From the NCBI GenBank assembly GCA_041557595.1, contig JBFFGE010000003.1, forward strand, positions 1,656-65,655: a DNA stretch of 64,000 bases, read 5' to 3'. Under the pieces are notes generated by a model. It had not been told where the DNA came from. It did not search any database and worked only from the letters and a program-made list of their open reading frames with translations. This document shows, in pieces, positions 1 through 64,000 of this stretch. This DNA is from Alphaproteobacteria bacterium. GTDB taxonomy: Bacteria > Pseudomonadota > Alphaproteobacteria > UBA8366. Position numbers and translations under genes: made by a program. How positions within the stretch are numbered: position 1 is the stretch's first letter; each line of letters begins with the position of its first letter.

Positions 1-1
1 C

Positions 2-712
2 GACGGCTGCAAGCTGGTGTCGCTCGATTACAGCCAGATCGAATTGCGCATCGTCGCCCATATGGCCGGCATCAAGGCGCTGGTCGACGCTTTTCGGGAC
101 GGCGCCGATATTCACGCGCTGACCGCGTCGCAGGTCTTCGGCATTCCGATGGAAGGGATGGATCCGATGGTGCGCCGCAAGGCCAAGGCGATCAATTTCG
201 GCATCATCTACGGCATCAGCGCGTTCGGCCTGGCCCGCCAGCTCGGCATCGAACAGCGCGAGGCGAAGGCCTATATCGAGACGTATTTCGAGCAATATCC
301 GGGCATCAACGACTATATGGAGCGGATGCGCGAGGAATGCCGGAAGACCGGCAAGGTGGAAACTTTGTTCGGCCGGCGCATCCATCTGCCCGGCATCAAC
401 GACAAGAACCCGATGCGCCGCAACTACGCGGAGCGCCAGGCGATCAACGCACCCATTCAGGGCACCGCCGCCGACATCATCAAACGCGCGATGCTCCGTG
501 TGCCGCCGGCGCTGAAACGCGAAAAACTAAAGGCGGACATGCTGCTGCAGGTGCATGACGAATTGTTGTTCGAAGTGCCGGACGCGCAGGTCGACGACAC
601 GATTGCCGCGGTGCGCGCGGTCATGGAGGGCGCGGCTGACCCGGCGGTGTCGCTGGAGGTGCCGCTGGTCGTGGATGCGGGAATTGGCGACAATTGGGAT
701 CAGGCGCACTGA
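2..712 (+). CDS. polA: DNA polymerase I, C-terminal polymerase domain (5' end lies outside the window)
   Basis: Frame is open from the window edge. Translation carries family-A polymerase motifs DYSQIELR, RRKAKAINFGIIYG and QVHDELLFE. Confidence 0.95.
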   Translation, partial: DGCKLVSLDYSQIELRIVAHMAGIKALVDAFRDGADIHALTASQVFGIPMEGMDPMVRRKAKAINFGIIYGISAFGLARQLGIEQREAKAYIETYFEQYPGINDYMERMREECRKTGKVETLFGRRIHLPGINDKNPMRRNYAERQAINAPIQGTAADIIKRAMLRVPPALKREKLKADMLLQVHDELLFEVPDAQVDDTIAAVRAVMEGAADPAVSLEVPLVVDAGIGDNWDQAH

Positions 713-755
713 TGCGCGGGCCCACAGGTTTTAGGAACATTGGGAGGGTCATCGG

Positions 756-1826
756 GTGCTGATTCGCCATGACAAACTGCGCGCCGTCGTACGCGCCATT
801 TGCGCCGCGGCCGGCAGCGAAAGCGACGAGGCGGCGAAAGTGGCGGACAATCTCGTCACCGCCAACCTGACCGGACATGACAGCCACGGCGTCGGCATGC
901 TGCCCCGCTATATCGCGTGCGCACAAACCGGCGCGTTGAAGATCAACGCGCATGTGCAGGTGGTGCGGGACGAAGGCTCGATGCTGGTGCTGGACGGCCA
1001 GACCGGCTATGGGCAGGTCATCGGCGGCGAGGCGATGGCGCTCGGTATCGAGCGGGCGCGGGAACACGGCGTCGCCGTGCTCGCGCTGCGCAACAGTTTT
1101 CACCTGTGCCGCATCGGCGCCTGGGCCGAACAATGCGCGGCCGCCGGAATGATCTCGTTCCACTATGTCAACGTGATCGGCCACAAGCCGCTGGTCGCGC
1201 CGTTTCGCGGCGGCGACGCGCGTTATGCGACCAACCCCTATACCTGTGTGCTGCCGTCGACCGATAACAACCCCACGACCCTGCTCGACATGGCGACCAG
1301 CGTGGTCGCCATGGGAAAGGTGCGCGTCGCCAAGAACAAGGGCGAGCAGGTCCGCGAAGGCGCGCTGATCGACGCGCAGGGCCGGCCGACTACCGATCCC
1401 AATACGATGTACACGCCGCCCTTCGGCGCCGTCCTGCCGTTCGGCGAACATAAAGGCTACGGCATGGCGCTGATGGCTGAGCTGCTGGCCGGCGTGATGA
1501 GCGGCGGACAGACGATGCGGGCCGAAACGCAGCGCCAGGACGACACCATTCTCAACAACATGCTGGCGATCATCATGGATCCGCGCCGCCTGGTGGACGA
1601 GGAATTCTATAAATCGGAAGTTGATGCGACGCTGGCACATGTGAAGGCGTCGCCGCCGCAGAACCCGGCGGAGCCGGTGTTGGTACCGGGCGACCCGGAA
1701 CGAATCAGCAAGGCCGAGCGCGAAGCCAACGGCGTCCCGATCGACGACAACACCTGGGAGGAAATTCTCGCCGCCGGAGAGTCGGTCGGACTCAAGCGGG
1801 GCGACGTCATGGGGATGGCCGCCTAG
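756..1826 (+). CDS. Ldh_2 family (malate/L-lactate/ureidoglycolate-type) NAD(P)H-dependent oxidoreductase
   Basis: 356-aa ORF with GTG start 8 nt after GGGAGGG. N-terminal pattern ...ANLTGHDSHGVGMLPRY... and EHKGYGMAL are typical of the Ldh_2 family. Confidence 0.8.
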   Translation: MLIRHDKLRAVVRAICAAAGSESDEAAKVADNLVTANLTGHDSHGVGMLPRYIACAQTGALKINAHVQVVRDEGSMLVLDGQTGYGQVIGGEAMALGIERAREHGVAVLALRNSFHLCRIGAWAEQCAAAGMISFHYVNVIGHKPLVAPFRGGDARYATNPYTCVLPSTDNNPTTLLDMATSVVAMGKVRVAKNKGEQVREGALIDAQGRPTTDPNTMYTPPFGAVLPFGEHKGYGMALMAELLAGVMSGGQTMRAETQRQDDTILNNMLAIIMDPRRLVDEEFYKSEVDATLAHVKASPPQNPAEPVLVPGDPERISKAEREANGVPIDDNTWEEILAAGESVGLKRGDVMGMAA

Positions 1827-1871
1827 CGAGGCCGGACGCACAAATCACAAAACGCAATTTGGGAGGACGCA

Positions 1872-2495
1872 ATGCTGAAGATCCTGGGACGCAAGACCTC
1901 GTCGAACGTCATGGAAGTGCTTTGGCTCTGTGCCGAACTTGGCATCGAGTATGATCGCGAAGATGTCGGCGGGCCGTTCGGCCGCAATGACGAGCCGGAA
2001 TATCTCGCCAAAAATCCGAACGGCCTGGTGCCGACCATCGAGGACGGCGATCTCATCCTCTGGGAATCCAATGCGATCGTCCGCTACCTCGCGGCGAAAC
2101 ACGGCGCGGGATCGCCGATCTGGCCGGACGATTTGCAGGCGCGTGCCGCGGCGGACAAGTGGATGGACTGGCAGCTCTCAAGGGTGGCGCCAATGATTAC
2201 GCCGATCTTCTGGAACCTGGTGCGCACGCCCGAGCCGGACCGCAACATGGATGCGGTCGCGGCCGCCATTAAATCGGGCTATGCGGTCTGGGGCATTCTG
2301 GACGCCCAGTTGTCGAAAACCGACTTCGTCGCCGGCAATGATTTTACGGTCGGCGACATTCCCGTCGGCATTCACGCCTTTCGCTGGTTCTCGCTGGTCG
2401 ACGACCGGCCGTCGATGCCCGGGCTCGAGGCCTGGTATGCCCGGCTCCAGGACCGGCCGGCCTATCGCGAGCACTGCATGAACCCGCTGGTATAA
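1872..2495 (+). CDS. glutathione S-transferase family protein
   Basis: 207-aa ORF with GGGAGG RBS. Thioredoxin-like N-terminal domain (NPNGLVPTIEDGDLILWESNAIVRYL) plus helical C-terminal domain. Confidence 0.85.
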   Translation: MLKILGRKTSSNVMEVLWLCAELGIEYDREDVGGPFGRNDEPEYLAKNPNGLVPTIEDGDLILWESNAIVRYLAAKHGAGSPIWPDDLQARAAADKWMDWQLSRVAPMITPIFWNLVRTPEPDRNMDAVAAAIKSGYAVWGILDAQLSKTDFVAGNDFTVGDIPVGIHAFRWFSLVDDRPSMPGLEAWYARLQDRPAYREHCMNPLV

Positions 2496-2556
2496 GGGCA
2501 ATCCGGTCCTTGCCATCGCGATGGCGTTGAATAGAGTCTAAGAAAAGGAGGACGCA

Positions 2557-2880
2557 ATGGTCGGACCGAGACGGGTACACGATATGGGGGGCCTCGATGC
2601 GGGGCCGGTGCCGCAGGAAGGGCATCAGCACGAGGCCTGGGAGAAACGCGTCGATGCCATTCGGATGCTGTGCGCGAAGTACGACCTGCTGCGCACCGAC
2701 GAGATGCGCCGCAACATCGAGGACCTCGGTCCCGGGGTGTATGACGAGCTCGGCTATTACGAACGCTGGTGCGCGGCGATCACCAATGTGCTGCTGCAGA
2801 AGAGCGTGATTTCGGTCGACGAGCTGGGCCGCAAGATGAAAGAGGTCGAAGACCGCTGGGAGAAGGCGCGCGCGGAATGA
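2557..2880 (+). CDS. nitrile hydratase family, beta-subunit N-terminal-half protein (split beta)
   Basis: 107 aa with strong AAGGAGG RBS. Shows the beta N-terminal pattern HDMGG...WEKR...D..R..IE.L.P..Y....YYERW. The stop overlaps the next start (ATGA at 2877-2880). Confidence 0.8.
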   Translation: MVGPRRVHDMGGLDAGPVPQEGHQHEAWEKRVDAIRMLCAKYDLLRTDEMRRNIEDLGPGVYDELGYYERWCAAITNVLLQKSVISVDELGRKMKEVEDRWEKARAE

Positions 2881-3176
2881 GCGAGCAATTCACCATCGGA
2901 GACCGGGTGCGGGTGCGCCGCGCCTATCCGCCGGGCCATGTCCGGGCGCCCTACTTCACCCGCGGCAAGACCGGCGTGGTTACGGCGATCGCCGGGCATT
3001 ACCGCAATCCGGAAGATTTGGCCTATGGCCGCTACGACGGCGAAATCCTGCCGCTCTACCGCGTGCGCTTCGAGCAGGCGGATTTGTGGGCGGAGTATCA
3101 AGGCGGTCCGAAGGACAGCACGATTGTCGACGTCTATGAGAATTGGTTGGAACCCGAGAAAGGAGGCGGCCGATGA
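2877..3176 (+). CDS. nitrile hydratase family, beta-subunit C-terminal (SH3-like) half protein (split beta)
   Basis: 99 aa. FTIGDRVRV...PGHVRAPYFTRGKTGVV...YRVRF...LW resembles the C-terminal barrel of NHase beta. ATGA overlaps on both sides (2877-2880 and 3173-3176). Confidence 0.75.
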   Translation: MSEQFTIGDRVRVRRAYPPGHVRAPYFTRGKTGVVTAIAGHYRNPEDLAYGRYDGEILPLYRVRFEQADLWAEYQGGPKDSTIVDVYENWLEPEKGGGR

Positions 3177-3838
3177 GCAGCCCCGACGAACACGTCCATG
3201 AGCATGACCACGACCACGATCATGACCACGACCGGACGTGTCAACCCGATATCGAGGATTCGCCCTATTCGCACTATCAGGTCATGGCGCAGGCGTTGGG
3301 CGAGGTGCTGATCGACAAGGGGATCATCACCGCCGATGAGCTGCGCGAACAGATCGAAGTGCAGGATTCCCGCAGCCCGGCCGAAGGGGCGAAACTGATC
3401 GCCCGCGCCTGGACGGATCCGGAATTCAAGGCGCAGTTCATGGCCGACGTGAATGCCGCCGCCGAATCGATGGGCGTGCCGGCCGGCGACATTCCGATCC
3501 GGGCGGTCGAGAACACGGCCGAGGTGCACAACGTGATCGTCTGCACCTTGTGTTCCTGCTATCCGCGCGGACTGCTCGGCGTGCCGCCGGACTGGTATAA
3601 ATCGCGGGCCTATCGCAGCCGAACCGTTCGCGAACCGCGCGCCATCCTGGCGGAATTCGGCACCGAGTTGCCGGACGATTTCGAAGTCCGGGTGCATGAC
3701 AGCACCGCCGACCTCCGGTACATCGTTCTGCCGATGCGGCCGGACGGGACGGACGGGATGGACGAGGCGTCGCTGGAGGCGCTGGTCAGCCGGGACTGCA
3801 TGATCGGCGTATCTCTGCCGCGTCGCCCGAAGGCGTGA
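3173..3838 (+). CDS. nitrile hydratase alpha-subunit-like / thiocyanate hydrolase gamma-like metal-centre subunit, cobalt-type motif
   Basis: 221 aa. The metal-binding claw VCTLCSCYP is encoded at 3542-3559, followed by PPDWYKSRAYRSRTVREPR. The N-terminus carries EHVHEHDHDHDHDHD. Confidence 0.85.
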   Translation: MSSPDEHVHEHDHDHDHDHDRTCQPDIEDSPYSHYQVMAQALGEVLIDKGIITADELREQIEVQDSRSPAEGAKLIARAWTDPEFKAQFMADVNAAAESMGVPAGDIPIRAVENTAEVHNVIVCTLCSCYPRGLLGVPPDWYKSRAYRSRTVREPRAILAEFGTELPDDFEVRVHDSTADLRYIVLPMRPDGTDGMDEASLEALVSRDCMIGVSLPRRPKA

Positions 3839-3881
3839 CGGCGCGCCCGCATTTTTACCAGTTGTAAACGCCTTCGCTTCT

Positions 3882-4496
3882 ATGAAGAAGTCCATGCGAC
3901 TTTTTCGCGCCTTGCTGTGTGTCCTCTTCGCCGCCGCCGTGCTGGGCGGCTGCTACCTGCCGAGCGAATTCAAGGCCGATCTCCGAATCGCGCCGAACGG
4001 CAACTACAATTTCAAATACGAAGGCCTGCTGGTGTATCTGCCGCTGGTGAAGAAGCTGTCGGAGGGCGAGCTCTCGGCGGAAGCGCTGCAAAAAGAAGTG
4101 TCGGTGATCGATCGCGATCTCGGTCGCGATTCCGGATTCAAGGAAATCGCCTATATCGACCGCGGCACCTTTCGCGTGCGCTATGCCCGGGTGGGCAACA
4201 TCGTCCAGGAAAAATCGTTCAATTTCGTGCGCTCGAGCGCGCGGATGCTGTCAATCGAAAGACGCTTGGATGGAACCGTTCACGTGATCGGCGACAAGCC
4301 GAACAAATCGCTCGCCACACAGCTCGCGCGCGGCGGCTTCGTGGTGCGCGGCACGCTGCGCGTCCAGACCGAGGCGCAGGTGGTTCGCCACAACGCCGCG
4401 GAAGTGACGGAGGCCGCCGCGAAGCTCTACATCTGGCGGATCGAGGGCGTCGAGCGAAAATCGCCCCGGCTGGTCTTCAACCTGCAGGGCCGCTGA
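3882..4496 (+). CDS. hypothetical lipoprotein
   Basis: 204-aa ORF. N-terminal signal with lipobox (MKKSMRLFRALLCVLFAAAVLGG-C). No family recognised and no obvious SD. Confidence 0.55.
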   Translation: MKKSMRLFRALLCVLFAAAVLGGCYLPSEFKADLRIAPNGNYNFKYEGLLVYLPLVKKLSEGELSAEALQKEVSVIDRDLGRDSGFKEIAYIDRGTFRVRYARVGNIVQEKSFNFVRSSARMLSIERRLDGTVHVIGDKPNKSLATQLARGGFVVRGTLRVQTEAQVVRHNAAEVTEAAAKLYIWRIEGVERKSPRLVFNLQGR

Positions 4497-4515
4497 CCGC
4501 CGGTTCGGTGGTGCG

Positions 4516-4953
4516 GTGACCGGCGCCGGATATGGCGGGCTGTTCCTCACCGCATTTCTCGCAGCCACGCTCCTGCCCCTGTCCTCGGAAGCGGTCCTCG
4601 CCGCGCTCGCTGCGGCGGAAGGATACGATCTGTACGTGTTGGTCGCCGTGGCGACCGCCGGCAATACGCTCGGCGCGCTGGTCAATTGGCTGCTGGGGCG
4701 GTTCTGCCTGCACTGGCGCGACCGGCGCTGGTTTCCGGTCGATACGACGCGGCTCGACCGGGCGTCGCACTGGTTTCGGCGCTACGGCGTCTGGTCGTTA
4801 TTGCTGGCCTGGATGCCGGTGATCGGCGACCCGCTGACCTTCATTGCCGGATTTCTCGGCATCCGTCTGCGGTATTTCGTGCCCCTGGTCGCGCTCGGCA
4901 AGGCGGCGCGCTACGCCGTCATCGCCGGCCTGGCGCAAGCGCTATTCGGGTAA
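4516..4953 (+). CDS. YqaA/DedA-type small membrane protein
   Basis: 145 aa, GTG start. Polytopic hydrophobic profile with the GDPLTF motif typical of YqaA/SNARE-associated family proteins. Confidence 0.7.
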   Translation: MTGAGYGGLFLTAFLAATLLPLSSEAVLAALAAAEGYDLYVLVAVATAGNTLGALVNWLLGRFCLHWRDRRWFPVDTTRLDRASHWFRRYGVWSLLLAWMPVIGDPLTFIAGFLGIRLRYFVPLVALGKAARYAVIAGLAQALFG

Positions 4954-4997
4954 GCGCGGCGCCGGGTTCGGGATGCGAAACGGGTATCGAACGCGGC

Positions 4998-6593
4998 TTA
5001 TGCGGCCGCGAAGATTCCGGCCTTCCTGACGTCGTCCTCGACATAGGATTCGAACTGCTTGAAGTTGTTCTCGAAACGGCCGCACAGATCGCGGGCGGTC
5101 GAATCGTAGGCCGTCTTGTCGGACCACGTGGTGCGCGGCTGCAGGACGCCTTCCGGCACGTCCGGGCAGTTTTGCGGCACCAGCACGCCGAAATTGGGAT
5201 CGGGCGCCGCCGCCACTTCGGCCAGCCGGCCGTCCAGCGCGGCCCGGACCATTGCGCGGGTATGTTCGATCTTCATGCGCGAACCGGTGCCATAGGCGCC
5301 GCCGGACCAGCCGGTATTGACCAGCCAGCACTTGGCGCCGGTCTTGCGGATCCGGTCGCCCAGCATCTTGGCGTAGACCGACGGATGGCGCGGCATGAAC
5401 GGCGCGCCGAAGCAGGTCGAGAAGGTAGCTTCCGGCTCGGTAACGCCCTTTTCGGTGCCGGCCACGCGTGCGGTATATCCCGACAGGAAGTGATACATCG
5501 CCTGGTCGGCGCTGAGCCGGCTGATCGGCGGCAGGACACCGAACGCGTCGGCGGTCAGCATGACCACGTTCTCCGGCTGTGCGCCCATTCCCCTGGTTTC
5601 GATATTCGGGATGAAGTCGATCGGATAGGACGCGCGGGTGTTTTCGGTCAATGAACCGTTGTCCAGGTCGAGCAACCGGGTCGTCGGGTCCATCACGACG
5701 TTTTCCAGGATCGTGCCGAAACGCCGGGTCGTCTCGTAAATTTCGGGTTCGGCCTTGGCCGAGAGGTTGATCACCTTGGCGTAACAGCCGCCCTCGAAAT
5801 TGAACACGCCGGTCGCGGACCAGCCGTGCTCATCGTCGCCGATCAGCGTCCGGGTGCCGTCGGCCGATAGAGTCGTCTTTCCGGTGCCCGACAGGCCGAA
5901 GAAGATGCTGACGTCGCCGCCGATGCCGATGTTGGCCGAGCAGTGCATGGGCAGCACGTCGTTTTCCGGCAGGATGTAGTTGAGGTAGGAAAACACCGAT
6001 TTCTTGATTTCGCCCGCATAGACGGTGCCGGCGATCAGCACCATTTTTTCGGCGAAATTCATCATCACCGCGCATTCGGAATTGGTGCCGTCGCGCTCGG
6101 GCACCGCCTGAAAATACGGTGCGTTGAGGATGGTGAGGTCGGGCTTGAAATTGGCCAGCTCTTCGCTGCTCGGTTCGATGAACATGTTGCGCGCGAACAG
6201 GCTGTGCCAGGGGCTCTCGGAAACGACCCGGACCGAGATCCGGTAATCCGGATCGGCGCCGGCGAACAAATCCTGCACATACAGCTTGCGGCCCTGGTAA
6301 TAGGCGCAAATTTGCCGGCGCATGTTCTCAAAGACTTCCGGAGTCGTCGGCCGATTGATCGGCCCCCACCAGATGTTGTCCTTGCTCGACGGTTCTTCGA
6401 CCAGGAACTTGTCGTTCGGCGACCGGCCCGTATGCTTGCCGGTCTCGACGACCAGCGCGCCGCCGGCGGAAATCTGGCCCAATCCGGCGGCCATTGTCGC
6501 TTCGTACAGCGGCGCGGCGCTCAGATTCCAATGCACGCTCTTCGCATTGGTGATGCCGTGGCCTTCCAGGCCGGCTTTATTGATGTGCTCCAC
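4998..6593 (-). CDS. pckA: phosphoenolpyruvate carboxykinase (ATP)
   Basis: 531 aa with the ATP-PEPCK kinase-1a loop FFGLSGTGKTTLSADG. Looks full length. Confidence 0.97.
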   Translation of the reverse strand: MEHINKAGLEGHGITNAKSVHWNLSAAPLYEATMAAGLGQISAGGALVVETGKHTGRSPNDKFLVEEPSSKDNIWWGPINRPTTPEVFENMRRQICAYYQGRKLYVQDLFAGADPDYRISVRVVSESPWHSLFARNMFIEPSSEELANFKPDLTILNAPYFQAVPERDGTNSECAVMMNFAEKMVLIAGTVYAGEIKKSVFSYLNYILPENDVLPMHCSANIGIGGDVSIFFGLSGTGKTTLSADGTRTLIGDDEHGWSATGVFNFEGGCYAKVINLSAKAEPEIYETTRRFGTILENVVMDPTTRLLDLDNGSLTENTRASYPIDFIPNIETRGMGAQPENVVMLTADAFGVLPPISRLSADQAMYHFLSGYTARVAGTEKGVTEPEATFSTCFGAPFMPRHPSVYAKMLGDRIRKTGAKCWLVNTGWSGGAYGTGSRMKIEHTRAMVRAALDGRLAEVAAAPDPNFGVLVPQNCPDVPEGVLQPRTTWSDKTAYDSTARDLCGRFENNFKQFESYVEDDVRKAGIFAAA

Positions 6594-6704
6594 TTTAACT
6601 TTCCTCCCGTCGGGCCGCCGGGTTGGGCCGAACGGCCTCCCTGGCGATTTTCCATGGTGATTGATATCTGGCGAATGGGGGTGAAATCAACTACGTCCTT
6701 CAGA

Positions 6705-7463
6705 TTACGACTTATGCCCTGATTCTCTTCGACCTTGCTTGGCGAGCGCGGCCAGTCGCGCGCGCGCCGAAGAGGGATCGAGAACAGGTTTTTCGAAGGC
6801 GATTCGCAAGAATCGTCCCGCGCGCGTCAGATCGATCCCTTCCGGATCGATGCCGCAAAGACGCCAGTCGGTCTCGGTCGATTGCGCGAGCGCCGCATAG
6901 AGCTGGATGGCGTCCGCGTGGTCGGTATTCATGTGATCCAGAATCTCCGGCTCCGCGTTGGCCAGCGCTTCCGCACCATCGGTATCGTAAAGAAACGCAT
7001 CGGCGGGCAGCCAATGGATTTCGCCGAAGCCGCCGATCAAATGGGCTCTTTCCGGCGTGACTTCATAGAAATTGAAATCGCCGAAATTCGCGTAGGCGGC
7101 GGCGCCGGAATGCCGTGCCAGATACCGGCCGGCCAGGCAGTCCTTTCGCGGTCCGTCGGCCAGACGGTGCGCGCGGCCTTGCACCGTGACGCGGGCCCCG
7201 GCCAGCCGGTCCGGGCCCGGCGCGGTGCCGTCGAAGAGCAGGGAAACCCGGTCGTCCTCGGCGATATTCCTGGTGTGATCGGCCAGGTCGGAGAGCAGCA
7301 GGACCGGGTGCGCATCCTGGCCGCAGGCGGTTTCGACCAGAGACGCGTAGGGTCGGCCGTCATGCGTTCGTTCGGCGGTGGCGAGGGTCGCCGCGCCGGC
7401 GCTCCGGATCAGGCGGCGGCAAATGTCGCCCGGGGCGGGCGCGGCAGGGTTCTGCGGGCTCAT
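6705..7463 (-). CDS. PNPOx-like / HugZ-family protein with C-terminal DUF2470-like region
   Basis: 252-aa ORF. Split-barrel FMN/heme-binding-like N-terminal half and HMNTDHADA motif in the C-terminal half. Its start overlaps the stop of the upstream SCO gene (7460-7463). Confidence 0.6.
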   Translation of the reverse strand: MSPQNPAAPAPGDICRRLIRSAGAATLATAERTHDGRPYASLVETACGQDAHPVLLLSDLADHTRNIAEDDRVSLLFDGTAPGPDRLAGARVTVQGRAHRLADGPRKDCLAGRYLARHSGAAAYANFGDFNFYEVTPERAHLIGGFGEIHWLPADAFLYDTDGAEALANAEPEILDHMNTDHADAIQLYAALAQSTETDWRLCGIDPEGIDLTRAGRFLRIAFEKPVLDPSSARARLAALAKQGRRESGHKS

Positions 7464-8128
7464 GATCTCGATTGTAGCGTGCCCGCGGCCGCCATGAGCC
7501 GGCGCATTTGCGCCGCCATTTCCTTGGGATCGGCGCCGCGCCGGAACAACGTCAGATAACGCCCATCCGGGCCCATGAAATAGACGAAGCTACTGTGGTC
7601 CATCAGATAATCGGTCGCATCGCCAGCCGAATCACCGGACCTGGAGCGCGCATAGAAAACCCGGTAGGCCTTGGCGGCCACGGCGATCTCGTCGGCGGTC
7701 CCGCTCAGGCCGACCAGACGCGGATGGAACTGCGCGACGTAGTCCGCGAGGAAGTCCGGCGTGTCGCGCGCCGGATCGATGGTGATGAACACCGGCTGTA
7801 TCGCGTCGGCCTGTCCGGCCAGCGCATCCAGCGCCGACCCCATGGTGGCGAGCTCGGTCGGGCATACATCGGGGCAGTACCCGTATCCGAAATAGATCAG
7901 CATGTAGCGGCCGCGAAAGCTGGCATCGCTGACCCGCCGGCCGCGATGGTCCACGAGGTTGAACGGGCCGCCGATATTCACCGTCGTCGCCGTCGTACCG
8001 GAAACGCGGTTGCCGGATTTGGGGTCGTCGCCGGAAATATTCCGCCAGACGATCCAGGTGGCGATTGCGATCACCACGAGCGCCACCAGCATGGCGCCAA
8101 TGACCGGTAGCGGAGGCTTGGATTTCAT
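7460..8128 (-). CDS. SCO1/SenC family copper chaperone (thioredoxin fold)
   Basis: 222 aa with an N-terminal TM anchor and a CPDVCP motif within FGYGYCPDVCPTEL. Confidence 0.9.
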   Translation of the reverse strand: MKSKPPLPVIGAMLVALVVIAIATWIVWRNISGDDPKSGNRVSGTTATTVNIGGPFNLVDHRGRRVSDASFRGRYMLIYFGYGYCPDVCPTELATMGSALDALAGQADAIQPVFITIDPARDTPDFLADYVAQFHPRLVGLSGTADEIAVAAKAYRVFYARSRSGDSAGDATDYLMDHSSFVYFMGPDGRYLTLFRRGADPKEMAAQMRRLMAAAGTLQSRS

Positions 8129-8368
8129 CGCCCTGTCCGGAGGTTGGGGCCGAGACCCTATGATCCGAGATTTGATTTCAACGCTGCATTAACCAATTTG
8201 ATATACTGTTGTTTCGGTGGGCCGCGATTAGACAAATCGACGCAGCGCGGCCCCTGCGTGAGTGCATCGAAGTCGCAACAAAGCCGTGAACGTGCCAAAA
8301 TGCTGCCATAGACACGGAAGATTGTGGTAGCGCGCCACCAACAGGTACAATTCGGCCAGGAGTTCGTC

Positions 8369-9067
8369 ATGCAGCAGACGATTGCGCTTGTCGATGACGA
8401 CAAGAACATTTTGACGTCCGTGTCGATGGCCCTCGAAGCGGAGGGCTATCACGTGCGGACCTACAACGACGGGGAAGAGGCGCTTCGCGGGCTGTCGCAA
8501 CAGCCTGTCGACCTTGCCATTCTCGACATTAAGATGCCGCGCATGGACGGCATGGAGCTGCTGCAGAAACTGCGCAGCGGCAGCAATTTGCCGGTCATCT
8601 TCCTGACCTCCAAGGACGATGAGGTCGATGAAGTGCTCGGCCTGCGCATGGGTGCGGACGACTATATCAAGAAGCCGTTTTCGCAACGGCTGCTGATCGA
8701 GCGGATCCGCACCTTGCTGCGCCGTTCAGAACTCGGCGACGAAACGCCGGTCAAGAAGGCGGATGCGGTGTTGGTGCGCGGTCCGCTGGTGCTCGACACC
8801 GAACGGCACTCGTGCTCGTGGGAAGGCCTGGATGTCCAGCTTACCGTAACGGAATTCCTGCTTCTCAAGGCGCTGGCGCAACGGCCCGGCCATGTCAAAA
8901 GCCGCGACCAGTTGATGGATGCGGCGTATGGCGAGAGCATCTACGTCGATGACCGCACCATCGACAGTCATATCAAGCGCCTTCGCAAGAAATTCCGTCA
9001 GGTGGACAACAGCTTTTCGCAAATCGAAACCTTGTACGGGGTGGGGTATCGTTACGGCGAGCAGTAA
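8369..9067 (+). CDS. chvI: OmpR-family response regulator ChvI
   Basis: ATG at 8369 follows CCAGGAG. Receiver domain (LVDDD...[14 protein letters not shown]) plus winged-helix domain. Lies next to chvG, hprK and pckA, as in other alphaproteobacteria. Confidence 0.9.
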
Positions 9068-9072
9068 CCGAT

Positions 9073-10806
9073 ATGGAATATGAGGCGGCGCTAAAGGCGA
9101 TTCGAAAAGGCCTGCGCTGGCCGGGCAGTCTGTCTCGCTTGGCCCGGCGTGGCAATCGCGGCCGCCTCGATCCGGCCGGGCGTATCCAGCCCGCGACGCC
9201 GCCGCCGAAAAAGCGGCGCCTGATGTCGCCCCTGACTCGGCGAATCCTGACGGTAAATGTTGTCGCCCTGCTGATCCCGATCGGCGGGCTTCTTTATGTT
9301 GGCCCCTATCGCGATACCTTGATCGACGCGGAGCTCGAATCCCTGCGCAGCCAGGGCGAAATGATCGCCGGCGCGATCGGCGAAAGCGCGATCGAGATCA
9401 CGCCGGCGGGCGGCCAGTTCATCGACCTGGAACCCGCCCGCCATATCGTCCGGCGCCTCAGCGCGGCGTCGCGCGTGCGTTCGCGGCTGTTCCTCAATTC
9501 CGGTGAAATGGTCGCGGACAGCAGCCAGCTGCTGGGTGGCCGCTGGGTCGTGCAGGTCGAGGCGCTGCCGCCGCCCCGCGAATCGAACTGGGCGCTGGAC
9601 TGGCTGATCGACAGCATCGATTTCGCCTTGGGATGGTTGTCCTACGGCGAAAAATTGGAGCCGTATCGCGAACGGGCGGACCAGCGCGCGGATGATTATC
9701 CGGAGGTGCAGCGGGCCTTTTCGGGCGAGATCATCGGCGTGGTCCGGTCCGGCGGCACCAGCGGGTACATGCTCACCGTGTCGATCCCGGTGCAGCGCTA
9801 CCGTCAGGTGATCGGCGTGCTGTTGCTGGCGAATGACGGCATCGAAATCGAGGCGTCGGTGCGCAATATCCGTCTCACTGTGCTCGCGGTGTTTGCCGGC
9901 GCGTTCGTCATCACCATCCTGCTGTCGCTCTACCTGGCGCGGACGATCGCCCAGCCGGTGCTGCGGCTTGCGGTCGCGGCGGAACGCGTGCGCCGCGGCT
10001 ATGGCACCAAGACGGAACGCATTCCCGATTTCACCAACCGGGGCGATGAAATCGGCGAGCTCTCGGGCGCCTTGCGCGAAATGACCGACGCCTTGCAGCA
10101 GCGCATGGATGCTATCGAACGATTCGCCGCCGATGTCAGCCATGAAATCAAGAATCCCCTGACCTCACTGCGCAGCGCGGTCGAAACCGCGGCCCGCGTG
10201 CCCGATACCCAGCAGCAGCGCCGCCTGATGGCGGTCATTCTGGAAGACGTGCAACGGCTCGACCGGCTGATCACCGACATTTCCAACGCGTCGCGGCTGG
10301 ATTCCGAGTTGAGCCGGGCCGAGACCGAACCGGTGGATATCGGTCGCATGCTGCAGGCTTTGGTGGATATGCACGAAACCACGCGCGGCCCGGGCACGCC
10401 CCGCTTGACGGTGCGGGTACGGAACGAGCGCGCCTTGCGGGTTCAAGGGGTCGAGGACCGGCTGGTTCAGGTGATGCGCAACCTGATCGCCAACGCACTG
10501 AGTTTCAGCCCCCCCGACGGCGAAATCGTGCTGACGGCGGCACGCATCAAGAATTATGTCGAGGTGGCCATCGAAGACAGCGGGCCCGGCATACCGGAGG
10601 CCAAGGTCAGCGCTATCTTCGACCGTTTCTATACGGAGCGCCCCAAGGGCGAAAAGTTCGGCAAGCATTCCGGGCTCGGTCTGTCCATTTCGAAACAGAT
10701 CATCGAGGCCCATGGCGGCACCATCACCGCCGAGAACCGCCATGCGGACGGCGATCCGGAGACCGTCGCGGGCGCCCGGTTCGTGGTGCGCCTGCCGGTC
10801 GTTTGA
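9073..10806 (+). CDS. chvG: sensor histidine kinase ChvG (ExoS/BvrS type)
   Basis: 577-aa ORF with two TM segments, HAMP, H-box FAADVSHEIKNPLTSL and N/G boxes. The start is uncertain; a long basic N-terminus is typical of this family. Confidence 0.88.
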   Translation: MEYEAALKAIRKGLRWPGSLSRLARRGNRGRLDPAGRIQPATPPPKKRRLMSPLTRRILTVNVVALLIPIGGLLYVGPYRDTLIDAELESLRSQGEMIAGAIGESAIEITPAGGQFIDLEPARHIVRRLSAASRVRSRLFLNSGEMVADSSQLLGGRWVVQVEALPPPRESNWALDWLIDSIDFALGWLSYGEKLEPYRERADQRADDYPEVQRAFSGEIIGVVRSGGTSGYMLTVSIPVQRYRQVIGVLLLANDGIEIEASVRNIRLTVLAVFAGAFVITILLSLYLARTIAQPVLRLAVAAERVRRGYGTKTERIPDFTNRGDEIGELSGALREMTDALQQRMDAIERFAADVSHEIKNPLTSLRSAVETAARVPDTQQQRRLMAVILEDVQRLDRLITDISNASRLDSELSRAETEPVDIGRMLQALVDMHETTRGPGTPRLTVRVRNERALRVQGVEDRLVQVMRNLIANALSFSPPDGEIVLTAARIKNYVEVAIEDSGPGIPEAKVSAIFDRFYTERPKGEKFGKHSGLGLSISKQIIEAHGGTITAENRHADGDPETVAGARFVVRLPVV

Positions 10807-10913
10807 CGGTGGCGATGGTCACGGCGGCCGGACTTGCGCCAAGGAATTAACGCTTGCATCCCTGCCCTTCCGACGGATTGACTTCATCTTCAGACGGGCT
10901 CAGGCTTTGCGGC

Positions 10914-11342
10914 ATGGAAACTGTCCACGGCACAACCGTTGCAATCGCGGGCGCGGGCGTGTTGCTGCGCGGCCCGTCGGCCAGCGGCAAATCGGATCTC
11001 GCTTTGCGCCTGATCGATGACGGCGCGATGCTTGTTGCGGACGACCGTACGGTGCTGGCGCCGGGTGACGGATCCGTGGTGGCGTCCGCGCCGCCGTCGA
11101 TCGCCGGCCGGATAGAGGTGCGCGGCCTCGGCATTGTGCCGGTCGCGGCGATCGATACGGTGCCGTTGCGGCTGGTGGTGGATTTGATCGAGCCGGAACG
11201 GGCCGAGCGCATGCCGCCGGCGCGCCATGTCGACCTGATGGGGGCGGAGCTTCCGTTGCTGCGCCTCCCCGCGTTTCATGCGTCGACCCCCTCGAAGATC
11301 AGGCTGGCCCTGCGGGTGCCGGCCGGCGAGATCATACGATGA
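10914..11342 (+). CDS. hprK: short alphaproteobacterial HPr kinase/phosphorylase (C-terminal domain only)
   Basis: METVHGT start at 10914 and P-loop GPSASGKS. ATGA overlap with rapZ. Confidence 0.85.
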   Translation: METVHGTTVAIAGAGVLLRGPSASGKSDLALRLIDDGAMLVADDRTVLAPGDGSVVASAPPSIAGRIEVRGLGIVPVAAIDTVPLRLVVDLIEPERAERMPPARHVDLMGAELPLLRLPAFHASTPSKIRLALRVPAGEIIR

Positions 11343-12262
11343 CGTCGACGGACCCGAACGCTCCCAGCGAGAATAGCCTGGTGCTGGTCACCGGCATGTC
11401 GGGCGCCGGGCGAACGACGGCGCTGAAGACCCTGGAAGATCTCGGCTACGAAGCGGTGGATAATTTGCCGCTGTCTCTGTTGGGCGGGCTCGTCCGGTCG
11501 GGTCCGGACATGGGCGGCAAGGGTCCGCGGCGGCCGCTCGCCATCGGCGTGGATATCCGCACCCGCGATTTCGGGGTCGATCCGTTTATCGATGAACTCG
11601 ATCGCTTGATCGGCGCGGCGGGACTCGACGTTCGCACCGTGTTCCTGGATTGCGACGACGACTTCCTGCTGCGCCGCTATGCGGAAACGCGTCGCCGCCA
11701 CCCGCTCGATTCCGATCGCCCGGTTCCCGAAATGATCCAGATCGAGCGGCGCTTGCTGTCGCGGTTGCGCGCCCGCGCGGATGTGGTGATCGACACGACC
11801 GGCATGTCGCCCTGGAATCTGCGGGAACGTTTGCGCGATCAATTCATCGGCGATGGCGGCGTCGGCATGAGCCTGTTCGTGACCTCGTTCGGGTTCCGCT
11901 TCGGTGTGCCGCGCGAGGCGGATTTGGTGTTCGACGTCCGGTTCCTCAACAATCCGCACTACGATCCGGCGTTGCGCGACCTCACGGGCCAAGACCGCGC
12001 GGTCCAGGAAGCGGTCGCGGCCGACCGGGATTTCGAAGGGTATTTCGGTGCGGTAACCGGCCTGCTGAAGATCTCTCTGCCGCGCTATGCGGAGGAAGGC
12101 AAGAGCTACCTGACGATTGCCATCGGGTGCACCGGCGGGCGGCATCGCAGCGTCTTCGTGGCGACGCGCCTTGCGGAATGGCTATCCGCCAACGGCTGGA
12201 GGGTCGGCGTTTCCCATCGCGATATCGACGGCGGCACCGATAGAATTGTGAGCCCGACATGA
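11339..12262 (+). CDS. rapZ: RNase adapter / P-loop ATPase RapZ
   Basis: 307 aa with Walker A VTGMSGAGRTTA and C-terminal CTGGRHRSV motif. Confidence 0.9.
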   Translation: MTSTDPNAPSENSLVLVTGMSGAGRTTALKTLEDLGYEAVDNLPLSLLGGLVRSGPDMGGKGPRRPLAIGVDIRTRDFGVDPFIDELDRLIGAAGLDVRTVFLDCDDDFLLRRYAETRRRHPLDSDRPVPEMIQIERRLLSRLRARADVVIDTTGMSPWNLRERLRDQFIGDGGVGMSLFVTSFGFRFGVPREADLVFDVRFLNNPHYDPALRDLTGQDRAVQEAVAADRDFEGYFGAVTGLLKISLPRYAEEGKSYLTIAIGCTGGRHRSVFVATRLAEWLSANGWRVGVSHRDIDGGTDRIVSPT

Positions 12263-12299
12263 TACAACAGCGGCAAGGTTCTCTCGTGGAGTGCGGGGC

Positions 12300-12731
12300 A
12301 TGATCGGCATCGTTCTCGTGACGCATGGCGACCTGGCGGCGGAATTTCTGTCGGCGCTCGAGCATATCGTCGGCGCGCAGCGCAACGTGATGACCGTGTG
12401 CATCGGCGCCGATGACGATTTGGAGCAGCGCCGGGCGGATATTCTCGACTCGATCACCAGGGCCGATGACGGCGCCGGCGTGGTGCTGCTGACCGATATG
12501 TTCGGCGGCACGCCCTGCAATCTGGCGATTTCGGTGATGGATCAGGCGCAAGTCGAAGTGATTGCGGGGGTAAACCTGCCCATGCTGGTGCGGTTGGCGT
12601 CGATTCGCGACCGGTTGCCGCTGGCCGAGGCGGTCATCAGCGCCCAGGAAGCCGGGCGGAAATACATCAATGTGGCGTCCCGGTTGCTTGCGGAGCAGGC
12701 TGCGCCGGGATCGACGGGGGCAGATGGTTGA
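12300..12731 (+). CDS. PTS EIIA component, mannose family
   Basis: MIGIVLVTHGDLAAEF carries the phosphorylatable His in the VTHG context. Conserved position after hprK/rapZ. Confidence 0.85.
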   Translation: MIGIVLVTHGDLAAEFLSALEHIVGAQRNVMTVCIGADDDLEQRRADILDSITRADDGAGVVLLTDMFGGTPCNLAISVMDQAQVEVIAGVNLPMLVRLASIRDRLPLAEAVISAQEAGRKYINVASRLLAEQAAPGSTGADG

Positions 12732-12990
12732 AGCGACTTTCGAAATTACCAACCGGCGGGGCCTGCACGCGCGGGCAGCGGCGAAATTCGCCCAACTGGC
12801 CGGCATGTTCGACGCCAAGATCACCGTCTCGAAAGATGGAGCCACGGTTTCCGGGGAGTCGATCATGGGCTTGATGATGCTGTCGGCGGCAACCGGAAGC
12901 TCGATCCTGGTGCAGGCGGAGGGGGATGGCGCGCAGGCGGCGCTCGACGCGTTGGAAACACTCGTCGCGGGCGGGTTCGACGAGGACTGA
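12724..12990 (+). CDS. ptsH: HPr-family phosphocarrier protein
   Basis: 88 aa. Active-site GLHARAA (His15 equivalent) and ESIMGLMML (Ser46 equivalent). 8-nt overlap with the EIIA gene. Confidence 0.9.
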   Translation: MVEATFEITNRRGLHARAAAKFAQLAGMFDAKITVSKDGATVSGESIMGLMMLSAATGSSILVQAEGDGAQAALDALETLVAGGFDED

Positions 12991-13117
12991 TCCGATTGGC
13001 TATGGCCCGTTTGCATCCTTGTCGCTAGCGGACGCCGCTGTTATACCCCGCCCTGAGAGCGCCTGAAATTTTGGCTGGCGCAGTACCAGACCCGCTTGAT
13101 CCCCGAGGAAAAGACAT

Positions 13118-14413
13118 ATGACCGCCGCACAAGACTTTAAGGTTGCCGACTCCGATCTGGCCGACTGGGGCCGCAAGGAAATCGCCATCGCCGAGACCGA
13201 GATGCCGGGCCTGATGGCGTTGCGCGAGGAATTCGGCGCCGAACAGCCGCTGAAAGACGCGCGGATCGCCGGCTGTCTGCATATGACGATTCAGACGGCG
13301 GTGCTGATCGAAACCCTGACGGCGCTCGGCGCCGAGGTGCGCTGGTCTTCCTGCAATATTTTCTCGACCCAGGATCAGGCGGCCGCGGCGATCGCGGCGA
13401 CCGGCGTTCCGGTCTTCGCCTGGAAAGGCATGAGCGAAGAGGAATTCTGGTGGGCGATCGATCAGACGATCGAGGGACCGAACGGTTGGCGGCCGAACAT
13501 CTTGCTCGACGACGGCGGCGATCTGACCAAGGTCATGCACGAGAAATTCGCCCCTTTGATGAAGGATGTGGTCGGCCTGTCGGAGGAAACGACGACTGGC
13601 GTCCACCGTCTCTATGAAATGGAGCGGGACGGGTCGCTCGCGGTGCCGGCGATCAACGTCAACGACTCGGTGACCAAATCGAAATTCGACAATTTATATG
13701 GCTGCCGGGAAAGCCTGGTGGACGGGATCAAGCGTGCGACCGACGTCATGATCGCCGGCAAGATCGCCGTGGTGTGCGGCTATGGCGATGTGGGCAAGGG
13801 ATCCGCGGCCTCGCTTCGTGGCCTGGGCGCCCGTGTCCTGATCACCGAGATCGATCCGATTTGCGCGCTGCAGGCGGCCATGGAGGGGTACGAAGTCGTG
13901 ACCATGGAGGACGCCGCGGCGCTCGGCGATATCTTCGTGACGACGACGGGCAATGTGGATGTGATCACCATCGAGCACATGCGGCAAATGAAGGACCGGG
14001 CGATCGTCAGCAATATCGGGCATTTCGATTCCGAGATTCAGATCGAGGCGCTGCGCAATTATCCCTGGCACAACGTCAAGCCGCAGGTCGACGAGATCGA
14101 GTTTCCCGACGGTAAGCGGTTGATCGTCCTGGCCGAGGGACGGTTGGTCAATCTCGGTTGCGCCACCGGCCACCCGAGCTTCGTGATGTCGGCGTCCTTC
14201 ACCAATCAGGTGCTGGCGCAAATCGAATTGTGGCGCAATTCGAAGAATTACGAGAAGAAGGTCTATGTCCTGCCCAAGCATCTCGACGAAAAGGTCGCGG
14301 CGCTGCACCTCGAAAAACTGGGGGTCAAGCTCACCACCCTGACGAAGACCCAGGCCGAGTATCTTGGCATGTCGCCGGCCGGACCCTTCAAGCCGGATTA
14401 CTACCGCTACTGA
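13118..14413 (+). CDS. ahcY: adenosylhomocysteinase
   Basis: 431 aa with NAD-binding loop [11 protein letters not shown] and C-terminal PFKPDYYRY. Confidence 0.97.
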
Positions 14414-14488
14414 CCCAATTCCGGGCGCGCGGAGGTCGCGGTTGCGCTTGTGGGTCAAGGACATGCTGCCTAGACTGCGCCGCGTGAC

Positions 14489-14761
14489 TAGCCCGCACTT
14501 CTCATACTCTGCGCGGTCTGCGTCGCGTCCAGGCGGTTGCTCCGCCAGGAGCGGGCCGAAAAGCGTAGCCCATGCTACGGTTGAGGGCCGCGACGCCGCG
14601 GACGGCCGCCTGGGCGCGACCCTGCGGGCGGCGCCGTCGCGCCCCCCGACAGGATGCGTCAAGCCGCTTGCCCGATGCCCCGCATCGCGCTGCACGGCTT
14701 TCCTGCCCTGTCGGGGCGACGGCGCCGCGCAGGCCACGGAGAGTAGGAGAAGTGCGGGCTA
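14489..14761. mobile_element. MITE-like non-coding element: 269-bp body with about 32-bp imperfect terminal inverted repeats, flanked by TA on both sides
   Basis: Left arm 14491-14522 (GCCCGCACTTCTCATACTCTGCGCGGTCTGCG) matches the reverse complement of 14728-14759 at 28 of 32 positions by hand alignment. TA is present at 14489-14490 and 14760-14761. Nested internal inverted repeats lie at 14631-14653/14707-14725, 14673-14687 and 14564-14579. Confidence 0.45.
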
Positions 14762-16827
14762 GAGCGCCAATCGCACTCATGGCCATCTGTCTTTGGATGG
14801 GCCCCATCGCGATCCGTCCCGGCCTTGCGGCGGATGCCGGCATGGCTGCCCCGCTCGGCGCGCTGGGGTTCATCGTCGCGGGGCTGCTGCTGGCGGTCTA
14901 CCTGTTGTGGCGCCGCCTCCAGGCCGCCAAGGCGCGGCTCGAGGGAATGGAGCGGCGCACTGTCAAGCTCAACGACGACCTCGAGCGGCAATGGGCCGCC
15001 ACCGCGCATCTCCAATCCGTGCTCGACGCGCTCCCGTTTCCGGTCTGGTGGCGCGGGCCGGACCTGTCGATCGACGGGCGGAACAGCGCCGCCGCGGCGC
15101 TCATCGATCCGCCGCCCCTGATCGAGCCGCGGATAGCGGCGCGGGCGCTCAAGGCCGGTGCGGCGCAATCGGAAAGCCGGCACTTCATCATGGACGGCGA
15201 ACGGCGGCTCCTGGAATTGACCGAGTCGATTATTGGGCCGGACACCGGGCCGGGCGCCGCCGGGACGGTCGGTCATGCCGCCGATGTGACGACGCTGGAG
15301 CGGGTGCAGACCGATCTCGCCGAACATGTCGCGGCGCATGACGAGGTTCTGGAGCGGCTGGCTGCCGCGATCGCGGTGTTCGGTCCCGACCGCCGGCTCA
15401 AGTTTTTCAACACCGCGTTTACCCGGCTCTGGCGCATCGATGCGTCGCATATCCACGACGAGCCGACCTATAGCGAGCTGCTGGATATCCTGCGCGATTT
15501 GCGCCGGCTGCCGGAGATCGTCGATTTTCCGATGTACAAGCAAGAACAGGATTTGCTTTTCACATCGCTGATCGACCCGACCGAATCCATGTTGCACTTG
15601 CCGGACAATCGGACGCTTCGGCTGGTCACCGCGCCGCATCCCTTCGGCGGCTTGCTGTTCGTGTATGAGGACGTCACCGACCGCTTGGCGCTCGAGCGGT
15701 CGTACAACACCCTGATCGCGGTGCAGCGGGAAACGCTGAACAATTTCCACGAGGCCGTGGCGGTCTACGGCGCGGACGGCCGGCTGCGGCTTTGGAACCC
15801 CGCTCTGGTCCGGCATTGGCGTTTCAATGAATTCGATCTGCAGGGCGAACCCAGAATCGGCGAATTGCTCGACAAGGTGCGGCATTATTTCAAGCCCGGC
15901 ACGGATTGGGCATGGCTGCGGGAAAAACTGGTTCTCCAGGTGACCGAACCGAAGCCGCTGAGCGGCCGCCTGGAGCGCACCAACGGCACGACGCTGCAAT
16001 ACACCATAGTGCCCTTGCCGGATGGCGGCTGTCTGGTGACCTATCTCGATGTCACCGATAGCATCCGCGTCCAGCGCGTGCTCGAGGACCGCTATGCCGC
16101 CCTCGAGCAGGCGGATAAATTGAAGACCGAGTTTATCGCGCGCATGAGTTACGAATTGCGGACGCCGCTCAACTCGATCCAGGGCTTTACCGAGTTGCTG
16201 TTACGCGACGAGGCGGTCGACGGCCTTTCCAGTCGGCAGCAGGAATATCTCGACGATATCGGCACCGCGGCCGGCCAGCTTCTGGCCATGATCAACAACG
16301 TGCTCGACTATGCGGCAATCGAAGCGGGGTATTTGGAAATCAAACGCCAGCCGACCGATCTGGAACCGTTGCTGCAGGATGAGGTAAAGCGCGCGCTGCC
16401 GGCGGCGGATGCGCGCGGACTGACCTTGACCCTGGAATGCGCGGCCGAGATCGGTTCCGTTATGCTCGACCCAAGCCGCTTTCGCCAGGTCGTCCGCAAT
16501 TTGTTGTCGAACGCCATGAAATTCACCCCGGCCGGGGGTGCGGTCGCGATCTCTGCGCTGCGCGACGACGGCGACATGGTGCTTTCCATTTCCGACACGG
16601 GGATCGGTTTCGACGACAGCAGCGGCGACCGCCTGTTGAAGCGTTTCGAGGTCGGCGAGGGGCCGGTGCGCGGCGCCGGCGTCGGTCTCGGTCTGGCGCT
16701 GGTCCGCAGCCTGGTCGAGCTGCACGGGGGCACGACCAGCTTGTCGTCGAAGGCCGGCGACGGGACCGTCGCAACATGCCGCATCCCGATCGGCCGGCCG
16801 GACCGGCAACTCGCGACGACGCGTTAG
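14752..16827 (+). CDS. divL: DivL-type PAS sensor kinase homologue (phospho-acceptor His replaced by Tyr)
   Basis: The ORF is open from 14572, but its first roughly 60 codons lie inside the repeat element. GTG 14752 or ATG 14779 precede the TM segment. Multiple PAS-like repeats are present. The DHp box reads MSYELRTPLN, with TAC at 16150-16152. N, G1 and G2 boxes are present. Confidence 0.75.
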   Translation: MRARAPIALMAICLWMGPIAIRPGLAADAGMAAPLGALGFIVAGLLLAVYLLWRRLQAAKARLEGMERRTVKLNDDLERQWAATAHLQSVLDALPFPVWWRGPDLSIDGRNSAAAALIDPPPLIEPRIAARALKAGAAQSESRHFIMDGERRLLELTESIIGPDTGPGAAGTVGHAADVTTLERVQTDLAEHVAAHDEVLERLAAAIAVFGPDRRLKFFNTAFTRLWRIDASHIHDEPTYSELLDILRDLRRLPEIVDFPMYKQEQDLLFTSLIDPTESMLHLPDNRTLRLVTAPHPFGGLLFVYEDVTDRLALERSYNTLIAVQRETLNNFHEAVAVYGADGRLRLWNPALVRHWRFNEFDLQGEPRIGELLDKVRHYFKPGTDWAWLREKLVLQVTEPKPLSGRLERTNGTTLQYTIVPLPDGGCLVTYLDVTDSIRVQRVLEDRYAALEQADKLKTEFIARMSYELRTPLNSIQGFTELLLRDEAVDGLSSRQQEYLDDIGTAAGQLLAMINNVLDYAAIEAGYLEIKRQPTDLEPLLQDEVKRALPAADARGLTLTLECAAEIGSVMLDPSRFRQVVRNLLSNAMKFTPAGGAVAISALRDDGDMVLSISDTGIGFDDSSGDRLLKRFEVGEGPVRGAGVGLGLALVRSLVELHGGTTSLSSKAGDGTVATCRIPIGRPDRQLATTR

Positions 16828-17385
16828 ATGCTTTCATCCGCACGGGCCCGGATGATAAAATCATCCTCCATGAATACGCCAGCGCAGGGCCGACCTTGCG
16901 TGTCGCTCCGTGTCGCTTCGGAGGCGGACACCGTACAGATTGCCGAATCCGTGGCGTCGATTGCCCGGCGCGGCGACATTATCGCCCTGTCGGGCGGGCT
17001 CGGGTCGGGCAAGACCGCTTTCGCCCGCGGATTCATCCGGGCGCTCGCCGGCCGCGAAGAGGAGGTGCCGAGCCCGACATTCACGCTGCTGCAAATCTAT
17101 GATGCGGCGCCGACGCCGATCTACCATTTCGATCTGTACCGTATCGAGGCGCCGTCGGAAGTCTGGGAGCTGGGCTTCGACGAAGCGCCGTCGGACGGTA
17201 TCGTCCTGATCGAATGGCCGGAACGGCTCGGCGCGCTTATGCACGCCGACCGTCTCGAGATTACGATCTCGATACCGGCGGGCGCCGGAGAGACGGAGCG
17301 CTGCATCGCTATCGCCGCGGGCGCGTCGTGGGTCGATCGCCTCGGCATCGTGGAGGCCGCGATGCGGTGCGGTCGCGATGACTGA
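16828..17385 (+). CDS. tsaE: tRNA t6A37 biosynthesis ATPase TsaE
   Basis: P-loop LSGGLGSGKTAFARG and the HFDLYR motif. The start is uncertain (ATG 16828, 16852 or 16870). ATG 16828 directly abuts the divL stop. Confidence 0.85.
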   Translation: MLSSARARMIKSSSMNTPAQGRPCVSLRVASEADTVQIAESVASIARRGDIIALSGGLGSGKTAFARGFIRALAGREEEVPSPTFTLLQIYDAAPTPIYHFDLYRIEAPSEVWELGFDEAPSDGIVLIEWPERLGALMHADRLEITISIPAGAGETERCIAIAAGASWVDRLGIVEAAMRCGRDD

Positions 17386-18388
17386 CCGCAATCAGGCAAT
17401 CGCCGACTTCCTGGCGGCGCAGGGTTGGGGCGACGCGCGGCGCGATCCGTTGGCCGCCGATGCGTCGTTCCGGCGATACGAGCGATTGTGGCGCGGCGCC
17501 GACCGCATGCTGCTGATGGATGCGCCGCCGCCGCAGGAAGATGTCCGCCCCTTCGTCGCCATTGCGGACCACCTCCACCGCCTCGGCCTGAGCGCGCCCC
17601 GCATCCGGGCTGCGGACACGCGCGCCGGGTTGTTGCTGCTGGAGGATCTGGGGGACGATACCTATACGCGGCTGATCGCGGCGGGGCGCGAGGAGGCGCC
17701 GCTCTACGAACTGGCGATCGACGTGTTGGCGGAATTGCACCGGCGGTTCGATCCGGACGCGGCGCAGGACGTGCCGCCCTATGACGACGCCCGGCTGCTG
17801 GACGAAGCCGCTTTGCTGGTCGATTGGTATCTGCCGGCGATCCGGAACGCGCCGACCGCAGACGCATTGCGCGACGAATATCTGGCGCTCTGGCGCGAAG
17901 CCCTGTCCTCCGCGCGCGCCGTGCCGGCGACGCTGGTGTTGCGGGACTACCATGTGGACAACCTCATGCTGCTGGACGGCCGATCCGGCATCGCGGCCTG
18001 CGGGCTACTCGACTTCCAGGATGCGGTGATCGGCCCGGTCAGCTATGACGTGGTGTCGTTGTGCGAAGATGCCCGGCGCGATGTGCCGCCCGCCCTGACC
18101 CGGCGCCTGCTCGACCGGTATTTCGACGCGATGCCGGATCTCGACCGGGATGCCTTCCGGGCGTCTTATGCGGTGATGGGGGCGCAGCGCAGCGCCAAGA
18201 TCCTGGGTATCTTCACCCGCCTCGACCGGCGCGACGGCAAGCCGGTGTACCTGAAGCACATCGGGCGCGTGTGGCGATGGCTGGCGGGCAATTTGGCGCA
18301 TCCGGCCCTGTCCGGCGTGCGGGCATGGTTCGACCGTGAAATACCAATCGGCGATCGCGTCGCGCCGCTGCCGGGAGGATCCGAATGA
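17378..18388 (+). CDS. amgK: aminoglycoside-phosphotransferase-fold kinase, AmgK-like (anomeric MurNAc/GlcNAc kinase)
   Basis: 336 aa with catalytic loop LRDYHVDNLMLL. Conserved pairing with the downstream MurU-like gene. Confidence 0.75.
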   Translation: MTDRNQAIADFLAAQGWGDARRDPLAADASFRRYERLWRGADRMLLMDAPPPQEDVRPFVAIADHLHRLGLSAPRIRAADTRAGLLLLEDLGDDTYTRLIAAGREEAPLYELAIDVLAELHRRFDPDAAQDVPPYDDARLLDEAALLVDWYLPAIRNAPTADALRDEYLALWREALSSARAVPATLVLRDYHVDNLMLLDGRSGIAACGLLDFQDAVIGPVSYDVVSLCEDARRDVPPALTRRLLDRYFDAMPDLDRDAFRASYAVMGAQRSAKILGIFTRLDRRDGKPVYLKHIGRVWRWLAGNLAHPALSGVRAWFDREIPIGDRVAPLPGGSE

Positions 18389-19098
18389 CGGCGATACGAA
18401 GCGCAATGGTGCTCTCGGCGGGGCTTGGCCTTCGCATGCGGCCGCTCACCGAAACCCGCCCGAAACCGCTCGTGGAATTGCAGGGGCGCGCGCTGTTGGA
18501 TCATGCGCTCGACCGGCTGCGTGCCGCGGGCGTGGCGCGCCTCGTGGTCAACACGCATTACAAGGCGGAGATGATCGAGCGCCATCTGGCCGGACAGCCC
18601 GATGTCCGCCTGTCGTTCGAGCCGGATCGGCTCGAGACCGGCGGCGGCGTGAGCCGGGCGCTTCCCTTGCTGGGCGAGGATCCGTTCTTCGTCGTCAACA
18701 GCGACGCAGTGTGGCGCGATGGCCCGGAACCGGCGCTGGACCGCCTCGCGGCGGCCTGGGACGGCGCGGCGATGGACGCGCTGCTGTTGCTGCAGCCGAC
18801 GGGCCGCGCGGTCGGATACGCCGGCGCCGGCGATTACGATTGTTCGGCCGACGGCCGGATCCTGCGGCGCGGCAAGGACGCGACCGGCGGCTATGTGTTC
18901 GCCGGCGTGCAAGTGCTTCATCCGCGGCTGTTCGCCGGCGCGCCGGACGGGGCGTTCTCGTTGAACGTGCTGTTTGACCGGGCGCAGGCGGAAGGGCGCT
19001 TGCATGGATTGCCGCATGACGGCGCGTGGTATCACGTCGGCACGCCGGAGGATCTCATCCGCGCCGAGGACGCCATGGCGGACGGCACCGGACCATGA
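18385..19098 (+). CDS. murU: nucleotidyltransferase, MurU-like (MurNAc-1-P uridylyltransferase)
   Basis: 237 aa with N-terminal MVLSAGLGLRMRPLT signature. ATGA overlaps on both sides. Confidence 0.75.
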   Translation: MTAIRSAMVLSAGLGLRMRPLTETRPKPLVELQGRALLDHALDRLRAAGVARLVVNTHYKAEMIERHLAGQPDVRLSFEPDRLETGGGVSRALPLLGEDPFFVVNSDAVWRDGPEPALDRLAAAWDGAAMDALLLLQPTGRAVGYAGAGDYDCSADGRILRRGKDATGGYVFAGVQVLHPRLFAGAPDGAFSLNVLFDRAQAEGRLHGLPHDGAWYHVGTPEDLIRAEDAMADGTGP

Positions 19099-22000
19099 GC
19101 GAGCGCGTCGGCGTTTTTTCCATTCCGCCGGGCGCTTCCTTCGTCGATTCCCTGGCCGCGGGCGTGCTCGCCGATGCGGGCGACGATCCGCTGCGCCTCG
19201 CCGATACGACGATCCTGCTGCCGACCCGGCGCGCCTGCCGGGCGCTGCGCGACGCGTTCCTGCGGCAGGCCGAGGGTGCGGCCTTGCTGCTGCCGCGGAT
19301 GCGTCCGATCGGCGATGTCGAGCCCGAGGAGGCGGCGGTCGGCGAGTTGCCGGGATATGAGGAACTGGCGCTGCCGCCGGCGATATCCGAGTCGCGCCGG
19401 CTGCTGCTGATGGCGCAGTTGATCCTGGCCTGGGACCGCGCGACCGATGGCGAAGAACTCGGCCGCATCACCGACGATCACGCGGTGCGGCTGGCACAGG
19501 AACTCGCGCGGTTGATCGATCAGGTGCAGATCGAGCGGCTCGACTTCGACCGGCTCGCGACCCTGGTGCGGGGCGAGCATGCGCGCCATTGGGAACGGAC
19601 GGTCGAATTCCTGAAGATCGCCACCGCGCAATGGCCGCTTCTGCTTGCCGCCGAAGGCGCGCTCGATCCGGCCGAGCGCCGCAATCGATTGATCGAATCG
19701 GTGGTTCGCCGCTGGACCGCCGCGCCGCCGGCGGGCGCGGTCATCACGGCCGGCTCGACCGGTAGCGTGCCGGCGACCGCCGATTTGCTCGCGGTTGTCG
19801 CCGGCCTGCCCCGGGGCGCCGTCGTGCTGCCCGGGCTCGATCGGGACATGGACGCGCGCGCCTGGGATGCGGCCGCGGAGGATCAAACCCATCCGCAATT
19901 CGGTCTGCACCGGTTGCTTGGGCGGCTCAACCTCGCGCGGGACGAAGTTCGGGATTGGCCTTCCCCGGTCGCGCCGACGCCGCAATCCGTGGCCCGCGCC
20001 GCCCTGGCGAGCGAGGCGCTGCGGCCGGCCGAAACCACCGACGCCTGGCGCGATCTCGGGGAGATCCCCGTGGCCGCGCTCGAGGGCGTCGAACGGATCA
20101 ATTGCCCGGGGGAAAAGGAGGAGGCGGAGGTCATTGCCCTGATGCTGCGCCGGGCGCTCGAGACGCCGGACCATACCGCCGCCCTGGTGACGCCCGACCG
20201 ACGGCTGGCACGGCGGGTCGTGGTCGCGCTGCGCCGATGGGACATCGAAATCGACGATTCGGCCGGCCAGCCCCTGGCCGATACGGCGCCGGGCGTGTTC
20301 CTGCGTCTGACCGCCCGGATGGCGGCGGAAGGATTCGCGCCGGTGGCCCTCCTCGCCGTCTGCAAGCATCCGCTCGCGCTTGGCGGCGCCGCGCCGGGGA
20401 TCCTGCGCCGGCGGGCGCGGCTGCTCGAACGGTGGGTGCTGCGGGGGCCGCGGCCCGCGCCGGGAATCGCCGAGCTGCGCGCCGCCCTGAATGCGCTGAC
20501 CGGACGGGAGGCGCCGCCCGCGGCGGAGAAAACAGAGATTGCGGCCTTGCTCGACGATCTCGAAGACGGATTCGCGGCACTCGGCGGGCTGTTGTCGCGG
20601 GAGCGCGTCTCCCTGGCCGAGCTGATGGATCTGCATGTGTCGGCGGCGGAGCGGCTGGCGGGCGGCGATACGGAAGCGGGGTCGGCGCGCCTGTGGAGCG
20701 GCGAGGCCGGCGAAACGCTCGCCGAGTTTGTCCTGGAACTTCGCGACGCCGCGGCCGCGCTGCCCGATTTTCCGCCGGGCAACTATCCCGACATGCTGGA
20801 CGCCCTGATGGAGGGCAGGACGGTGCGGCCGCGCCATAGCCGCCATCCGCGCCTGCATATCTGGGGACCGCTCGAGGCGCGGCTTCAGCACGCCGACCTG
20901 ATCGTGCTCGGCGGCCTCAACGAAGGGGTGTGGCCCGGCGAACAGCGTCCGGATCCCTGGATGAACCGGCCGATGCGGATGGAGTTCGGGCTGCCCCTGC
21001 AGGAACGCCGGATCGGATTGTCGGCGCATGACTTCGTGCAACTGCTGTGTGCGCCGCGGGTCGCGTTGACGCGATCGCAAAAACTCGAGGGAACGCCGAC
21101 GGTGCCGTCGCGCTGGCTGCTGCGGCTTTCGGCAGTTCTGGACGGCGCGAAAGTGGACGATCCGCTGGCGCCCGAGGTCAATTGGCGTGCGTTGCAACGG
21201 GGCCTGTTGAGCGTCGACGGACACCGGCCCGTCAAGGCGCCGATGCCGGCGCCGCCCCTCGATGCCCGGCCGCGCCGGTTGTCGGTGACACAGATCGAAA
21301 CCTGGCGGCGCGATCCGTACGGTATCTATGCCCGGCATATCCTCGGATTGCGGCCGCTCGACCCCCTCGAAGCGGATCCGGGCGCGGCGGATCGCGGCAC
21401 CATTATCCACGCGGCGCTCGATCAGTATTTAAGCACGCAGGCGGATATGCCCGACGGCGAGGCTTATGAGCGGCTGCTATCGGTCGGCAGAGAGGCCTTC
21501 GGCGCCTATCTCGCATGGCCGTCGGTCTATGCCTTCTGGTGGCCGCGCTTCATGCGCATCGCCCGCTGGTTCGTCGACCGCGAGGCGGCGACCCGCGCCG
21601 CGATCGCCGAAACGACCACCGAGGTGCGCGGCTCGCTGATCCTCGACGGACCGGCCGGGCCCTTTGAGCTGACCGCGGTGGCCGACCGCATCGACCGGGA
21701 CGCCGCCGGCGGCTTGGTCATCATCGACTACAAGACGGGATCGCCGCCGAGCGACAAGGACATTCGCGAAGGCTGGGCGCCGCAGCTGCCGCTCGAGGCG
21801 GCCATCGCAAGCCGAGGCGGTTTTGCAGATGTGCCCGCGGCGGCGGTGACCGGGCTCGCGCATTGGCGACTGTCGGGCGGCGTGCCGCCGGCGCAGGAAT
21901 TCGCCGTCAAGGACGATCCCGCCGACCTCGCAGCGGCCGCGCTGGAGGGCGTGTGCACCCTGCTGGCCGCCTTCGACGATGCGCAGACGCCCTACCATGC

Positions 22001-22109
22001 GGTGCCCGATTCGCGGCATGAGCCCAGGTTCAACGACTATGCCCACCTCGCCCGCATTCGCGAATGGGCCGGGCATGACGGCGATCAAGAGGGCGGAGAC
22101 GAAGCATGA
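19095..22109 (+). CDS. addB: double-strand break repair protein AddB (alphaproteobacterial type)
   Basis: 1004 aa starting at MSERVGVF. C-terminal PD-(D/E)XK-like IIDYKTG. Coupled to addA by ATGA at 22106-22109. Confidence 0.9.
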   Translation: MSERVGVFSIPPGASFVDSLAAGVLADAGDDPLRLADTTILLPTRRACRALRDAFLRQAEGAALLLPRMRPIGDVEPEEAAVGELPGYEELALPPAISESRRLLLMAQLILAWDRATDGEELGRITDDHAVRLAQELARLIDQVQIERLDFDRLATLVRGEHARHWERTVEFLKIATAQWPLLLAAEGALDPAERRNRLIESVVRRWTAAPPAGAVITAGSTGSVPATADLLAVVAGLPRGAVVLPGLDRDMDARAWDAAAEDQTHPQFGLHRLLGRLNLARDEVRDWPSPVAPTPQSVARAALASEALRPAETTDAWRDLGEIPVAALEGVERINCPGEKEEAEVIALMLRRALETPDHTAALVTPDRRLARRVVVALRRWDIEIDDSAGQPLADTAPGVFLRLTARMAAEGFAPVALLAVCKHPLALGGAAPGILRRRARLLERWVLRGPRPAPGIAELRAALNALTGREAPPAAEKTEIAALLDDLEDGFAALGGLLSRERVSLAELMDLHVSAAERLAGGDTEAGSARLWSGEAGETLAEFVLELRDAAAALPDFPPGNYPDMLDALMEGRTVRPRHSRHPRLHIWGPLEARLQHADLIVLGGLNEGVWPGEQRPDPWMNRPMRMEFGLPLQERRIGLSAHDFVQLLCAPRVALTRSQKLEGTPTVPSRWLLRLSAVLDGAKVDDPLAPEVNWRALQRGLLSVDGHRPVKAPMPAPPLDARPRRLSVTQIETWRRDPYGIYARHILGLRPLDPLEADPGAADRGTIIHAALDQYLSTQADMPDGEAYERLLSVGREAFGAYLAWPSVYAFWWPRFMRIARWFVDREAATRAAIAETTTEVRGSLILDGPAGPFELTAVADRIDRDAAGGLVIIDYKTGSPPSDKDIREGWAPQLPLEAAIASRGGFADVPAAAVTGLAHWRLSGGVPPAQEFAVKDDPADLAAAALEGVCTLLAAFDDAQTPYHAVPDSRHEPRFNDYAHLARIREWAGHDGDQEGGDEA

Positions 22110-25100
22110 CGACGTCAAGCGCGCCCGATCCCGGTCGTCGCCAACGGCGCGCCTCCGATCCGGCGGCCAATGTCTGGGTCGCCGCCTCGGCGGGCAGCGG
22201 CAAGACCAAGGTTCTGACCGACCGGGTGTTGCGCCTGATGCTCGACGGCGCGCCGCCGGAACGAATTCTCTGCCTGACGTTTACCAAGGCGGCGGCCGCC
22301 GAAATGGCCAACCGGGTCAATGCCACGCTCGGCAAATGGGCCATCGACGCGGACGCCGAATTGCGGGCGGATCTGTCGAAGTTGACCGGCGCGGCGCCGG
22401 ACGACGCCGGCATTGCGGCGGCCCGGCGGCTGTTCGCGCAGGTGCTCGACGTGCCGGGCGGCCTCAAGATCCAGACGATCCACAGTTTCTGCGAATCCCT
22501 GTTGTCGCGGTTCCCGGTCGAGGCGCGGGTACCCCCGCACGCCCAGGTGATGGACGAGCGTGGCGCGGCCGAATTGATCCAGATTGCCCGGGATGCGGTG
22601 CTGGCGCGGGTCAGGAACACGCCGGAACTCGCCGATGCCCTGGCCGTCGTGACCGAATACGCCCAGGAGGATCAGTTCGCCGGCCTGCTCGATCATATGG
22701 CGGCCGAGCGCGGCCGTTTGCGCCGCGCGCTCGCCGCCGGCGACTGGGCCGGCGATATCCACCGCCATTTCGGCATCGAAGCCGACCTCGAGGAGGGCGA
22801 TGTCATTGCCGCGGCCAGTGAGGATGCGGCCTTTGCATTGGAGGATCTGCAACGCGCGGCGGCGGCCTTGGCGCAAGGGACCGAAAAAACCGATCAACCG
22901 CGTGGCCGCGTCATCGCCGAATGGCTGTCAGCCGAACCGGCGGAGCGACGCCGGAATTTCGAGGAATACCGCCGGACGTATTTCAACGCCGACGGCGCGG
23001 CGACAAAGACCTTGGCGACCAAGGCGGTCCAGACGGCGCTGCCGGATGCCGCCGACATCCTGTTCCGGGAACAGCAGCGCCTTGCCGAGGTGCTGGATCG
23101 CTGCCGCGCCATCGTGACGGCGCGGGCGAGCGTGGCGCTCCTGTGCCTCGGCGCGGCGATCCTGGACGCCTATGAGGCGGCCAAGCGGCGGCGCGTGCAG
23201 CTCGACTACGACGACCTCATCATCAAGGCGCGCAACCTCCTGAAGGATCAGGGAGACGGTTTCGCCGCCTGGGTTCTGTACAAGATCGACGGCGGGCTGG
23301 ATCATATCCTGATCGACGAATCGCAGGATACCAATCCGGATCAATGGGAAATCGTCGCCGCGCTGGCCGACGAATTCTTCGCCGGCGAAGGCGCGCGAGA
23401 CATCGATCGCAGCGTGTTTGCGGTCGGCGACGTGAAACAGTCGATCTTCAGTTTCCAACGCGCCGATCCCGCGGCATTCCGGCACTACCGCGATCATTTC
23501 GACCGTCGCGTGCGCGCCGCGGAGCGCAAGTGGGATCCGGTCGAGCTGGACGTGTCCTTCCGATCCACCGAGGCGGTGTTGCAGGCGGTCGATGCGGTCT
23601 TCGCGCACAGTCCGGCGCGGGACGGCGTCGTCGAGCCGGGCGACACCCTGAACCATGTCGCCTTCCGCGCCGGGCAGGGCGGGCTGGTCGAGCTGTGGCC
23701 CGTGGTCGAGCCGGAATCCCCTGAAAGCCCCTCCTGGGAGCCGCCGGTGCTGCGGCGCACCCTGCTGGCGCCGCAGCGGCGGCTTGCCACGGTCATCGCG
23801 CGGCAGGTCGTGCGGTGGATCGAGGGCGACACGCTGCCGTCGCGCAACCGCCCTGTGCGGGCCGGCGACATCATGATCCTGCTGCGCACGCGGGGTGCCT
23901 TGATGGAGGAACTGGTGCGGGCGCTCAAGACCGCCGGCGTGCCGGTCGCTGGCGTCGACCGAATGGCGCTGACCGACCAGCTCGCGGTGATGGATTTGAT
24001 CGCCCTGGGTCAATTTCTGCTGCTGCCGGGGGACGACCTGATCCTGGCCACGGTCCTCAAAGGACCCCTGATCGGTCTGGACGACGACGCCCTGTTCACA
24101 CTGGCTTACGGCCGGGGCAGCCGAAATTTGTGGCAACGGCTCGGCGATCTCTCCGGCGAGTCGGAAAGCTTCGGTGCGGCGCACGCCTGGCTGGCGGGAC
24201 TGCTGTCCGAGACGGATTTCCGGCCGCCTTACGAGCTCTTCGCCTCGGTGCTGACGCGCGCGGCGATTCGTCCCGGCGTCAGCGGCTGGCAATGCATGAT
24301 CGAACGGTTGGGTCCCGAAGCGGAAGACCCGATCGATGAGTTTCTTGCGCAGGCGCTGGCGTTCGAGCGCAGCCACGCGCCGTCGCTACAGGGTTTCCTG
24401 CGCTGGCTCGAGGCCGGGTCGGTGGAGATCAAGCGCGATCTGGAGCAAGGCGAGCGGGACGAGGTGCGGGTCATGACGGTGCATGGCGCCAAGGGGCTGC
24501 AGGCGCCGATCGTCATCCTGCCGGACGCTCCGAGCAAGCCCCGGGGCGGCCAGGGACCGGAACTGCTGTGGCTCGACGGAACGCAGCCGGTGTGGCCGCC
24601 GAAACGGGAAATGGAGGAAACCCTGTGCCGTCAGGCGCGCGCGGAGGCGAATCGCCGCCGCGACGAGGAATACCGGCGCCTGCTCTATGTGGCGATGACC
24701 CGTGCCGAGGACCGCCTCTATGTGTGCGGCGCCGCGGGCGGCCAGAAGATCCCCGAGGATTCCTGGTACGGCCTTGTCGCCGCAGGGCTGGAGGGGGTCG
24801 CGCAAACGGCGGAATTCGACTTCCGCGATGCCGGGCCATCGGGCTGGCACGGAACCGGGTTGCGGCTGGTCAACGCGCAGGAGGCGCGCCCGCAGACCGG
24901 GGACGCGACCGGGCTCGAGCGGATGATATCGCCGTCGCGGGAAGCGTGGATGGATCGCCCCGCCCCGCCGGAACCGCTGCCGCCCCGGCCGCTCGCGCCA
25001 TCGCGGCCATCCGGCGCGGAACCGCCGGTGCTGTCGCCGGTCGACCGGTCGGAGGCGGTGGGTATGCGGCGCGGATCGATCATTCACCGGCTGCTGCAGG

Positions 25101-25570
25101 CGCTGCCGGATCTGCCGGTCGGCGCGCGTCGCGGGGCCTGTGCCGACTATCTCGGCCAACCGGGACAGGGGCTCGACGCCGACGCCCAGGCGGAGATTGC
25201 GGACGAGGTGATGGCGATCCTGGAGTCGCCCGATTACGAAGCCTTTTTCGGGCCCAACAGCCGCGCCGAAGTCCCGGTAATCGGGGCCGTGGAAGGGCCG
25301 GACGGGCCGACCGTCGTTTCCGGGCAAGTCGACCGGCTGGTGGTCGAGCCGGACCGGATTCTCGTGCTGGACTATAAATCCGCCCGCCCGGCGCCGCGCA
25401 CCGCCGCCGAGACCGCCCCTGCCTATCTGTGGCAGATGGCGGCGTATCGCGCCGTGTTGCGGCAGATCTGGCCGGATCGGCCGGTGGAATGCGGCTTGCT
25501 TTGGACCGCTGTGCCGCGGCTATCGATGGTCACGGAATGGCTGCTTGACCCGCCGATGGGGCGTTCCTAG
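22106..25570 (+). CDS. addA: double-strand break repair helicase-nuclease AddA
   Basis: 1154 aa with UvrD-like Walker A AASAGSGKTKVL, DESQDT box and C-terminal nuclease LVLDYKS. Confidence 0.95.
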   Translation: MTTSSAPDPGRRQRRASDPAANVWVAASAGSGKTKVLTDRVLRLMLDGAPPERILCLTFTKAAAAEMANRVNATLGKWAIDADAELRADLSKLTGAAPDDAGIAAARRLFAQVLDVPGGLKIQTIHSFCESLLSRFPVEARVPPHAQVMDERGAAELIQIARDAVLARVRNTPELADALAVVTEYAQEDQFAGLLDHMAAERGRLRRALAAGDWAGDIHRHFGIEADLEEGDVIAAASEDAAFALEDLQRAAAALAQGTEKTDQPRGRVIAEWLSAEPAERRRNFEEYRRTYFNADGAATKTLATKAVQTALPDAADILFREQQRLAEVLDRCRAIVTARASVALLCLGAAILDAYEAAKRRRVQLDYDDLIIKARNLLKDQGDGFAAWVLYKIDGGLDHILIDESQDTNPDQWEIVAALADEFFAGEGARDIDRSVFAVGDVKQSIFSFQRADPAAFRHYRDHFDRRVRAAERKWDPVELDVSFRSTEAVLQAVDAVFAHSPARDGVVEPGDTLNHVAFRAGQGGLVELWPVVEPESPESPSWEPPVLRRTLLAPQRRLATVIARQVVRWIEGDTLPSRNRPVRAGDIMILLRTRGALMEELVRALKTAGVPVAGVDRMALTDQLAVMDLIALGQFLLLPGDDLILATVLKGPLIGLDDDALFTLAYGRGSRNLWQRLGDLSGESESFGAAHAWLAGLLSETDFRPPYELFASVLTRAAIRPGVSGWQCMIERLGPEAEDPIDEFLAQALAFERSHAPSLQGFLRWLEAGSVEIKRDLEQGERDEVRVMTVHGAKGLQAPIVILPDAPSKPRGGQGPELLWLDGTQPVWPPKREMEETLCRQARAEANRRRDEEYRRLLYVAMTRAEDRLYVCGAAGGQKIPEDSWYGLVAAGLEGVAQTAEFDFRDAGPSGWHGTGLRLVNAQEARPQTGDATGLERMISPSREAWMDRPAPPEPLPPRPLAPSRPSGAEPPVLSPVDRSEAVGMRRGSIIHRLLQALPDLPVGARRGACADYLGQPGQGLDADAQAEIADEVMAILESPDYEAFFGPNSRAEVPVIGAVEGPDGPTVVSGQVDRLVVEPDRILVLDYKSARPAPRTAAETAPAYLWQMAAYRAVLRQIWPDRPVECGLLWTAVPRLSMVTEWLLDPPMGRS

Positions 25571-25636
25571 ATTCATGGGTACGCGTAGCGCGCAGTCGCG
25601 CCCCAATCCGTACGGCCCCATTGAAGGAGCAAGTTT

Positions 25637-25960
25637 ATGAGTTCACCCGTTAAAGTAGGCGACGACGATTTCGAAAACAGCGTATTGAAAGCAAAAGGGC
25701 CGGTTTTGGTTGATTTCTGGGCGGAATGGTGCGGCCCCTGCAAAATGATCGCCCCGGCGCTGGAAGAAATCGCCGGCGATATGGCGGGCAAGGTTACGGT
25801 CGCCAAGCTGAACATCGACGACAACCCGCACACGCCGTCGAAATTCGACGTGCGCGGCATTCCGACGCTGATTTTGTTCAAGGATGGACAGGTCGCGGCC
25901 CGCAAGGTCGGCGCGTTGCCGAAAAGCAAGCTCGTCGAATGGGTCGAATCCGTAATCTGA
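25637..25960 (+). CDS. trxA: thioredoxin
   Basis: 107 aa with WAEWCGPCK active site and AAGGAG RBS. Confidence 0.97.
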
Positions 25961-25987
25961 TCCGGTCGAGCCTCTCGCAGACTTGGG

Positions 25988-26010
25988 CCCCGCCGGATCG
26001 GTGGGGTTTT
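25988..26010 (+). terminator. candidate rho-independent terminator of trxA
   Basis: CCCCGCC-GGATC-GGTGGGG stem-loop (one G.U pair) followed by TTTT, 28 nt after the trxA stop. Confidence 0.5.
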
Positions 26011-26060
26011 CGTCTGTCTGGGCAAGGGAAAGCGCGCGGCTGCCGCCCGTTTCGACGATG

Positions 26061-27416
26061 TCAGCGGGCGGCGCTGTGGGCGTCGTCGTCCCCGTCTTTC
26101 CGCCGGTCCTGCGCCAGGACCAGCCCCGCCAGGTAAAGCGAGCCGCATATCAAGATGCGGGCCGGGCCCTTCTCGGTTGTCACGATATCGGCCAGGGCGC
26201 TTTCGACCGACGGCGCCGGGGCGCTGCGAATATCGACCTCGGACGCCGCTTCCGCGGCTTCCGCCGCGCTCAGGCTGCCCTCCTCACCGTCGATCGTCAC
26301 CGCCCGCAAGGCGGACACCAACTCGTTCATCGGTCGCAGGAAATGCTGCGGCGTCTTGCGTTGCATCATGCCGAAAATCAGATAGATCGGCTTGTCTTGC
26401 CAGGCGCGGAGGGTTCCCGCCAGCGCCTCGCCGGCGGCCGGGTTGTGGCCGCCGTCGAGCCATACTTCCCAGCCATCGGGCAACACGGCGGCCAGCCGGT
26501 CCGCGTCGAGATGCTGCAATCGCGCCGGCCATTGGGCCGCCGGCAGCCCCTCGGCAATCGCGGTGTCTGGTATTTCGAGCGCGCCGAACCGTTCGAGGCA
26601 GGCGATGGCCGTTCCCGCATTGATGAGCTGATGCGGGCCGATCAGGCCCGGCCGCGGAACGTCGAGCGAGATTTGCGAAGACCGATACCGGATGCCGGAA
26701 TCCGTCGGCTCGACGGCCCAATCACGGCCATAGAGAAACGGGCGGGCGCCGGCCGCCGCCGCCTGTTGCAGCAGCACCGCCTTCGCCTGGTCGTATTGCG
26801 GCGCGATGATCGAGGGAACGTCCGGTTTCTGGATCGCCCCTTTTTCGGCGGCGATGCGGCGGATGGTATCGCCGAGAAAATGCATATGGTCCATCGAAAC
26901 CGGCGTGATCACCGTGGCCGCCGGCCGGTCGATCACGTTGGTCGCGTCGAAACGGCCGCCGAGGCCGGTTTCCAGCAACAGGACATCGGCCTTGCTCCGG
27001 CTGAAGGCGAGCAGCGCGGCCGCGGTGGTAATTTCAAAAAAGGTGATCGTATCGCCCTTATTCACGCGCTCGCACTCGGTCAGCACGTCGACCAGCTCCG
27101 ATTCGGCGATCTCGGCGCCGGCCAGTCGAATCCGTTCGTGAAAGCGTACGAGGTGCGGCGAGGTATAGGTGTGGACCCGGTGTCCCGCGGTTTCCAGAAT
27201 GGCCCGCATGAAGGCGATGACCGATCCCTTGCCGTTGGTCCCCGCGACATGGATCGTCGGCGGCAGCCGATCTTGCGGCCGCCCCAGCCGTTCCAGCAGG
27301 ATCAGGATGCGATCCAACGAGAGATCGATGATTTTCGGGTGCAGGCGGTGCAGACGCTCGAGAACGTCGGCGCTGCTTTGGCTAGTCGTCGGCCGCTTGC
27401 GGGCGAGCTTGAACAT
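26061..27416 (-). CDS. folC: bifunctional folylpolyglutamate synthase / dihydrofolate synthase
   Basis: 451 aa with Mur-ligase P-loop HVAGTNGKGS. Confidence 0.92.
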   Translation of the reverse strand: MFKLARKRPTTSQSSADVLERLHRLHPKIIDLSLDRILILLERLGRPQDRLPPTIHVAGTNGKGSVIAFMRAILETAGHRVHTYTSPHLVRFHERIRLAGAEIAESELVDVLTECERVNKGDTITFFEITTAAALLAFSRSKADVLLLETGLGGRFDATNVIDRPAATVITPVSMDHMHFLGDTIRRIAAEKGAIQKPDVPSIIAPQYDQAKAVLLQQAAAAGARPFLYGRDWAVEPTDSGIRYRSSQISLDVPRPGLIGPHQLINAGTAIACLERFGALEIPDTAIAEGLPAAQWPARLQHLDADRLAAVLPDGWEVWLDGGHNPAAGEALAGTLRAWQDKPIYLIFGMMQRKTPQHFLRPMNELVSALRAVTIDGEEGSLSAAEAAEAASEVDIRSAPAPSVESALADIVTTEKGPARILICGSLYLAGLVLAQDRRKDGDDDAHSAAR

Positions 27417-28344
27417 CGTTTGCGATCTGTGTGTCGGTGGCTGCGGGGCTGGCGGCGGCCTGCTCGCCGGGCAGGGAGAGGATCTCGCCGGTTGGCTGCC
27501 GCTTGAGCAAGATTGAGATGCTGCGGATCAACGTGTCGCGGAGCTCGGACCGCTGCACGACAATGTCGACGATGCCATGCTCCTGGAGATATTCCGCGCG
27601 CTGGAAGCCTTCGGGCAGCGTTTCCCGCACGGTTTGCTCGATCACGCGTGCGCCGGCAAAGCCGATCATCGCGCCCGCTTCGGCGATGTGCAGGTCGCCC
27701 AGCATGGCAAAGCTCGCCGTTACGCCGCCGGTGGTCGGATCGGCCAGCAGGACGATGTAGGGCAAGCCCGCCTCCTTTACCTCCTGCACGGCGATTACGG
27801 TTCGCGGTAGTTGCATCAGCGACAGGGCGCCTTCCTGCATGCGCGCGCCGCCGGAGGCGGGCACGGCGATCAGCGGGGCCTGTTGCGCGACGGCGAGACG
27901 GGCGGCGGCAATGATGCCGTCGCCGACCGCCATGCCCATGGAGCCGCCCATGAATCCGAAGTCCAGGGCGACGACCACCGTGTCGATGCCGCCGATCTTG
28001 CCATGCGCGACAATAACCGCGTCGTCCTCGCCGCTTTTGGCACGCGCGTCGCGCAAGCGGTCGGTGTATTTCTTCTGGTCGCGGAAACGCAGCGGATCGG
28101 CGGTTACCGAGGGCAGCTCGATGCGATGGTACTCGCCGCCGTCGAACAGCAATTCCATGCGTTGAATGGCGCCGAGCCGCATGTGGTGTCCGCAATGCTG
28201 GCAGACATGCAAATTGACCTCGAGATCGCGATGAAAAATCATCTGCCCGCATTTCGGGCATTTGTGCCACAGGTTGTCCGGCACGTCCGTGCGCGTAACG
28301 AGGGCCCGAAGCTTGGGTCGAACGAAATTTGTCAGCCAGTTCAT
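27382..28344 (-). CDS. accD: acetyl-CoA carboxylase carboxyltransferase beta subunit
   Basis: 320 aa with N-terminal zinc ribbon CPKCGQ...CQHCGHH and a carboxyltransferase domain. Confidence 0.95.
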
Positions 28345-29162
28345 GCGCTGCGCACTCCTGCCGCCAATTCGCCAACGAATTGCAGGACGGACTCCACCAG
28401 ATCCGCCGCGGGCTCGCCGGTCGCGTCGAGCGCGTTTTCGATGCGGCGGACAATCGCCGATCCGACGACGGCGGCGTCGGCGGCCTGCGAAATCGCGCGC
28501 GCTTCCGCGCCGGTATTGATGCCGAAGCCGACGGCGATCGGCAGGTCGGTCTGGACGCGCAATCGGGCGACCGCCGCGCGCACGTCGTCTTCCTGCACCG
28601 TCTTGGTCCCGGTGATGCCCATAATCGACACGTAATAGACGAATCCGCTGGCATTTGATAGCACAACCGGCAGCCGGGCAGCGTCGGTTGTCGGCGTGGC
28701 AAGCCGGATCCAGTTGAGCCCGGCCGCGACCGCGGGTTCGCAGAGTTCGACGTCTTCTTCGGGCGGCAGGTCGACGACGATCAGGCCATCCACGCCGGCT
28801 TTCTTGGCGTCGCGCAGGAACGCGTCAACGCCGTAGATAAAGATCGGATTATAATATCCCATTAAAATCAAGGGAGTATCATCGTCCGTCTCGCGGAATG
28901 CCTGCGCGATTGCCAGCGTATGTTTCATCGTCGCCCCGGCGCGCAGCGCGCGTTGCGAGGATGCCTGGATGGCGGGTCCGTCGGCCATCGGATCGGTAAA
29001 GGGCATGCCCAACTCGATCAAATCGGCGCCGGCCGCCGGCAGGCCGAGAATAATCCGTTTCGACGTTTCGTGATCGGGATCGCCGGCCGTGAGGAAGGTC
29101 ACCAATCCACCCCGGCCTTCGGCGCGCAAGGCGGCGAAGCGCTTTTCGATCCGGCCGGTCAT
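28341..29162 (-). CDS. trpA: tryptophan synthase alpha chain
   Basis: 273 aa from MTGRIEKRF, with [17 protein letters not shown]. The longer track ORF (to 29657) runs out of frame through trpB and is rejected. Confidence 0.93.
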
Positions 29163-30370
29163 ATTTTCATCCCGAGGGCATCCGCCACGGTGAAGATGTC
29201 CTTGTCGCCGCGTCCGCACAAATTCATGCAGAGGATATGATCCTTCGGCAGGTCGCCGGCGATCTTGGCGACATAGGCCAGGGCATGCGCCGGTTCGAGC
29301 GCGGGGATGATGCCTTCGGTGCGGCTGCACAGCTGGAAGGCGTCGAGTGCTTCGCGGTCGGTGGCGGAGACGTACTCGACCCGATTGCTGTCGTGCAGCC
29401 AGGCATGCTCCGGGCCGATTCCCGGATAGTCGAGGCCCGCCGAGATGGAGTGCGCTTCGGTGATCTGGCCGTCCGCGTCCTGCAGCAGATAGGTCCGGTT
29501 GCCGTGCAGGACCCCGGGCGCGCCGCCGGTGACCGATGCGGCGTGTTCGCCGGTGTCGATGCCCTTGCCCGCGGCCTCGACGCCGAACATGCGCACGTCG
29601 GCGTCGTCCAGGAAGGGATGAAACAGACCCATGGCATTCGATCCGCCGCCGATGCACGCGACCAGGCTGTCCGGCAGGCGGCCTTCGGCACGTATCATCT
29701 GTTCGCGGACTTCCGTGCCGATCACCGATTGGAAATCGCGCACCATGGCCGGGTAAGGGTGCGGCCCCGCGACCGTGCCGATGATGTAAAATGTATCCTC
29801 GACATTGGCGACCCAGTCGCGAAGCGCGTCGTTCATCGCGTCCTTCAGCGTCGACCGACCGCTGGTCACCGGGCGGACTTCCGCGCCGAGCAGGTTCATG
29901 CGGAAGACATTCGGCTTTTGCCGTTCAACATCGGTTGCGCCCATATAGATGACGCAGGGTAAATCGAACAATGCGCACACGGTCGCCACCGCGACGCCAT
30001 GTTGCCCGGCGCCCGTCTCGGCAATGATCCGCCGTTTGCCCATGCGTTTTGCGAGCAGGATTTGGCCCAGGCAATTGTTGATCTTGTGCGAGCCTGTGTG
30101 ATTGAGCTCGTCGCGCTTGAAATAGATCTTCGCGCCACCGAAATGTTCGGTCAGCCGCCCGGCGAAGTAGAGCGGGCTCGGCCGGCCGGCGTAAAATTCG
30201 AGGAGATAGTCCAGCTCGCGCTGAAATTCCGGGTCCGCCTTGGCGTCTTCATACGCCTGCTCGACCGCCAGGATCAGCGGCATCAGGGTCTCTGCGACGA
30301 AACGTCCGCCGAAGGAGCCGAAATGGCCGCGCTCGTCCGGTCCGGCGCGAAAGGAATTGGGCTTAGCCAT
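29159..30370 (-). CDS. trpB: tryptophan synthase beta chain
   Basis: 403 aa from MAKPNSF, with PLP-lysine motif [13 protein letters not shown] overlap with trpA at 29159-29162. Confidence 0.96.
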
Positions 30371-30477
30371 TAATACTCCGGTCAAATTCGGATGCCGGCA
30401 GCGCATTGGAAAGGGGGGTAATAGTGCACCTGCCGCCACAAGTCCATATGCGAATTCCGCCGCAAGACCGCCCCATT

Positions 30478-31134
30478 CTACAGCGCCGCGACAGCGTCGA
30501 GAAACGCACGGATCAGCGCCGGATTTTTTTTGCCGGGGCTGTCTTCGACGCCGGATGAGGTGTCGACCACCCGCGCGCCCGACTGGCGCACCGCCTCGGC
30601 GACATTGTCGGCGGTCAGGCCGCCCGCCAGCATCCAGGGCAGCGGCCAGTCGCGGCCGGCGAGCAGCCGCCAATCGAACGCGAGCGCATTGCCGCCCGGC
30701 AGCGCGCCGGCCATCGATTTCGGCGGCAGGGCGTCGAACATCAGCCAATCCGCCACGCCGACAAAGGCCGCGGCTCGATCGATATCGGCGGCGGCGCCGA
30801 CCCGTATCACCTTCATCACGAGACGGCCGCTGCGCCGTTTGAGCGCGGCCACCCGTTCCGGCGCTTCATTGCCATGCAATTGCAAGAGTTCGAGCGGCAC
30901 CTGGCCGACCACGCTGTCGATCAGCGCGTCATCGGGATCGACGAATAGCCCGGTCCGAACCACGCGCCGGTTGGTCCGGTCGACCATCGACGACAGCGCC
31001 CGGGCGGCCTCCGCCGTCACCGCGCGCGGGCTCGGCGGATAGAAGACGAACCCCACATGGCTGGCGCCGCCGTCGACCGCGGCGGTCAGCGCGGGCGCGT
31101 CATTGATGCCGCAGATTTTCGCGGAAACGGTCAT
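30478..31134 (-). CDS. trpF: phosphoribosylanthranilate isomerase
   Basis: 218 aa with KICGI N-terminus. Conserved position upstream of trpB-trpA. Confidence 0.9.
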
Positions 31135-31850
31135 GGGGCGCCGGACTCGGCGAGCTCGGCGATGATCCGCCGGGCCGCATCGGCGGGATCCGGCGCTTCG
31201 GTGATCGGCCGCCCGATGACCAGATAGTTCGCGCCGTCGCGCATCGCCTCGGCAGGGCCGGCGACACGTTTTTGATCGTCGCTCGTGCTCCAGGAAGGCC
31301 GAATGCCCGGAACCACGAGGGTAAAATCCGGACCACAGGCGGCGCGGATGTCGCGGGCTTCGCGGGCGGAACAGACGACACCGTCGAGGCCGCAGTTGCG
31401 CGCCAGCAGCGCGAGCCGCCGCGCCTGATCCACTGCCGGGCCCATCTGTCCGACCGCGGCCAGGTCATCGCCGTCCAGGCTGGTCAGCACGGTCACCGCG
31501 ATCACCAGCGGCTTTGCAACGCCATGCGCCGTGGCCGCGGCGTCCGCCGCGTCGCGGGCGGCGGTCATCATGGCCGCGCCGCCGCCGGCATGAACATTCA
31601 GAATTCTCGGCGCCAGCGGTATCACCGCCCGAATCGCGCCGGCGACCGTATTGGGAATGTCGTGGAATTTCAGGTCCAGAAAGATCGGCAGGCCGCACGC
31701 GGCAACCCGTTCGATGCCCGCCGGCCCATTCGCATTGACGAATTCCAGCCCCACCTTGAGCCCGCCGACCGTGCCCGCGACCCGCGTGGCAAGATCGGTC
31801 GCCCGGTCGATGTCGGGCGTATCGAGGGCGACGTAAACGGGATTGTCCAT
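31131..31850 (-). CDS. pyrF: orotidine 5'-phosphate decarboxylase
   Basis: 239 aa with VALD...DLKFHDIPNTV signature. ATGA overlap with trpF. Confidence 0.93.
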   Translation of the reverse strand: MDNPVYVALDTPDIDRATDLATRVAGTVGGLKVGLEFVNANGPAGIERVAACGLPIFLDLKFHDIPNTVAGAIRAVIPLAPRILNVHAGGGAAMMTAARDAADAAATAHGVAKPLVIAVTVLTSLDGDDLAAVGQMGPAVDQARRLALLARNCGLDGVVCSAREARDIRAACGPDFTLVVPGIRPSWSTSDDQKRVAGPAEAMRDGANYLVIGRPITEAPDPADAARRIIAELAESGAP

Positions 31851-31949
31851 GCTGCGGTCCGGCGCTGTGAGGATGTGCGGTTCTTTACACCGCGCGGCGG
31901 CGAGAGGAAAGAGCCGGACACGCGGTGCGGCGGTCGCCGACGGCCGGGT

Positions 31950-33098
31950 TCAGCCTAGCGGCTCCTCGACCAGCCCCGCGCGCTGCAGTTCGGCAGCGGC
32001 GAGACAGAGATGATACAGACTCGACGCCGGCAGGTCGTCGCGGCAGGGCGTGCCGGCCGCATCGAGATGTTCACGCCAGGCGCCGGGCGCCGCGCCGTCC
32101 AGATGGTTGCGGAACAACGCATCGATCTGCCGGTTCAGCCGCCGTCTCACCTCTGCGTCGCCCGTCGACTCCCAGCGAACCAGATGCGCCTTGATGGCCT
32201 CGGCCTGCGGCCACAGGCGGCATCCGGCCTCGAGAATTCCGCCGTGGTTGTCGACCGCATCGATCACGCCGCCATTGTCGGGATTGATCCCATGGGCGAC
32301 GGCAAACCGATACAGCGTCTCGCTTTTTTCCGACAAGCTGTCGTCGCCGGAAAGCCGCCGGTAGCGGTCGAGCAGCCATACCCATTCGAAATGATGGCCC
32401 GGTTCGACCCGGCGACCGACGTCGCCCGGCGCCGGATTCAGCGCGGCGTCGAAATATTCGCGCAGGCTGCCGTCGACGAAAAAGCGGCGCCGGAAAAGGT
32501 CCAGGACAGAGCGCGACCGGTGCAGCCAGTGCAGATCGCCGGTGACCGCAAACCACTCGAGAAACGCCTCGAGGAGATGCATGTGGGGGTTTTGCCGCCG
32601 CGGGCCTTCCACACTCCCGCCCGCGCCGTCCAGTCCTTCCCGATATCCGCCTGCCGGATCGGCGAGCGCGGCGTCGATAAAGGCGATGGTTTCGCCGGCG
32701 AGGGCGCGCGCCGAGGAATCGGGCTCGGCATCGTGATAGGCGGCAAGCGCCAGCAACACGAAACCATGGGTGTAGAGATCGCGGCGGTCATCCGCGGGGT
32801 TGCCGTCGCCGGCTACGGAAAAACGCCATCCGCCGTCCGGATGGCGGCAATGATCGCATAAAAAGGCGAATCCGCTTCGCGCGGCGCCGCGCGGCGCCGG
32901 ATCGCCGGTTCGCTCGGCGTCGCGGCAAAATGTGTAGATCTGCCGCGCCTGCACCAGACTGCGCTTGGCGTCATCCTCAAAGGGCTGACGCCCGGCGTCG
33001 AGCCGTTCGTGAAAGCCGCCATAGCGCCCGTCCAAGCCGTGCCGGCGCCAATACGGCAGCGTCCGGTCGAACATCCAGGCGGTCAATCTGTGGGACAT
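31950..33098 (-). CDS. AGE-family (N-acylglucosamine 2-epimerase / mannose-6-P isomerase-like) alpha/alpha-barrel protein
   Basis: 382 aa with repeated W/H-rich barrel motifs (QARQIYTF, HMHLLEAF, GHHFEWVWLL, RLWPQAEA) typical of the AGE superfamily. Confidence 0.75.
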   Translation of the reverse strand: MSHRLTAWMFDRTLPYWRRHGLDGRYGGFHERLDAGRQPFEDDAKRSLVQARQIYTFCRDAERTGDPAPRGAARSGFAFLCDHCRHPDGGWRFSVAGDGNPADDRRDLYTHGFVLLALAAYHDAEPDSSARALAGETIAFIDAALADPAGGYREGLDGAGGSVEGPRRQNPHMHLLEAFLEWFAVTGDLHWLHRSRSVLDLFRRRFFVDGSLREYFDAALNPAPGDVGRRVEPGHHFEWVWLLDRYRRLSGDDSLSEKSETLYRFAVAHGINPDNGGVIDAVDNHGGILEAGCRLWPQAEAIKAHLVRWESTGDAEVRRRLNRQIDALFRNHLDGAAPGAWREHLDAAGTPCRDDLPASSLYHLCLAAAELQRAGLVEEPLG

Positions 33099-33100
33099 GC

Positions 33101-33142
33101 TAGACCATTTCTTGTTTAAATCGAATCATATGAAATGGTCTA
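33101..33142. promoter_or_regulatory. perfect 11-bp inverted repeat (TAGACCATTTC / GAAATGGTCTA) with a 20-bp AT-rich spacer, abutting the AGE gene start codon
   Basis: Read directly: 33101-33111 and 33132-33142 are exact reverse complements. The AGE start codon is at 33096-33098. Confidence 0.5.
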
Positions 33143-33171
33143 ACTCTTGGTTCTTACGCAAATACGTCGTC

Positions 33172-33190
33172 GCGAACCGTTTCGGTTCGC
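33172..33190 (-). other. GC-rich hairpin GCGAACCG-TTT-CGGTTCGC downstream of lapA
   Basis: Perfect 8-bp stem, 36 nt after the lapA stop. No clean U-tract follows, so terminator function is uncertain. Confidence 0.35.
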
Positions 33191-33225
33191 TCGGGACTTG
33201 CTCTAAGGCCGCCGCGCGGCTGTTG

Positions 33226-33612
33226 TCAGGACCGGTGCGCCGCCGCCGGTTCGGCGCGGTTTGCGCCGTTTTCCGGCGACATGTCGCTCGGGCCGGGCAA
33301 GGCGGTATTGATCGCCTCCCGCTCCGCCGATTCGGCCCTGCGCGCGAGGCCGCTCAGCTCCAGTTCCAGGGTTTCGACCTTTTTGCGCGCGCCGCGGGCG
33401 CGCCACCAGGCCCGGCCGCTGCCGAACCATGACACCAGCCCGCCGATAAGAATTCCGAGGGCAAGACCCAACAAGACGGTGAGGCCCAGCGGCAGTTCGG
33501 TTCGCCACGACAGCAACCAGGATTCAAACGTGACCATCTGATTATTTGTCATAACCAGATCGACCGTTAGAACGACAATCGTGAAGGCGAAAACCCAGAA
33601 TAGTATCTTCAT
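33226..33612 (-). CDS. lapA: LapA-family (DUF1049) inner-membrane protein
   Basis: MKILFWVF start at 33612 (alternative start 33648). Two TM helices followed by a charged coiled tail. Conserved position after ihfB. Confidence 0.75.
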   Translation of the reverse strand: MKILFWVFAFTIVVLTVDLVMTNNQMVTFESWLLSWRTELPLGLTVLLGLALGILIGGLVSWFGSGRAWWRARGARKKVETLELELSGLARRAESAEREAINTALPGPSDMSPENGANRAEPAAAHRS

Positions 33613-33694
33613 ATCGCGCGCCTCACCGGCCGGGTCGAATGCGGACAACCCAGCTCAAGCAACCCGCCATGGGACGCCTTTAGCCGATGGATCG

Positions 33695-33985
33695 CTAACC
33701 CGGTGAATTAACGTTCAACATATCGCGAAGCTGCTTGCCCATCTTGAAAAAAGGCACCGCTTTGCGCGCGACCTGAACGGTTTCTCCGGTGCGAGGATTA
33801 CGGCCTTGGCGCGCATCCCGAACTTTTACGGAAAACGCTCCGAAGCCGCGTAATTCGACCCTATCGCCATCCGCGAGCGCGGCAGAAATTTCGTCGAAAA
33901 TAGTCGAAACAATTCGCTCGACATCGCGTTGATACAAGTGCGGATTGAGTTCCGCGATTTTTTGAATGAGTTGTGATTTTGTCAT
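33695..33985 (-). CDS. ihfB: integration host factor beta subunit
   Basis: 96 aa from MTKSQL, with GFGAFSV and GRNPRTGE motifs of HU/IHF. Confidence 0.95.
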
Positions 33986-34187
33986 CGAACCCCAATTTCT
34001 CCTAAATGCACCTAACCGCCCCTCGGACAAATGCACCTGCGCCATTGGTTAAATAACAGCTCCCAAATGGTTATAACCCACCCTTCTAAAAGGGTGCCAG
34101 AGGGCGCGCAGGCCGTCAAGCCGCTCAATGTTGTAGCACAGGAAACTCTAAAATTTACGGCTGTTTGTGACATTTTTTGGAACGATC

Positions 34188-34229
34188 TTTTTTTTAGGCC
34201 CGCCGCGAATGGCGGCGGGCCTAAAAAAA
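34188..34229. other. long perfect hairpin T8-AGGCCCGCCGC-(GAATG)-GCGGCGGGCCT-A7 just downstream of rpsA
   Basis: 11-bp GC stem extended by up to 7 A-T pairs. The T-run precedes and the A-run follows the stem on both strands, the reverse of a canonical bidirectional terminator. Confidence 0.6.
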
Positions 34230-34254
34230 TGTCAATTGACCATTTAATCGACGG

Positions 34255-36132
34255 TCAGTCGGAAGCGGCGTCTTTGGCCTTGTCGCCTTCATCTTTATCG
34301 GCTGCGGCCTTTTTGGCTTTTGGTTTCGCTTTGGCCTTGGTTTTCGGTGCGGCCTTTTTCTCGTCGGCCGTGTTATCGGCCGCGGTTTCTTCGGCGGCTT
34401 TTTCCGTCGCCGGAGCAGCCGACTCGCCGGCGTCCTGCTGGGCTTGATTCTCCCTCGATTTGAGGGCCGCGCCCAGGATGTCGCCAAGCGATGCGCCCGA
34501 ATCGGAACTGCCGTACTCGGCCATCGCTTCTTTTTCTTCCTGCACTTCGCGCGCCTTGATCGAGAGGCTCAGCTTCCGGCTCGACTTGTCGATCGCCAGG
34601 ACCTTTGCGTCGACCTTTTCGCCCGCCGCGAACCGATCGGGCCGCTGCTCGGAGCGATCGGCGGACAGGTCCGATTTCCGGATAAAGCCATGCACGCCGT
34701 CATTGACCGAAACTTCGACGCCGTTGTCGACGATCGCGGTAATGGTGCAGGTGACGGTCGCGCCCTTCTTGATTTCGGCCATGCCGCTGGCAAACGGATC
34801 GTCGGAGAGTTGTTTGATACCGAGGCTGATGCGCTCCTTGTCGGTATCGACATCGAGCACCTTGGCTTTGACCATCTGCCCTTTTTCGTAATCCGCGATT
34901 GCTTCCTCGCCGGATCGGCTCCAATCGATGTCGGAGAGATGCACCATGCCGTCGATTTCGCCGGGAAGGCCGACGAACAGGCCGAATTCGGTGATATTCT
35001 TGATCTCGCCTTCGACCTCGGTGCCGACCGGGAACTGGTCGGAGAAGCCTTCCCACGGATTGCCCAGGCATTGCTTCAAGCCAAGGCTGATCCGGCGTTT
35101 CTGCGGATCGACGTCGAGGACCATGACCTCGACTTCCTGGCTCGTCGACACGATTTTGCCCGGATGGACGTTCTTTTTCGTCCAGCTCATTTCGGACACG
35201 TGCACGAGGCCTTCGATGCCGGATTCCAGTTCGACGAATGCGCCGTAATCGGTAATGTTGGTGACCCGGCCCTTCAGCTTCGTTCGGACCGGATACTTCG
35301 CCTCGACGCCGTCCCACGGGTCCGCCTCGAGCTGCTTCATGCCGAGGCTGATGCGCTGTGTCTCCGAATTGAAGCGGATCACCTGCACCTCGATGGTTTC
35401 ACCGATCTGCAGCGCTTCCGACGGATGGTTTATGCGCCGCCAGGCGATATCGGTGACATGCAGCAGGCCGTCGACGCCGCCTAGGTCGATGAACGCGCCG
35501 TAATCGGTGATGTTCTTGACGACGCCCTTGAGCACCTGCCCTTCGCGCAGGTTCTCGATCAGTTCGGTGCGCTGTTCGGCGCGGCTCTCTTCGAGCACGG
35601 CGCGACGCGAAACGACGATATTGCCGCGGCTGCGGTCCATCTTGAGAATTTGAAAAGGCTGCGGCGTGCCCATCAGCGGCGTAACGTCGCGCACCGGGCG
35701 GATGTCGACCTGGCTGCCCGGCAGGAATGCAACGGCGCCCTGAAGATCGACCGTGAAGCCACCCTTGACCCGACCGAAAATTGTCCCGGTGACACGGCTG
35801 GTGTCTTCGAAGGCTTTTTCCAATTCGACCCAGGCTTCCTCCCGGCGGGCTTTCTCCCGCGACAGCATCGCCTCGCCGTTCTTGCCTTCCATCCGTTCGA
35901 GGTACACCTCGACGGTGTCGCCCGCCTTGATTTCGGATTCCTGGCCCGGGCCAAAGAATTCCTTCAACGAAATCCGGCCTTCGGACTTCAGCCCTACATC
36001 GACCAGCGCGTAATCATTCTCGATCGCGATCACCATGCCCTTGAGCACGGTTCCCTCAAGGCCTTCATGCGCTCCAAGCGATTCGTTGAGCAGATCTTCG
36101 AAACTTTCGCGTTTTGCAGCGTCCGCTGACAT
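34255..36132 (-). CDS. rpsA: 30S ribosomal protein S1 with Lys/Ala-rich C-terminal extension
   Basis: 625 aa from MSADAAK with six S1 (OB-fold) repeats. The last roughly 65 aa are low complexity (KKAAPKTKAKAKPKAKKAAADKDEGDKAKD). Confidence 0.95.
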   Translation of the reverse strand: MSADAAKRESFEDLLNESLGAHEGLEGTVLKGMVIAIENDYALVDVGLKSEGRISLKEFFGPGQESEIKAGDTVEVYLERMEGKNGEAMLSREKARREEAWVELEKAFEDTSRVTGTIFGRVKGGFTVDLQGAVAFLPGSQVDIRPVRDVTPLMGTPQPFQILKMDRSRGNIVVSRRAVLEESRAEQRTELIENLREGQVLKGVVKNITDYGAFIDLGGVDGLLHVTDIAWRRINHPSEALQIGETIEVQVIRFNSETQRISLGMKQLEADPWDGVEAKYPVRTKLKGRVTNITDYGAFVELESGIEGLVHVSEMSWTKKNVHPGKIVSTSQEVEVMVLDVDPQKRRISLGLKQCLGNPWEGFSDQFPVGTEVEGEIKNITEFGLFVGLPGEIDGMVHLSDIDWSRSGEEAIADYEKGQMVKAKVLDVDTDKERISLGIKQLSDDPFASGMAEIKKGATVTCTITAIVDNGVEVSVNDGVHGFIRKSDLSADRSEQRPDRFAAGEKVDAKVLAIDKSSRKLSLSIKAREVQEEKEAMAEYGSSDSGASLGDILGAALKSRENQAQQDAGESAAPATEKAAEETAADNTADEKKAAPKTKAKAKPKAKKAAADKDEGDKAKDAASD

Positions 36133-36330
36133 AATGTTCAACAATCCTTTCCGATAAAAATCAGAAACGTATGCCTGCCGGTTGTATCCGGCGGTCTTCG
36201 AGAGAGCCCTGGCCGCCGGCGCCCCATGCGCAGACGTTCACCACACGACGGCTCTCGGCGTCGCTGTTCTGCAGGTAGTTCGGATTGCCGGATCACGGCA
36301 AAGGCTCGAACCGAGCCGGCCTGGGCGTTC

Positions 36331-36978
36331 CTATGGCGGCCCAAGCGCTTGCCGTTCTTCGACATACGCCAGCGCGGCGTCAAACGCCGCATCGGCGGTC
36401 ATCTCGCTCGTATCGATGCGCTTTGCATCCTCGGCTGCGAGTAATGGCGCAGCCGAACGGCTCGAGTCCCGAGCGTCTCGTTCCTTTAAGTCCTGCAGGA
36501 CGCGCGAATATATACTGGTCTCACCGCGTTCAAGCAACTCCTTATGGCGGCGCGCCGCGCGAACGTCGATGGCAGCGGTGACATAGAGTTTAACCTCGGC
36601 TTCCGGGCAAACGACCGTGCCGATGTCTCGGCCGTCGATTACCGCGCCGCCGCCGCCATTCGGCGGGTGCGTCGCAAAGGTCCGCTGAAAATCGAGCAAG
36701 GCCTCCCGGACTTCCAGAATCGCCGCCACCTTGGAGGCCGCGACGGCCGCGTCGTCGCCGGCGAGCGCCGCATCGTCAAGGTCCGAGGCGCGCAGCAACT
36801 TGGCCTTTTGCAGCGCGATTCCGGCATCTTCCGGATCGCCGCCAGCACGTAGCACGGCCAGCCCGACGGCCCGGTACAGCTTGCCGGAATCGAGGTGCGC
36901 ATAGCCAAAATGGCCGGCCAACCGGCGCGCCAGGGTACCCTTGCCGGAGGCGGCGGGGCCGTCGATCGCGATGATCAC
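36331..36978 (-). CDS. cmk: cytidylate kinase
   Basis: 215 aa, GTG start, P-loop [17 protein letters not shown] overlap with aroA. Confidence 0.93.
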
Positions 36979-38318
36979 CCGTCACCCGCCGCAGCGGCAA
37001 GCGTGCCGCCGATGCCGCCGATCATCTCGGCAAATCCGGGAAAGCTGGTATCGATCGCCGTGCCGTCGTCGATGGTGACCGGGCGTTCGGCGGCGAGGCC
37101 GAGGATCAGGAAACTCATCGCAATACGGTGGTCGAAATGGGTGGCGACCGGCGTGTTGTTGCCGCCGCGCGGCCGGCCGTCGACGCCGGTTACGATCAGG
37201 TCGTCTTCACCGGCCGTGACCTCGACGCCGCAGGCGCCGAGCCCGTCGGCGATGGCGGCCAGGCGGTCGCTTTCCTTGACCCGCAATTCGGCAAGGCCGC
37301 GCATCACCGTGCGGCCCTTCGCGGCGGCGGCCGCCACCGCCAGGATCGGGTACTCGTCAATCATCGCAGGCGCGCGTTCCGCCGGCACCTCGACGCCCAC
37401 CAGCGGACCGTGCCGTGCGGTCAGATCGGCAACGGGCTCGCCGGCCAGATCGCGCCGGTTGGCGATCGTCAGGTCGGCGCCCATCTCCTGCAAGGTCTCG
37501 ATCAGGCCGATGCGGCCGGGGTTCATGCCGACCGTCCGCACGGTTACGGATGAGCCCGGCACCATCAGTGCGGCGACCAGGGGAAAAGCGGCGGAGCTGA
37601 TATCGGCGGGAACGTCGATCGTCGCGGCGGTCAATTCCGGCTGGCCGGTGACGGTTATCCTGTTGCCGCCGTCCTGCAAGGGGACGACCGCGACCGATGC
37701 GCCGAAATGCCGCAGCATGCGCTCGGTATGGTCGCGGGTCGGACGTTCCTCGATCACCGTGGTTTCGCCCGGCGCGTTGAGGCCGGCCAACAGAACCGCC
37801 GACTTGACTTGCGCCGATGCGACCGGCGGCGTGTATTCGACCGGCATGGCTTCTGCCGCACCGACCACCGTTAGCGGCAAGCGGCCGCCGTCGCGCGTCA
37901 AAATCGTCGCCCCGAAACCGCGCAACGGCGCCGCGACCCGTTCCATCGGGCGCGATCGCAGCGAGTGGTCTCCGGTCATGACGCAGGTTATCGGATGACT
38001 GGCGAGGACGCCGAGCAGAAGCCGCGCCGCGGTTCCCGAATTGCCCATATCGAGAACGTCGTCGGGTTCGCTCAAACCGCCGATGCCGACGCCGTGGATG
38101 GTCCAGCAACCGGGGCCGGTCTGGGACGCCGCCGCGCCGAGGGCGCGAATCGCCGCAAGGGTGCGGAGGACATCTTCGCCTTCCAGCAGGCCGGCGACGC
38201 GCGTTTCGCCAACCGCGAGCGCGCCGATCAAGACGGCGCGGTGCGAAATGGACTTGTCGCCCGGTACGGGGCATTCGCCGGCCAATGCGCTGGCGGGGGA
38301 TGCGATCATTGGCTGCAT
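36975..38318 (-). CDS. aroA: 3-phosphoshikimate 1-carboxyvinyltransferase
   Basis: [10 protein letters not shown] motif. Start chosen at MQPMIAS (38318), preceded by AAGGAA; the ORF is open to 38360. Confidence 0.93.
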
Positions 38319-38495
38319 GCCATGGATTCCTTTGGCTCGATCCGGTGCAGTCTCTACCATAAAGCCGTTGCACCGTCATAGATTTGCGACATTCGCCGGC
38401 GCGACGGCCTGAAAAGACAAAAAGCCCTTGATAGATTGTAGAGATCGTGGCAATTGGCACGCGCCTTCCAGCCGGCCAATTTTAAGGAGATTGCC

Positions 38496-38846
38496 GTGGC
38501 GAAACCGGAATGGGGAACCAAGCGCCTGTGTACGGGCTGTGGCGACCGTTTCTATGATTTGCAACGCGATCCGATCGTGTGTCCGAAATGCGGTGTCGTT
38601 TTCGATCCCGAGCAGGTGACCCGTCTCAAACGGGCCCGCAACTCACCGCCACCCGAGCCGAAGCCGAAGCCGGCAGTCGTAGCCGCCAATGACGACGCAG
38701 CCGCCGTTGTCGCGGACGACGATATCGATGATATCGATGACGACGACGCCGATGATATAATTCCGGACGAGGATGATGATAGCAGTGACGATATTGACGA
38801 GTTGGTCGAAGGTGTCGAGGTCGTCAAGGAGAAACCCGACGAATAG
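38496..38846 (+). CDS. TIGR02300-like (FYDLN_acid) zinc-ribbon protein with polyacidic tail
   Basis: GTG 38496 lies 6 nt after AAGGAG. CTGCGDRFYDLQRDPIVCPKCG zinc ribbon, then a D/E-rich C-terminus. Confidence 0.8.
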   Translation: MAKPEWGTKRLCTGCGDRFYDLQRDPIVCPKCGVVFDPEQVTRLKRARNSPPPEPKPKPAVVAANDDAAAVVADDDIDDIDDDDADDIIPDEDDDSSDDIDELVEGVEVVKEKPDE

Positions 38847-38956
38847 ACGGCCCGTTCCCGGCAGGTGAATTTTCCCTTGCCTCCGGACGGCGCGTATTTA
38901 TAACGGTCCCGTCCCACCAGGTGCCAAACCGGCCGCGGCGGGCGCGACCATTCCAT

Positions 38957-39032
<76 letters not shown>

Positions 39033-39126
39033 TCATTTCAATAGGTTGGGTGCGCTTAGCTGGGCCTCTGCCCTTTCAGTAAGCACATAGTAAGCACGTC
39101 TACCTAATTTCGCGACCAGTCGGAGA

Positions 39127-39143
39127 GGGGGTGCCCCCCCCCC
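39127..39143. repeat. homopolymer pair G5-TG-C10
   Basis: Read directly: GGGGG TG CCCCCCCCCC. The C10 run (39134-39143) forms the 5' edge of repeat copy A, whereas copy B has only C4. Confidence 0.9.
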
Positions 39144-39237
39144 TCGGCCTTCGCGTGGTTACGCTAGTTCCACCTCTCTAGCGGCCCCCAAAAACTCGCC
39201 GCTTTAGCGGAGCCGAAATACTCGGGAGTCCGCTTTC
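39140..39237 (+). repeat. 98-bp dispersed repeat, copy A (two tandem hairpins)
   Basis: Gap-free hand alignment with 39909-40006 gives 9 mismatches in 98 positions. Contains AGCGGC...GCCGCT and AGCGGA...TCCGCT stems, the second followed by TTC. Confidence 0.85.
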
Positions 39238-39398
39238 GCGTGTATTACGTCCAGTCTTCCCCCAACATCGGGTACTGGGTCAGTTTGAAAATGGGCCGGG
39301 TTGACATATTCTGGCAGCTTGATCCCGATCAACGCATAGACCTGTCCGGCGTTCCAATTTCCTTATCGTTGAACTTGATGTCTTGAACGGAGCCAAAG

Positions 39399-39818
39399 AT
39401 GGTCGAAAAGTCCCACACTGCTGGTTCGTGGCAAAATCTCTACGAGCCACTCCGCGCATTCGGTCAAACTGTCGCCGATTGGTTTGCACCGCGTTCCGAC
39501 GCATCCGCGATGGAAGACTTCTACGAAATCAATGTCGAACTACCTGGTGTAAAAGCTGAAGACATTGATGTGTCGATGCATGACAACAGTCTCGTCGTTC
39601 GTGGTGAGAAGCGGTTCGAACGCGAGGAAAAGGGACGGACCTACTACTTCTCTGAACGAGAGCACGGTTCTTTCCAGAGGACATTTCGGCTCCCGCCCGA
39701 TGCGGACAGCGAAAAGATCGAAGCGACGTACAGTGACGGCGTTATGTGCTTGAAGATTGCCAAGCGGGCATCATCGGCGGCGGCGGCGGGCAAAAAGATC
39801 AAGGTCCGCACTCCCTAG
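39399..39818 (+). CDS. Hsp20/alpha-crystallin family small heat-shock protein
   Basis: 139 aa with alpha-crystallin domain pattern (YEINVELPGVKAEDIDVSMHDNSLVVRGEK...GSFQRTFRLP...A.Y.DGVL.L.I.K). Confidence 0.9.
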   Translation: MVEKSHTAGSWQNLYEPLRAFGQTVADWFAPRSDASAMEDFYEINVELPGVKAEDIDVSMHDNSLVVRGEKRFEREEKGRTYYFSEREHGSFQRTFRLPPDADSEKIEATYSDGVMCLKIAKRASSAAAAGKKIKVRTP

Positions 39819-39908
39819 GTCAAGGAGTTGAGTTGCCACCTTTAGCCGGATCCAGGTCCTAAATTAAAAAACTGACAATCTGCGTCAAAGCAGCAATCCC
39901 TTTGGTTT

Positions 39909-40006
39909 CCCCTCGGCCTTCGCGGCGTTGCGCTTGTTTGCCCTCTCTAGCGGCCCCCAAATACTCGCCGCTCTAGCGGAGCCGAAATACTCGGGAGTCC
40001 GCTTTC
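39909..40006 (+). repeat. 98-bp dispersed repeat, copy B
   Basis: Direct-orientation copy of 39140-39237, 91 nt downstream of the hsp20 stop. Confidence 0.85.
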
Positions 40007-40109
40007 TCCCGGATTAGGCGCGCGGCTGGCGTGTTGCCAGTGTGCGTTGCCGCGGACTTCCAGAGCCGGATCGTTCGGCATGATCTTCCTCAATGCGAGA
40101 AGATGATTT

Positions 40110-40385
40110 GTGATGGGATTATACCAAATGCGTTGGTTTTCCCGTGCAATCGTATTGGGCTGTTTTTTGTTGCTAATGACGGCTTGCAGTCGAGATGAAA
40201 ATCGAGACCGCTGGTGGCCTGCGCCTGACCCTCTCCCCTTTGATATTGCCTTATTGTGCGGGGAAGCTGGACACATGGTCGCCGAATGGCAGCGGAGGCA
40301 GTATGAGGCGGACGTGAGGCGCGCGGGGTCGGCGATGGTACGCTGCGACCGTCAAGAATCTGCGGGAACGGGCCGGGCGGATTGA
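40110..40385 (+). CDS. hypothetical small lipoprotein
   Basis: 91-aa ORF in the AT-richer islet. Has a signal with a lipobox-like LLMTAC (alternative start ATG 40128). No family recognised. Confidence 0.4.
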   Translation: MMGLYQMRWFSRAIVLGCFLLLMTACSRDENRDRWWPAPDPLPFDIALLCGEAGHMVAEWQRRQYEADVRRAGSAMVRCDRQESAGTGRAD

Positions 40386-40422
40386 AAAGCGGCAGGAAGC
40401 GGCTTGAAAGTAGGAGGGCGGG

Positions 40423-40812
40423 ATGCGCGTGTTAATTGGAGCGATGCTGGTCTATGTCGTCGCTTCAACGCCTGTATCTGCCGAAGAAAAGTCACTCGAT
40501 GAGCGATTGCGGGAACGGCAGCAGGAACGAGAAAAGGCGAAAGAGGTCTTCTTCTGCACGGATACGAACGTTGCGGGCCTCGTGTGGGACAAGAAGAACC
40601 CGCAAGGTGACGGGCGAGTGCAAAAGTTTAACGGTTTTCGCTACACCATGAGGATCAATTCAAAGACAGCGCGTTTGATGACAATCACCGCAGGCGGACG
40701 CGCAGGTCGAGAAGTTTCTCTCCAGCGGCGGTTCAAGCCGGCGTCGTGCAATCCGCCAAAAGAGGACAAGAATGCCGGCGCCAAAGAAAGCGGGAGCAAC
40801 CCAGAACGGTAA
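40423..40812 (+). CDS. hypothetical secreted protein (3' end uncertain)
   Basis: 129-aa ORF with a signal peptide (AST PVSA-EE). The last roughly 50 codons overlap the convergent membrane-protein ORF and look like read-through sequence. Confidence 0.4.
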   Translation: MRVLIGAMLVYVVASTPVSAEEKSLDERLRERQQEREKAKEVFFCTDTNVAGLVWDKKNPQGDGRVQKFNGFRYTMRINSKTARLMTITAGGRAGREVSLQRRFKPASCNPPKEDKNAGAKESGSNPER

Positions 40813-41313
40813 ATCGAGCCAGGCGAAGGGTGTCAGTAACAACGCCCATCCGGGCAAATACTGGCTGATCCAGATCCCGCGCGTAACGACGAAGCGCGGA
40901 TGGGAAAAGGCGTCGGGTATGGGCGGCGCAGGCACGGTCAACTTGCCAAGAGCGAATGTCTCCGCCTGCATCATCGCGGCGTAGATATCGTCTGAAATTG
41001 GAAACCCCTGTAGCCAGAGTCCACCCACGAGCCATCCGACACCAGTGGCGAGCAAGGCCCATTTCCAGACGCCGAGCCGGCCGAACCGGTTGCCGACGCG
41101 CGCGACAAAGCCGGTGATATCCGGCGCGCTCTCCCATTTCCAGCAGGTCAGACCGCTAACGAGGAGGGCGAGGAGCGCAAACCCGGCGGTCCAGTGGGGC
41201 GAGAATGACGTTACGCCGACGACCCAGGGCGCCGCCAAACCGAGCAGCGCCAACGGGACAAGCCGAGCCAATTGCCGGACGATTGGCATTTGAGGAGGCA
41301 TCACCATCTCCAA
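40660..41313 (-). pseudogene. truncated GT-C-fold (ArnT/PMT-like) membrane glycosyltransferase, N-terminal roughly 190 residues only
   Basis: TM helices plus a first-loop pattern SDDIYAAMMQAE...GKL...SQYLPGWALLLTPF...LVLFWRIARRRL resemble the N-terminus of 450-600-aa GT-C enzymes. The ORF then degenerates (ERNFSTCASACGDCHQTRCL) and stops. Confidence 0.4.
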
Positions 41314-41511
41314 ATGTGCGCTCCGACGCGGGTGTTGCCACCTCGCGGTCCACGAGGCCGGTTTCTGTGCATCTCCTTACCGGAAGCGCATTTCGGCGGC
41401 AACCAATGCGGGCTATGTGCCTCTTGCGTCGACGGCCGAGCACGCCAAAACTGCATATTGCCAAACAGCGGGCTCTTTCGGGGAAAATCGGTCGGCAATT
41501 TCGCTGGATCT

Positions 41512-42519
41512 TTACGGATGCGTAAAATCTTCCGCTAGATTATCGGCTCTTTTGCGACGTTCCCACGCCGCTGCGGTTTCGATGATTCCGCCCAGGTTCG
41601 CAATGCGCGGCTCCCAAGAGAGCAACCGCGCGGCACGGCGGGCATCTGCGATTGCTTCGACCGGGTCGCCGGGGCGACGGCTGTCGACATGCCGCGGCAC
41701 CGTCTTGCCTAACACTCGTTCGACCGCCGAAATGACGTCATAGACGGAGTACCCTTTGCCGACGCCGAGGTTTATCGCCGTGGACTCTCCGCCGCTCAAC
41801 AGATAGTCGAGCGTCGCGACATGCGCCTGGGCCAAATCGCTTACATGGATGTAGTCACGAATCGCGGTGCCGTCCGGCGTGTCGTAATCGTCGCCGAAAA
41901 CGGTTAGCGGCTTCGATAGGCCGAATGCGGCGCGAATGGCCAAGGGAACAAGATGCGTTTCCGGGTCGTGGCATTCGCCAAGCTCGCCATCCGGGTCGGC
42001 GCCGGCGGCATTGAAGTATCGCAGGGATGCCCAGCGAAGCCCGCATGTCGCGCCGAAGTCTTCGATCATCCGTTCGCCGATGAGTTTGGAATACGCATAG
42101 GGATTCGTCGGACGGAGGCGATGGTTCTCGCGGATCGGCGTGGTCTCCGGATTGCCATAAATCGATGCGGTGCTCGAGAAAACCAGGGCGGAAACCTTCG
42201 CCTTTCGTATCGCTCGGAGCAGCGTGTGGGTCCCGAGCACATTGTTTTCATAGTATTTCTGTGGATTGGCGACCGAATCACCGGCATCGATATAGGCGGC
42301 GAAATGCATCACGGCGTCCGGTTTGTATTTTTGCAGAACCTCGGCCAATCGGGACGCGTCGCGCACATTCCCCTCTTCGAGCGCGCCCCATTTCACGAAG
42401 TCGCAGTCGCCGGATTCCAGGCTGTCATAAACGACAGGGTCGTGCGCCGCCCGTGCGAGCGCTTTGCATGTATGGCTACCGATATAGCCGGCGCCACCGG
42501 TTACGAGAACGCGTGCCAT
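41512..42519 (-). CDS. galE: UDP-glucose 4-epimerase
   Basis: 335 aa with Rossmann VTGGAGYIGSH and catalytic YAYSK. Confidence 0.92.
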   Translation of the reverse strand: MARVLVTGGAGYIGSHTCKALARAAHDPVVYDSLESGDCDFVKWGALEEGNVRDASRLAEVLQKYKPDAVMHFAAYIDAGDSVANPQKYYENNVLGTHTLLRAIRKAKVSALVFSSTASIYGNPETTPIRENHRLRPTNPYAYSKLIGERMIEDFGATCGLRWASLRYFNAAGADPDGELGECHDPETHLVPLAIRAAFGLSKPLTVFGDDYDTPDGTAIRDYIHVSDLAQAHVATLDYLLSGGESTAINLGVGKGYSVYDVISAVERVLGKTVPRHVDSRRPGDPVEAIADARRAARLLSWEPRIANLGGIIETAAAWERRKRADNLAEDFTHP

Positions 42520-42815
42520 AGACCCTCACGACTGAAATTCGGTGGCTTGATCAGCCCAGGGATAGCAATAGTAAGATGTGCGGACCTGAAAAATACAGTG
42601 GGCTAAAGGTTTAGCCATCACGAGGGGCCAATTGCATCGCCGATGGATCGGACACCGCCCATACCCGGCATGGAGTCAATTCTTGATGGCGGTCCGGAAT
42701 GACACCGTCACGCGCGCGGCGCGAAGGGTGGGCCATTCGGGCCGAGGCGGGTTCCCGGCTTGAATTTTCGGTAGGGGCGGTCGCGCGGGTCTAGCGGGCA
42801 TCCGCCCGGTTCGAA

Positions 42816-45587
42816 TTAGACGGACATCGCCATTTTCTCGATCCGCGCGGCGCAGTACTTGAATTCGGGGATCTTGCCGAAGGGGTCGACCTGCGGATTG
42901 GTCAGCATATTCGCCGGCGCTTCCGAAAAGCAGAATGGAATGAAGATCATGCCGTCCGCGACGTCGCGATCGGCGCGCGCCTTGAGCGTTATGGCGCCGC
43001 GCCGGGTGGCGACGGTAATCATGTCGCCGGCGGTAATGCCGAGCCGCGCCATTTCCCGGGGATTGAGGCCGGCGATCGCCTCCGGCTCCAGTTGGTCGAG
43101 AGTCGCCGCGCGGCGGGTCATCGATCCGGTATGCCAATGCTCCAGCAGGCGGCCCGTCGTCAGCACGAACGGGAAATCGTCGTCCGGCATTTCGTCCGGC
43201 GGCAGCAGGTCGGTGGGGACGATCTTGGCCCGGCCCGACACCGTGGGGAACGATTGCGCAAACATGATCTCGTTGCCCGGTTTGTCGGGCGCGTCGCAGG
43301 GATAGGTAACCGCGTCCTCGCGGAGCAGGCGGTCCCAGGTAATGTTGTTGAGCGAGGGCATGACCTCGGCCATTTCGGCGAAGACCTCCGATACCTGGGC
43401 GTAGGGCCAGTCCAATCCGATGCGCCGTGCGATCTCGGTAATCAGCTCCCAGTCCTGCCGCGCCTGTCCGGGCGGATCGATAACCGGGCGGGCGAGCTGT
43501 ACCTCGCGGTTGGTGTTGGTGAAGGTGCCCCATTTTTCCGCATGGGCGGACGCGGGCAGGATCACATCGGCATGCCAGGCGGTTTCGGTCAGGAAAATAT
43601 CCTGCACGACGAGGTGCTCCAGCGCGGCGAGCGCTTCGCGGGCGTGCTGCACATCGGGGTCGGACATGGCGGGGTTTTCGCCCAGAATATACATGCCCTT
43701 GATCTTGCCGTCGTTGATCGCATGCATGATCTCGACAACGGTCAGGCCTTTCACGGGATCGAGCGTCGTGCCCCAGAATTCCTCGAACCGGGCGCGGATG
43801 TCATCGTCTTCGACGGATTGATAGTCCGGAAAGACCATCGGGATCAGGCCGGCGTCGGACGCCCCTTGCACGTTGTTTTGACCGCGCAGCGGATGCAGGC
43901 CGGTGCCGGGGCGGCCGATTTGCCCGGTCGTTAAGGCGAGAGCGATCAGGCATCTGGCGTTGTCCGTGCCGTGCGTGTGTTGCGATATGCCCATGCCCCA
44001 GAAGATGATGGACCGTTCCGATTTGGCGTAGAGGCGCGCGATCTCGCGGATTTTGTCGGCCGGAATATCGCAGACCGCCTGCATGTCTTCGGGCGAAAAA
44101 TCGCGGACCTTTTCCTTGAGCGCTTCGAAACCTTCCGTATGCGCCTGGATGTACTGGATGTCGTACAGGTCTTCCTCGACGATGGTGTGGAGCATGGCGT
44201 TGAGAAGCGCCACGTCCCGGCCGGGCTTGAATTGCAGGATATGATCGGCATAGCGCGCGATGCCCTGGTTCTGGCCGCGCGGATCCATGACGACGAGTTG
44301 GGCGCCCCGGTCCGCGGCATTCTTGAGGAAGGTCGCGGCGACGGGATGATTTTCGGCCGGCCGCGCGCCGATAACGATGATGCAATCGGAATCCTTTGCC
44401 GCCGTAAACGGGGCCGTTACCGCGCCGGAGTTGAGGCCTTCCATCAACGCCGCGACGGAAGACGCATGGCACAGCCGGGTGCAATGATCGACATTGTTGG
44501 TCTCGAAGCCCTGCCGAATGAGTTTCTGGAACAGATAGGCTTCTTCGTTCGAACCTTTCGCGGAGCCGAATCCGGCGATCGCCTTGCCGCCGTCGCGATG
44601 ATGGATTTCCGTCAGGCCCGACGCGGCGAGGGCGAGCGCCTCTTCCCAGCTTGCCTCGCGGAACACTTGCGCCCAATCGCTCGCCTCGAGGCGCATGTTG
44701 GCGTCTTTGGCGACGCCCTCTTTGCGAATAAGCGGCGTCTTCAGTCGGTCGGGGTGATGAATGTAGTCGAAGCCGAAGCGCCCTTTGACGCAGAGCCGGT
44801 TCTCGTTCGCCGGTCCATCGCGGCCATCGACGTAGAGGATCTTGTTGTCCTTTACGTGCACCGTTGTCTGGCAACCGACACCGCAATACGGGCACAGCGT
44901 ATCGACACTCTTGTCTTCGAAGGCGATGCGTTTGCCGGATTTCTCGTCGATGAGGCTGCGTTCCATGAGCGCGCCGGTCGGACACGCCTGTACGCACTCG
45001 CCGCAGGCGACACAGGTGCTGTCGCCCATGCCTTCATCGAAGTCGAAGACGACCTTTGCCTGATGGCCGCGATACGCCATGCCGATGACGTCGTTCATCT
45101 GCACTTCGCGGCAGGCCCGGACGCACAGACCGCAATTGATGCAGGCGTCGAGGTTTACGGCGATCGCGGAATGGCTGTAGTCGGCGGCGGGTTTTCGGTC
45201 CGACGGGTAGCGGCTCGTAGGCTCGATCTCCATCGATGCGACCCAATCCCAAAACTTGGATTTCGGGTCGTGGCTTTCGGGCTGCTGCGGCTGATCGGCG
45301 AGCAGCAGTTCGAAAACCATCTTGCGCGCCTTTTTCGCCCGATCCGTCGCCGTTTTGACTTTCATTCCGGCGGAGACCTTGCGTTGGCACGACGCCGCCA
45401 GGACGCGCTCGCCCTCGACTTCGACCATGCAGGCGCGGCAATTGCCGTCGGCGCGGTATCCGGGCTCCGGTTGCCAGCAAAGATGCGGTATCGTTTCGCC
45501 CTGGCGTTGCGCCGCTTGCCAAATGGTCTCGTCCGGATCCGCTTCGACGTCGCGGCCGTTCAATTCAAATGTAATCTTTTTCTTCAT
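42816..45587 (-). CDS. fdsA: NAD-dependent formate dehydrogenase, molybdopterin catalytic alpha subunit (Cys type)
   Basis: 923 aa from MKKKITFELNG. N-terminal 2Fe-2S/4Fe-4S Cys clusters, molybdopterin domain with VDHCTRLCHASSV (Cys at the Sec/Cys position) and HPLRGQNNVQGA. No in-frame stop. Confidence 0.93.
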   Translation of the reverse strand: MKKKITFELNGRDVEADPDETIWQAAQRQGETIPHLCWQPEPGYRADGNCRACMVEVEGERVLAASCQRKVSAGMKVKTATDRAKKARKMVFELLLADQPQQPESHDPKSKFWDWVASMEIEPTSRYPSDRKPAADYSHSAIAVNLDACINCGLCVRACREVQMNDVIGMAYRGHQAKVVFDFDEGMGDSTCVACGECVQACPTGALMERSLIDEKSGKRIAFEDKSVDTLCPYCGVGCQTTVHVKDNKILYVDGRDGPANENRLCVKGRFGFDYIHHPDRLKTPLIRKEGVAKDANMRLEASDWAQVFREASWEEALALAASGLTEIHHRDGGKAIAGFGSAKGSNEEAYLFQKLIRQGFETNNVDHCTRLCHASSVAALMEGLNSGAVTAPFTAAKDSDCIIVIGARPAENHPVAATFLKNAADRGAQLVVMDPRGQNQGIARYADHILQFKPGRDVALLNAMLHTIVEEDLYDIQYIQAHTEGFEALKEKVRDFSPEDMQAVCDIPADKIREIARLYAKSERSIIFWGMGISQHTHGTDNARCLIALALTTGQIGRPGTGLHPLRGQNNVQGASDAGLIPMVFPDYQSVEDDDIRARFEEFWGTTLDPVKGLTVVEIMHAINDGKIKGMYILGENPAMSDPDVQHAREALAALEHLVVQDIFLTETAWHADVILPASAHAEKWGTFTNTNREVQLARPVIDPPGQARQDWELITEIARRIGLDWPYAQVSEVFAEMAEVMPSLNNITWDRLLREDAVTYPCDAPDKPGNEIMFAQSFPTVSGRAKIVPTDLLPPDEMPDDDFPFVLTTGRLLEHWHTGSMTRRAATLDQLEPEAIAGLNPREMARLGITAGDMITVATRRGAITLKARADRDVADGMIFIPFCFSEAPANMLTNPQVDPFGKIPEFKYCAARIEKMAMSV

Positions 45588-45637
45588 CTTGCGCTCCGCG
45601 CATTGCCGTCGACGGTCGGGAATTGGATGCAGCCATG

Positions 45638-47323
45638 TTATTTCAGGTCGTCCGGAAAGTATCGTAATGCGCTCAGGAGTGGGTTCGGGGCGGCTTGCCC
45701 CAAACCGCAAATCGACGCTTCGGCCATGACCTCGGCGAGGTCGCGAAGAAGTTCTTCGTCCCAATCCGGCCGGGTCATGAGCTGCACGGCTTTCGACGTT
45801 CCGTTGCGGCACGGCGTGCATTGTCCGCAGCTTTCATCCTCGAAGAAGCGCATGAGGTTGAGGGCGGCATCCCTGATGTTGTCCTGGTCGGACAGGAAGA
45901 CCACCGCGTGGCTGCCGACGAAGCAGCCGTGTTTTTCGAGCGTTCCGAAGTCCAGGGGAATGTTTGCCAAATCGGCGGGGAGAATGCCGCCGGAAGCCCC
46001 GCCGGGAAGATAGCCTTTAAGCGTATGACCGTCCGCCATGCCGCCGGAAGCGGCGAGAAGGTCTTCCGCGGTCGAACCCGCCGGCATCAGCTTGACGCCC
46101 GGCGTCTTCACGCGGCCCGAAACCGAATAGGTGCGCAATCCCTTCGCGCCATTCTTGCCCTGCGTCGCAAACCATTCGGCGCCGTTTTCGATGATCGCCG
46201 GGACCCAGTAAAGCGTCTCGACGTTGTTGACCAGGGTCGGCCGGTCGAAGACGCCGACCTGCGCAACATAGGGCGGTCGATGGCGGGGGAGGCCGCGCTT
46301 GCCCTCGATGCTCTCGATCATCGCGCTTTCTTCACCGCAGATGTAGGCGCCGGCGCCGCGTCGAAGATGGACTTTCGTGTGGTCGACCAGCCCCGCATTT
46401 TTGGCCGCCGAGATCTCGCATTTGAGGATCGCCAGGACGGCCGGGTATTCGTCGCGGATGTACAGGAAGACTTCCTCGGCCTCGACGGCCCAGGCGGCGA
46501 TCAGCATGCCTTCGAGAAATTTGTGCGGTTCGGTCTCCAGGAAATGGCGATCCTTGAAGGTTCCCGGCTCGCCCTCGTCTCCGTTGACGGCCATCAGGCG
46601 CGGACCCTCGGTGTCGCGCACCAGGCCCCACTTTCTGCCGGTCGGAAAGCCTGCCCCTCCCAGACCGCGCAGGCCGCCGTCCGAAAGGGTCGCAATGACG
46701 TCGTCGACGCTTCTCGCGCCATCGAGGCAACTCTCGAGAACGCCGTACCCGCCGCCCGCGCGGTAGGTTTCGTAGTCCTGATAGTGCGGCATCTCGGGAT
46801 GGACATCCCCCGCCGCCGCGAGGGTCTGTACGGTCTCAACGGTCGCATGGGGGACATGGCGATGTCCGATCTCGCAGACCGGCGCCTGATGGCAGGCCCC
46901 CATACAGGGTGCGCGAACCAAGCGAACGCCCGCCAAGTCGGCGGCCGCGAGGTCACGATGCAGTTCTTCGGCGCCGGCAAGTGCGCAGCTAAGACTGTCG
47001 CACACGCGCACCGTGGTCGGCGCCGGCCGCTCGGCGCCGTCGGGCACGACATCGAAATGCGCGTAAAACGTGGCGACTTCGTACACCTCCGCCATCGGGA
47101 TGCGCAGAAGTTCGGCGAGGCTGTGCAGATGCGATGCGGGCAAGCATTTTTCCGCATCCTGGATCAGGTGCAGATATTCGATCAACAACGCGCGTTCAAA
47201 GGGGCCGTCGCCGATCAGCGCACGGACGGAGTCGATTTCGGTCTCTTTGGCGACCCGGCCTTTCGGGTGGAGGAGCGCCTTACGTCGGCCCGCGCCGGGA
47301 TGTACTGAAGAGTCACCGGCCAT
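45638..47323 (-). CDS. fdsB: formate dehydrogenase diaphorase subunit, fused NuoE-like (FdsG) + NuoF-like (FdsB) domains
   Basis: 561 aa. The N-terminal roughly 150 aa are a thioredoxin-like 2Fe-2S module (CDSLSC...CMGAC). This is followed by the NuoF-type FMN/NAD module (GLRGLGGAGFPTGRKW, ESCGQCTPCR). Confidence 0.88.
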   Translation of the reverse strand: MAGDSSVHPGAGRRKALLHPKGRVAKETEIDSVRALIGDGPFERALLIEYLHLIQDAEKCLPASHLHSLAELLRIPMAEVYEVATFYAHFDVVPDGAERPAPTTVRVCDSLSCALAGAEELHRDLAAADLAGVRLVRAPCMGACHQAPVCEIGHRHVPHATVETVQTLAAAGDVHPEMPHYQDYETYRAGGGYGVLESCLDGARSVDDVIATLSDGGLRGLGGAGFPTGRKWGLVRDTEGPRLMAVNGDEGEPGTFKDRHFLETEPHKFLEGMLIAAWAVEAEEVFLYIRDEYPAVLAILKCEISAAKNAGLVDHTKVHLRRGAGAYICGEESAMIESIEGKRGLPRHRPPYVAQVGVFDRPTLVNNVETLYWVPAIIENGAEWFATQGKNGAKGLRTYSVSGRVKTPGVKLMPAGSTAEDLLAASGGMADGHTLKGYLPGGASGGILPADLANIPLDFGTLEKHGCFVGSHAVVFLSDQDNIRDAALNLMRFFEDESCGQCTPCRNGTSKAVQLMTRPDWDEELLRDLAEVMAEASICGLGQAAPNPLLSALRYFPDDLK

Positions 47324-47412
47324 GCTTGTTTGCCCCAGAATACCATTTCATATGCGCGAGCCATCTGCGCAGTGACGTCTACTGTCGAACGAACTTGTTG
47401 CTGACCCAGGTA

Positions 47413-47434
47413 GCATACGGATTTGGGTATACCA
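47413..47434. promoter_or_regulatory. operator-like motif, split variant GCATACGG-ATTTGG-GTATACCA, upstream of fdsB
   Basis: Same half-elements as the site at 47661-47676 with a 6-nt insertion. Lies 90-111 nt from the fdsB start. Confidence 0.45.
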
Positions 47435-47660
47435 TATGCCTAAATGACGCACCTGTCGACAGGCGCGGGTGTGTGCCGGGCGTGCACGGCGGATGCAAAA
47501 GGCCGGATGCCGCCGGCAAAACTTGCAACGTGCGGCGGTGTATCGTTCACAGGTCAGCTAAGCAAAATGTGACGGTTTAACAATCGCAAGGGTCGGCCTG
47601 AATCCATCTATGGTGGATAAAGCAGCGTCTAAAATCCGTCTTGCGACGGTCATCATATTT

Positions 47661-47676
47661 GCATACGGTATACCAA
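47661..47676. promoter_or_regulatory. operator-like motif GCATACGGTATACCAA upstream of tctC
   Basis: Matches GCATAC-N4-TACCAA. Related copies are at 51128-51143 and 60187-60202 (reverse orientation). Confidence 0.5.
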
Positions 47677-47842
47677 ACCCTCGCGGTTTCCGAAGTGACG
47701 CAGACATTGCCGCACCGGAAAAAGTCAACGGTTTGCCGACCTTCAAGCGAGGGATGGTTGAGCGATCGGTCGGAAGGCGCCGCAAGAGCAGCCGGATCGG
47801 TAACACGGCATAAACAAAACAAATTTCACGGAGGAAGCGTCA

Positions 47843-48838
47843 ATGCCTGTACGGAAGAAAGCTTCGTTGCTTGTTTTAGGACTCGGATCAACCGCAATGG
47901 TGATTATGGCCGGCGCGACTGCGGCGAACGCCGAATGGAAGCCGGCAAAGCCAATTGAGTTTGTCGTGATGGCCGGCAAGGGCGGCGGCGCCGACAAGGC
48001 CGTTCGGCTCATGCAATCCATCATCGCGAAAGAGAAATTAGGGCCGGTCGTCAATCCGGTGAACAAACCCGGCGGGACCGGCGCGGAAGCCCTCGTGTAT
48101 ATGAATCAAAAGAAGGGGGACGATCATACGATCATGTTCACCCTGAACAGCTTTTACACGACGCCGTTGAGGCAGCCGAATCTTGGGGTCGATATCGCAA
48201 CCTTCACCCCCGTTATGCGCATGGCGGAAGATACCTTCTGTTTGTGGGTCAATAAGGCCCGCAAGGATGGCCAGGAAATCAAGACCGTGCCGCAGTTCGT
48301 GAAAGCGGCCAAGGCTGCCGGCAGCAAATGGATCATGGCGGGCACGGGCAAGGCGTCCGAAGACAACCTGCTCACCGATTTCTTGAACACTGCATACGGT
48401 TTGAAGATGAAGTATGTGCCGTACAAGGGCGGTGGACGCGTCGCCAAGGAATTGGCCGGCAACAATGCGGATTCGACCGTCAACAACCCGTCCGAGCAAA
48501 TGGGCTTTTACGAGGCCGGCAAGACCCGTCCGATTGCTTGTTTCACGCCGGAGCGGATCGGTCTCTTCAAAGAGGCACCGACCTTTAAGGAACTCGGTCA
48601 GGACTTCGTCTACTACATGCAGCGGACCGTCGTGGGTGCGCCGGGCATGAGCGACGGCGCCAAGAAATACTATAAGGACCTTTTCACGAAGGTCTTCAAT
48701 TCCAAAGATTGGCAATCCTACCGAAACAAGAGAGCCCTTGTCGGCGAGGCGCTCACCGGCCCGGAGTTGGTGTCATATTGGAAGAAAGAGCGCGATATCC
48801 ATCGTGCAATGTTGAAGAAGATGGGCGCCATAAAGTAA
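47843..48838 (+). CDS. tctC: tripartite tricarboxylate transporter (TTT) substrate-binding protein, Bug/TctC family
   Basis: 331 aa with a signal peptide ending ANA-EW. Shows Bug-family patterns (PIEFVVMAGKGGGAD, YVPYKGGG). GGAGGA RBS. Confidence 0.88.
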   Translation: MPVRKKASLLVLGLGSTAMVIMAGATAANAEWKPAKPIEFVVMAGKGGGADKAVRLMQSIIAKEKLGPVVNPVNKPGGTGAEALVYMNQKKGDDHTIMFTLNSFYTTPLRQPNLGVDIATFTPVMRMAEDTFCLWVNKARKDGQEIKTVPQFVKAAKAAGSKWIMAGTGKASEDNLLTDFLNTAYGLKMKYVPYKGGGRVAKELAGNNADSTVNNPSEQMGFYEAGKTRPIACFTPERIGLFKEAPTFKELGQDFVYYMQRTVVGAPGMSDGAKKYYKDLFTKVFNSKDWQSYRNKRALVGEALTGPELVSYWKKERDIHRAMLKKMGAIK

Positions 48839-48898
48839 CGCCGGGACGATCGATTCCGGCGCGAGCCGAATTGTCCATGTGATTTGGAGGGGTGGGTC

Positions 48899-49414
48899 AT
48901 GACCGTGCGCAAAGCCGAGTTGTTCATGGCTCTGATCATGGCCTCCCTCTCCGGTTACCTCATGTGGAAGAGCGCCGAACTGCCGATCGGCTGGATTGCC
49001 GATGAAGGGCCTGGTGGCGGCGCCTGGCCTTTCTGGCTTGCCACGGTAATGTTGCTGAGTTGCGGCTGGATCCTTGTGAACTGGGTGCGGCGCACTTCCT
49101 GGCCCTCGAAATCGGAGGCGCCGTTTTTCGAATCCGGCGTATTGAAAGACGTCAGTGCCGTGGCGATCGCGCTGACGGTTACCATTGCGCTGTTCGACTA
49201 CATCGGCGCCTATCTTTCGCTGTTCTTCTTCATCGCGTTTTATGTCGGCGTTCTTGGGCGTCACCGATTGCTGACGACCGCGCTCTTCAGCGTGCTCACG
49301 CCGATCATCACCTTTTTCTTTTTCGAGATCGGGGTGAAAATTATTCTCCCGAAAGGTTTCACGGAACCGTTCTTCTTTCCGATCTTCAAGTTTTTTGGAA
49401 TGGGCGGGCTTTAG
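48899..49414 (+). CDS. tctB: TTT small membrane subunit, TctB family
   Basis: 171 aa with four TM segments. ATG lies 7 nt after GGAGGGG. Positioned between tctC and tctA. Confidence 0.8.
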   Translation: MTVRKAELFMALIMASLSGYLMWKSAELPIGWIADEGPGGGAWPFWLATVMLLSCGWILVNWVRRTSWPSKSEAPFFESGVLKDVSAVAIALTVTIALFDYIGAYLSLFFFIAFYVGVLGRHRLLTTALFSVLTPIITFFFFEIGVKIILPKGFTEPFFFPIFKFFGMGGL

Positions 49415-49520
49415 GGCGCGAAAAATCGCGCTGCCGTCCAGGAGGCATGTTCGCAAGCAAGAACAATGGTGCTCCGTCGGGCTTCGGGTGGAAACGAATA
49501 AGTAGGGACAAGAATTTTCC

Positions 49521-51074
49521 ATGGTCGAGACGCTTGGTTTCCTAATCGACGGATTTGCCGTGGCACTCCAGCCGATGAATCTCGCCCTGATTGTCTTCGG
49601 TTGCGCGGTCGGTTTGTTCATCGGTGCAATGCCCGGCCTCGGCTCCGTGAATGGCGTGGCAATACTTCTGCCTCTCACCTTTCTGGTACCGCCGACCGGC
49701 GCGATCATATTCCTGGCGGCCCTCTATTACGGCGCCATGTATGGCGGGGCGGTGTCGTCGATTATGCTGGGGATACCCGGCGCCTCCACCGCCGTTGCCA
49801 CCACGTTCGACGGCCGGCCGCTCGCGAAACAGGGATTGGCCGACAAGGCGCTGGTCGCGGCAGCCTTTGCCTCGTTCGTCGGCGGCACGATTTCCGTCGT
49901 CCTGTTTACGCTGGCCGCGCCGCCGCTGGCGCATATCGCGCTTGTCTTCGGATCGCCCGAGGAATTTGCGTTGATGATGCTGGCCTTCGCGACCTTCGTC
50001 GGCCTGGGCGGGGACGATATCGCCAAGACGCTGTTTTCGATCTGCATAGGGCTGGTGCTCGCCGCCATCGGCACGGACATCATGACCGGCGAGCCGCGGT
50101 TGATGCTGTTCGACTATCCCGGCTTCCTCAGCAAGATCAACTTTCTAATCCTCGCAATCGGTATTTACGGCATCGGCGAGATGCTGTGGACCATCGAAGA
50201 GCACCGGCGCAACGGCGGCAAGTCCATGCTGTCCGACGCCACCATCAGCCTCAAACGATCGCTCTCCCATCTGCGCGAGCTTCTCAAGACGTGGAAGACG
50301 ATGGTGATGGGATCCGTGCTCGGGTATTTCGTCGGCATTCTTCCCGCGGCCGGGGCGACCCCGGGTTCGCTGATGGCCTATGGGTTCGGGAAGCAGATTT
50401 CGAAAAATCCGGAAACCTTCGGCAAGGGCAACATCGAAGGCGTTGTCGCGCCGGAATCCGCAAACAACGCCGCATCGACCGGATCGATGCTTCCGATGCT
50501 GACGCTCGGCATTCCAGGATCACCGACGACGGCTATTCTGTTGGGCGGCATGGTCATCTGGGGGCTGGAACCGGGTCCCCGTCTCTTTACCGATCAAAAG
50601 GAATTCGTTTGGGGATTGATCGCATCGCTCTATGCGGCAAATCTGTTCGCACTGATCATCAACGTCGCCTTCATTCCCGCATTCATCGCCGTTCTGCGTT
50701 TGCCCTTTACGCTGCTTGCGCCGATCATTTTCGTGCTCTGTATCGTTGGCGGCTATGCGCCGACCCAGCGTTTGTTCGATGTCTGGCTGATGCTGATATT
50801 CGGCGTCGTCGGTTACCTCATGCGCAAGCTCGAATATCCGGTCGCACCGGCGGTCCTGGCGATCGTTCTGGGGCCTCTTGCGGAGCCGGCCCTTCGGCAA
50901 TCGCTGCTGATCAGCGGGGGCAGTTTTTCGATCTTCCTCGACATAGCCGAGCGGCCCTATGCCGCCGTGATTATGTACGTCGCGATCATCCTTCTCCTGC
51001 TGCCCCTCCTCGGACCGTTGAGACGATGGATGAAGGAACGCACTGACGAGAAGGTCACCGAGCGACGGGGTTAA
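49521..51074 (+). CDS. tctA: TTT large permease, TctA family
   Basis: 517 aa, polytopic, with TctA signatures (GAMPGLG, GIPGS repeated). Confidence 0.9.
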   Translation: MVETLGFLIDGFAVALQPMNLALIVFGCAVGLFIGAMPGLGSVNGVAILLPLTFLVPPTGAIIFLAALYYGAMYGGAVSSIMLGIPGASTAVATTFDGRPLAKQGLADKALVAAAFASFVGGTISVVLFTLAAPPLAHIALVFGSPEEFALMMLAFATFVGLGGDDIAKTLFSICIGLVLAAIGTDIMTGEPRLMLFDYPGFLSKINFLILAIGIYGIGEMLWTIEEHRRNGGKSMLSDATISLKRSLSHLRELLKTWKTMVMGSVLGYFVGILPAAGATPGSLMAYGFGKQISKNPETFGKGNIEGVVAPESANNAASTGSMLPMLTLGIPGSPTTAILLGGMVIWGLEPGPRLFTDQKEFVWGLIASLYAANLFALIINVAFIPAFIAVLRLPFTLLAPIIFVLCIVGGYAPTQRLFDVWLMLIFGVVGYLMRKLEYPVAPAVLAIVLGPLAEPALRQSLLISGGSFSIFLDIAERPYAAVIMYVAIILLLLPLLGPLRRWMKERTDEKVTERRG

Positions 51075-51127
51075 GCACATGGACGCCCTCTGTGGAAGGC
51101 GGCCGCAGTGTATGCAGGACCCCACAG

Positions 51128-51143
51128 TTGGTCTATTGTATGC
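51128..51143. promoter_or_regulatory. operator-like motif TTGGTCTATTGTATGC upstream of the first GntR gene
   Basis: Reverse complement GCATACAATAGACCAA has one deviation from GCATAC-N4-TACCAA. An extra GTATGC lies at 51110-51115. The site is 76-91 nt before ATG 51219. Confidence 0.45.
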
Positions 51144-51218
51144 CAAGTTAATGTCCATTCGAGGCGCCGACCGCGCGGCGCGCCGGCGGGTTCTTTCGAC
51201 AATTTGGAACGACGATTG

Positions 51219-51905
51219 ATGGCTATCGCTGAATTAAACATCGCACCGATCAAGGAAACGCCCAGCTTGAAAGCGCGCGCCTACCGGGCGATCAAATCCG
51301 CGATTCTGGAGATGAACATCTATGCCGACGAGACGGATCTGCGGCTGGACGAGCGCGGATTGTCGCAGCGGCTTGGAATCAGCAGAACGCCCATTCGCGA
51401 AGCCATATCCCAACTCGATCAGGAAGGGTTTGTCAGGATCGTGCCGCGGAAGGGCATCTACATCATCCGCAAGACCAAGGCGGAAATCCACGACATGATC
51501 ACCGTGTGGGCCGCCCTCGAGAGCATGGCGGCGCGGTTGATTTCCAAGGGCGCCGACGACGGAGACATCAAAAGACTGAGAGCGCTCGTCGATCAATTCT
51601 CGCAGGATGAAGTCGCCGCCAAGACCGGCGAATATTCGGATGCGAATATCGAATTTCACCAAGCGATCATTCGCATGAGCGGCTGTCCGCTGATCAGCGA
51701 GATTACCGACGGTCTGTTCTTTCACGTCCGCGCCATTCGTCATCGCTCGATTTTCAAACTGGACCGCGCGCGCAGATCGATCGTCGACCACAAGGAAATC
51801 GTTGCCGCGATCGAAGCGCGCGATACCGAGCGGGCCGAGCGGCTCGTTCGGGACCACACAATGAAGTTGCGCGATCACGTCGAGCAATATGTCGAACTCG
51901 ACTGA
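51219..51905 (+). CDS. GntR-family transcriptional regulator, FadR/FCD subfamily (paralogue 1)
   Basis: 228 aa from MAIAELN. Winged HTH (LSQRLGISRTPIREAISQLDQEGFV) plus an FCD-type helical domain. Confidence 0.88.
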   Translation: MAIAELNIAPIKETPSLKARAYRAIKSAILEMNIYADETDLRLDERGLSQRLGISRTPIREAISQLDQEGFVRIVPRKGIYIIRKTKAEIHDMITVWAALESMAARLISKGADDGDIKRLRALVDQFSQDEVAAKTGEYSDANIEFHQAIIRMSGCPLISEITDGLFFHVRAIRHRSIFKLDRARRSIVDHKEIVAAIEARDTERAERLVRDHTMKLRDHVEQYVELD

Positions 51906-52000
51906 CGCGGGACCGCCGGCATTCGGTTGCCTGCGCAAGTCGACGGCAAGTCGATGGTAAGGTGACGGTATTCAACGAACCGCCGTAGCACCGGTTCGCG

Positions 52001-53851
52001 ATGACGGTTCGAACCGATGCGTCTCGAATGACCGAGGTTGGGGACCAGCTTTTGCCAGCAACGCAGGGCGAAATTTTCGGACCGTGGAACCCGGGTATCA
52101 GGTCGGTGCTGCCGCGGGACGTGCTCCCGCTTTCGACGATGTTCCGGCCGGAAAATGTCGAGACGAGTCTGGATCAAGCACAGGACTTGAGCGATTTTTG
52201 CGGGTTGCCTGCGGTTCAACTCGTGGCATTCCGCGCCGAAAGGCTTGTCATTCATGAACTGCTGATTCGCGTCACGGCCGATCTCGAGGTACGGGACGGG
52301 TCCACCTATGAAGATCTCGGCATAAATTTTCGCAGGATTGCGAATACGATTTTGACGGAACTCCTGGCGCCGAAGGCAACCGGTTTCGTCGAGCTGCTTG
52401 ATGAAGTCCGACGCAATGCGAGGGATTTAATAACCGCCGAACTGTCCCAAAACCTGTTTGGCGAGAAACCGCGCGACGCGGTCGCGGAGCGGCGCCCACT
52501 TCTTCTGCGCCTAGCCGGATGGCGTCGAGGCACGGCGGACGGCAAAACGAACCGAGAAAGCACGGAAGAACGCGAGACGAGGGCGATCGCGGCATGGCAA
52601 TCCATGGCGAAGACCGCTGGAAGTCCGCTCGAAAAATCCTGTTATGGCGCACTGGCAAGAATGGCGAACGCGGTCATGGCGCGCCGGGGCCGACTCGCGG
52701 GCGGCGCGGCACTCATCGCCGATATCGCCGTCGCGCGGGTGAACAACGAATACGGCAGCGATGTCATCGGCGCGGCGATCGATCCGCTCTTCCGCGAAGC
52801 GGCCAGGCAAAACGGCTACCGCTTCCTGCCGTGCCAGGCGCGCCCGGTGGTGATGAACGTGAAGGGCGCGTCGGCGGCCGGCAAAAGTACGATAAGACCG
52901 TATCAACATGCGCTCGCCGATCGGATCGGGATTCCCTGGACGGACTTTGCTCTGATAAGCCCCGATATCTGGCGCAAACTGCTGTTGGACTATCAATCCT
53001 TGGGGGCAGCCTATAAGTACGCCGGAATGCTGACCGGCCATGAATTGGAGGTCATCGACAAGAAACTCGACAAATACATGGCGGGAAAGGCCTCCGGCGG
53101 CGCGATGACCCACCTCTCGATCGACCGTTTTCGCTTTGACAGTTTTCTCCCCGAATCCCAGGTAGACGCGGCGAGCAAACTCCTCACCCGTTTCGGCGAT
53201 CTCGTTTACATGTTCTTCATGATCACGCCGCCCGAAGCGACGGTCGAGCGCGCCTGGTTGCGCGGACAGAAGTTCGGCCGATACAAGGCGGTCGACGATC
53301 TACTCGACCACAATATCGAGGCGTATACCGGCATGCCGGAATTGTTCTTCACATGGGCGCTGCGGACGCAGCGGCGCGTGCATTATGAGTTCCTGGACAA
53401 CAGCGTCCCGAAAGATCATTTGCCGCGCACCGTTGCGTTTGGATGGAACGGCGAAATGAACATCCTCGACGTCAATTCGATGCTCGATATCGACCGCTTC
53501 AAGAAAATCGACGTGAATGCGAAATCGCCGGAAGACGTCTATGTCGCGTCGGCGCAGGCGCCGGAGAACAATGTCGACTTCATAAAGCAATGCGCCCGGA
53601 TGATCCCGGCGCTGAACTTCGCGGATATCGAGACCGGATGTCTCTACGCGCGTATGGAACACGGCCGTTGGACGTGGCAGGACCGAGAGGTCTTTGCCGA
53701 GAAGTTAAGAGACCCGGAAGCCGGCGCCGGCCTGCGGGCGATCGGCACGGGACCCGCGCCGACCGCATTACCCGGTAACGAACCGCGCCGGTTACTGCGC
53801 GAAGATGCGCATACAATTGGCGCATGGGCCGACGGCGGAAAGCCCGTTTGA
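52001..53851 (+). CDS. uncharacterised 616-aa P-loop NTPase/kinase-like protein
   Basis: Long uninterrupted ORF with coding-like third-position GC. Walker A KGASAAGKST is encoded at 52865-52891, followed by LISPDIWRKLL and a candidate Walker B LSIDRF. No TM or signal. Flanking domains of roughly 280 aa (N) and 200 aa (C) are unrecognised. Confidence 0.7.
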   Translation: MTVRTDASRMTEVGDQLLPATQGEIFGPWNPGIRSVLPRDVLPLSTMFRPENVETSLDQAQDLSDFCGLPAVQLVAFRAERLVIHELLIRVTADLEVRDGSTYEDLGINFRRIANTILTELLAPKATGFVELLDEVRRNARDLITAELSQNLFGEKPRDAVAERRPLLLRLAGWRRGTADGKTNRESTEERETRAIAAWQSMAKTAGSPLEKSCYGALARMANAVMARRGRLAGGAALIADIAVARVNNEYGSDVIGAAIDPLFREAARQNGYRFLPCQARPVVMNVKGASAAGKSTIRPYQHALADRIGIPWTDFALISPDIWRKLLLDYQSLGAAYKYAGMLTGHELEVIDKKLDKYMAGKASGGAMTHLSIDRFRFDSFLPESQVDAASKLLTRFGDLVYMFFMITPPEATVERAWLRGQKFGRYKAVDDLLDHNIEAYTGMPELFFTWALRTQRRVHYEFLDNSVPKDHLPRTVAFGWNGEMNILDVNSMLDIDRFKKIDVNAKSPEDVYVASAQAPENNVDFIKQCARMIPALNFADIETGCLYARMEHGRWTWQDREVFAEKLRDPEAGAGLRAIGTGPAPTALPGNEPRRLLREDAHTIGAWADGGKPV

Positions 53852-53891
53852 CGGACCGTCTTGCCGATGCCGCTCGGCCGCGCGAGTGCGC

Positions 53892-56027
53892 CTACAGCAG
53901 GCCTGCGCCGCGCGCCCATCGGTACTTCGCACCCAGCACGTTGACCGGGAGCTCGGTCGTATAGGGGTAGGCGACAATGCCGCGCTCGTAGAGGTACTCC
54001 GACGCTTCCTCGACCTCGACATCGCCGACGAGCGACGCGACGACGGGTTTATCGATGCCCTTCTCGCGCGCATCCTCGACGACTTTGGCGGTCAGCTTCG
54101 CGAACACCATCGGCGGCGTCACGATCGTATGCCAGTATCCCAGGATCAGCGCATGGATCCGTTCGTCCTGCAATCCCAGTTTGATCGTGTTCGCATAAGT
54201 CTGCGGCGGCTCGCCGCCGGTGATGTCGACCGGGTTGCCGGCCGCGCCGAAGGGCGGAATGAATTTTCGGAATGCGGCGTCCAGATCTTTCGGCATGCGC
54301 ATCAATTTCAGGCCGTTATCGACACAGGAATCCGAGAGCAGGACACCCGAGCCGCCGGCGCCGGTGATGATCACCACGTTCTCGCCCTTCGGGGTGGGCA
54401 ATTTCGGAATCCCGCGGGCGAATTGCAGCATATCGTTCAAGGTTCGCGCGCGAATGACGCCCGATTGCTTGAGCACGTCTTCGTATATCTTGTCGTTGCC
54501 GGCCAACGCGCCGGTGTGCGACGCGGCGGCCCGCGCGCCCATCGACGTGCGGCCCGCCTTGAGGACGATGATCGGCTTGGACTTCGAGACGCGCTTCGCG
54601 ACCTCGGCGAAGGAACGACCGTCCTTTAGATCCTCGAGATGCATCGCCATGACTTCGGTATTCTTATCCTGCTCGAAATAGACGAGCAGGTCGTCTTCAT
54701 CCAGGTCGGATTTGTTGCCGAGACCGACAATGGCCGAGACCCCCATCTTGGTCGAGCGGCTGAAGCCGATGATCGACATGCCGACGCCGCCGCTCTGCGA
54801 CGACAGCGCGACCTTTCCCTTGACGTCGTATGGCGTACAGAACGTGGCGCACAGGTTCTGCGGGGTGTAGTAGAAGCCATAGATGTTGGGGCCCATGACG
54901 CGGACGTTGTATTTTCGGGCGACCGCGAGCATTTCGTCCTGCAGCGCCACTTCGCCGGTCTCCGCGAAGCCCGACGGGATCATGACCGCGCCGGGTATTT
55001 TCTTCTCGCCGACTTCCTTCAATGCGCCGGTCACGAAGGGCGCGGGAATGGCGAAGACGGCGACGTCGACCTTGCCGGCGATGTCCTTGACGCTCTTGTA
55101 GCATTTGTAGCCGAGGACCTTGTCCGCCTTCGGATTGATCGGATAGATGTTGCCCTTGTAACCGCCATTGATCAGGTTCTTCATCACCGAATTGCCGATC
55201 TTGCCGTCTTCCGCGGATGCGCCGATCACGGCGACGGCTTTCGGATTCATGATCCGTTTCATCGCCGTCAGAATGTCTTCCTGCGACGGCCGGAACGGCG
55301 CTTGCTGCGGTTTCAGGTCGATCAGGATGCGCACATCGACGGCGGTCGCGCCTTTCTTGCGGACGAAGACCGGGTTGAGGTCGAGTTCGCCGATTTCCGG
55401 AAAATCGGATACCAGCTTCGAGACGTTCTTGATCAGCGTCGCCAGCGCCTTGCGGTCGACCGGATCGGCACCGCGGACGCCCTTGAGCATTTCGGCGCCC
55501 TCGATGCCGTCGAGCATGGACAGCGCATCGCGCTGGGTCGCAGGTGCGAGTCGGAAGGTAATGTCTTTCATCACTTCCACGAGGATACCGCCGAGACCGA
55601 AAGCGACCAGCTTGCCGAAACTGGGATCGGTCACCGCGCCGATAAGAACTTCCTGCGCGCCGTCCGGCGACAACATTTTCTGGACCTGCACGCCGTCGAT
55701 GCGCGCCTTCTTGTCGTATTTGCGCCCGTTGGCGACGATTGTCGCGAAGGCTTTCCTGGCCTCGCCGACGCTGGAGACGCCGACCACGACGCCGCCCGCA
55801 TCGGTCTTGTGAAGGATGTCTTCCGAGACGATTTTCATCACGACCGGGAAGCCGATCCGCTTGGCGAGGGCGGCCGCCTTGTCGGCGGTCGCGGCGATGC
55901 CGTCGCGCGGCAGAGGAATTTCGTAGGCCGAACAAATCTTCTTGCATTCGGCGGCCGACAGCGCGGACCGGCCCGCTTTCAGTGCCTTATCGAGGACGGT
56001 GCGAACCGCCTTTTTGTTGAAAGCCAT
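53892..56027 (-). CDS. ADP-forming acyl-CoA synthetase (NDP-forming, acetate--CoA ligase family), domain order ATP-grasp then CoA-binding/ligase-CoA
   Basis: 711 aa from MAFNKK. The N-terminal ATP-grasp subdomain (GFPVVMKIVSEDILHKTDAGGV) comes first. It is followed by a CoA-binding Rossmann domain (VAVIGAS...GNIYPINP) and the phosphohistidine loop AASHTGALAG. Confidence 0.85.
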   Translation of the reverse strand: MAFNKKAVRTVLDKALKAGRSALSAAECKKICSAYEIPLPRDGIAATADKAAALAKRIGFPVVMKIVSEDILHKTDAGGVVVGVSSVGEARKAFATIVANGRKYDKKARIDGVQVQKMLSPDGAQEVLIGAVTDPSFGKLVAFGLGGILVEVMKDITFRLAPATQRDALSMLDGIEGAEMLKGVRGADPVDRKALATLIKNVSKLVSDFPEIGELDLNPVFVRKKGATAVDVRILIDLKPQQAPFRPSQEDILTAMKRIMNPKAVAVIGASAEDGKIGNSVMKNLINGGYKGNIYPINPKADKVLGYKCYKSVKDIAGKVDVAVFAIPAPFVTGALKEVGEKKIPGAVMIPSGFAETGEVALQDEMLAVARKYNVRVMGPNIYGFYYTPQNLCATFCTPYDVKGKVALSSQSGGVGMSIIGFSRSTKMGVSAIVGLGNKSDLDEDDLLVYFEQDKNTEVMAMHLEDLKDGRSFAEVAKRVSKSKPIIVLKAGRTSMGARAAASHTGALAGNDKIYEDVLKQSGVIRARTLNDMLQFARGIPKLPTPKGENVVIITGAGGSGVLLSDSCVDNGLKLMRMPKDLDAAFRKFIPPFGAAGNPVDITGGEPPQTYANTIKLGLQDERIHALILGYWHTIVTPPMVFAKLTAKVVEDAREKGIDKPVVASLVGDVEVEEASEYLYERGIVAYPYTTELPVNVLGAKYRWARGAGLL

Positions 56028-56201
56028 GTGCCTTCTCCCTGAGGTGAATTTATTTTTAGAAAAAATTGCCGCGCGTCCGGCGCACCTCATTTCTTGGTGC
56101 GTCGGAGAGGCCGGGCATTCGTTCGTGTGAACTCGCGATGATCTTATTTCGGGCGCTAGACGACGCCTGTAACAAAGAGACCGGTCTTGAAACAATTCTC
56201 G

Positions 56202-57464
56202 TTATGCAATTTCGCCCACGGCACCCGATTTGACGACGTCTTCGAATTCCTCACCCGAATACCCGAGAACTTCCTTCAAGATTTCGACCGTGTGTTCGCC
56301 GAGCAGCGGCGACCGCTTGACGTCCGCCGGACTGTCGGAAAGCTTTACCGGGCAACCGACCGTAAGATAGGGTCCGCGCTCCGGATGATCGACTTCCACG
56401 ATCGTGCCGGTTTTGCGCAGCGACGGCTCCTCGGCCAGTTCCTTCATTGAAAGGATCGGGCCGCACGGAATATCGAGCGGATTGCAGGCATCCATCACCT
56501 CGAATTTGGTCTTGGTCTTGGTCCATTCCTCGATGCGGTCGAAAATTTGTGGAATCTTGTCGAGGCGGGCATCGGGTTTCGCAAATCCCGGATCGTCCTT
56601 CCAGTCGGGCTGTCCGATCAGGTCGCAGATATTACCCCAGACCGCGGCCTGGGTGATGAAGTAGACATAGGCATTCGGATCGGATTCCCAGCCCTTGCAT
56701 TTGAGGATCCAGCCCGGCTGACCGCCGCCCGAATCGTTGCCCGCACGCGGCGTTGCGTCGCCGAACGGGATGCCCTGGCCGTGCTGGCTGTATTCCGTCA
56801 GCGGCCCGCGTTCGAGACGCTGCTGGTCGCGCAGTTTGACGCGGCATAAATTCAGGACGCCGTCCTGCATGGATGCGAGAACTTTCTGTCCGCGCCCGGT
56901 TTGTTCGCGTTGAAACAGTGCGGTGACGATCCCCAGCGCAAGATGGAGCCCCGTGCCGCTGTCGCCGATTTGGGCGCCGGTGACCGTCGGCGGACCGTCG
57001 AGGAAACCGGTGGTCGACGCGGAGCCGCCCGTACACTGGGCCACATTCTCATAGACCTTGCAGTCTTCATACGGGCCGGGGCCGAATCCCTTGATCGACG
57101 CCAGGATCATGCGCGGGTTCAACTCCTGAACCCGCTCCCAACCGAACCCCATGCGATCCAATGCGCCGGGCGCGAAGTTTTCGACCATGACATCGCAGGT
57201 CTTGATCAACCTTTCGAGGACCGCCTTGCCTGTCTCGTTCTTGGTGTTGAGCTCGATGGAGCGCTTGTTGTGATTCAGCATGGTGAAGTAGAGCGAATCC
57301 GCCCCCGGCACATCGACGAGCTGCTTGCGCGTAGCATCGCCGACGCCGGGCCGTTCGACCTTGATCACGTCCGCGCCGAACCAGGCAAGAAGTTGCGTGC
57401 ATGTCGGGCCGGATTGCACATGGGTGAAATCGAGAATTTTTATGCCTTCAAGCGCCTTACCCAT
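56202..57464 (-). CDS. frc: formyl-CoA:oxalate CoA-transferase (family III CoA-transferase)
   Basis: 420 aa from [37 protein letters not shown]. Adjacent to oxc. Confidence 0.9.
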
Positions 57465-57532
57465 CGGGGTCTCCTTATTGCGTATGCGGACAGGGCGGCG
57501 CAACGCCGCCGCCCTGTCTCATCTGTCGCGCG

Positions 57533-59281
57533 TTATTTGTACATCGTTTGGCGTTTGGTGCCCGGCGCGTATTCGTTGGGATCGATCCAGACATTGACGA
57601 CGGCACATTTGCCCGTCTTGGCGATGGCTTCGCGGGCGCGTTGAAGCGCCGGTTGAATCTGGTCGGCTTCGCGGACCTCTTCGCCGTAGCCGCCGATCAT
57701 CTCGCCGAACTTCGAGAATTCGACGTCGCCGAGCTTGTTGCCGATGTCGCCGCGATTGGGGCCGTATTTGGCGAGCTGACCGTACCGGATCTGGTTCATC
57801 GCCGAATTGTTGCCGACGACGGCCAGGTAGGGCGCGCCGAAGCGTTGCGCCGTTTCCATATCGAACGACGTCATGCCGAACGAACCGTCGCCATAGAGGC
57901 ACATGACCTCTTTCCCCGGATGCGCGAGTTTGGCGGCCATCGAGAAACCGGTTCCGACGCCCAGCGACCCGAGGGCGCCCGGGTCCATCCACTGTCCCGG
58001 GTTCCGCGGCCGTACGGCTTGTGCCGAAATCGTGACGATGTCGCCGCCATCGCCGATATAGATGGTGTCCTCGCCAAGGAACTCGTTGATTTCCCAGGCA
58101 AGGCGATAGGGATGAATCGGACTGCTGTCGGACAGGAACAGGGGCATCAGTTTGTCGAGCTTGCTCGCTTCGATGCCGCGCAGCTGTTCCATCCATTCTT
58201 GCCGCTTCTTGCGGGCGCCCTTTTCGATCCGCCCGCTCGCCGCTTGGGCAACCGCGGTCAGAATTGCGCCGGGATCGCCGACAAGGCCAAGGCTGATATC
58301 GCGGTTCTTGCCGACGGTGCGGTAGTCCATGTCGATCTGGACGAGCGTTGCGGCCTTGGAAATGCGCTTGCCGTAGCCCATGCGGAAGTCGAACGGGGTG
58401 CCGACGATAAGAATGACGTCGGCATCCTTGAACGCATCGGACCGTGTGCGGTCGAAATGGTGCGGGTCGTCCTGCGGAAGCATTCCCCGGCTGGCGCCAT
58501 TCATGTACGCCGGAATGTCCAGTGCCCGAATGAATGCGATCGCCTCGTTATGGCCTTGCGATGCCCAGACCTGTTGCCCGAACAAGACTGCCGGGCGTTC
58601 CGATTTCACCAGAATGTCGGCGAGGCGTTCGATGTCTGCGGGATCGCCGATCGATTTCGTCGATGCCCGATACTGCCCGGCTTGCGGCAGGACGGCCTGG
58701 TCGATCGGGATTTCCGCGTCGAGAATGTCGCGCGGAATTTCGAGATAGGACGGACCGTACGCGCCGGCGAAACATTCCCGGGCGGCCATCGAGATCATGT
58801 CGGCGACACGGTTGGTGGAGAACACGCCCGACGCGAATTTGGTGATCGGCGTCATCATGTCGACATGCGGCAGATCCTGCAGCGAACCCTGCTTGTGTTG
58901 GGTGAGCGAGCTTTGTCCGCCGATATGCAGGATCGGGCTCTCCGAGCGAAACGCCGTGGCGACGCCGGTGACCGCGTTGGTGCAGCCGGGGCCGGCGGTC
59001 GTGACAACACAGCCGAGCTTGCCGGTCTGGCGGGCGTACCCGTCGGCCGCATGTGCCGCGGTTTGCTCGTGCCGGACGTCAACGATCCGGATGCCCTCGT
59101 CGATGCAGCCGTCGTAGATGTCGATGATATGGCCACCGCAGAGCGTGAATACCGTATCGACCCCTTCGGCTTTGAGGGCCTTGGCGACAAGGCCGCCGCC
59201 CGAGATCGTAGATCCGTCCTTGGTTTTTTGCGCTAGCGTATCGTCTGCGGTTGCGGACCGGGCGGTTGCGGGTGTCGCCAT
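57533..59281 (-). CDS. oxc: oxalyl-CoA decarboxylase (ThDP-dependent)
   Basis: 582 aa with ThDP motif GDGSFGM...NNSAMN. N-terminal pyrimidine-binding domain with HEQTAAHAADGYAR. Confidence 0.9.
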   Translation of the reverse strand: MATPATARSATADDTLAQKTKDGSTISGGGLVAKALKAEGVDTVFTLCGGHIIDIYDGCIDEGIRIVDVRHEQTAAHAADGYARQTGKLGCVVTTAGPGCTNAVTGVATAFRSESPILHIGGQSSLTQHKQGSLQDLPHVDMMTPITKFASGVFSTNRVADMISMAARECFAGAYGPSYLEIPRDILDAEIPIDQAVLPQAGQYRASTKSIGDPADIERLADILVKSERPAVLFGQQVWASQGHNEAIAFIRALDIPAYMNGASRGMLPQDDPHHFDRTRSDAFKDADVILIVGTPFDFRMGYGKRISKAATLVQIDMDYRTVGKNRDISLGLVGDPGAILTAVAQAASGRIEKGARKKRQEWMEQLRGIEASKLDKLMPLFLSDSSPIHPYRLAWEINEFLGEDTIYIGDGGDIVTISAQAVRPRNPGQWMDPGALGSLGVGTGFSMAAKLAHPGKEVMCLYGDGSFGMTSFDMETAQRFGAPYLAVVGNNSAMNQIRYGQLAKYGPNRGDIGNKLGDVEFSKFGEMIGGYGEEVREADQIQPALQRAREAIAKTGKCAVVNVWIDPNEYAPGTKRQTMYK

Positions 59282-59423
59282 TTTTCAAACCCTTCCTAAA
59301 TGGTCAAGTTGGTGCTGTCGGCGGAAATAGGTTCCGACTTGGATTTGGTTTCTTCTGTTTTCCGTAATGCCGTGGGCATCTTGTTCTTTCGTCGCTTAAA
59401 AGGGGCGATGATACGGTGTCGTT

Positions 59424-60113
59424 TCAATCCAGATAGTGGGCGTTCTCGTCGACATGCGCCGCGAGCCCGAGCGTGTGCTCTCGCACCAGCCGTTCCGCGA
59501 GGTCGGCGTCTCGTTGCTCCAGCGCTTCGATAATGTTCATGTGATCGATAATGGACCGGCTCGCGCGATCGTTTTCGGAAATCGTCCGCATGCGGATCCA
59601 TCGCATGTGGGCGAGAAGATTCTCTGCCATCTGATTGAGCAACGCGCAGTCGCTCATGCTCAGGATCGCTTGGTGAAATTGAATGTTGGTCTCGGAATAT
59701 TCGTCGATTTCGGCCTGCACCCGGTCGTCGTCGAAGGTCGCGAACATCTTGCGCAGCGTGGCGATTTCCCGGTCCGTCGCGCGCAGCGTGATGAGGCGCG
59801 CCGCCATGCCTTCCAGCGCGGCCCATACGGTGATCATCTCGAGAATCGCCTGCTTGGTCTTGCGGACGACGAAGGCGCCCCGGCGCGGTATGACCTTGAC
59901 GAAGCCCTCCTGCTCCAACCGGGAGATGGCTTCCCGCACCGGCGTCCGGCTTACGCCGAATTCCTCGGACAGCATGCGCTCGTCGAGGCGCGGTTCCTCG
60001 GTTTGGGCGTAGATGTTCATGGAGGTGATCGCGCGTTTCAGGCCGTCATAGACCTTGTCCTTGAGGACAAAATTCGCCTCGATCGGTTCGATGACCAGCT
60101 TTGCCGTCGCCAT
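59424..60113 (-). CDS. GntR-family transcriptional regulator, FadR/FCD subfamily (paralogue 2)
   Basis: 229 aa. Aligns along its whole length with the 51219-51905 product (roughly half the positions identical by eye, e.g. RLDER.LS...G.SRTP.REAIS.L.QEGFV, ITVWAALE.MAARLI). Confidence 0.88.
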   Translation of the reverse strand: MATAKLVIEPIEANFVLKDKVYDGLKRAITSMNIYAQTEEPRLDERMLSEEFGVSRTPVREAISRLEQEGFVKVIPRRGAFVVRKTKQAILEMITVWAALEGMAARLITLRATDREIATLRKMFATFDDDRVQAEIDEYSETNIQFHQAILSMSDCALLNQMAENLLAHMRWIRMRTISENDRASRSIIDHMNIIEALEQRDADLAERLVREHTLGLAAHVDENAHYLD

Positions 60114-60186
60114 GGTTTGTCCCAGGTTTTTGCGCGGTTGCCGTCGTCCCCTGACTCCGAATCCCCGACGGCCGCGAAAGTAGTAT

Positions 60187-60202
60187 TTGGTATTTTGTAT
60201 GC
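60187..60202. promoter_or_regulatory. operator-like motif TTGGTATTTTGTATGC in the GntR2 / OYE divergent region
   Basis: Reverse complement GCATACAAAATACCAA matches GCATAC-N4-TACCAA exactly. It is followed by CATATGCGATTTGG, which recurs near 47418-47440. Confidence 0.5.
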
Positions 60203-60440
60203 CATATGCGATTTGGACGCAACATCAATCTGGGCACTGTTGGGTGGCCATCGACCGACCCGTGAGTGACGGCGATCCGGGTTGAAATATCGACGGAATT
60301 CCGCGTGGATCGATGTAATTTTCGTCCGCTGAGAGGGTGTCCGACTTTCCGCCGTTGCGGTTATTCGCCGGGATCGGCGTATACTTCGTCCCATCGCGCA
60401 CGGCGCTGTCGCGAGCATAAGAATAGAGAGAAGATTTGAG

Positions 60441-61565
60441 ATGGGAGCGCTGTTATTCGAGCCGCTCGAGCTGCGCGGAGTTCGATTGAACAATCGTATC
60501 GTCGTCGCGCCGATGACCCAGTTTTCGACCGATGACGGGGTGGCGGGAGACTGGCATCTGATGCATCTGGGACAGTTCGCGGTCTCGGGCGCCGGTCTGG
60601 TCCTGCCGGAATCGACCTATGTGTCGGCGGCGGCGCGCAACACGCCGCTCTGTCTTTCGCTGTATAACGATCCCCAGGAAGCCGGCGTCAAGCGGATAGC
60701 CGATTTCTTCGCGGCCCATGGGACGGCGGCGCTCGGCGTTCAGCTGTGCCATGGCGGTCGCCGCGCATCGGCGCGCGTTCCCTGGGAGGGTGGCGGCCCC
60801 TTGCCGGTTTCGGACGGCGGCACCGTGACGGTCGCACCGTCGGCCATTCCAATCTCCGATGAATGGCCCGATCCGCACGCACTGACCAAATCGGAAATCG
60901 CGGCCGTTATCCAGTGTTTCGTGGAGGCGGCGCGGCGGGCCGAGCGGGCGGGCATTCGGGTGATCGAGCTGCATGGCGCGCATGGCTATCTGATCCATCA
61001 GTTTCTGTCGCCGATCAGCAATCGGCGCACCGACTCCTATGGTGGCAGTCTTCAGAACCGGATGCGGTTTCCGCTCGAATTGTATGAGGCGGTGCGCGCG
61101 GTCTGGCCGGATGAACTGCCGATCGGCCTGCGGATTTCGGCGACCGACTGGATCGAGGGAGGCTGGACCGTGGACGAAACCGTCGAGTTGTCCCGCGCGC
61201 TCGATGCGCTGGGATGCGACTATATGCATGTCTCCAGCGGCGGGCTCAGCCCCGCGCAAAAAATCGTCACGGGCCCCGGTTACCAGACCGGATTCGCGGC
61301 GGCGGTGAAGGATGCCGTGCGGATGGCGGTCATTACGGTCGGTCAAATTCGCGATCCGATTCAGGCGGAGACGATCCTGCGCACCGGGCTGGCGGATGCG
61401 GTGGCGCTGGCGCGTTCGATGCTCTACAACCCGCACTGGCCGATGCTGGCCGCGCGCGAACTAGGCGCCGATATCGCCTATCCGCGTCAATACGAGCGCG
61501 GGCATCCGGACCGCTGGGGCGCGATGGGCATCAACGCGCCGGGTAATCGGGAGCCGAAGACGTAG
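60441..61565 (+). CDS. NADH:flavin oxidoreductase, Old Yellow Enzyme family
   Basis: 374 aa. Shows LELRGVRLNNRIVVAPM and HGAHGYLIHQFLSP motifs of the OYE TIM barrel. Confidence 0.9.
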   Translation: MGALLFEPLELRGVRLNNRIVVAPMTQFSTDDGVAGDWHLMHLGQFAVSGAGLVLPESTYVSAAARNTPLCLSLYNDPQEAGVKRIADFFAAHGTAALGVQLCHGGRRASARVPWEGGGPLPVSDGGTVTVAPSAIPISDEWPDPHALTKSEIAAVIQCFVEAARRAERAGIRVIELHGAHGYLIHQFLSPISNRRTDSYGGSLQNRMRFPLELYEAVRAVWPDELPIGLRISATDWIEGGWTVDETVELSRALDALGCDYMHVSSGGLSPAQKIVTGPGYQTGFAAAVKDAVRMAVITVGQIRDPIQAETILRTGLADAVALARSMLYNPHWPMLAARELGADIAYPRQYERGHPDRWGAMGINAPGNREPKT

Positions 61566-61603
61566 CCCGGTCGAAAGTCCGTGGGGTGAATATACCCATC
61601 ATC

Positions 61604-63733
61604 CTATTTGGCGGCGTCCGGCCCGAAGCGTTGCCACGCATAGACGCCGGCCAGGAGCGCGGCGCCGGCGATATTGGCGCCGTAACCCGGCAGATTTGCC
61701 GGCAATTGCAGATCGAGCGGCAAGAAGCAAAGGATCGCCGCGACTGCGAGCAGGCTCCATTCGATCCAGGTCGCCCGCCGCCGGAAAAACGACATCGTCC
61801 AGCTTGCGAAGGCCAGGGTTCCGACGGTCGCCGTTGCCATGGTCCAGATCGCGCCGAGCGGATTCGAGAAATCGAGGATCGGCGTGAAGGCAAACAGCAG
61901 CGGCATGATGTAAAGCATTTTCGCGAAACGGAAGCTCATCCATCCGGTTTTCCAGGGATCGCCCTGGGCGATCGAGGCGGCGACGAACGCGCCGAGACAG
62001 ACTGGCGGCGTAATATTGGAATCCTGCGACAACCAGAAGACGATCAGATGCGCCGCGATGACGGCGACACCCAATTGCTCCAGCGCGGGACCGGCCAGCA
62101 CCACCAGCACCAAATACGATGCGGTGATCGGCAGCGCCATGCCCATCAAAAGCGAGGTGAGCGCCACCAGAAGTACCGCCAGGAAGACGCTGCCGCCGGA
62201 CAGGTCCACCAGGATCAGACTCATCTTGAGCCCCAATCCGGTCATCGCGATCATGCCGACGATAACGCCGACCGCCGCCGCTGCGCCGCCGACCAGCAGC
62301 GAATTCCGCGTTCCGGTCACAAGCGTTTCAATAATGACCCGCGGTCCCATGACCGGACCGGACATTCCACCGAAGCCGGCTTTCGCGATGGCGGCGCGGA
62401 CCCAGTTGATGATCAGGATCGATCCGATCGCCATCGCCGCGCACCAGTCGGGCGAGTAACCGGCGATCAGGAAGGCGATCAATACGGCAAATGGGACCAC
62501 ATGATACCAGCCCGCCCGGAAGACCGCGCCGGGCCGCTGCATCTCGCTTTCAGGCAGGCCTTCGATGCCGTTCTTCTTCGCCTCGAAATGCACGATCATG
62601 CCGATCGATAACAGATAGAGCAGGGCCGGAACCGCGGCGATGGCGATAATGTCCACATAGGGGACGCCGGTGATCTCCGCCATGATGAAGACGCCCGATC
62701 CCATCACCGGCGGCAGCAATTGCCCGCCCAGCGAGGCGGAATTCTCGACCGCGCCGGCGACGACGGGACGGAAACCGACGCGCTTCATCAGAGGAATGGT
62801 GAAGGTGCCGGTGGAAACGATGTTGGCCAGGCTGCTGCCCGAGATCGATCCGAAGACGGCCGAGGCCAGCACTGCGACCTTGGCGGGGCCGCCGGCCGAC
62901 CGGCCAGCGATGGTCAGCGGGAACTCGATGAAGAATTTGCCCATGCCCGAACTCTGCATGAACGCGCCGAGAAAAATGAAGATCAAGACGTACTGCGCCA
63001 TGACCGTCGTCATGATCCCGAAAATGCCTTCCTGCGAATAGAAGGTGTAGTCGAGAATGCGCTCCATCCCGGCGCCGCGATGGGCGACCGCTTCCGGGAA
63101 GTAATTCCCGAAATAGGCGTAGCCGATGGCAAACAAGGCGATGCCGGGGATCCACGGGCCGATCGCCCGCCGCGCCACTTCCAGCGCAAGCACGACGGAT
63201 ACGGCGGCCATCCCGAGATCGACCTTTGTCCAGGCGCCGGCCCGGTCGACGATCTCGGCATAGTTGATCATGTAGTAGCCGAGCGTCAGTCCTGAGAGCC
63301 CGATCAACGCGAGATCGGTCGCTTTCTCATAGCGAAAGGAAACGAGTAGCGCCGCGCCGACCACCGCCCAGGCGACCCAATCGACGAGACCGGCACCGTC
63401 CGCCTCGACCCGATCCATTCGGAAGACGGCAACGGCGACGGCGGCGGTAATCGCGCCCGCCAGGGCGAAGTCGGGTATGCCCGGCGATATCCAGCGTTGC
63501 CCGCCGCGCATCGGCAGGACCAGCAGCGCCAGGACCCAAGTCACCAGCGTATAGACGCCCAGGTGAATATGATCCTCGGCGATTCCGGGTCCGGCGGACC
63601 AGAGGGCGAACAGCCCGAGCGCGACGGCCGGAACCTGGAAGATGGCTTTCCAGCATCCGGCAAGTTGCGACGCTACGCCGACCGGCGAATCCGATTGCCC
63701 GGCGTCGCTGGGGACCGCGTCAGGACCCGGCAT
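61604..63733 (-). CDS. TRAP transporter fused permease (TAXI-type, DctQ-DctM fusion)
   Basis: 709 aa, highly polytopic. Immediately downstream of a TAXI-type binding-protein gene. Confidence 0.85.
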   Translation of the reverse strand: MPGPDAVPSDAGQSDSPVGVASQLAGCWKAIFQVPAVALGLFALWSAGPGIAEDHIHLGVYTLVTWVLALLVLPMRGGQRWISPGIPDFALAGAITAAVAVAVFRMDRVEADGAGLVDWVAWAVVGAALLVSFRYEKATDLALIGLSGLTLGYYMINYAEIVDRAGAWTKVDLGMAAVSVVLALEVARRAIGPWIPGIALFAIGYAYFGNYFPEAVAHRGAGMERILDYTFYSQEGIFGIMTTVMAQYVLIFIFLGAFMQSSGMGKFFIEFPLTIAGRSAGGPAKVAVLASAVFGSISGSSLANIVSTGTFTIPLMKRVGFRPVVAGAVENSASLGGQLLPPVMGSGVFIMAEITGVPYVDIIAIAAVPALLYLLSIGMIVHFEAKKNGIEGLPESEMQRPGAVFRAGWYHVVPFAVLIAFLIAGYSPDWCAAMAIGSILIINWVRAAIAKAGFGGMSGPVMGPRVIIETLVTGTRNSLLVGGAAAAVGVIVGMIAMTGLGLKMSLILVDLSGGSVFLAVLLVALTSLLMGMALPITASYLVLVVLAGPALEQLGVAVIAAHLIVFWLSQDSNITPPVCLGAFVAASIAQGDPWKTGWMSFRFAKMLYIMPLLFAFTPILDFSNPLGAIWTMATATVGTLAFASWTMSFFRRRATWIEWSLLAVAAILCFLPLDLQLPANLPGYGANIAGAALLAGVYAWQRFGPDAAK

Positions 63734-63757
63734 GAAAGTCGCGGATCAAGGCCGGCC

Positions 63758-64000
63758 CTAGTTGACCGATTTGCCCATTTCCTTCCAGAATTTGGCCGCG
63801 CCCGGATGCAGCGGGACGACCAGGTTTTTCAGGCCGTTCTCGACGGTCATCTGCTTGACGCGACCGCCGATTGCACCGGTGAGAAATTTTCGGCCGGACT
63901 CGGAATACGCACCCTTGAGGATCTTATAGACCGCGTCGGCCGGAACATCCTTGTTGGCGATCATCAAGCTGCCGGTACCGATCGTCATCGTGTCGTTGTC
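63758..64000 (-). CDS. TAXI-family TRAP solute-binding protein, C-terminal part (5' end outside the window)
   Basis: The frame stays open to the window edge. The C-terminus NLVVPLHPGAAKFWKEMG is typical of TAXI receptors. Confidence 0.75.
   Translation of the reverse strand, partial: DNDTMTIGTGSLMIANKDVPADAVYKILKGAYSESGRKFLTGAIGGRVKQMTVENGLKNLVVPLHPGAAKFWKEMGKSVN

Follow-up and report, generated by a model that had tools for sequence, protein, structure and literature searches.

To our knowledge, few three-subunit nitrile hydratases have been studied, on pesticides only, and we know of no solved structure of the three-subunit type besides that of thiocyanate hydrolase (SCNase). The classical two-subunit cobalt enzymes possess a single β chain of approximately 220 to 230 amino acids that includes a linker, and those that have been characterized rely on dedicated activator proteins, for instance, P14K, NhlE, or NhhG (PMC7329996). 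In ScNHase of Streptomyces canus CGMCC 13662, by contrast, the β subunit is divided into two polypeptides, and the genes are arranged in the order anhD (βN)-anhE (βC)-anhA (α), with products of 10.4, 11.35, and 21.3 kDa (PMC7329996). The enzyme was purified and assayed and contains cobalt, and its operon is devoid of an activator gene (PMC7329996; Guo et al. 2019, 2020). It converts acetamiprid, thiacloprid, and benzonitrile, its AnhD subunit serves as a chaperone (PMC7329996), and AnhD-Glu56 and AnhE-His21 are its key residues (PMC13243292). PnhF of Microvirga flocculans represents another three-subunit nitrile hydratase (PMC11573777). For ToyJKL of Streptomyces rimosus, the account cited in PMC7329996 states that the α subunit alone can mature. 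An earlier note on this DNA had named only SCNase and ToyJKL as known cases of β splitting, but ScNHase (PMC7329996) and PnhF (PMC11573777) are split as well.

The window analyzed here, a stretch of 64,000 nucleotides from an alphaproteobacterial genome, carries on its forward strand three genes in the same βN-βC-α order as the operon of S. canus: ORF1 (positions 2557 to 2880, 107 amino acids, β N-terminal half), ORF2 (2877 to 3176, 99 amino acids, β C-terminal half), and ORF3 (3173 to 3838, 221 amino acids, cobalt-type α subunit). The masses of their products, 12.4, 11.3, and 24.6 kDa, respectively, can be likened to those of ScNHase by the published description of the latter. The three reading frames are joined through ATGA stop-start overlaps at 2877 to 2880 and 3173 to 3176, and these coordinates and lengths agree exactly with those reported earlier. 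The three cistrons begin at separate start codons, and clear Shine-Dalgarno sequences (AAGGAGG) precede both ORF1 (2545 to 2551, 5 nt upstream of the ATG) and ORF3 (3160 to 3166, within the end of ORF2 and 6 nt upstream of the ATG). Just upstream of ORF1, we identified a candidate σ70-like promoter (2510 to 2537; TTGCCA, 16-nt spacer, TAGAGT), which is the sole such site between positions 600 and 5100 and is only suggestive because chance predicts the same count. A terminator-like GC hairpin followed by a T run (3832 to 3857), which overlaps the stop codon of ORF3, is likewise only suggestive, since such sites are found at chance level. A search of positions 1700 to 4600 against the Rfam database for riboswitches or leader RNAs yielded no match even at an E value of 1, and the only match at the gathering threshold within the window was a tRNA. 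Judging from sequence, we consider it likely that ORF1 to ORF3 constitute one translationally coupled operon that encodes a cobalt-dependent three-subunit nitrile hydratase (EC 4.2.1.84) of the ScNHase type, in which the subunits would probably assemble as (α-βN-βC)2.

Profile searches, which the earlier note had proposed, assigned each product to the expected Pfam family. ORF1, in which the previously recognized motifs HDMGG, WEKR, and YYERW are present, matched NHase_beta_N (PF21006, E value of 2.5 × 10−19) and positions 2 to 104 of the 226-position model TIGR03888. ORF2 matched NHase_beta_C (PF02211, E value of 5.5 × 10−22) and positions 138 to 225 of TIGR03888, which bore out its reading as the SH3-like C-terminal half of β, and ORF3 matched NHase_alpha (PF02979, E value of 1.1 × 10−77). 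With 62.2 and 70.3 bits, the two β halves did not reach the TIGR03888 cutoff of 152.2 for a single β chain. The NCBI model of the nitrile hydratase α subunit (TIGR01323) gave 253.2 bits for ORF3 against a cutoff of 249.85, whereas with the model of the SCNase γ subunit (TIGR03887) it scored 204 bits, below the cutoff of 291.45.

Most known β subunits are single chains, and this was the only point we found in favor of the division representing an assembly or sequencing frameshift of an ordinary β gene, or a decaying pseudogene. Against such an artifact, the βN-βC-α order was found again, with the identical split, in approximately 20 independent assemblies (loci L001 to L013, L015, L016, L020, L023, L026, L054 to L056, L058, and L062), the genome locus nearest to the window being that of an uncultured Rhodospirillaceae metagenome-assembled genome with 92% identity. 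TIGR03888 positions 105 to 137, corresponding to approximately 33 linker residues of a normal β chain, are absent from ORF1 and ORF2 together; the split is thus not a simple frameshift, because these residues are missing and not merely out of frame. The dN/dS ratios relative to related loci ranged from 0.08 to 0.19 across the three genes (0.08 to 0.19 for ORF1 and 0.08 to 0.18 for ORF2), which indicates purifying selection. Together with the recurrence, these ratios place the cassette far beyond chance, and the separate start codons and Shine-Dalgarno sequences point in the same direction. The frameshift reading is thereby refuted and its probability negligible, and the proposal of a genuine nitrile hydratase family member of the cobalt type, with three cistrons and a split β, is supported.

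Among solved structures, the closest relatives of ORF3 are α chains of cobalt nitrile hydratases, and the best overall matches of the cassette are the two-subunit enzymes of Pseudonocardia thermophila, Bacillus smithii, and Pseudomonas putida (PDB 1ire, 1v29, and 3qxe). These classical enzymes and the products encoded in the window share the metal claw, the catalytic arginines, and the tyrosines. As noted previously, the claw of ORF3 is of the cobalt-type Thr/Tyr variant, VCTLCSCYP (VCTLCSCY being residues 123 to 130); the segment from Cys124 over Cys127, Ser128, and Cys129 to Arg132 (C-T-L-C-S-C-Y-P-R) is encoded at 3542 to 3568 on the forward strand. It aligns with γCys128, γCys131, γSer132, and γCys133 of SCNase, and Arg132 aligns with γArg136 (2dd4_C). 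In ORF1, Arg51 corresponds to the canonical βArg52 in the alignments with 3qxe_B and 2dd4_B, and Arg52, Glu55, Tyr67, Tyr68, and Trp71 are also present. His21 and Arg23 of ORF2 correspond to βHis147 and βArg149 of P. putida (aligned to residues 130 to 218 of 3qxe_B and 3qyg_B). By residue number, the ScNHase residues AnhD-Glu56 and AnhE-His21 match Glu55 and His21 encoded in the window. Two observations run counter to an assignment to the ScNHase type: the TIGR01323 cutoff is cleared by 3.4 bits only, and Arg132 matches the SCNase residue γArg136.

The resemblance to SCNase raises the alternative that the cassette encodes a compact thiocyanate hydrolase (EC 3.5.5.8; SCN− to COS and NH3) following the subunit logic of Thiobacillus thioparus ScnBAC. 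As the earlier note had observed, the gene order is that of scnB-scnA-scnC. The comparison with the T. thioparus enzyme (PDB 2dd4) further revealed, besides the split β, a shared CSCYPR motif in α, a shared (HD)n tract at the α N terminus, a βN Arg51-Arg52 pair equivalent to SCNase Arg91-Arg92, and a common four-residue deletion in βN; moreover, the SCNase γ subunit is placed among the split-β α subunits in a neighbor-joining tree. The Arg at the CSCYPR position, γArg136, reportedly helps to set the selectivity for thiocyanate versus nitriles (work of Yamanaka et al. from 2013), and its R136W variant has been crystallized (PDB 3vyg). However, ORF3 fell far below the TIGR03887 cutoff, and the C-terminal half of α scored 151 bits against nitrile hydratases and 130 bits against SCNase. 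A 12-residue insertion of the γ subunit (residues 95 to 106) is missing from ORF3, as are N-terminal extensions of approximately 40 amino acids in SCNase β and approximately 30 amino acids in SCNase α from their counterparts here. This is in line with the earlier remark that all three products are shorter than those of SCNase (107, 99, and 221 amino acids versus PDB chains of 157, 126, and 243). Furthermore, SCNase βArg90 (2dd4_B), which we take to be a pocket arginine with a role in selectivity, is replaced by Met50 in ORF1, and this substitution argues against a thiocyanate hydrolase. Genes for COS handling or sulfur oxidation are not adjacent, and other three-subunit enzymes hydrate nitriles. 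We therefore regard thiocyanate hydrolase activity as quite unlikely.

The His/Asp-rich N-terminal tract of α (HVHEHDHDHDHDHD, encoded at 3191 to 3232 on the forward strand) lines up with the SCNase γ (HD)6 tract and is a possible metal-capturing tail. We rejected it as a mark specific to SCNase or to the split-β clade, as it is equally common in fused-β enzymes; it should be noted that the sample of loci was biased by the HEHDHDHD search pattern used to collect them.

Further split-β examples occur on annotated plasmids from Streptomyces, Rhizobium, Burkholderia, and Microvirga. In one Streptomyces operon of this kind, which is ordered βN-βC-α, the encoded α subunit is 56% identical to ORF3, and both CSCYPR and Arg-Arg are present, from which we infer an Arg at the signature position of ScNHase itself. 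This homolog differs from the window in carrying Lys instead of Met at βN position 50 and in being followed by aquaporin and HoxN genes, neither of which lies within the window. PnhF and the related plasmid-borne operons from Rhizobium, Burkholderia, and Microvirga terrae likewise share the split β, the cobalt claw, CSCYPR, and Arg-Arg with the window, and their α subunits are approximately 58 to 61% identical to ORF3. Unlike in the window, their gene order is βC-α-βN, and genes for the cobalt transporters HoxN or CbtAB accompany them, joined in Rhizobium by an aquaporin gene; a Tat-like signal peptide is present on the Burkholderia βC. Fused-β cobalt enzymes, in contrast, have CSCYPW in α and Arg-His in β, and their β chain retains the four-residue segment that is missing from βN of split-β enzymes and SCNase. 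The one α-first split locus that we saw, L040, has Trp and not Arg at the signature position.

In the neighbor-joining tree, which is indicative only because support for the key split is weak (52 to 61), ORF3 did not nest inside the ordinary two-subunit enzymes, as a phylogeny suggested earlier could have shown. Within these limits, the sequences indicate that the examined split-β enzymes and SCNase may form one clade marked by α Arg132 and βN Arg-Arg. The replacement of Trp by Arg132 and of Arg-His by Arg-Arg predicts a pocket more polar and more basic than that of the classical cobalt enzymes. One extension of this prediction is that the substrate is a small polar or anionic compound with a C-N triple bond, such as cyanamide, cyanide, or a carboxylated nitrile, recognized by Arg132 and Arg52. 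The Trp-to-Arg and His-to-Arg changes are indeed clade-wide, plasmid members adjoin genes for aquaporin-type channels, cytochrome P460, and cyanase, and a glutathione S-transferase (GST) gene is kept beside the cassette in its syntenic group. The idea is entirely inferential, however; neither an aquaporin nor a cyanase gene lies within the 64-kb window, the three-subunit enzymes assayed so far accept bulky neutral nitriles, and the GST adjacency may reflect synteny alone, because GSTs are abundant in Alphaproteobacteria. On balance, a substrate of this kind appears rather unlikely.

A broader proposition is that all split-β enzymes, whatever their gene order, form with SCNase one old lineage, whose hallmarks are the α Trp-to-Arg and βN His-to-Arg changes at or close to the substrate pocket. 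Its members would naturally act on polar or anionic C-N triple-bond substrates, for example, thiocyanate-like molecules, cyanamide, or cyanide, and not the assayed xenobiotic nitriles, and the chromosomal cassette described here, beside which relatives retain the GST gene, would encode a housekeeping enzyme that detoxifies such a compound in uncultured Alphaproteobacteria. We give this proposition only a small chance.

The surroundings of the cassette are those of a chromosomal, alphaproteobacterial housekeeping locus, unlike the setting in the S. canus host, and comprise genes for PolA, an Ldh_2 dehydrogenase, the GST, a lipoprotein, a DedA/VTT protein, and PckA. The Ldh_2 gene (756 to 1826) is separated by 45 bp from the GST gene (1872 to 2495, forward strand), which ends 61 bp upstream of ORF1, as had been described. 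Downstream follows a gene for a predicted lipoprotein of 204 amino acids with the lipobox LGGC and no family match (3882 to 4496, forward strand); it is conserved directly 3′ of the cassette in the syntenic group, and in locus L058 its start overlaps the α stop codon. Both flanking genes serve here as context only. Relatives whose α identity is 72% or higher carry an ortholog of the GST gene next to the cassette, and its link to the cassette is one of adjacency. Of the Ldh_2-GST-split-β neighborhood whose conservation had been put up for survey, the GST is thus kept in close relatives, but Ldh_2 is absent from L058 and L059. As it is missing in a relative with 72% α identity, the pathway link that had been implied for Ldh_2 does not hold, and we rejected it as a partner.

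Beyond the close relatives that share the polA-pckA synteny, conservation did not extend past the three genes to any neighbor, and clustering of the flanking ORFs over 19 split-β loci likewise left only these three genes in common. Neighbors in subclades were housekeeping genes (lipid A acyltransferase, DUF1223, and aconitase) or a possible N-heterocycle cluster, which is not present at the window locus. Genes of 7-deazapurine biosynthesis, in whose cluster the ToyJKL genes lie, are also not among the neighbors. A ToyJKL-like hydratase of 7-cyano-7-deazapurines would share the three subunits and the cobalt-type claw with the cassette, and we compared the two systems by gene order and genomic setting. 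Nevertheless, the ToyJKL order is α-first according to the earlier note, as against βN-βC-α in the window, and the α-first locus L040 has the signature Trp, which makes this identity very unlikely.

As stated earlier, no amidase, aldoxime dehydratase, β-like activator, or cobalt transporter gene was present in the flanks. Within the entire 64 kb, we found no paralog of βN, βC, or α, hence no β-like activator paralog, and no homolog of HoxN, CbtAB, or aquaporin; genes elsewhere in the genome could supply an activator or a transporter. The window and ScNHase are therefore alike in combining a cobalt-type claw with the lack of an activator gene, the search of the window covering 64 kb.

For the favored ScNHase-type nitrile hydratase, homology suggests the following mechanism. 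Cys124, Cys127, Ser128, and Cys129 of α form the claw that would hold a low-spin Co(III), with Cys127 presumably oxidized to a sulfinate and Cys129 to a sulfenate. The oxidized cysteines would be hydrogen-bonded by βN Arg51 and βC Arg23, which occupy both conserved β arginine positions, with βN Tyr67, Tyr68, and Trp71 and βC His21 likewise in place, and the cobalt-bound nitrile would be hydrated to the amide. With a dedicated activator presumably absent, cobalt would probably enter α directly under reducing conditions, as in ScNHase, βN would probably act as a subunit-swapping chaperone, again by analogy with that enzyme, and the His/Asp tail of α may aid metal capture.

The locus reveals neither a new kind of enzyme nor a new pathway; what is new here is an uncharacterized member of an architecture already purified and studied in S. 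canus. The combination of CSCYPR, Arg-Arg, and the four-residue βN deletion provides a simple marker that tells split-β from fused-β enzymes and links the former to SCNase, while Arg132 and Met50 offer concrete targets for mutagenesis (R132W and M50R) on nitrile versus thiocyanate selectivity. Activator-free three-subunit nitrile hydratases are attractive as biocatalysts and as models of metallocenter assembly, and the locus shows that uncultured Alphaproteobacteria commonly possess this architecture and transmit it vertically.

The three cassette genes lie on the plus strand at 2557-2880 (ORF1, 107 amino acids, 12.4 kDa), 2877-3176 (ORF2, 99 amino acids, 11.3 kDa) and 3173-3838 (ORF3, 221 amino acids, 24.6 kDa), and the positions, lengths and ATGA stop-start overlaps (2877-2880 and 3173-3176) given in the earlier note were all exact. 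AAGGAGG ribosome-binding sites are located at 2545-2551 and 3160-3166. The Pfam searches proposed in that note matched ORF1 (betaN) to NHase_beta_N (E value of 2.5e-19), ORF2 (betaC) to NHase_beta_C (5.5e-22) and ORF3 (alpha) to NHase_alpha (1.1e-77). Cobalt nitrile hydratases are the nearest solved structures, and the catalytic positions of alpha (Cys124, Cys127, Ser128, Cys129), betaN (Arg51, Tyr67, Tyr68, Trp71) and betaC (His21, Arg23) are in place; the architecture, its conservation and the presence of every catalytic residue are demonstrated. A promoter-like site 5' of the cassette (2510-2537) and a terminator-like hairpin at its 3' end (3832-3847) occur at chance-level frequency in the region. 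Rfam revealed no known RNA element at the cassette, its sole match in the window being a tRNA at 38957-39029.

The beta split could have been an assembly frameshift, as the earlier note had allowed. On the NCBI full-length beta model (226 positions), ORF1 corresponds to 2-104 and ORF2 to 138-225, and because approximately 33 linker residues are absent, the pair is not an ordinary beta gene broken by a frameshift. Scanning one genome per species for relatives of the alpha subunit yielded 53 loci, whose gene order was established by ORF calling and phmmer. Separate betaN and betaC genes were found 5' of alpha in L001-L013, L015, L016, L020, L023 and L026 (Rhodospirillaceae MAGs, Rhodobacterales, Luminiphilus, Burkholderiales, Beijerinckiaceae and Acetobacteraceae), and exact-protein look-ups added split loci L054-L056 and L058/L059. 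Among the more distant alphas, most have one fused beta gene of ~220 amino acids next to them, 3' or 5'. Comparison of the window with three relatives gave dN/dS values of 0.08-0.19 for all three genes. This recurrence and the dN/dS values, together with the missing linker, rule out an artefact; the split is a conserved architecture under selection.

Several loci depart from these layouts. In a betaproteobacterial MAG (L015, 4889-5740), a single ORF holds two betaN domains in tandem, at residues 88-180 and 180-282, and the betaN ORF of L008 (70-930), as called, starts ~180 residues upstream of its domain; these may be genuine fusions or ORF calls extended through GC-rich DNA. A Methylococcaceae UBA2778 locus (L040, 5980-8744) is split in the order alpha-betaN-betaC, with CSCFPW in alpha, and is followed by two more ORFs with a betaC-like domain. 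Two canonical nitrile hydratase loci contain tandem duplications, of the beta gene in L031 (6541-7862) and of the whole alpha-beta pair in L039 (4658-7247).

The split enzymes share a sequence signature with thiocyanate hydrolase (SCNase, PDB 2dd4). Arg occupies the third position after the last claw cysteine of alpha (CSCYPR) in each of the four plasmid split operons and in 17 of the 18 betaN-betaC-alpha loci of the genome scan, and in the ~33 fused-beta loci the residue is almost always Trp (CSCYPW); the only split loci in the sample lacking Arg are L013 (Val) and the alpha-first L040 (Trp). In the alignment, displayed by means of a chimeric query, SCNase gamma reads VVCTLCSCYPRPILG, making Arg132 of the window alpha equivalent to gammaArg136. 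This residue and betaArg90 have reportedly been studied as selectivity determinants of SCNase, in agreement with PDB 3vyg, an R136W variant of the gamma chain. Furthermore, betaN of the split enzymes and SCNase beta carry an Arg-Arg pair (Arg51-Arg52 in the window, Arg91-Arg92 in SCNase) in place of the Arg-His of fused enzymes, and both lack a four-residue segment ('EPVF') of the fused enzymes. An alpha phylogeny, suggested in the earlier note and built here from alpha domains by neighbour joining, placed SCNase gamma among the split, Arg-bearing alphas and apart from the fused, Trp-bearing ones, a topology taken as indicative because support was only 52-61%. The His/Asp tract at the window alpha N-terminus has a counterpart in the aligned (HD)6 tract of SCNase gamma; it is not diagnostic, being as frequent in fused-beta enzymes, and the sample was biased towards the tract.

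The operon is unlikely to encode a thiocyanate hydrolase, since ORF3 fails the SCNase gamma model (204 bits; cutoff, 291.45), betaArg90 is absent (its position is Met50 in the window, and plasmid members have Lys) and the insertions typical of SCNase are not found. ORF3 passes the nitrile hydratase alpha equivalog, if only just (253.2 bits; cutoff, 249.85).

The earlier observation of a split, three-gene nitrile hydratase-family operon holds and its interpretation is borne out in part, but its precedents, thiocyanate hydrolase and ToyJKL, omitted the closer nitrile hydratase of Streptomyces canus (ScNHase; PMC7329996). ScNHase is encoded by anhD (betaN), anhE (betaC) and anhA (alpha), the same order as in the window, with predicted masses of 10.41, 11.35 and 21.33 kDa; it contains ~0.84 Co per enzyme, hydrates acetamiprid, thiacloprid and benzonitrile, and its host genome was found to have no activator gene (PMC7329996). 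AnhD was proposed to act additionally as a metal and subunit-swapping chaperone (PMC7329996). AnhD-Glu56 and AnhE-His21, reported to be important (PMC13243292), correspond to betaN Glu55 and betaC His21. A three-subunit plasmid enzyme of Microvirga flocculans has its alpha gene between two beta genes (reviewed in PMC11573777). Using tblastn, we found split operons on annotated plasmids of several genera, in the order betaC-alpha-betaN in Burkholderia, Rhizobium and Microvirga terrae; betaN-betaC-alpha is the order in Streptomyces sp. NBC_01176, whose alpha is 56% identical to that of the window. RefSeq names the beta halves 'SH3-like domain-containing protein' or 'nitrile hydratase'.

On the Burkholderia sp. 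PAMC 26561 plasmid (L060, 4457-4927), the betaC-like subunit has an N-terminal twin-arginine-like signal, SRRSWLKALAASGAAVA, so that this enzyme may be exported by Tat; HoxN transporter, AraC regulator and cyanase (cynS) genes lie nearby. In the Rhizobium (L061, 3445-7120) and Streptomyces (L062, 4239-8011) plasmids, an aquaporin-family channel gene directly follows the split operon, which is linked to the cobalt transporters CbtAB or HoxN, and a cytochrome P460 gene follows in L061. This setting points, tentatively, to a substrate or product that is small and neutral. None of HoxN, CbtAB, aquaporin and cyanase has a homologue in the window, nor is there a second beta-like gene that might serve as a P14K-type activator, bearing out the earlier remark that activator and cobalt transporter genes are not adjacent.

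The cassette is flanked by the end of polA, Ldh_2 and GST genes on one side and, on the other, by genes for a predicted lipoprotein (3882-4496, plus strand, 204 amino acids, signal peptide with lipobox LGGC) and a DedA/VTT protein. The run continues (4998-9067 and beyond) with pckA (minus strand), a PNPOx-like/DUF2470 gene, SCO1/SenC and a ChvI-like response regulator; pckA to the ChvI-like regulator is typical alphaproteobacterial synteny, and in L054 and L058 the same run is extended by genes for a sensor kinase and an HprK-like protein. Conservation of the Ldh_2-GST-split neighbourhood, raised as a question in the earlier note, is confined to close relatives: synteny is maintained in L054 (79% alpha identity), a second GST replaces Ldh_2 and DedA is missing in L058/L059 (72%), where the GST and the lipoprotein are retained, and at 67-68% (Pelagibius, L056) the surroundings of the cassette are unrelated. 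No neighbour besides the cassette genes is common to the 19 split loci. The lipoprotein, without a Pfam or NCBIfam match, directly follows alpha in L001, L054 and L058/L059 (37-55% identity); its gene overlaps the alpha stop codon in L058/L059, by 4 nt in L058, which suggests co-transcription. Within ~5 kb on each side, L006, L011 and L012 (Rhodospirillaceae and Pseudomonadota MAGs) have genes for a molybdopterin hydroxylase, a CMD-family protein, an isochorismatase-family hydrolase, a polysaccharide deacetylase-like protein, an esterase, an aldehyde dehydrogenase and an NMT1-type binding protein, which may constitute an N-heterocycle or amide catabolic cluster.

The reading with the best support is that of a cobalt nitrile hydratase operon, self-contained and translationally coupled, whose product would be an (alpha-betaN-betaC)2 enzyme. 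By homology, it would bind cobalt, have oxidized claw cysteines and hydrate nitriles to amides, with betaN as chaperone and, following ScNHase, where this was shown, maturation without a dedicated activator. With Arg132 and Arg52 as its signature, the enzyme is predicted to have a pocket more polar than in classical enzymes, and its substrate may be small and polar. The operon adds one more member to an already described kind of enzyme, and the signature of Arg, Arg-Arg and deletion, which split-beta enzymes share with thiocyanate hydrolase, is of modest use as a marker at the level of the clade.

Follow-up and report, generated by a model that had tools for sequence, protein, structure and literature searches.

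The 64,000-nucleotide stretch of DNA analyzed here (the window) contains a 269-base non-coding element at positions 14491-14759, which we consider, with a probability of roughly 0.8, to be a mobile MITE inserted at a TA dinucleotide. It has hit the start region of the cell-cycle gene divL, a few bases in. On the sequences compared here, the element is an undescribed MITE family in uncultured alphaproteobacteria, of the already known TA-duplicating kind. Its end structure and target site point, with some preference, to an IS630-family transposase as the mobilizing enzyme. The features of the locus are as follows, in window coordinates.

13118-14413, plus strand: ahcY (S-adenosylhomocysteine hydrolase; Pfam AdoHcyase 3e-136, AdoHcyase_NAD 2e-82), the upstream neighbor here and in all relatives.
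14448-14476, plus strand: promoter-like motif recognized by conservation, TTGTGG (14448-14453), a 17-nt spacer and TAGACT (14471-14476).
14484-14486, plus strand: conserved GTG, the probable ancestral divL start, severed from the gene body (called start in L007; frame check).
14489-14490, no strand: left copy of the duplicated TA target (sequence; net insertion of 271 = 269 + 2 against the empty sites).
14491-14527, no strand: left TIR (GCCCGCACTTCTCATACTCT...; repeat pair I1; same terminus in 14 other copies).
14522-14620, no strand: hairpin A (inverted repeat I4 and minimum-energy fold; compensatory changes in helices 3-5).
14557-14585, no strand: invariant apex of hairpin A, CGAAAAGCGTA.C....TACGGT.GAG (columns of alignment A4).
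14628-14728, no strand: hairpin B (inverted repeats I3 and I17; compensatory changes in helices 7-10).
14723-14759, no strand: right TIR, holding GGAG (14738-14741), AGGAG (14745-14749) and an in-frame GTG (14752-14754) (sequence, repeat search, frame check).
14760-14761, no strand: right copy of the duplicated TA, which together with G 14762 gives the TAG stop of the frame from GTG 14484 (sequence, ORF 14364-14762, alignment).
14779-16827, plus strand: divL-type kinase of 682 aa with called start ATG 14779 (P0001 100% identical; Pfam PAS_7, HisKA, HATPase_c).

The two ends of the element, 14491-14522 and the reverse complement of 14728-14759, are identical at 28 of 32 positions and perfect over the outermost 13 nt of both arms (GCCCGCACTTCTC), and direct reading of the sequence bore out the first-pass annotation on both counts. 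A repeat search extended the arms to 14488-14527 and 14723-14762 (40 nt, 85% complementarity). TA is present at both borders (14489-14490 and 14760-14761), as had been noted before, and reads CTAG at each junction (14488-14491 and 14759-14762). Internally, the hairpins CGTAGC-CCAT-GCTACG (14564-14579) and CGATGC-CCC-GCATCG (14673-14687), found where the annotation had placed them, form the apices of hairpin A and hairpin B, respectively. The nested inverted repeats lie at 14628-14643/14713-14728 and 14644-14653/14707-14716.

Its statement that the element has no credible coding capacity was also confirmed. A single frame is open across the element, and the copies described below are distinguished by indels and paired compensatory changes. 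Comparison of the translated element with a protein database of 5.8 billion clusters returned only four matches, which are gene ends reading into other copies. The copies are small, 74-292 nt (265-292 nt when full length), and contain no transposase gene. No relevant Rfam family was found, neither with the gathering threshold across the whole window nor with E values up to 10 in 14300-14950. A search of the full-text literature with the repeat string matched only unrelated primer sequences, and the 64-kb window contains no second copy of the element.

The gene order ahcY-divL-tsaE, with tsaE directly downstream of divL, is common to the window and its relatives. In the window the ahcY-divL spacer is 365 nt long and carries the element. 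It measures only 94 nt and lacks the element in L003 (DivL 88% identical to that of the window) as well as in L004 and L005 (DivL 87% identical). In L007 (DivL 68% identical) the element is likewise absent from a spacer that is longer and has a different upstream part, and no trace of it is seen in the 147-160 nt spacers of L061, L062 and L063 (DivL 51% identical). Alignment of the spacers gives a single clean gap, showing that the window has gained 271 nt, that is, 269 plus one TA. The relatives read ...GCCGCGTGAC-TC-GAGCGCCAATCGCACTCATGG (AC in L003) and the window reads ...GCCGCGTGAC-TA-[269 nt]-TA-GAGCGCCAATCGCACTCATGG, so that the junction is GTGAC-TA-[269 nt]-TA-GAGCGCC in the window and GTGAC-TC/AC-GAGCG in the relatives. 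The empty sites of the relatives are TC or AC and not TA; the TA target of the window lineage is a reconstruction. Altogether, six related ahcY-divL loci from five sources are devoid of the element; this comparison demonstrates the insertion and makes its occurrence in the window lineage the parsimonious history.

Copies of the element were sought by three routes, namely exact-pattern scans of species-representative genomes and of metagenome contigs, and a six-frame translation search of the protein database. These yielded 14 further copies at unrelated loci, which fall into four subfamilies and short forms. The total comes to 15 copies, each at a site of its own; one contig carries two of them, and empty sites are seen at the window locus. 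All copies share the terminus GCCCGCAYTTCTCA. The earlier reading of the element as an IS630/Tc1-mariner-type MITE is thereby supported on both sides, by empty sites in the relatives and by copies elsewhere that have the same TIRs and mostly TA flanks.

The scan of species-representative genomes, a collection that does not include the source genome, gave six hits. Only one of them (L011) was genuine, an 81-nt element with TA flanks in a metagenome-assembled genome of the Acetobacteraceae. Among the 47 loci from the metagenome scan, BLAST and inspection left nine as genuine and about 38 as chance matches; the copies L019, L039, L030, L031, L048, L050, L051 and L058 are from this source. Two short copies are closely related to the left TIR and hairpin A of the window, L019 (164 nt) with 98% identity over 147 nt and L039 (177 nt) with 95% identity. 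Hairpin B is missing from both, with different endpoints of the deletion. L048 and L030, which are cut by contig ends, are 79-80% identical, L058, L051 and L031 show about 66-70% identity in the opposite orientation, and L050 is a 74-nt form. The protein database led to four genes that, as called, run into copies at their ends, and the contigs of these genes contained five full-length copies (L065a, L065b, L066, L067 and L068), which share 78-79% identity with the window and 88-97% with one another. L065 carries two inverted copies 1 kb apart with a cation-efflux gene between them; thus at least some genomes hold several copies. Flanking genes vary by locus (CDP-alcohol phosphatidyltransferase, Fic, cupin, cation efflux, GPP34, CoA-transferase), and the copies at unrelated loci lie mostly at the 3' ends of genes.

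Several candidates were discarded. L014, L027 and L029 consist of AT-rich sequence, in L032 the repeat does not enclose a long open reading frame, and L016, L023 and similar loci represent one unrelated sequence. The single hit in viral contigs was a chance match, and BLAST against plasmids with the whole element or with the left TIR alone gave only chance GC-rich hits.

TA adjoins the left end of 13 of 15 copies; for the right end the count is 7 of 10. The left TA is preceded by C in 9 of 13 cases, and the right TA is followed by G in all 7. Flanking TA is missing on one or both sides of L048 and of three more diverged copies (L066, L067 and L068). In L050 and L030 the outer base is G and A, respectively, and the inner G is kept in both, which favors a duplication of 2 nt (TA) over one of 4 nt; a four-nucleotide, IS5-like duplication of CTAG is disfavored by these flanks. 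The net gain of 271 nt in the window, being 269 + 2, fits duplications of 2 nt and of 4 nt alike.

A neighboring open reading frame ends, in L019 and L039 (on both sides), L058 and L050, in a TAG stop codon that is made up of the duplicated TA and the terminal base of the element. CTAG contains a stop on both strands, and it is plausible that it is depleted inside genes and more common at gene ends. TA is the insertion target of IS630-family and Tc1/mariner elements, which duplicate it in the process (PMC2170065), and a preference of IS630 for TA within CTAG was described by Tenzen and Ohtsubo (1991), as cited in PMC2170065. The family shows both the TA duplication and the CTAG preference of an IS630/Tc1-mariner-type MITE, the latter being a property of IS630 that is not universal. 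We propose that a transposase made elsewhere binds the conserved termini of about 20 nt (GCCCGCAYTTCTCA...), excises the element and would paste it into TA, preferably within CTAG, whereby TA is duplicated. A transposase gene with matching termini was not found in the window, the species-representative genomes, the metagenome hits, the viral contigs or the plasmids, exact-match scans being insensitive.

The overall fold of the element region is a Y-shaped hairpin. As RNA, the plus strand of 14485-14765 folds with -205 kcal/mol, compared to -140.5 ± 5.8 kcal/mol for shuffled sequences (z = -11.1; none of 200 shuffles as good); the minus strand reaches -193 kcal/mol (z = -9.4), and the plus strand folded as DNA -118 kcal/mol (z = -10.7). 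For the covariation test the minimum-energy structure of the window was mapped onto a 12-copy alignment (A4). This showed that 93.9% of the cells are paired and that 44 of 107 pairs carry compensatory changes. Controls in which the partners were slid by 1-3 columns had 34-42% paired cells and 6-10 compensatory pairs, and none of 500 shuffles reached the observed value of either measure. An earlier 7-copy alignment gave the same covariation picture. The apex of hairpin A (14557-14585) is unvarying in all copies that cover this region.

A strand-bias test for RNA function found no bias among independent subfamilies. G-U and A-C mismatches are equally frequent there and both strands fold equally well; thus nothing points to an RNA made from one strand, and the constraint on the fold looks to be at the DNA level or strand-neutral. 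A cut-and-paste transposase needs the termini only and does not explain the conservation of the core. On a reading that we consider rather unlikely, the Y-shaped core with its unvarying apex would not be filler but a functional module of the element family, for example a small RNA or an additional site for protein binding.

This conserved core bears on the identity of the mobilizing enzyme, since the internal fold and the apex of hairpin A are kept beyond what a TIR-binding DDE enzyme needs. A MITE derived from and moved by a non-IS630 transposase, be it of the IS5 family (CTAG or TNA target) or an enzyme recognizing the internal hairpins, would account for this. CTAG, as seen at the ends, is an IS5-type target as well, and no cognate transposase turned up in the exact-pattern scans and the plasmid BLAST. 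We nevertheless regard such a mover as unlikely, because L050 and L030 have G or A as the outer base and keep the inner G, and because the ends of L050 would be GTAG and CTAG under a 4-nt model, while a 2-nt TA duplication fits exactly. Spread of a palindromic repeat by a single-strand hairpin mechanism (REP/RAYT or IS200/IS605), with incidental TA flanks, would in turn agree with nested hairpins that are kept by compensatory changes without strand bias and with the unvarying apex sequence. It is very improbable given the long TIRs and the clean 2-nt direct repeat at most copies, a length of 265-292 nt rather than 20-40 nt, the absence of clustered arrays, and the lack of a Y1 or HUH transposase gene nearby in any of the locus listings.

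The very stable fold and its covariation support had also left room for the alternative offered by the first-pass annotation, a large structured leader RNA; a vertically inherited leader RNA or riboswitch of divL, or a structure at the 3' end of ahcY, would be of this type, and the divL mRNA is expected to begin with the element. Related ahcY-divL loci without the element exclude a conserved cis-regulatory leader, as six of them have the same spacer without it, and we reject this alternative as highly improbable. It is further contradicted by the copies at unrelated loci, mostly at gene 3' ends, by the absence of an Rfam family match, and by the equal frequencies of G-U and A-C and the equal folding of both strands, which deprive it of a strand-specific RNA sign. 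The possibility that the element is an assembly artefact, a palindromic chimera or a misjoin, is close to negligible. Two other assemblies of the same organism do break at or near the element (L001 ends at 14458, L002 starts at 14661), but the right half is identical in the independent assembly L002, the sequence of the element is not copied from its flanks, homologous copies occur in many unrelated metagenome assemblies, and the junctions are exact when compared with the empty sites.

The H-box of the downstream kinase reads ARMSYELRTPL, with Tyr replacing the phospho-acceptor His, and the same Tyr is found in P0002-P0004. This replacement is a hallmark of DivL, and divL is essential in Caulobacter. 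By these features the kinase is DivL, its function here being predicted. Upstream of the element, the complete pattern TTGnnn-N17-TA[G/A]A[C/A]T-N6-7-GTG is present in the window (14448-14486), L003, L004, L061 and L062, and L007 carries the partial pattern TAGACT-N7-GTG. The form TTGnnn-N17-TAnAnT-N6-7-GTG occurs in 5 of 7 ahcY-divL spacers and in a fraction of 0.0004 of shuffled spacers, and the segment 14471-14487 is unvarying among all close relatives. From this conservation we infer that the TTGTGG/TAGACT motif is the divL promoter. A consensus sigma-70 scan of 14300-14900 called no promoter, the conserved motif included, and a scan of the same region found no intrinsic terminator; we claim no outward promoter or terminator role for the element.

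The GTG of this pattern is the called start of the L007 protein (P0004), which begins MNRGGTVILAALTWAGP (MNRGGTVIL); the L007 position equivalent to ATG 14779 is CTG. The GTG is in frame and stop-free in L003 and L004, 8 codons before the called ATG, and in L061 and L062, 33 codons before it. GTG 14484 is therefore probably the ancestral divL start, judged from these comparisons, and would lie at the transcription start or a few bases from it. ATG 14463 was rejected as a divL start; it falls between the two boxes of the promoter-like motif, and in L007 it is not in frame. A literature search for leaderless divL transcripts found nothing. The first-pass annotation had described an insertion between ahcY and divL. 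The junction is the same, but the element is located downstream of the promoter-like motif and of the conserved GTG and is not simply intergenic.

A synonymous change from CGA to AGA in the window lineage probably created CTAG at divL codons 2-3, the reconstructed pre-insertion sequence being GTG ACT AGA GCG compared with GTG ACT CGA GCG in the relatives. The element probably interrupts divL codon 3, some 5 nt beyond the transcription start, which is predicted at about 14483-14485. The promoter-like motif and GTG 14484 would now be situated 271 nt upstream of the remaining divL gene, and the divL transcript would start with the 270-nt Y-shaped hairpin in full. Since the gain of 271 nt shifts the frame, the old frame from GTG 14484 traverses the element and stops after 92 codons at TAG 14760-14762. 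The ancestral GTG lies upstream of the insertion, and therefore a replacement start for divL is needed.

Two candidates were considered. ATG 14779, the choice of the gene callers, lies 17 nt beyond the foot of the terminal stem and lacks a Shine-Dalgarno sequence. GTG 14752 is located in the right TIR, with GGAG 10 nt and AGGAG 2 nt upstream. Reading from it gives GTG CGG GCT AGA GCG CCA ATC GCA CTC ATG, and its product MRARAPIALMAI (MRARAPIAL...) has a near-native N-terminus when compared to the ancestral MTRAPIALMAI. The first-pass annotation had already pointed to AGGAG and GTG 14752 in the right TIR, and both are present; AGGAG, however, is only 2 nt away from the GTG. Nor is this GTG the first in-frame start, as it was thought to be, because ATG 14572 upstream of it is in the divL frame as well. 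In a full-length transcript GTG 14752 would be inaccessible within the terminal stem as long as this stem stays closed. Translation of the 92-codon upstream frame, which terminates 8 nt downstream of this GTG, could open it, and GTG 14752 may be exposed only when ribosomes translate this frame through the hairpin. That the TIR-borne GTG is the working start of divL is a tentative proposal, and we think it rather doubtful. It is similarly unlikely, as far as the sequence allows a judgment, that divL survived the hit in codon 3 by means of the outward-facing ribosome-binding site and in-frame GTG of the TIR and that the element serves as a translational control module for divL.

The evidence for mobility is textbook-grade, consisting of empty and filled sites, TA duplication and a CTAG preference, and the element does not overturn current understanding. 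Repeats of this kind break assemblies and mislead gene callers, and five gene calls run into a copy. The locus is a natural experiment in which a very stable 270-nt hairpin is placed between the promoter and native start of divL and the body of the gene, and the divL case could reveal by what route a gene start disrupted by a transposon is repaired.

REP and BIME sequences, which are moved by RAYT, are palindromes of 20-40 nt with a GTAG/CTAC head, cause no target duplication and often occur in arrays. The element differs from them as a single 269-nt unit with long TIRs and TA duplication. RIME and BIME are mosaics of short palindromes and are not known to duplicate their target. Stowaway MITEs of plants end in sequences related to those of Tc1/mariner elements and are strongly prone to folding back. 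Like the element, these Tc1/mariner-derived MITEs duplicate TA and fold back into one long hairpin (PMC5172404). They are eukaryotic and unrelated in sequence, with genic AT-rich targets in contrast to the CTAG at bacterial gene ends used by the element. ERIC/IRU, RPE, RIME and CIR resemble the element as small imperfect intergenic palindromes with stable predicted stem-loops, some with TA termini (PMC2229807), and share no sequence similarity with it. ERIC, like RUP and Correia/NEMIS, is one of the bacterial MITEs that duplicate TA; full-length copies of the element exceed these and the Stowaway MITEs in size. CIR sequences of Caulobacter and Brucella contain GANTC sites and have no TIRs (PMC2229807), whereas the element has zero GANTC and clear TIRs.

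The Correia/NEMIS elements of Neisseria duplicate TA and have long TIRs (24-26 bp in Correia), as the element does; they too occur in size variants that differ by an internal block, and their transposase has likewise not been identified (PMC2229807). Their transcripts are predicted to form long hairpins that affect neighboring genes (PMC2229807). Correia elements are 107-155 bp long, carry an IHF site in the long form, live in a different host clade and have no sequence similarity to the element; RNase III processing and promoter activity have been shown for them. RUP of Streptococcus pneumoniae is 107 bp long and AT-rich and has termini matching IS630-Spn1. The element is GC-rich and 265-292 bp long, and compared with RUP it has two hairpins kept by covariation and a clear CTAG preference, without a known partner or sequence similarity. 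With RUP and other IS630-derived MITEs it shares the non-coding body, the TIRs and the TA duplication (PMC2229807, PMC2170065), and in both cases many copies occur, presumably mobilized in trans by a transposase of the IS630 family (PMC2229807, PMC2170065).

Upstream of divL, a conserved promoter-like motif is followed, at a distance of 6-7 nt, by an in-frame GTG, and the same arrangement is found at the corresponding positions in five relatives whose ahcY-divL loci lack the element (L003, L004, L007, L061 and L062).

Promoter-like motif and GTG of divL
Window 14448-14486, TTGnnn-N17-TA[G/A]A[C/A]T, 6-7 nt, in-frame GTG; identified by conservation

This conserved arrangement suggests that divL in this clade starts at the GTG, at or beside the transcription start, and that several database gene calls begin too late. 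The divL mRNA of this clade is possibly leaderless. Just past the conserved GTG, GACTC or GAATC is present at the empty sites of relatives; both are forms of GANTC, the motif methylated by CcrM. In the window no GANTC was found just after the conserved GTG or inside the element.

GANTC at the empty site
L004, about 3641-3645
L005, same sequence
L007, about 453-457

Relatives also retain the gene order of the surrounding region: a chvI/chvG-like two-component system, hprK, rapZ, EIIA(Man), HPr, ahcY, divL and tsaE. A search for an SAH riboswitch upstream of ahcY gave none at the Rfam gathering threshold.

Conserved gene-order block
Window about 7800-17400; genes as listed for L001 (another assembly of the source organism) and L003

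Within the element, the apex region of hairpin A (window 14557-14585) reads CGAAAAGCGTA.C....TACGGT.GAG and is identical in 12/12 aligned copies. Unlike this invariant apex, the surrounding stems vary by compensatory substitutions among these copies.

Contig breaks in or close to the element occur in two other assemblies of the source organism. The GCA_041571955.1 contig (L001) terminates at window 14458, 30 nt short of the element, and a Logan contig from SRR25158307 (L002) begins at window 14661, within hairpin B. Such breaks fit a hard-to-assemble repeated or palindromic sequence, or a mixed population.

At four loci holding other copies, the flanking open reading frame ends in a TAG stop at the element junction, formed by the duplicated TA together with the element's end base, which is G or C. 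The target of these insertions is a CTAG holding the stop codon of the gene, and the stop is preserved.

TAG stops of flanking ORFs at element junctions
L019, 5030-5032
L039, 13428-13430 and 13606-13608
L058, 1703-1705
L050, 227-229

In three metagenome contigs (L037, L038 and L052), three direct, repeat-like matches to the element terminus recur without TA flanks; they are probably unrelated sequence.

Terminus-like matches, L037 as example
471-490
1020-1039
1161-1180

One locus, L065, holds two copies that are 96.6% identical and bracket a cation-efflux gene (PF01545/PF16916), which as called extends into both of them.

Element copies in L065, in inverted relative orientation
2743-3008
4001-4265

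The layout of this pair around the cation-efflux gene resembles that of a composite transposon.

Follow-up and report, generated by a model that had tools for sequence, protein, structure and literature searches.

REP-type families, made up of short imperfect palindromes in extragenic DNA, are normally high-copy, with tens to hundreds of members dispersed per genome. In addition, REPs are documented targets of insertion sequences of the IS110/IS1111 family (PMC1525189, PMC11187229). In the window analysed here, by which we mean the whole 64-kb stretch of DNA, two direct repeats of 98 nt with hairpin potential lie on either side of an hsp20 gene downstream of tRNA-Ala (Table 1). We describe their build, their relatives in other organisms and their genomic setting, and compare them with REP elements and other known systems.

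A diverged repeat pair on both sides of hsp20

The two copies align without gaps over 98 nt with exactly the nine mismatches of an earlier note on this DNA (element positions 17, 18, 22, 27, 31, 32, 33, 54 and 65; BLAST E-value 4e-31), and a 30-mer of the element gave no chance match in 100 shuffles. A repeat search of the window returned one two-copy family of 108 nt (39140-39247 and 39909-40016; 88% identity), which covers the 98-nt core and about 10 nt of weaker similarity beyond it; the longest block identical between the window copies is 33 nt. As had been claimed, the copies lie about 100 nt 3' of plus-strand genes, namely 107 nt after the end of tRNA-Ala (39032) and 90 nt after the end of the hsp20 stop codon (39818). 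Both stems described for each copy were found again, followed by TTC, with the correction that the first loop comprises 12 nt and not 13. All nine mismatches fall into the first 65 nt (P about 0.02), in agreement with the clustering noticed before. An assembly duplication, named beforehand as an outcome that would refute the earlier view, is excluded, as the copies are 9% diverged and the order copy 1-hsp20-copy 2 recurs in three other MAG assemblies of the same species (contigs of GCA_041573455.1, GCA_041556955.1 and GCA_041571955.1; 99.96-99.98% identity). Short Logan contigs break at 39977, within the block identical in both copies, which is the expected behaviour of a k-mer graph at a true repeat and a practical warning that short-read assemblies break here.

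Table 1. Features of the tRNA-Ala/hsp20 locus, in window coordinates; L016 is a full-length copy from another organism.
Feature	Position	Strand	Remarks
Copy 1, 98-nt core	39140-39237	+	homology to L016 wider: 39138-39271 (BLAST), shared GGGGGTG from 39127
Copy 2, 98-nt core	39909-40006	+	weak similarity up to 40016
5' stem-loop, copy 1	39155-39173	+	element positions 16-34; 7 of 9 mismatches
5' stem-loop, copy 2	39924-39942	+	
Hairpin 1, copy 1	39180-39203	+	AGCGGC, 12-nt loop CCCCAAAAACTC, GCCGCT; first 26-nt unit
Hairpin 2, copy 1	39206-39234	+	AGCGGA, N17, TCCGCT, then TTC; second unit
Hairpin 1, copy 2	39949-39972	+	AGCGGC...GCCGCT
Hairpin 2, copy 2	39975-40003	+	AGCGGA-N17-TCCGCT
tRNA-Ala(GGC)	38957-39032	+	integration hotspot
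tRNA-Ala trailer	39033-39135	+	tandem 9-mers AGTAAGCAC at 39078 and 39089
hsp20 unit	39316-39818	+	own upstream region and CDS 39399-39818 (HSP20, PF00011)
Palindrome TTGATCCCGATCAA	39319-39332		upstream of hsp20, conserved

Only these two copies were found in the 64-kb window by blastn-short, nhmmer and a covariance model with filters off, and the window holds no other hairpin family of the AGCGGN/NCCGCT type. Metagenome and genome collections were scanned by exact match with two overlapping 18-mers from hairpin 2, a search that diverged copies would escape, and nhmmer filtering of the matches led to two real loci. The genome-contig scan did not return the window's own species, and the count of two refers to the 64-kb window only. 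In one of the two loci, L016 (Ga0224508_10004517), the copy is of full length and follows tRNA-Ser(TGA) at a distance of about 171 nt. The other (L022/L024, a Rhodospirillaceae MAG) carries a partial copy in which the loop motif occurs three times, hairpin 2 is nearly complete and the stems of hairpin 1 are missing; at a distance of 2-3 kb from the L024 copy there are a transposase of the IS6 type and a gene fragment. Further copies, the lack of which the earlier note had listed as speaking against its view, are therefore present in other organisms. No copies were detected among plasmids (72,556; sensitive blastn of copy 1 and the L016 element), phages or viral contigs. The upstream gene is known for three of the four copies, and in all three the element follows it on the same strand.

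Identity over the 98 nt is 94.9% between copy 1 and L016, 92.9% between copy 2 and L016 and 90.8% between the two window copies. As both window copies resemble L016 more than they resemble each other, the pair is not a recent local duplication, and the window copies are old paralogues that diverged independently. All ten variable sites among the three full-length copies are located in the first 65 nt (P about 0.013), and four positions vary recurrently. A block of 33 nt is identical in these three copies, which come from at least two organisms, while the remainder of the element differs by about 8-14% (5-9 mismatches), and the L024 copy retains the block with everything around it changed. Judged from these alignments, the 3' third of the element is under sequence-level constraint across organisms.

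Anatomy, predicted folding and transcription signals

The element consists of a 5' stem-loop, a C/U-rich linker (CCTCTCT) and two tandem 26-nt units, each of which can form a hairpin. Hairpins 1 and 2 are homologous and follow the pattern TAGCGG-NN-CCSAAAWACTCG, with 16-17 of 22 positions in common at an offset of 26 nt. Hairpin 2 is the most conserved block, with no difference among copy 1, copy 2 and L016 and an almost identical sequence in L024. Beyond the 98-nt core a member of the family extends up to about 145 nt; the upstream GGGGGTG and a third hairpin region are found with copy 1 and with L016 but not with copy 2, and the third hairpin is decayed in copy 1.

The earlier note had read the distribution of mismatches as a sign of selection on structure, a proposal that our analysis does not support. 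Hairpins 1 and 2 are invariant in all full-length copies, and therefore provide no covariation evidence for or against their pairing. Compensatory changes are confined to the 5' stem-loop (positions 16-34), i.e. to the part that had been called variable. Between the window copies its pairs change from U-A to G-C, G-C to C-G, G-C to G-U and A-U to G-U, and one pair is broken (A.C) in L016; for these three sequences the covariation was not significant, with 62 of 500 shuffles being as good. Folding energies were no better than those of shuffled sequences (z -0.8 to -2), and the minus strand folds about equally well. The predicted fold leaves CCUCUCU and the C-rich loops unpaired. In the minimum-energy folds, positions 5-15 also pair with the left arm of hairpin 2 as an alternative to this hairpin; the resulting helix is invariant in the full-length copies and cannot form in L024. 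The partial L024 copy has lost the hairpin-1 stems and kept the loop motif CCCAAAAACTC, which suggests that it is the sequence and not hairpin 1 that is conserved there.

No consensus promoter was detected inside or just upstream of either copy. With a GC-rich stem-loop followed by at least five T in eight as the criterion for an intrinsic terminator, canonical terminators were found elsewhere in the 64-kb window, but none between the upstream genes and the copies, and no terminator-like site was called on the plus strand in 38400-40600. Hairpin 2 is followed by TTTC, with a tail of only UUU, and fails the consensus scan, so that a canonical intrinsic terminator was rejected and the terminator suggested earlier gained no support. 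Similarly, the small-RNA family considered before did not correspond to a known one: in Rfam only tRNA-Ala reached the gathering threshold, and at E<=10 the only overlap with the repeat was a sub-threshold tmRNA_permuted match. This match is driven by the T-arm of the tRNA, and ARAGORN finds no tmRNA, which led to the rejection of a two-piece tmRNA.

Several other identities were rejected as well. A tRNA-derived sequence and a tRNA-containing att site were dismissed because the repeats have no significant similarity to tRNA-Ala or tRNA-Ser and the window has no second 3' fragment of tRNA-Ala. The template and variable repeats (TR/VR) of a DGR would have mismatches only at adenines of the template, one repeat within a gene and a reverse transcriptase close by; here A is the copy-1 base at just four of the nine mismatches and the copy-2 base at none, and both copies are intergenic. 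A Tn3-type inverted repeat did not withstand direct reading of the sequence. A small minus-strand ORF (...GLPSISAPLE...) turned out to be hairpin 2 in translation, with no conserved start or N-terminal context, and an internal periodicity of about 93 nt, looked for by comparing unit 1 with the sequence behind it, was marginal in copy 1 (2 of 300 shuffles) and absent in copy 2 and L016.

The tRNA-Ala flank, the hsp20 unit and an IS110-family neighbour

The 3' flank of tRNA-Ala is hypervariable among relatives. In L048, which is 95.7% identical across aroA-FYDLN-tRNA, homology ends 10 nt past the tRNA and different DNA follows, with no hsp20 and no repeat; the trailer is thus absent from this closer relative. 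L049, which comes from the metagenome that also contains L016, has flanks with 85.5% identity and matches the 103-nt trailer at 102 of 103 positions; its homology ends at 39135/39136, at the 5' boundary of copy 1. A sister strain (L002/L064) has AT-rich foreign DNA in place of everything upstream of 38984, a position inside the anticodon stem of the tRNA, and two short-read contigs terminate at 38983 and 38984. Such a pattern marks the integration of an island in the tRNA. The locus documents, in one species, the turnover of the tRNA-Ala 3' flank between close relatives. The GC content is 51-58% at 39.0-40.8 kb compared to 63% for the window. Exact tandem 9-mers with a period of 11-12 nt are found at similar distances from tRNA-Ala (AGTAAGCAC, twice) and tRNA-Ser (TAGTACCAC, twice), and the overall similarity of the two trailers is not significant.

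The 671 bp between the copies contain only the hsp20 unit. Homologues of hsp20 with 76-84% nucleotide identity occur in four other contexts without the repeat; homologues with 73-76% identity carry the labels Methyloceanibacter, Hyphomicrobium and Kiloniellales. For the closest homologue, homology covers only 39316-39817, including the palindrome TTGATCCCGATCAA, and the hsp20 unit is the sole part common to homologues in other genomic contexts. As the homology is limited to its own unit, we conclude that hsp20 landed between two members of the repeat family and that copy 1 is not an hsp20 leader. Excision or duplication of hsp20 by recombination between the repeats, as envisaged earlier, found no support, since no deletion or duplication variant exists in any contig of the species and the identical block measures only 33 nt. 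A Pfam scan of five ORFs (39399-41313 and the FYDLN gene) returned only HSP20 and FYDLN_acid and no integrase; no integrase or transposase was found among the ORFs of 39.0-42.5 kb, and gene calls of the contig beyond the scanned ORFs gave only an epimerase.

In L016, an IS110-family DEDD transposase gene starts 138 nt past the end of the 108-nt repeat homology (L016 10106). The boundaries of the insertion sequence were mapped with two related ones, represented by eight and five copies, leading to a left end about 89-91 nt before the ATG, a right end about 253-272 nt past the stop codon, subterminal inverted repeats (GTGGACGGC / GCCGTCCAC) and a long non-coding region downstream of the transposase. 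These inverted repeats and the long downstream non-coding region assign it to the IS1111 type, the features of which have been described (PMC11187229). The L016 insertion sequence begins at about 10161, after the repeat and immediately behind the TTCCGCT arm of another hairpin, and in other genomes the same IS family is inserted in REP-like hairpins (GTCYGCT...AGCGGAC), consistent with the known preference of such insertion sequences for REPs (PMC1525189). The repeat as the left end of an IS110/IS1111 element or as its bridge RNA/seekRNA was rejected, as it lies outside the mapped boundaries; it is at most a neighbour or target of the insertion sequence and no part of it. A repeat HMM gave no significant match (E<=1) in 63 loci, a set that included IS-bearing loci, and the window contains no IS110-family transposase. 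A crude test of seekRNA-target complementarity revealed no 7-mer shared between the non-coding region of the insertion sequence and its target flanks.

Possible roles of the repeat and comparison with known systems

The analysis shows a rare, low-copy non-coding mosaic repeat, and our tentative preference, which draws on the analogy to REP/BIME elements, is for a lineage-restricted family whose members would be read through from the upstream gene and play a REP/BIME-like role at its 3' end. The family is carried in accessory DNA at rearrangement-prone sites, namely the 3' flanks of tRNA-Ala and tRNA-Ser and the vicinity of transposases, and the hsp20 unit sits between two old members and not inside a fresh duplication. 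The element would have no promoter of its own; read-through from the upstream unit, tRNA-Ala in the case of copy 1 and hsp20 in the case of copy 2, would include it in the transcript as a 3' trailer, with its hairpins forming a 3'-end structure that may pause, terminate or protect the transcript as in REP/BIME-type elements. A pure 3'-hairpin role does not account for the invariant loops and bulges of hairpin 2 or for the hairpin-1 loop motif that L024 keeps without its stem. The strict conservation of the sequence, loops included, suggests a protein or RNA partner that also reads the repeated loop motif. This loop conservation, together with the weak U-tract and the unremarkable structure statistics, is the reason why we hold the 3'-end reading no more firmly. 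If it is true, the repeat is one more lineage-specific intergenic repeat, mainly of value for annotation; if the loop motif is read by a partner, it could be a regulatory RNA of a new kind, derived from a trailer, or else a recombination site, likewise new, that shapes tRNA-adjacent accessory DNA.

A role at the DNA level would be that of a protein-binding module of an integrative or mobile element, with the 26-nt motifs as sites of a recombinase or accessory factor, the 9-mers of the tRNA trailer perhaps as binding sites too, the copies as boundaries or scars and hsp20 as cargo. A 5' edge that is sharp both in the alignment of copy 2 with copy 1 (39140) and, independently, in that of L049 with the window (39135/39136) would fit such a module, as would direct copies around a single-gene unit at a tRNA that is proven as an integration site in the sister strain, a motif that is repeated two to three times and conserved in sequence even with its stem lost, the tandem 9-mers near both tRNAs, and the fact that the copies resemble each other across organisms more closely than the coding DNA around them does. 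Nevertheless, we consider it unlikely, because no integrase or transposase is encoded among the ORFs of 39.0-42.5 kb, the repeats carry no tRNA sequence and no second tRNA-Ala 3' fragment exists in the window, no third copy follows the next genes, no contig represents an empty site or an excised variant, the spacing of 26 nt is not a helical repeat, and the similarity of the two tRNA trailers as a whole is not significant. The same edge and the direct orientation around a one-gene unit, as well as the occurrence of copies beside two different tRNA genes in different organisms and their similarity, which exceeds that of the neighbouring coding DNA, would also suit the boundary or recombination site of a cassette-like system, so far undescribed, by which single-gene modules, here hsp20, would be assembled in tRNA 3' flanks, its tandem 26-nt motifs being read by a recombinase that would be encoded elsewhere; as this locus revealed neither a recombinase nor a third site, and no variant that is empty or excised, such a system is very unlikely. 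The copies might also be functionless, i.e. decaying leftovers of recombination in a junk-rich tRNA flank whose conservation merely reflects recent horizontal spread. A relic would agree with the small number of copies and their patchy occurrence, with their location in low-GC accessory DNA that has IS elements and gene fragments close by, with the decayed third hairpin of copy 1, with the truncation of L024 and with the lack of a significant structural signal, but the variable sites are not random (ten of ten in the first 65 nt, four of them recurrent) and the 33-nt block has stayed identical in three copies from at least two organisms despite the divergence of the rest, and in L024 amid changed surroundings, which makes this explanation unlikely, too.

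Two further explanations assume a function of the transcript. In enterobacteria, regulatory RNAs are known to arise from tRNA 3' external transcribed spacers and from 3' UTRs, and a trans-acting sRNA or protein sponge could derive from the tRNA-Ala trailer and the hsp20 3' UTR, with the linker and the loop motif as seeds or binding sites. Position (90-107 nt after a same-strand gene for the window copies, about 171 nt for L016), the unpaired CCUCUCU and C-rich loops of the predicted fold, the loop motif repeated two to three times with its sequence conserved, and the G-U pairs in the 5' stem of copy 2, which fit the plus strand, all point in this direction. We regard it as quite improbable, given that there is no Rfam match, no promoter and no good terminator, that the structure statistics are weak with the minus strand folding about as well, and that no target was found, the similarity to the ribosome-binding region of hsp20 being a shared 6-mer that is expected by chance. 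The helix of positions 5-15 with the left arm of hairpin 2 in the minimum-energy folds, and the orientation of each copy like the next downstream gene, could be taken as signs of a cis-acting leader or attenuator in which this 5' helix competes with hairpin 2 to control the downstream genes (hsp20, a small lipoprotein-like ORF at 40110 and, in L024, an ankyrin gene). However, these genes are mutually unrelated, the conserved upstream region of hsp20 starts only at 39316, 79 nt past copy 1, and is present in relatives without the element, the competing helix is invariant and cannot form in L024, and the z-scores are weak; a leader is therefore highly improbable.

Compared to known systems, the repeat resembles integron attC sites and VCRs as roughly 90%-identical direct repeats of about 100 nt with hairpin potential around one small gene in the same orientation. 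An attC site was rejected, as the repeat has no core boxes (RYYYAAC / GTTRRRY) and forms two tandem hairpins instead of one long imperfect palindrome, and an integron array differs in that there is no third copy, no integrase in the five ORFs, no attI and only one 'cassette', with hsp20 having its own conserved upstream region. As with attL/attR of tRNA-integrating islands, direct repeats accompany a tRNA gene, here one with proven integration in the sister strain; the repeat differs in carrying no tRNA sequence, in starting 107 nt past the tRNA and in the lack of an integrase. The L016 element is located directly upstream of a DEDD transposase gene, reminiscent of IS110/IS1111 bridge RNAs, but the repeat is outside the insertion sequence, which has its long non-coding region downstream of the transposase. 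Like tRNA 3' external transcribed spacers and 3'-UTR sRNAs, it follows a same-strand tRNA or mRNA by 90-171 nt, although, unlike trailer-derived RNAs, it has no Rfam family, and like an intrinsic terminator it ends in a GC-rich hairpin and U's, although its U-tract of 3 nt fails the consensus scan.

In architecture and setting, the repeat is closest to intergenic mosaic elements of the REP/BIME/RIME type, an option that had been among the four of the earlier note and came nearest of these, even though the likeness goes no further. All its hairpins are intergenic, and it shares with the REP/BIME elements of enterobacteria and pseudomonads and with RIMEs (Rhizobium-specific intergenic mosaic elements) the build as an extragenic mosaic of short imperfect palindromes of about 100 nt and the position between co-directional genes, on the 3' side of transcription units; as for REPs, an insertion sequence of the IS110/IS1111 family is found in L016 right after a palindrome arm. 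It appears to differ from REP families in copy number, with two copies in the 64 kb searched and, from the public collections, two further loci, and it differs in palindromes that are tandem (direct) and not inverted. A difference from RIME is indicated indirectly, by the lack of a match to rhizobial replicons when copy 1 and the L016 element were compared with the collection of 72,556 plasmids. Taken together, we regard the repeat as a minor new addition to the general class of intergenic mosaic repeats.

Island signature and trailer of tRNA-Ala

In the sister strain (GCA_041556955.1; L002/L064 1-282), AT-rich foreign DNA was found in place of the sequence upstream of window position 38984, which lies in the anticodon stem of tRNA-Ala (38957-39032), and two short-read contigs of the same species (L043, L046) end at 38983 and 38984. 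The replacement and these contig ends represent the signature of a genomic island that has integrated into tRNA-Ala in part of the population. The trailer behind the tRNA (39033-39135, 103 nt) was identical at 102 of 103 positions to L049 2301-2403, although the genes on either side in this relative reach only 85.5% identity, and was wholly absent from the closer relative L048 (95.7%; from 1328 onward), which suggests a recent exchange or a strong constraint on the trailer. Within it, 46 nt past tRNA-Ala, two exact tandem 9-mers with a period of 11 were detected (AGTAAGCAC; 39078-39086 and 39089-39097). A similar pair with a period of 12 (TAGTACCAC; 9882-9890 and 9894-9902) follows tRNA-Ser at a distance of 55 nt in L016, a locus with a full-length repeat copy, and overall similarity between the two trailers was not significant. 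The tandem 9-mers could be protein-binding sites, e.g. arm-type sites.

A sub-threshold Rfam match to a permuted tmRNA (39005-39220; 32.6 bits, threshold 47) is explained by the T-arm/acceptor strand of tRNA-Ala (CGGCUCC), which can pair with GGAGCCG of the second hairpin of the repeat. As no tmRNA was found by ARAGORN, the match was judged coincidental. Repeat copy 1 has a poly-C tract at its 5' edge (39134-39143), with 10 C in the window and in loci L001 and L042, and 11 C in the sister strain; the homopolymer either varies in length or was misread in sequencing.

Surroundings of hsp20 and repeat copy 2

The palindrome upstream of hsp20 is also conserved ahead of homologues of the gene whose genomic contexts are unrelated (L003, L004, L005), and is likely an operator or promoter element; a ROSE thermometer (Rfam) was not matched. 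None of the three ORFs after copy 2 had a match in Pfam. As ORFs 2 and 3, which lie on opposite strands, share about 150 nt, one of them is probably not a gene.

Features around hsp20 and repeat copy 2 (window coordinates)
Feature	Position	Strand	Remark
Palindrome TTGATCCCGATCAA (TTGAT-N4-ATCAA)	39319-39332		~70 nt upstream of hsp20 start codon
ORF 1 after copy 2	40110-40385		lipoprotein-like signal at start (LLLMTAC)
ORF 2 after copy 2	40423-40812	opposite to ORF 3	
ORF 3 after copy 2	40660-41313	(-)	

IS1111-type insertion sequences

In L051 and L052 (about 2483-3670; two assemblies), the right-end non-coding segment of the IS1111-type insertion sequence, about 296 nt and located after the transposase gene, was tandemly amplified about four times. 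The insertion sequence of L016 (~10161-11329) and its relatives in L050 and L051-L063 form part of a large IS110-family branch of the IS1111 type, for which 8 of the 11 recorded contigs of assembly ERZ26167216 were examined. Subterminal inverted repeats and a downstream non-coding region of 250-270 nt are found in this branch, and its insertion point lies directly after the GTCYGCT/TTCCGCT arms of REP-like hairpins.

Follow-up and report, generated by a model that had tools for sequence, protein, structure and literature searches.

A gene cluster of 17 kb from an alphaproteobacterium is described which, with a probability of about 70%, is a two-operon oxalate catabolic module under the control of GntR/FCD regulators, consisting of a ThDP-dependent decarboxylase, a formyl-CoA:oxalate CoA-transferase (Frc), TTT-type import, an FDH1-type formate dehydrogenase and a ligase for upkeep. 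The cluster is a real and apparently co-regulated set of genes, which probably serves the import of oxalate and its oxidation to CO2. A complete oxalate module had already been claimed for this DNA in an earlier note; the route from oxalate via formate to CO2 proved to be coherent, whereas the assignment of the decarboxylase to Oxc was not sustained. The window, i.e., the whole stretch of DNA that was analysed, comprises 64,000 nt of Alphaproteobacteria bacterium (UBA8366; assembly GCA_041557595.1, contig JBFFGE010000003.1, forward-strand positions 1,656 to 65,655). The nearest relative is a Rhodospirillaceae MAG.

Cluster organization and operator-like motif

A check of open reading frames and profiles recovered all 11 genes of the earlier list, from fdsA to the second GntR gene, intact and in the same order at positions 42816-60113 (Table 1). 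The bounds of frc and the ligase gene were taken from calls on identical public contigs. The arrangement looks like the common tctCBA-gntR-ThDP-frc operon with an inverted ThDP half and a second copy of the regulator, to which the genes of the ligase and the P-loop protein were added. Neither PanE2 nor Gcl nor OxlT is encoded within the 64-kb window; assimilation genes, if any, would therefore be located elsewhere. The G + C content of the cluster (60.4%) is indeed lower than that of the upstream (64.5%) and downstream (62.9%) regions, as had been noted, but this is weak evidence of acquisition as a unit: the low-GC stretch starts already at ~33 kb, ahead of the cluster, and neither an integrase nor an att repeat was detected.

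Table 1. Genes and operator-like motifs of the cluster (positions within the window)
Feature	Position	Strand	Description	Family match or remark
fdh1A	42816..45587	-	Molybdo/tungstopterin catalytic subunit of NAD-linked formate dehydrogenase, 923 aa	TIGR01591
fdh1B	45638..47323	-	Fused NuoE-like and NuoF-like diaphorase subunit, 561 aa	2Fe-2S_thioredx, Complex1_51K, NADH_4Fe-4S
Motif copy A	47424..47439	+	TGGGTATACCATATGC; operator-like, fdh1B/tctC divergent intergenic region	1 mismatch to TTKGTATRCCRTATGC
Motif copy B	47661..47676	-	TTGGTATACCGTATGC; operator-like, tctC-proximal	Exact motif match
tctC	47843..48838	+	Periplasmic solute-binding protein, 331 aa, signal peptide	PF03401, 75 bits (cut-off 27)
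tctB	48884..49414	+	Small membrane subunit	PF07331, 57 bits
tctA	49521..51074	+	Large membrane subunit	PF01970, 497 bits
Motif, tctA-gntR1 spacer	51128..51143	+	TTGGTCTATTGTATGCCA...; operator-like	Nearly identical to copy upstream of gntR2
gntR1	51219..51905	+	GntR/FCD regulator, 228 aa	PF00392, PF07729
P-loop gene	52028..53851	+	Conserved 607-aa protein: helical N-domain, P-loop kinase-like domain, beta-rich C-domain	Walker A KGASAAGKST
acd	53892..56027	-	ADP-forming (NDP-forming) acyl-CoA synthetase, beta-alpha fusion, 711 aa	ATP-grasp_5, CoA_binding, Succ_CoA_lig, Ligase_CoA_2
frc	56202..57464	-	Formyl-CoA:oxalate CoA-transferase, 420 aa	TIGR03253
ThDP gene	57533..59281	-	ThDP-dependent enzyme of unnamed family, putative non-canonical oxalyl-CoA decarboxylase, 582 aa	TPP_enzyme_N, M and C domains
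gntR2	59424..60113	-	GntR/FCD regulator, 229 aa, first gene of gntR2-ThDP-frc-acd unit	PF00392, PF07729
Motif copies upstream of gntR2	60187..60209	+	TTGGTATTTTGTATGCCATATGC; operator-like	One exact match, one with 3 mismatches

Both regulators have an N-terminal GntR winged helix and a C-terminal FCD domain, as is typical of the FCD subfamily of the GntR family, and match no NCBIfam equivalog. GntR1 shares 54% identity with GntR2 and 63-65% with Hyphomicrobiaceae-type copies; a minus-strand ORF (51234-51938) considered as the first GntR gene has no Pfam match and was rejected. A 16-nt operator-like motif occurs six times in the window (0.99 matches expected), always in intergenic regions of the cluster, and is present in all three of its promoter regions. 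The core of copy B, GGTATACC, forms a GntR-type palindrome (t.GT...AC.a), and copy A and the -10-like hexamer of a minus-strand promoter-like site (47459-47431) overlap. The upstream regions of tctC, fdh1B and gntR have the motif in common in the window and in relatives. The sequences of the relatives contained 32 motif sites (2.55 in shuffles); 24 of these fell within upstream zones (7% of the sequence), including those of tctC and gntR. The two paralogous regulators are proposed to bind a common putative operator of the TTGGTATACC type in all three promoter regions.

Family assignment of the gene products

By its sequence, the ThDP-dependent enzyme is distantly related to Oxc and to the 2-hydroxyacyl-CoA lyases. 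Its former label, oxc, had to be withdrawn, since the protein scored below the cut-offs of both NCBIfam models of Oxc (TIGR03254, 212.6 vs. 739.4 bits; NF006721, 232 vs. 557 bits) and lacks Tyr120 and Glu121 of that family. It is 26-28% identical to Oxc of Oxalobacter formigenes and reached 159-180 bits against Oxcs of the O. formigenes/E. coli type, which score 684-753 bits among themselves. The Oxc residues Tyr120, Glu121 and Ile34 (O. formigenes numbering) are replaced by Leu, Gln and Gly, respectively, which are invariant across 70 members of the ThDP family; the cofactor-activating Glu56 is retained, and the alignment at the lid positions Tyr483, Ser553 and Arg555 is ambiguous. The top match in the PDB was an actinobacterial 2-hydroxyacyl-CoA lyase (259 bits). 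Membership in the lyase family was likewise rejected, as the score against model NF058623, the second-best NCBIfam match, was below the cut-off (358.5 vs. 600 bits) and the catalytic Glu493 is absent (Ile492-Glu493 of the actinobacterial lyase, AcHACL, reads Gln-Ile).

Members of the ThDP family share 75-95% identity, occur in at least 598 species and are named just "thiamine pyrophosphate-binding protein" by NCBI. The window enzyme is, like Oxc, paired with frc and oxalate transport genes. No assay of any family member was found in the literature searched, which counts against the decarboxylase reading. On the basis of genomic context and gene displacement, we propose that the enzyme functions as an oxalyl-CoA decarboxylase.

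The Frc of the cluster is by family a true formyl-CoA:oxalate CoA-transferase, judging from its score against the equivalog model TIGR03253 (711.7 bits; cut-off 504.2) and its full-length matches to the solved enzymes of E. coli (YfdW, 1pt5; 574 bits) and O. formigenes (520 bits), and would have the corresponding activity.

The formate dehydrogenase, which had been named fdsA and fdsG-fdsB, is of the two-subunit Methylobacterium FDH1 type (Fdh1A/Fdh1B). Fdh1A exceeds the cut-off of the Fdh-alpha model TIGR01591 (748 vs. 666 bits) and contains the domains Fer2_4, 4Fe-4S, Molybdopterin and Molydop_binding; its start was corrected from 45821 to 45587 (MKKKITFELNG...), which matches the relatives. 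Fdh1B scored 733 bits against the beta subunit of the tungsten FDH1 of M. extorquens (7e5z_B) and 267 bits against FdsB of C. necator (6vw7_B). The latter score, the fusion of G and B in one ORF and the absence of fdsD rule out an FdsABG(D) type; no FdsD-like ORF was found downstream of the FDH genes, and neither a gamma nor a delta subunit has a gene of its own.

The TctC, TctB and TctA families are all encoded adjacently and above their gathering scores, as expected of a TTT transporter. TctC has little similarity to binding proteins of known ligand (top PDB match Bug27, just 72 bits); its orthologues (45-75% identity) adjoin ThDP-frc in 33 loci, and TctA is 60-80% identical to the copies at related loci. 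The conserved position of tctCBA directly upstream of gntR-ThDP-frc, its near-mutual exclusion with OxlT and the common operator motif make the TTT system the best candidate importer, in agreement with the earlier note. It likely imports oxalate, the ligand of TctC suggested by the context. The literature searched yielded no oxalate-transporting TTT system.

The ligase has the features of an NDP-forming acyl-CoA synthetase (ACD), including the phosphohistidine motif SHTGALAG. It scored 412-466 bits against the 3HP- and 4HB-CoA ligases of Nitrosopumilus and below the cut-offs of every substrate-specific equivalog model. The gene is located downstream of frc also in Cupriavidus, Caballeronia, Azospirillum and Streptomyces. 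Its inclusion in the oxalate module, previously made from the window, is supported by the conservation of the ThDP-frc-ACD triad from Streptomyces to Cupriavidus.

The 607-aa P-loop protein matched no Pfam or NCBIfam model above cut-off (zeta toxin PF06414, 14.3 bits; gathering score 22.3). It carries Walker A and conserved Asp/Arg motifs, and a Foldseek search with its AF2 model (pLDDT 88) retrieved zeta toxin, PezT, AvrRxo1 and PFK-2 kinase (best E-value 1.5e-3, target TM-score 0.45-0.5). With 774 cluster representatives at 50% identity, its family is far from the orphan it had been taken for. This large, putatively kinase-like family is only loosely linked to the cluster genes, and membership of the protein in the module is uncertain.

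Conservation and displacement at related loci

The grouping of the cluster genes is beyond chance. The comparison of co-occurrence called for earlier bore this out: among 80 related loci, the ThDP gene and frc were adjacent in ~64-70, tctCBA was present in 33, the ligase gene in 10-14 and FDH1 in 7-9. Four of the loci had the P-loop gene, whose family occurs also in unrelated contexts. The oxalate/formate antiporter OxlT was encoded in 10 of the 80, together with tctA in a single locus; the OxlT equivalog TIGR04259 reached 651 bits (cut-off 335) in other loci of the ThDP family. A PanE2/ApbA2-like reductase accompanies ThDP-frc in 17 sister loci, and a GntR gene is located directly upstream of the ThDP gene in most related loci. 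The fdh1BA genes are divergent from tctC in locus L056 and belong to one operon with it in L078, L011 and L076.

Canonical Oxc was found neither in the 84 loci examined nor in the window. At syntenic loci, C. metallidurans CH34 has ThDP-frc-ACD where C. campinensis has canonical Oxc-frc without the ThDP gene; the corresponding difference is seen between Caballeronia M1242 and SBC1, and Streptomyces also has a ThDP-frc-ACD-OFA transporter arrangement. Strain CH34 is a candidate carrier without canonical Oxc, as judged from its second replicon, which the check covered. Azospirillum plasmids encode canonical Oxc, and a MAG of the same genus (L078) encodes a member of the ThDP family; one genome may therefore hold both types, which might not be strictly equivalent. 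Deletion of frc-oxc (H16_B1711-1712) in C. necator, with apbA2 (H16_B1719) near the operon, abolishes growth on oxalate (PMC7486775); the deleted oxc could be of either type. In four Cupriavidus loci, the 3' end of the PanE-like gene contains a match to the apbA2 deletion primer of that study.

Proposed pathway and comparison with known systems

In the proposed pathway, periplasmic TctC would capture oxalate and TctBA would bring it into the cell, where Frc is predicted to transfer CoA from formyl-CoA onto oxalate. The ThDP enzyme, judging from context and gene displacement, would convert oxalyl-CoA to formyl-CoA and CO2, and the formate freed by Frc would be oxidized to CO2 and NADH by the FDH1-type dehydrogenase, whose genes are transcribed divergently from tctC. 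The weakest step concerns the ligase, which most likely spends ATP on the first oxalyl- or formyl-CoA or on replacing lost thioester, a supply that would let the cycle of Frc and decarboxylase start and persist. The conservation of ATP from formyl-CoA or oxalyl-CoA, which the earlier note named as the alternative to priming, may apply instead.

It is unlikely that the ThDP enzyme is of the 2-hydroxyacyl-CoA lyase type and that the module degrades glycolate, lactate or another 2-hydroxy acid, with Frc charging the acid with CoA taken from formyl-CoA, the lyase producing formyl-CoA and an aldehyde, and FDH oxidizing the formate. Among solved structures, a 2-hydroxyisobutyryl-CoA lyase is the best match, the second-best NCBIfam match agrees, the active-site motifs Leu-Gln-Asp and Gly-Gly-His fit a lyase rather than Oxc, and this reaction logic, too, would yield formate for FDH and Fhs. 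However, Frc passes a model specific for oxalate, the sister loci hold OxlT equivalogs and genes of PanE2-like oxalyl-CoA reductases, an aldehyde dehydrogenase is not a regular neighbour at related loci, and canonical Oxc takes the place of the enzyme in syntenic loci; the missing Glu493 and the low score against the lyase model also speak against a lyase.

Two readings that retain oxalate as substrate are less probable still. A role in oxalate detoxification or pH homeostasis, like that of the acid-response island yfdXWUVE of E. coli, instead of energy-yielding catabolism would match the similarity of Frc to YfdW, the proton consumed by oxalate decarboxylation and a window without assimilation genes; it is improbable in view of an NADH-yielding FDH1 divergent from tctC with a common operator motif in between, a high-affinity importer dependent on a binding protein, which suggests scavenging, and the mostly marine relatives (pH ~8), whose genes are linked to fhs, panE2 and FDH. 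Least credible is that only gntR2-ThDP-frc(-acd) forms an oxalate unit next to an unrelated TTT transporter, FDH1 and P-loop gene. TTT systems are numerous and their substrate is often unknown, and tctCBA and FDH1 occur in a minority of the related loci, but tctCBA is located immediately upstream and co-directional in many lineages, nearly excludes OxlT and has the operator motif in common with fdh1B and gntR. For the P-loop gene alone, whose family appears in unrelated contexts, an unrelated neighbour is plausible.

Surveys of oxalotrophy rely on the marker genes frc, oxc and oxlT (PMC12927642, PMC13409138). If the ThDP family and TTT replace Oxc and OxlT, two of these three markers would miss a large set of organisms, including the abundant marine lineages SAR116, Arenicellales, Thioglobus relatives and Rhodobacteraceae, and oceanic oxalate turnover would be underestimated. 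The family would then be invisible to surveys based on the oxc marker and on KEGG/PGAP, and textbook oxc-marker surveys probably miss many oxalate-degrading bacteria. We give an even chance to the broader view that the family is a new Leu/Gln class of oxalyl-CoA decarboxylases from outside the Oxc/HACL clade which, with a TTT oxalate importer, a GntR/FCD regulon and an ADP-forming oxalate (or formate)-CoA ligase, constitutes the principal oxalate route of many marine Alpha- and Gammaproteobacteria. The ligase would represent an activity not yet described, the ThDP enzyme a new scaffold for formyl-CoA chemistry of interest to synthetic one-carbon pathways, and an oxalate-binding TctC would add a ligand to the mostly orphan family of TTT binding proteins.

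Compared with the pathway of O. formigenes and E. coli (OxlT or YfdV, Frc/YfdW, Oxc/YfdU), the cluster has a CoA-transferase of the same family and the same cycle logic of a formyl-CoA to oxalyl-CoA shuttle with ThDP-dependent decarboxylation; it differs in a decarboxylase from outside the Oxc family, a TTT importer instead of an MFS antiporter, and the additional FDH1 and ADP-forming ligase. The aerobic alphaproteobacterial system of M. extorquens AM1 (oxc, frc, panE2, tungsten FDH1) has the same two-subunit type of FDH but uses canonical Oxc (7ayg, against which the window enzyme scored 204 bits) and includes panE2, which is absent from the window. In C. metallidurans CH34, C. pauculus and other Cupriavidus, the order is panE-gntR-[sucDC]-ThDP-frc-ACD-FAH-oxlT. 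The ThDP enzyme there shares 76-77% identity with that of the window, OxlT takes the place of TTT, and SucCD, FAH and PanE are additional. E. coli YfdE and Acetobacter aceti UctC are acetyl-CoA:oxalate CoA-transferases that prime the cycle (PMC3720670); the ligase would have the same role of supplying oxalyl-CoA independently of formyl-CoA by a different, ATP-dependent and ADP-forming, chemistry. TctCBA meets all three Pfam families of the known systems with Bug27, AdpC and TphC, and its TctC has the signal peptide and typical Gly-rich loops of Bug/TctC proteins, with low similarity (at most 72 bits) to binding proteins of known ligand. The Actinomycetospora 2-hydroxyacyl-CoA lyase (PDB 7pt1-7pt4), a ThDP enzyme that makes formyl-CoA, has the Gly-Gly-His and Leu-Gln-Asp motifs in common with the window enzyme, but the similarity is moderate, Ile492-Glu493 is replaced by Gln-Ile, and the genomic context of the window enzyme is related to oxalate rather than to 2-hydroxyisobutyrate.

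The ThDP enzyme and its family

The ThDP enzyme of the cluster, a proposed non-canonical oxalyl-CoA decarboxylase that the earlier note had called oxc, falls outside the Oxc family (212/739 and 232/557 bits on two Oxc models). Its best solved relative was an actinobacterial 2-hydroxyacyl-CoA lyase (259 bits), and it scored 180 bits against the Oxc of E. coli and 159 bits against that of Oxalobacter formigenes (OfOxc; sequence identical to PDB 2c31). True Oxcs reached 684-753 bits among themselves and 376-426 bits against HACL/HACS enzymes. In an active-site alignment that included 70 members of the ThDP family, Oxc Tyr120/Glu121 were invariantly replaced by Leu/Gln, a pair common to the family and the actinobacterial lyase, and Oxc Ile34 was replaced by Gly, as in the lyase; Ile492-Glu493 of the lyase were replaced by Gln-Ile, and the cofactor-activating Glu was retained. 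The alignment with Oxc was ambiguous at the CoA-binding and lid regions, and residue-level readings there were dropped.

The family comprises at least 598 species representatives and is strikingly conserved: members from Alpha-, Beta- and Gammaproteobacteria share 75-95% identity, and the identity to Streptomyces is 64%. NCBI labels these proteins only "thiamine pyrophosphate-binding protein", and JGI labels them "acetolactate synthase". The literature searched yielded no assay of any member and nothing useful on a TPP-binding protein paired with frc or on Rv0118c.

Neighbourhoods of the ThDP gene

The co-occurrence check proposed in the earlier note was run on 80 genome loci with flanks of up to 10 kb and bore out the pairing with frc, which lay directly downstream of the ThDP gene in about 64-70 loci; a GntR gene lay directly upstream in most. 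Nearby genes included tctCBA (33 loci, usually arranged as tctCBA-gntR-ThDP-frc), SucC-like (26 loci; SucD in 23), a PanE2/ApbA2-like reductase (17), an OxlT equivalog (10; 651 bits vs a cut-off of 335), the ADP-forming ligase (10-14), FDH1 (7-9) and the P-loop gene (4). TTT and OxlT occurred together in one locus only. An annotated Phyllobacterium plasmid carries oxlT, ACD and sucCD / TPP-binding protein, frc, sucCD ... FAH, panE, and a Streptomyces plasmid carries [sucDC<-]->ThDP-frc-ACD-OFA transporter.

A 306-aa Fmt-like formyltransferase (144 bits on TIGR00460, under the cut-off of 201.5) directly followed frc in 40/80 loci (e.g. L012:13227-14147, L041:13487-14425, L011:8391-9305), often with a formate-THF ligase gene (fhs; 21 loci) next after it; the formyltransferase was not found in the window. 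In five loci (L006, L012, L023, L065, L082) an AceK-like isocitrate dehydrogenase kinase/phosphatase (426 bits) lies no more than 10 kb from ThDP-frc, which suggests a possible tie to control of the glyoxylate shunt. Divergent sucC-sucD genes beside ThDP-frc-ACD (L084, L089, L091, L083 and L092, from Cupriavidus, Caballeronia, Phyllobacterium and Streptomyces) and three frc paralogues within one C. campinensis locus may point to priming of oxalate activation that depends on succinyl-CoA.

Canonical Oxc was absent from the window and from all 84 loci searched. The C. metallidurans CH34 locus reads panE-gntR-[sucDC]-ThDP-frc-ACD-FAH-...-oxlT, whereas in C. campinensis the syntenic locus carries canonical Oxc paired with frc (Oxc 62% identical to OfOxc) plus [sucDC]-frc-ACD without the ThDP gene. 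A Caballeronia pair shows the same contrast (ThDP in M1242, canonical Oxc in SBC1). We infer that the ThDP family does the job of Oxc, for which this displacement in syntenic loci is the strongest argument. No canonical Oxc was found on the second replicon of C. metallidurans CH34, the replicon covered by that search. Azospirillum plasmids carry canonical Oxc and an Azospirillum metagenome-assembled genome (L078) carries the ThDP family, and one genome may therefore hold both; their co-presence within a single genome was not seen. The C. necator deletion primers of PMC7486775 were mapped onto the Cupriavidus loci to place the tested C. necator oxc in a family: the sole match was that of the apbA2 primer, to the 3' end of the PanE-like gene, and the frc-oxc primers had no match in the loci analysed.

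Organization and origin of the cluster

All eleven genes named in the earlier note were found intact and in the listed order (fdh1A<-fdh1B / tctC->tctB->tctA->gntR1->P-loop gene / acd<-frc<-ThDP<-gntR2), flanked by ordinary alphaproteobacterial core genes.

Coordinates of the cluster and of neighbouring features in the window
Feature	Position	Strand	Remark
Cluster	42816-60113		eleven genes
fdh1A	start 45587		not the longest-ORF start
gntR1	51219-51905	+	
Rejected ORF	51234-51938	-	domain-free; overlaps gntR1
P-loop gene	52028-53851		607 aa
acd (ligase)			711 aa, as called on two public contigs with identical proteins
frc			420 aa, as called on the same contigs
ThDP gene	57533-59281	-	582 aa
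OYE-family flavin reductase	60441-61565		beyond gntR2
Fused TRAP permease	61604-63733		beyond gntR2
tRNA-Ala(GGC)	38957-39032		
Direct repeat	39140-39247 and 39909-40016		108 nt, 88% identity
hsp20	39399-39818		between the repeat copies
GC maximum	17000-26000		68-72% GC

Frc exceeded the formyl-CoA transferase equivalog cut-off (712 bits vs 504) and scored 574 bits against E. coli YfdW. The dehydrogenase, previously taken for an Fds type, is of the FDH1 type: its fused NuoE/NuoF subunit, fdh1B, scored 733 bits against the beta subunit of the M. extorquens tungsten FDH1 vs 267 bits against C. necator FdsB, and no fdsD was found downstream of the FDH genes. TctC, TctB and TctA each exceeded their Pfam thresholds; a signal peptide is present in TctC, whose resemblance to binding proteins of known ligand is only weak. 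The ligase has the complete NDP-forming acyl-CoA synthetase domain set in beta-alpha order with the phosphohistidine motif, and scored under the cut-off of every substrate-specific model. The literature searched held nothing useful linking an ADP-forming ligase or a TTT transporter to oxalate. GntR1 and GntR2 are both GntR/FCD proteins without equivalog match.

The P-loop gene, earlier described as an orphan, is a member of a large family (774 representatives when clustered at 50% identity; more than 5,800 matches, every one named hypothetical) in which Walker A, Asp and Arg motifs are invariant. A confident AF2 model (three domains, pLDDT 88) gave weak fold matches to zeta toxin, PezT, AvrRxo1 and PFK-2 kinase domains. 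The gene follows panE as the last operon gene in two gammaproteobacterial loci and lies near ThDP in two more; other family members have unrelated neighbours. Its membership of the oxalate module is uncertain, and this uniformly unannotated family may merit separate study.

The GC content of the cluster (60.4%; lowest, 58.2%, in the tctCBA-gntR1-P-loop part) is indeed below that upstream (64.5%) and downstream (62.9%), but acquisition as a unit is weakly argued from it, as the window at 33-42.8 kb, before the cluster, also has 60.3%, and a search for an integrase and an att-like repeat of the tRNA end found neither. A better sign of lateral spread is that ThDP enzymes from different bacterial classes are 85-89% identical; GntR1 and GntR2, too, differ in their nearest relatives. 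The tRNA-Ala gene sits where core genes (aroA, cmk, rpsA) give way to the lower-GC stretch. The same OYE gene adjoins gntR2 on a public contig (L002), and other loci gave no sign that OYE or TRAP permease is linked to oxalate. An aminoglycoside-phosphotransferase family gene and addA/addB-like helicase-nuclease genes lie in the stretch where the GC content of the window peaks.

Operator-like motif and proposed route

A 16-nt operator-like motif, TTKGTATRCCRTATGC, with the GntR-type palindromic core GGTATACC, matched the window six times at up to three mismatches (0.99 expected). Every match lay in one of the cluster's three intergenic regions: two sites between fdh1B and tctC, the others in the tctA/gntR1 spacer and ahead of gntR2. 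A promoter-like site facing fdh1B has a -10-like hexamer that one of the copies overlaps. Related loci contained 32 sites (2.55 +/- 1.07 in shuffles), 24 of them at most 400 nt ahead of tctC, gntR, ThDP, oxlT, panE, fdh1B or sucC, zones that account for 7% of the sequence. The TTGGTATACC sites are putative operators of GntR1/GntR2. The motif distribution connects the transporter and FDH1 with the ThDP-frc unit on grounds other than gene order.

The protein families are shown by these results, whereas substrates and activities are inferred; the most likely route is as follows. Oxalate would be imported via TTT and converted to formate and CO2 by a cycle of Frc and the ThDP decarboxylase; FDH1 would oxidise the formate, yielding NADH; the ligase would prime or refill the CoA-ester pool; and the GntR regulators would repress the genes until some effector relieves repression. 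A ligase that conserves ATP from formyl-CoA ranks below one that primes, because oxalate would then need ATP-dependent activation, leaving no net gain. The logic of this pathway is classical; a decarboxylase of this family, an importer of this type and a partner ligase are not described for oxalate.
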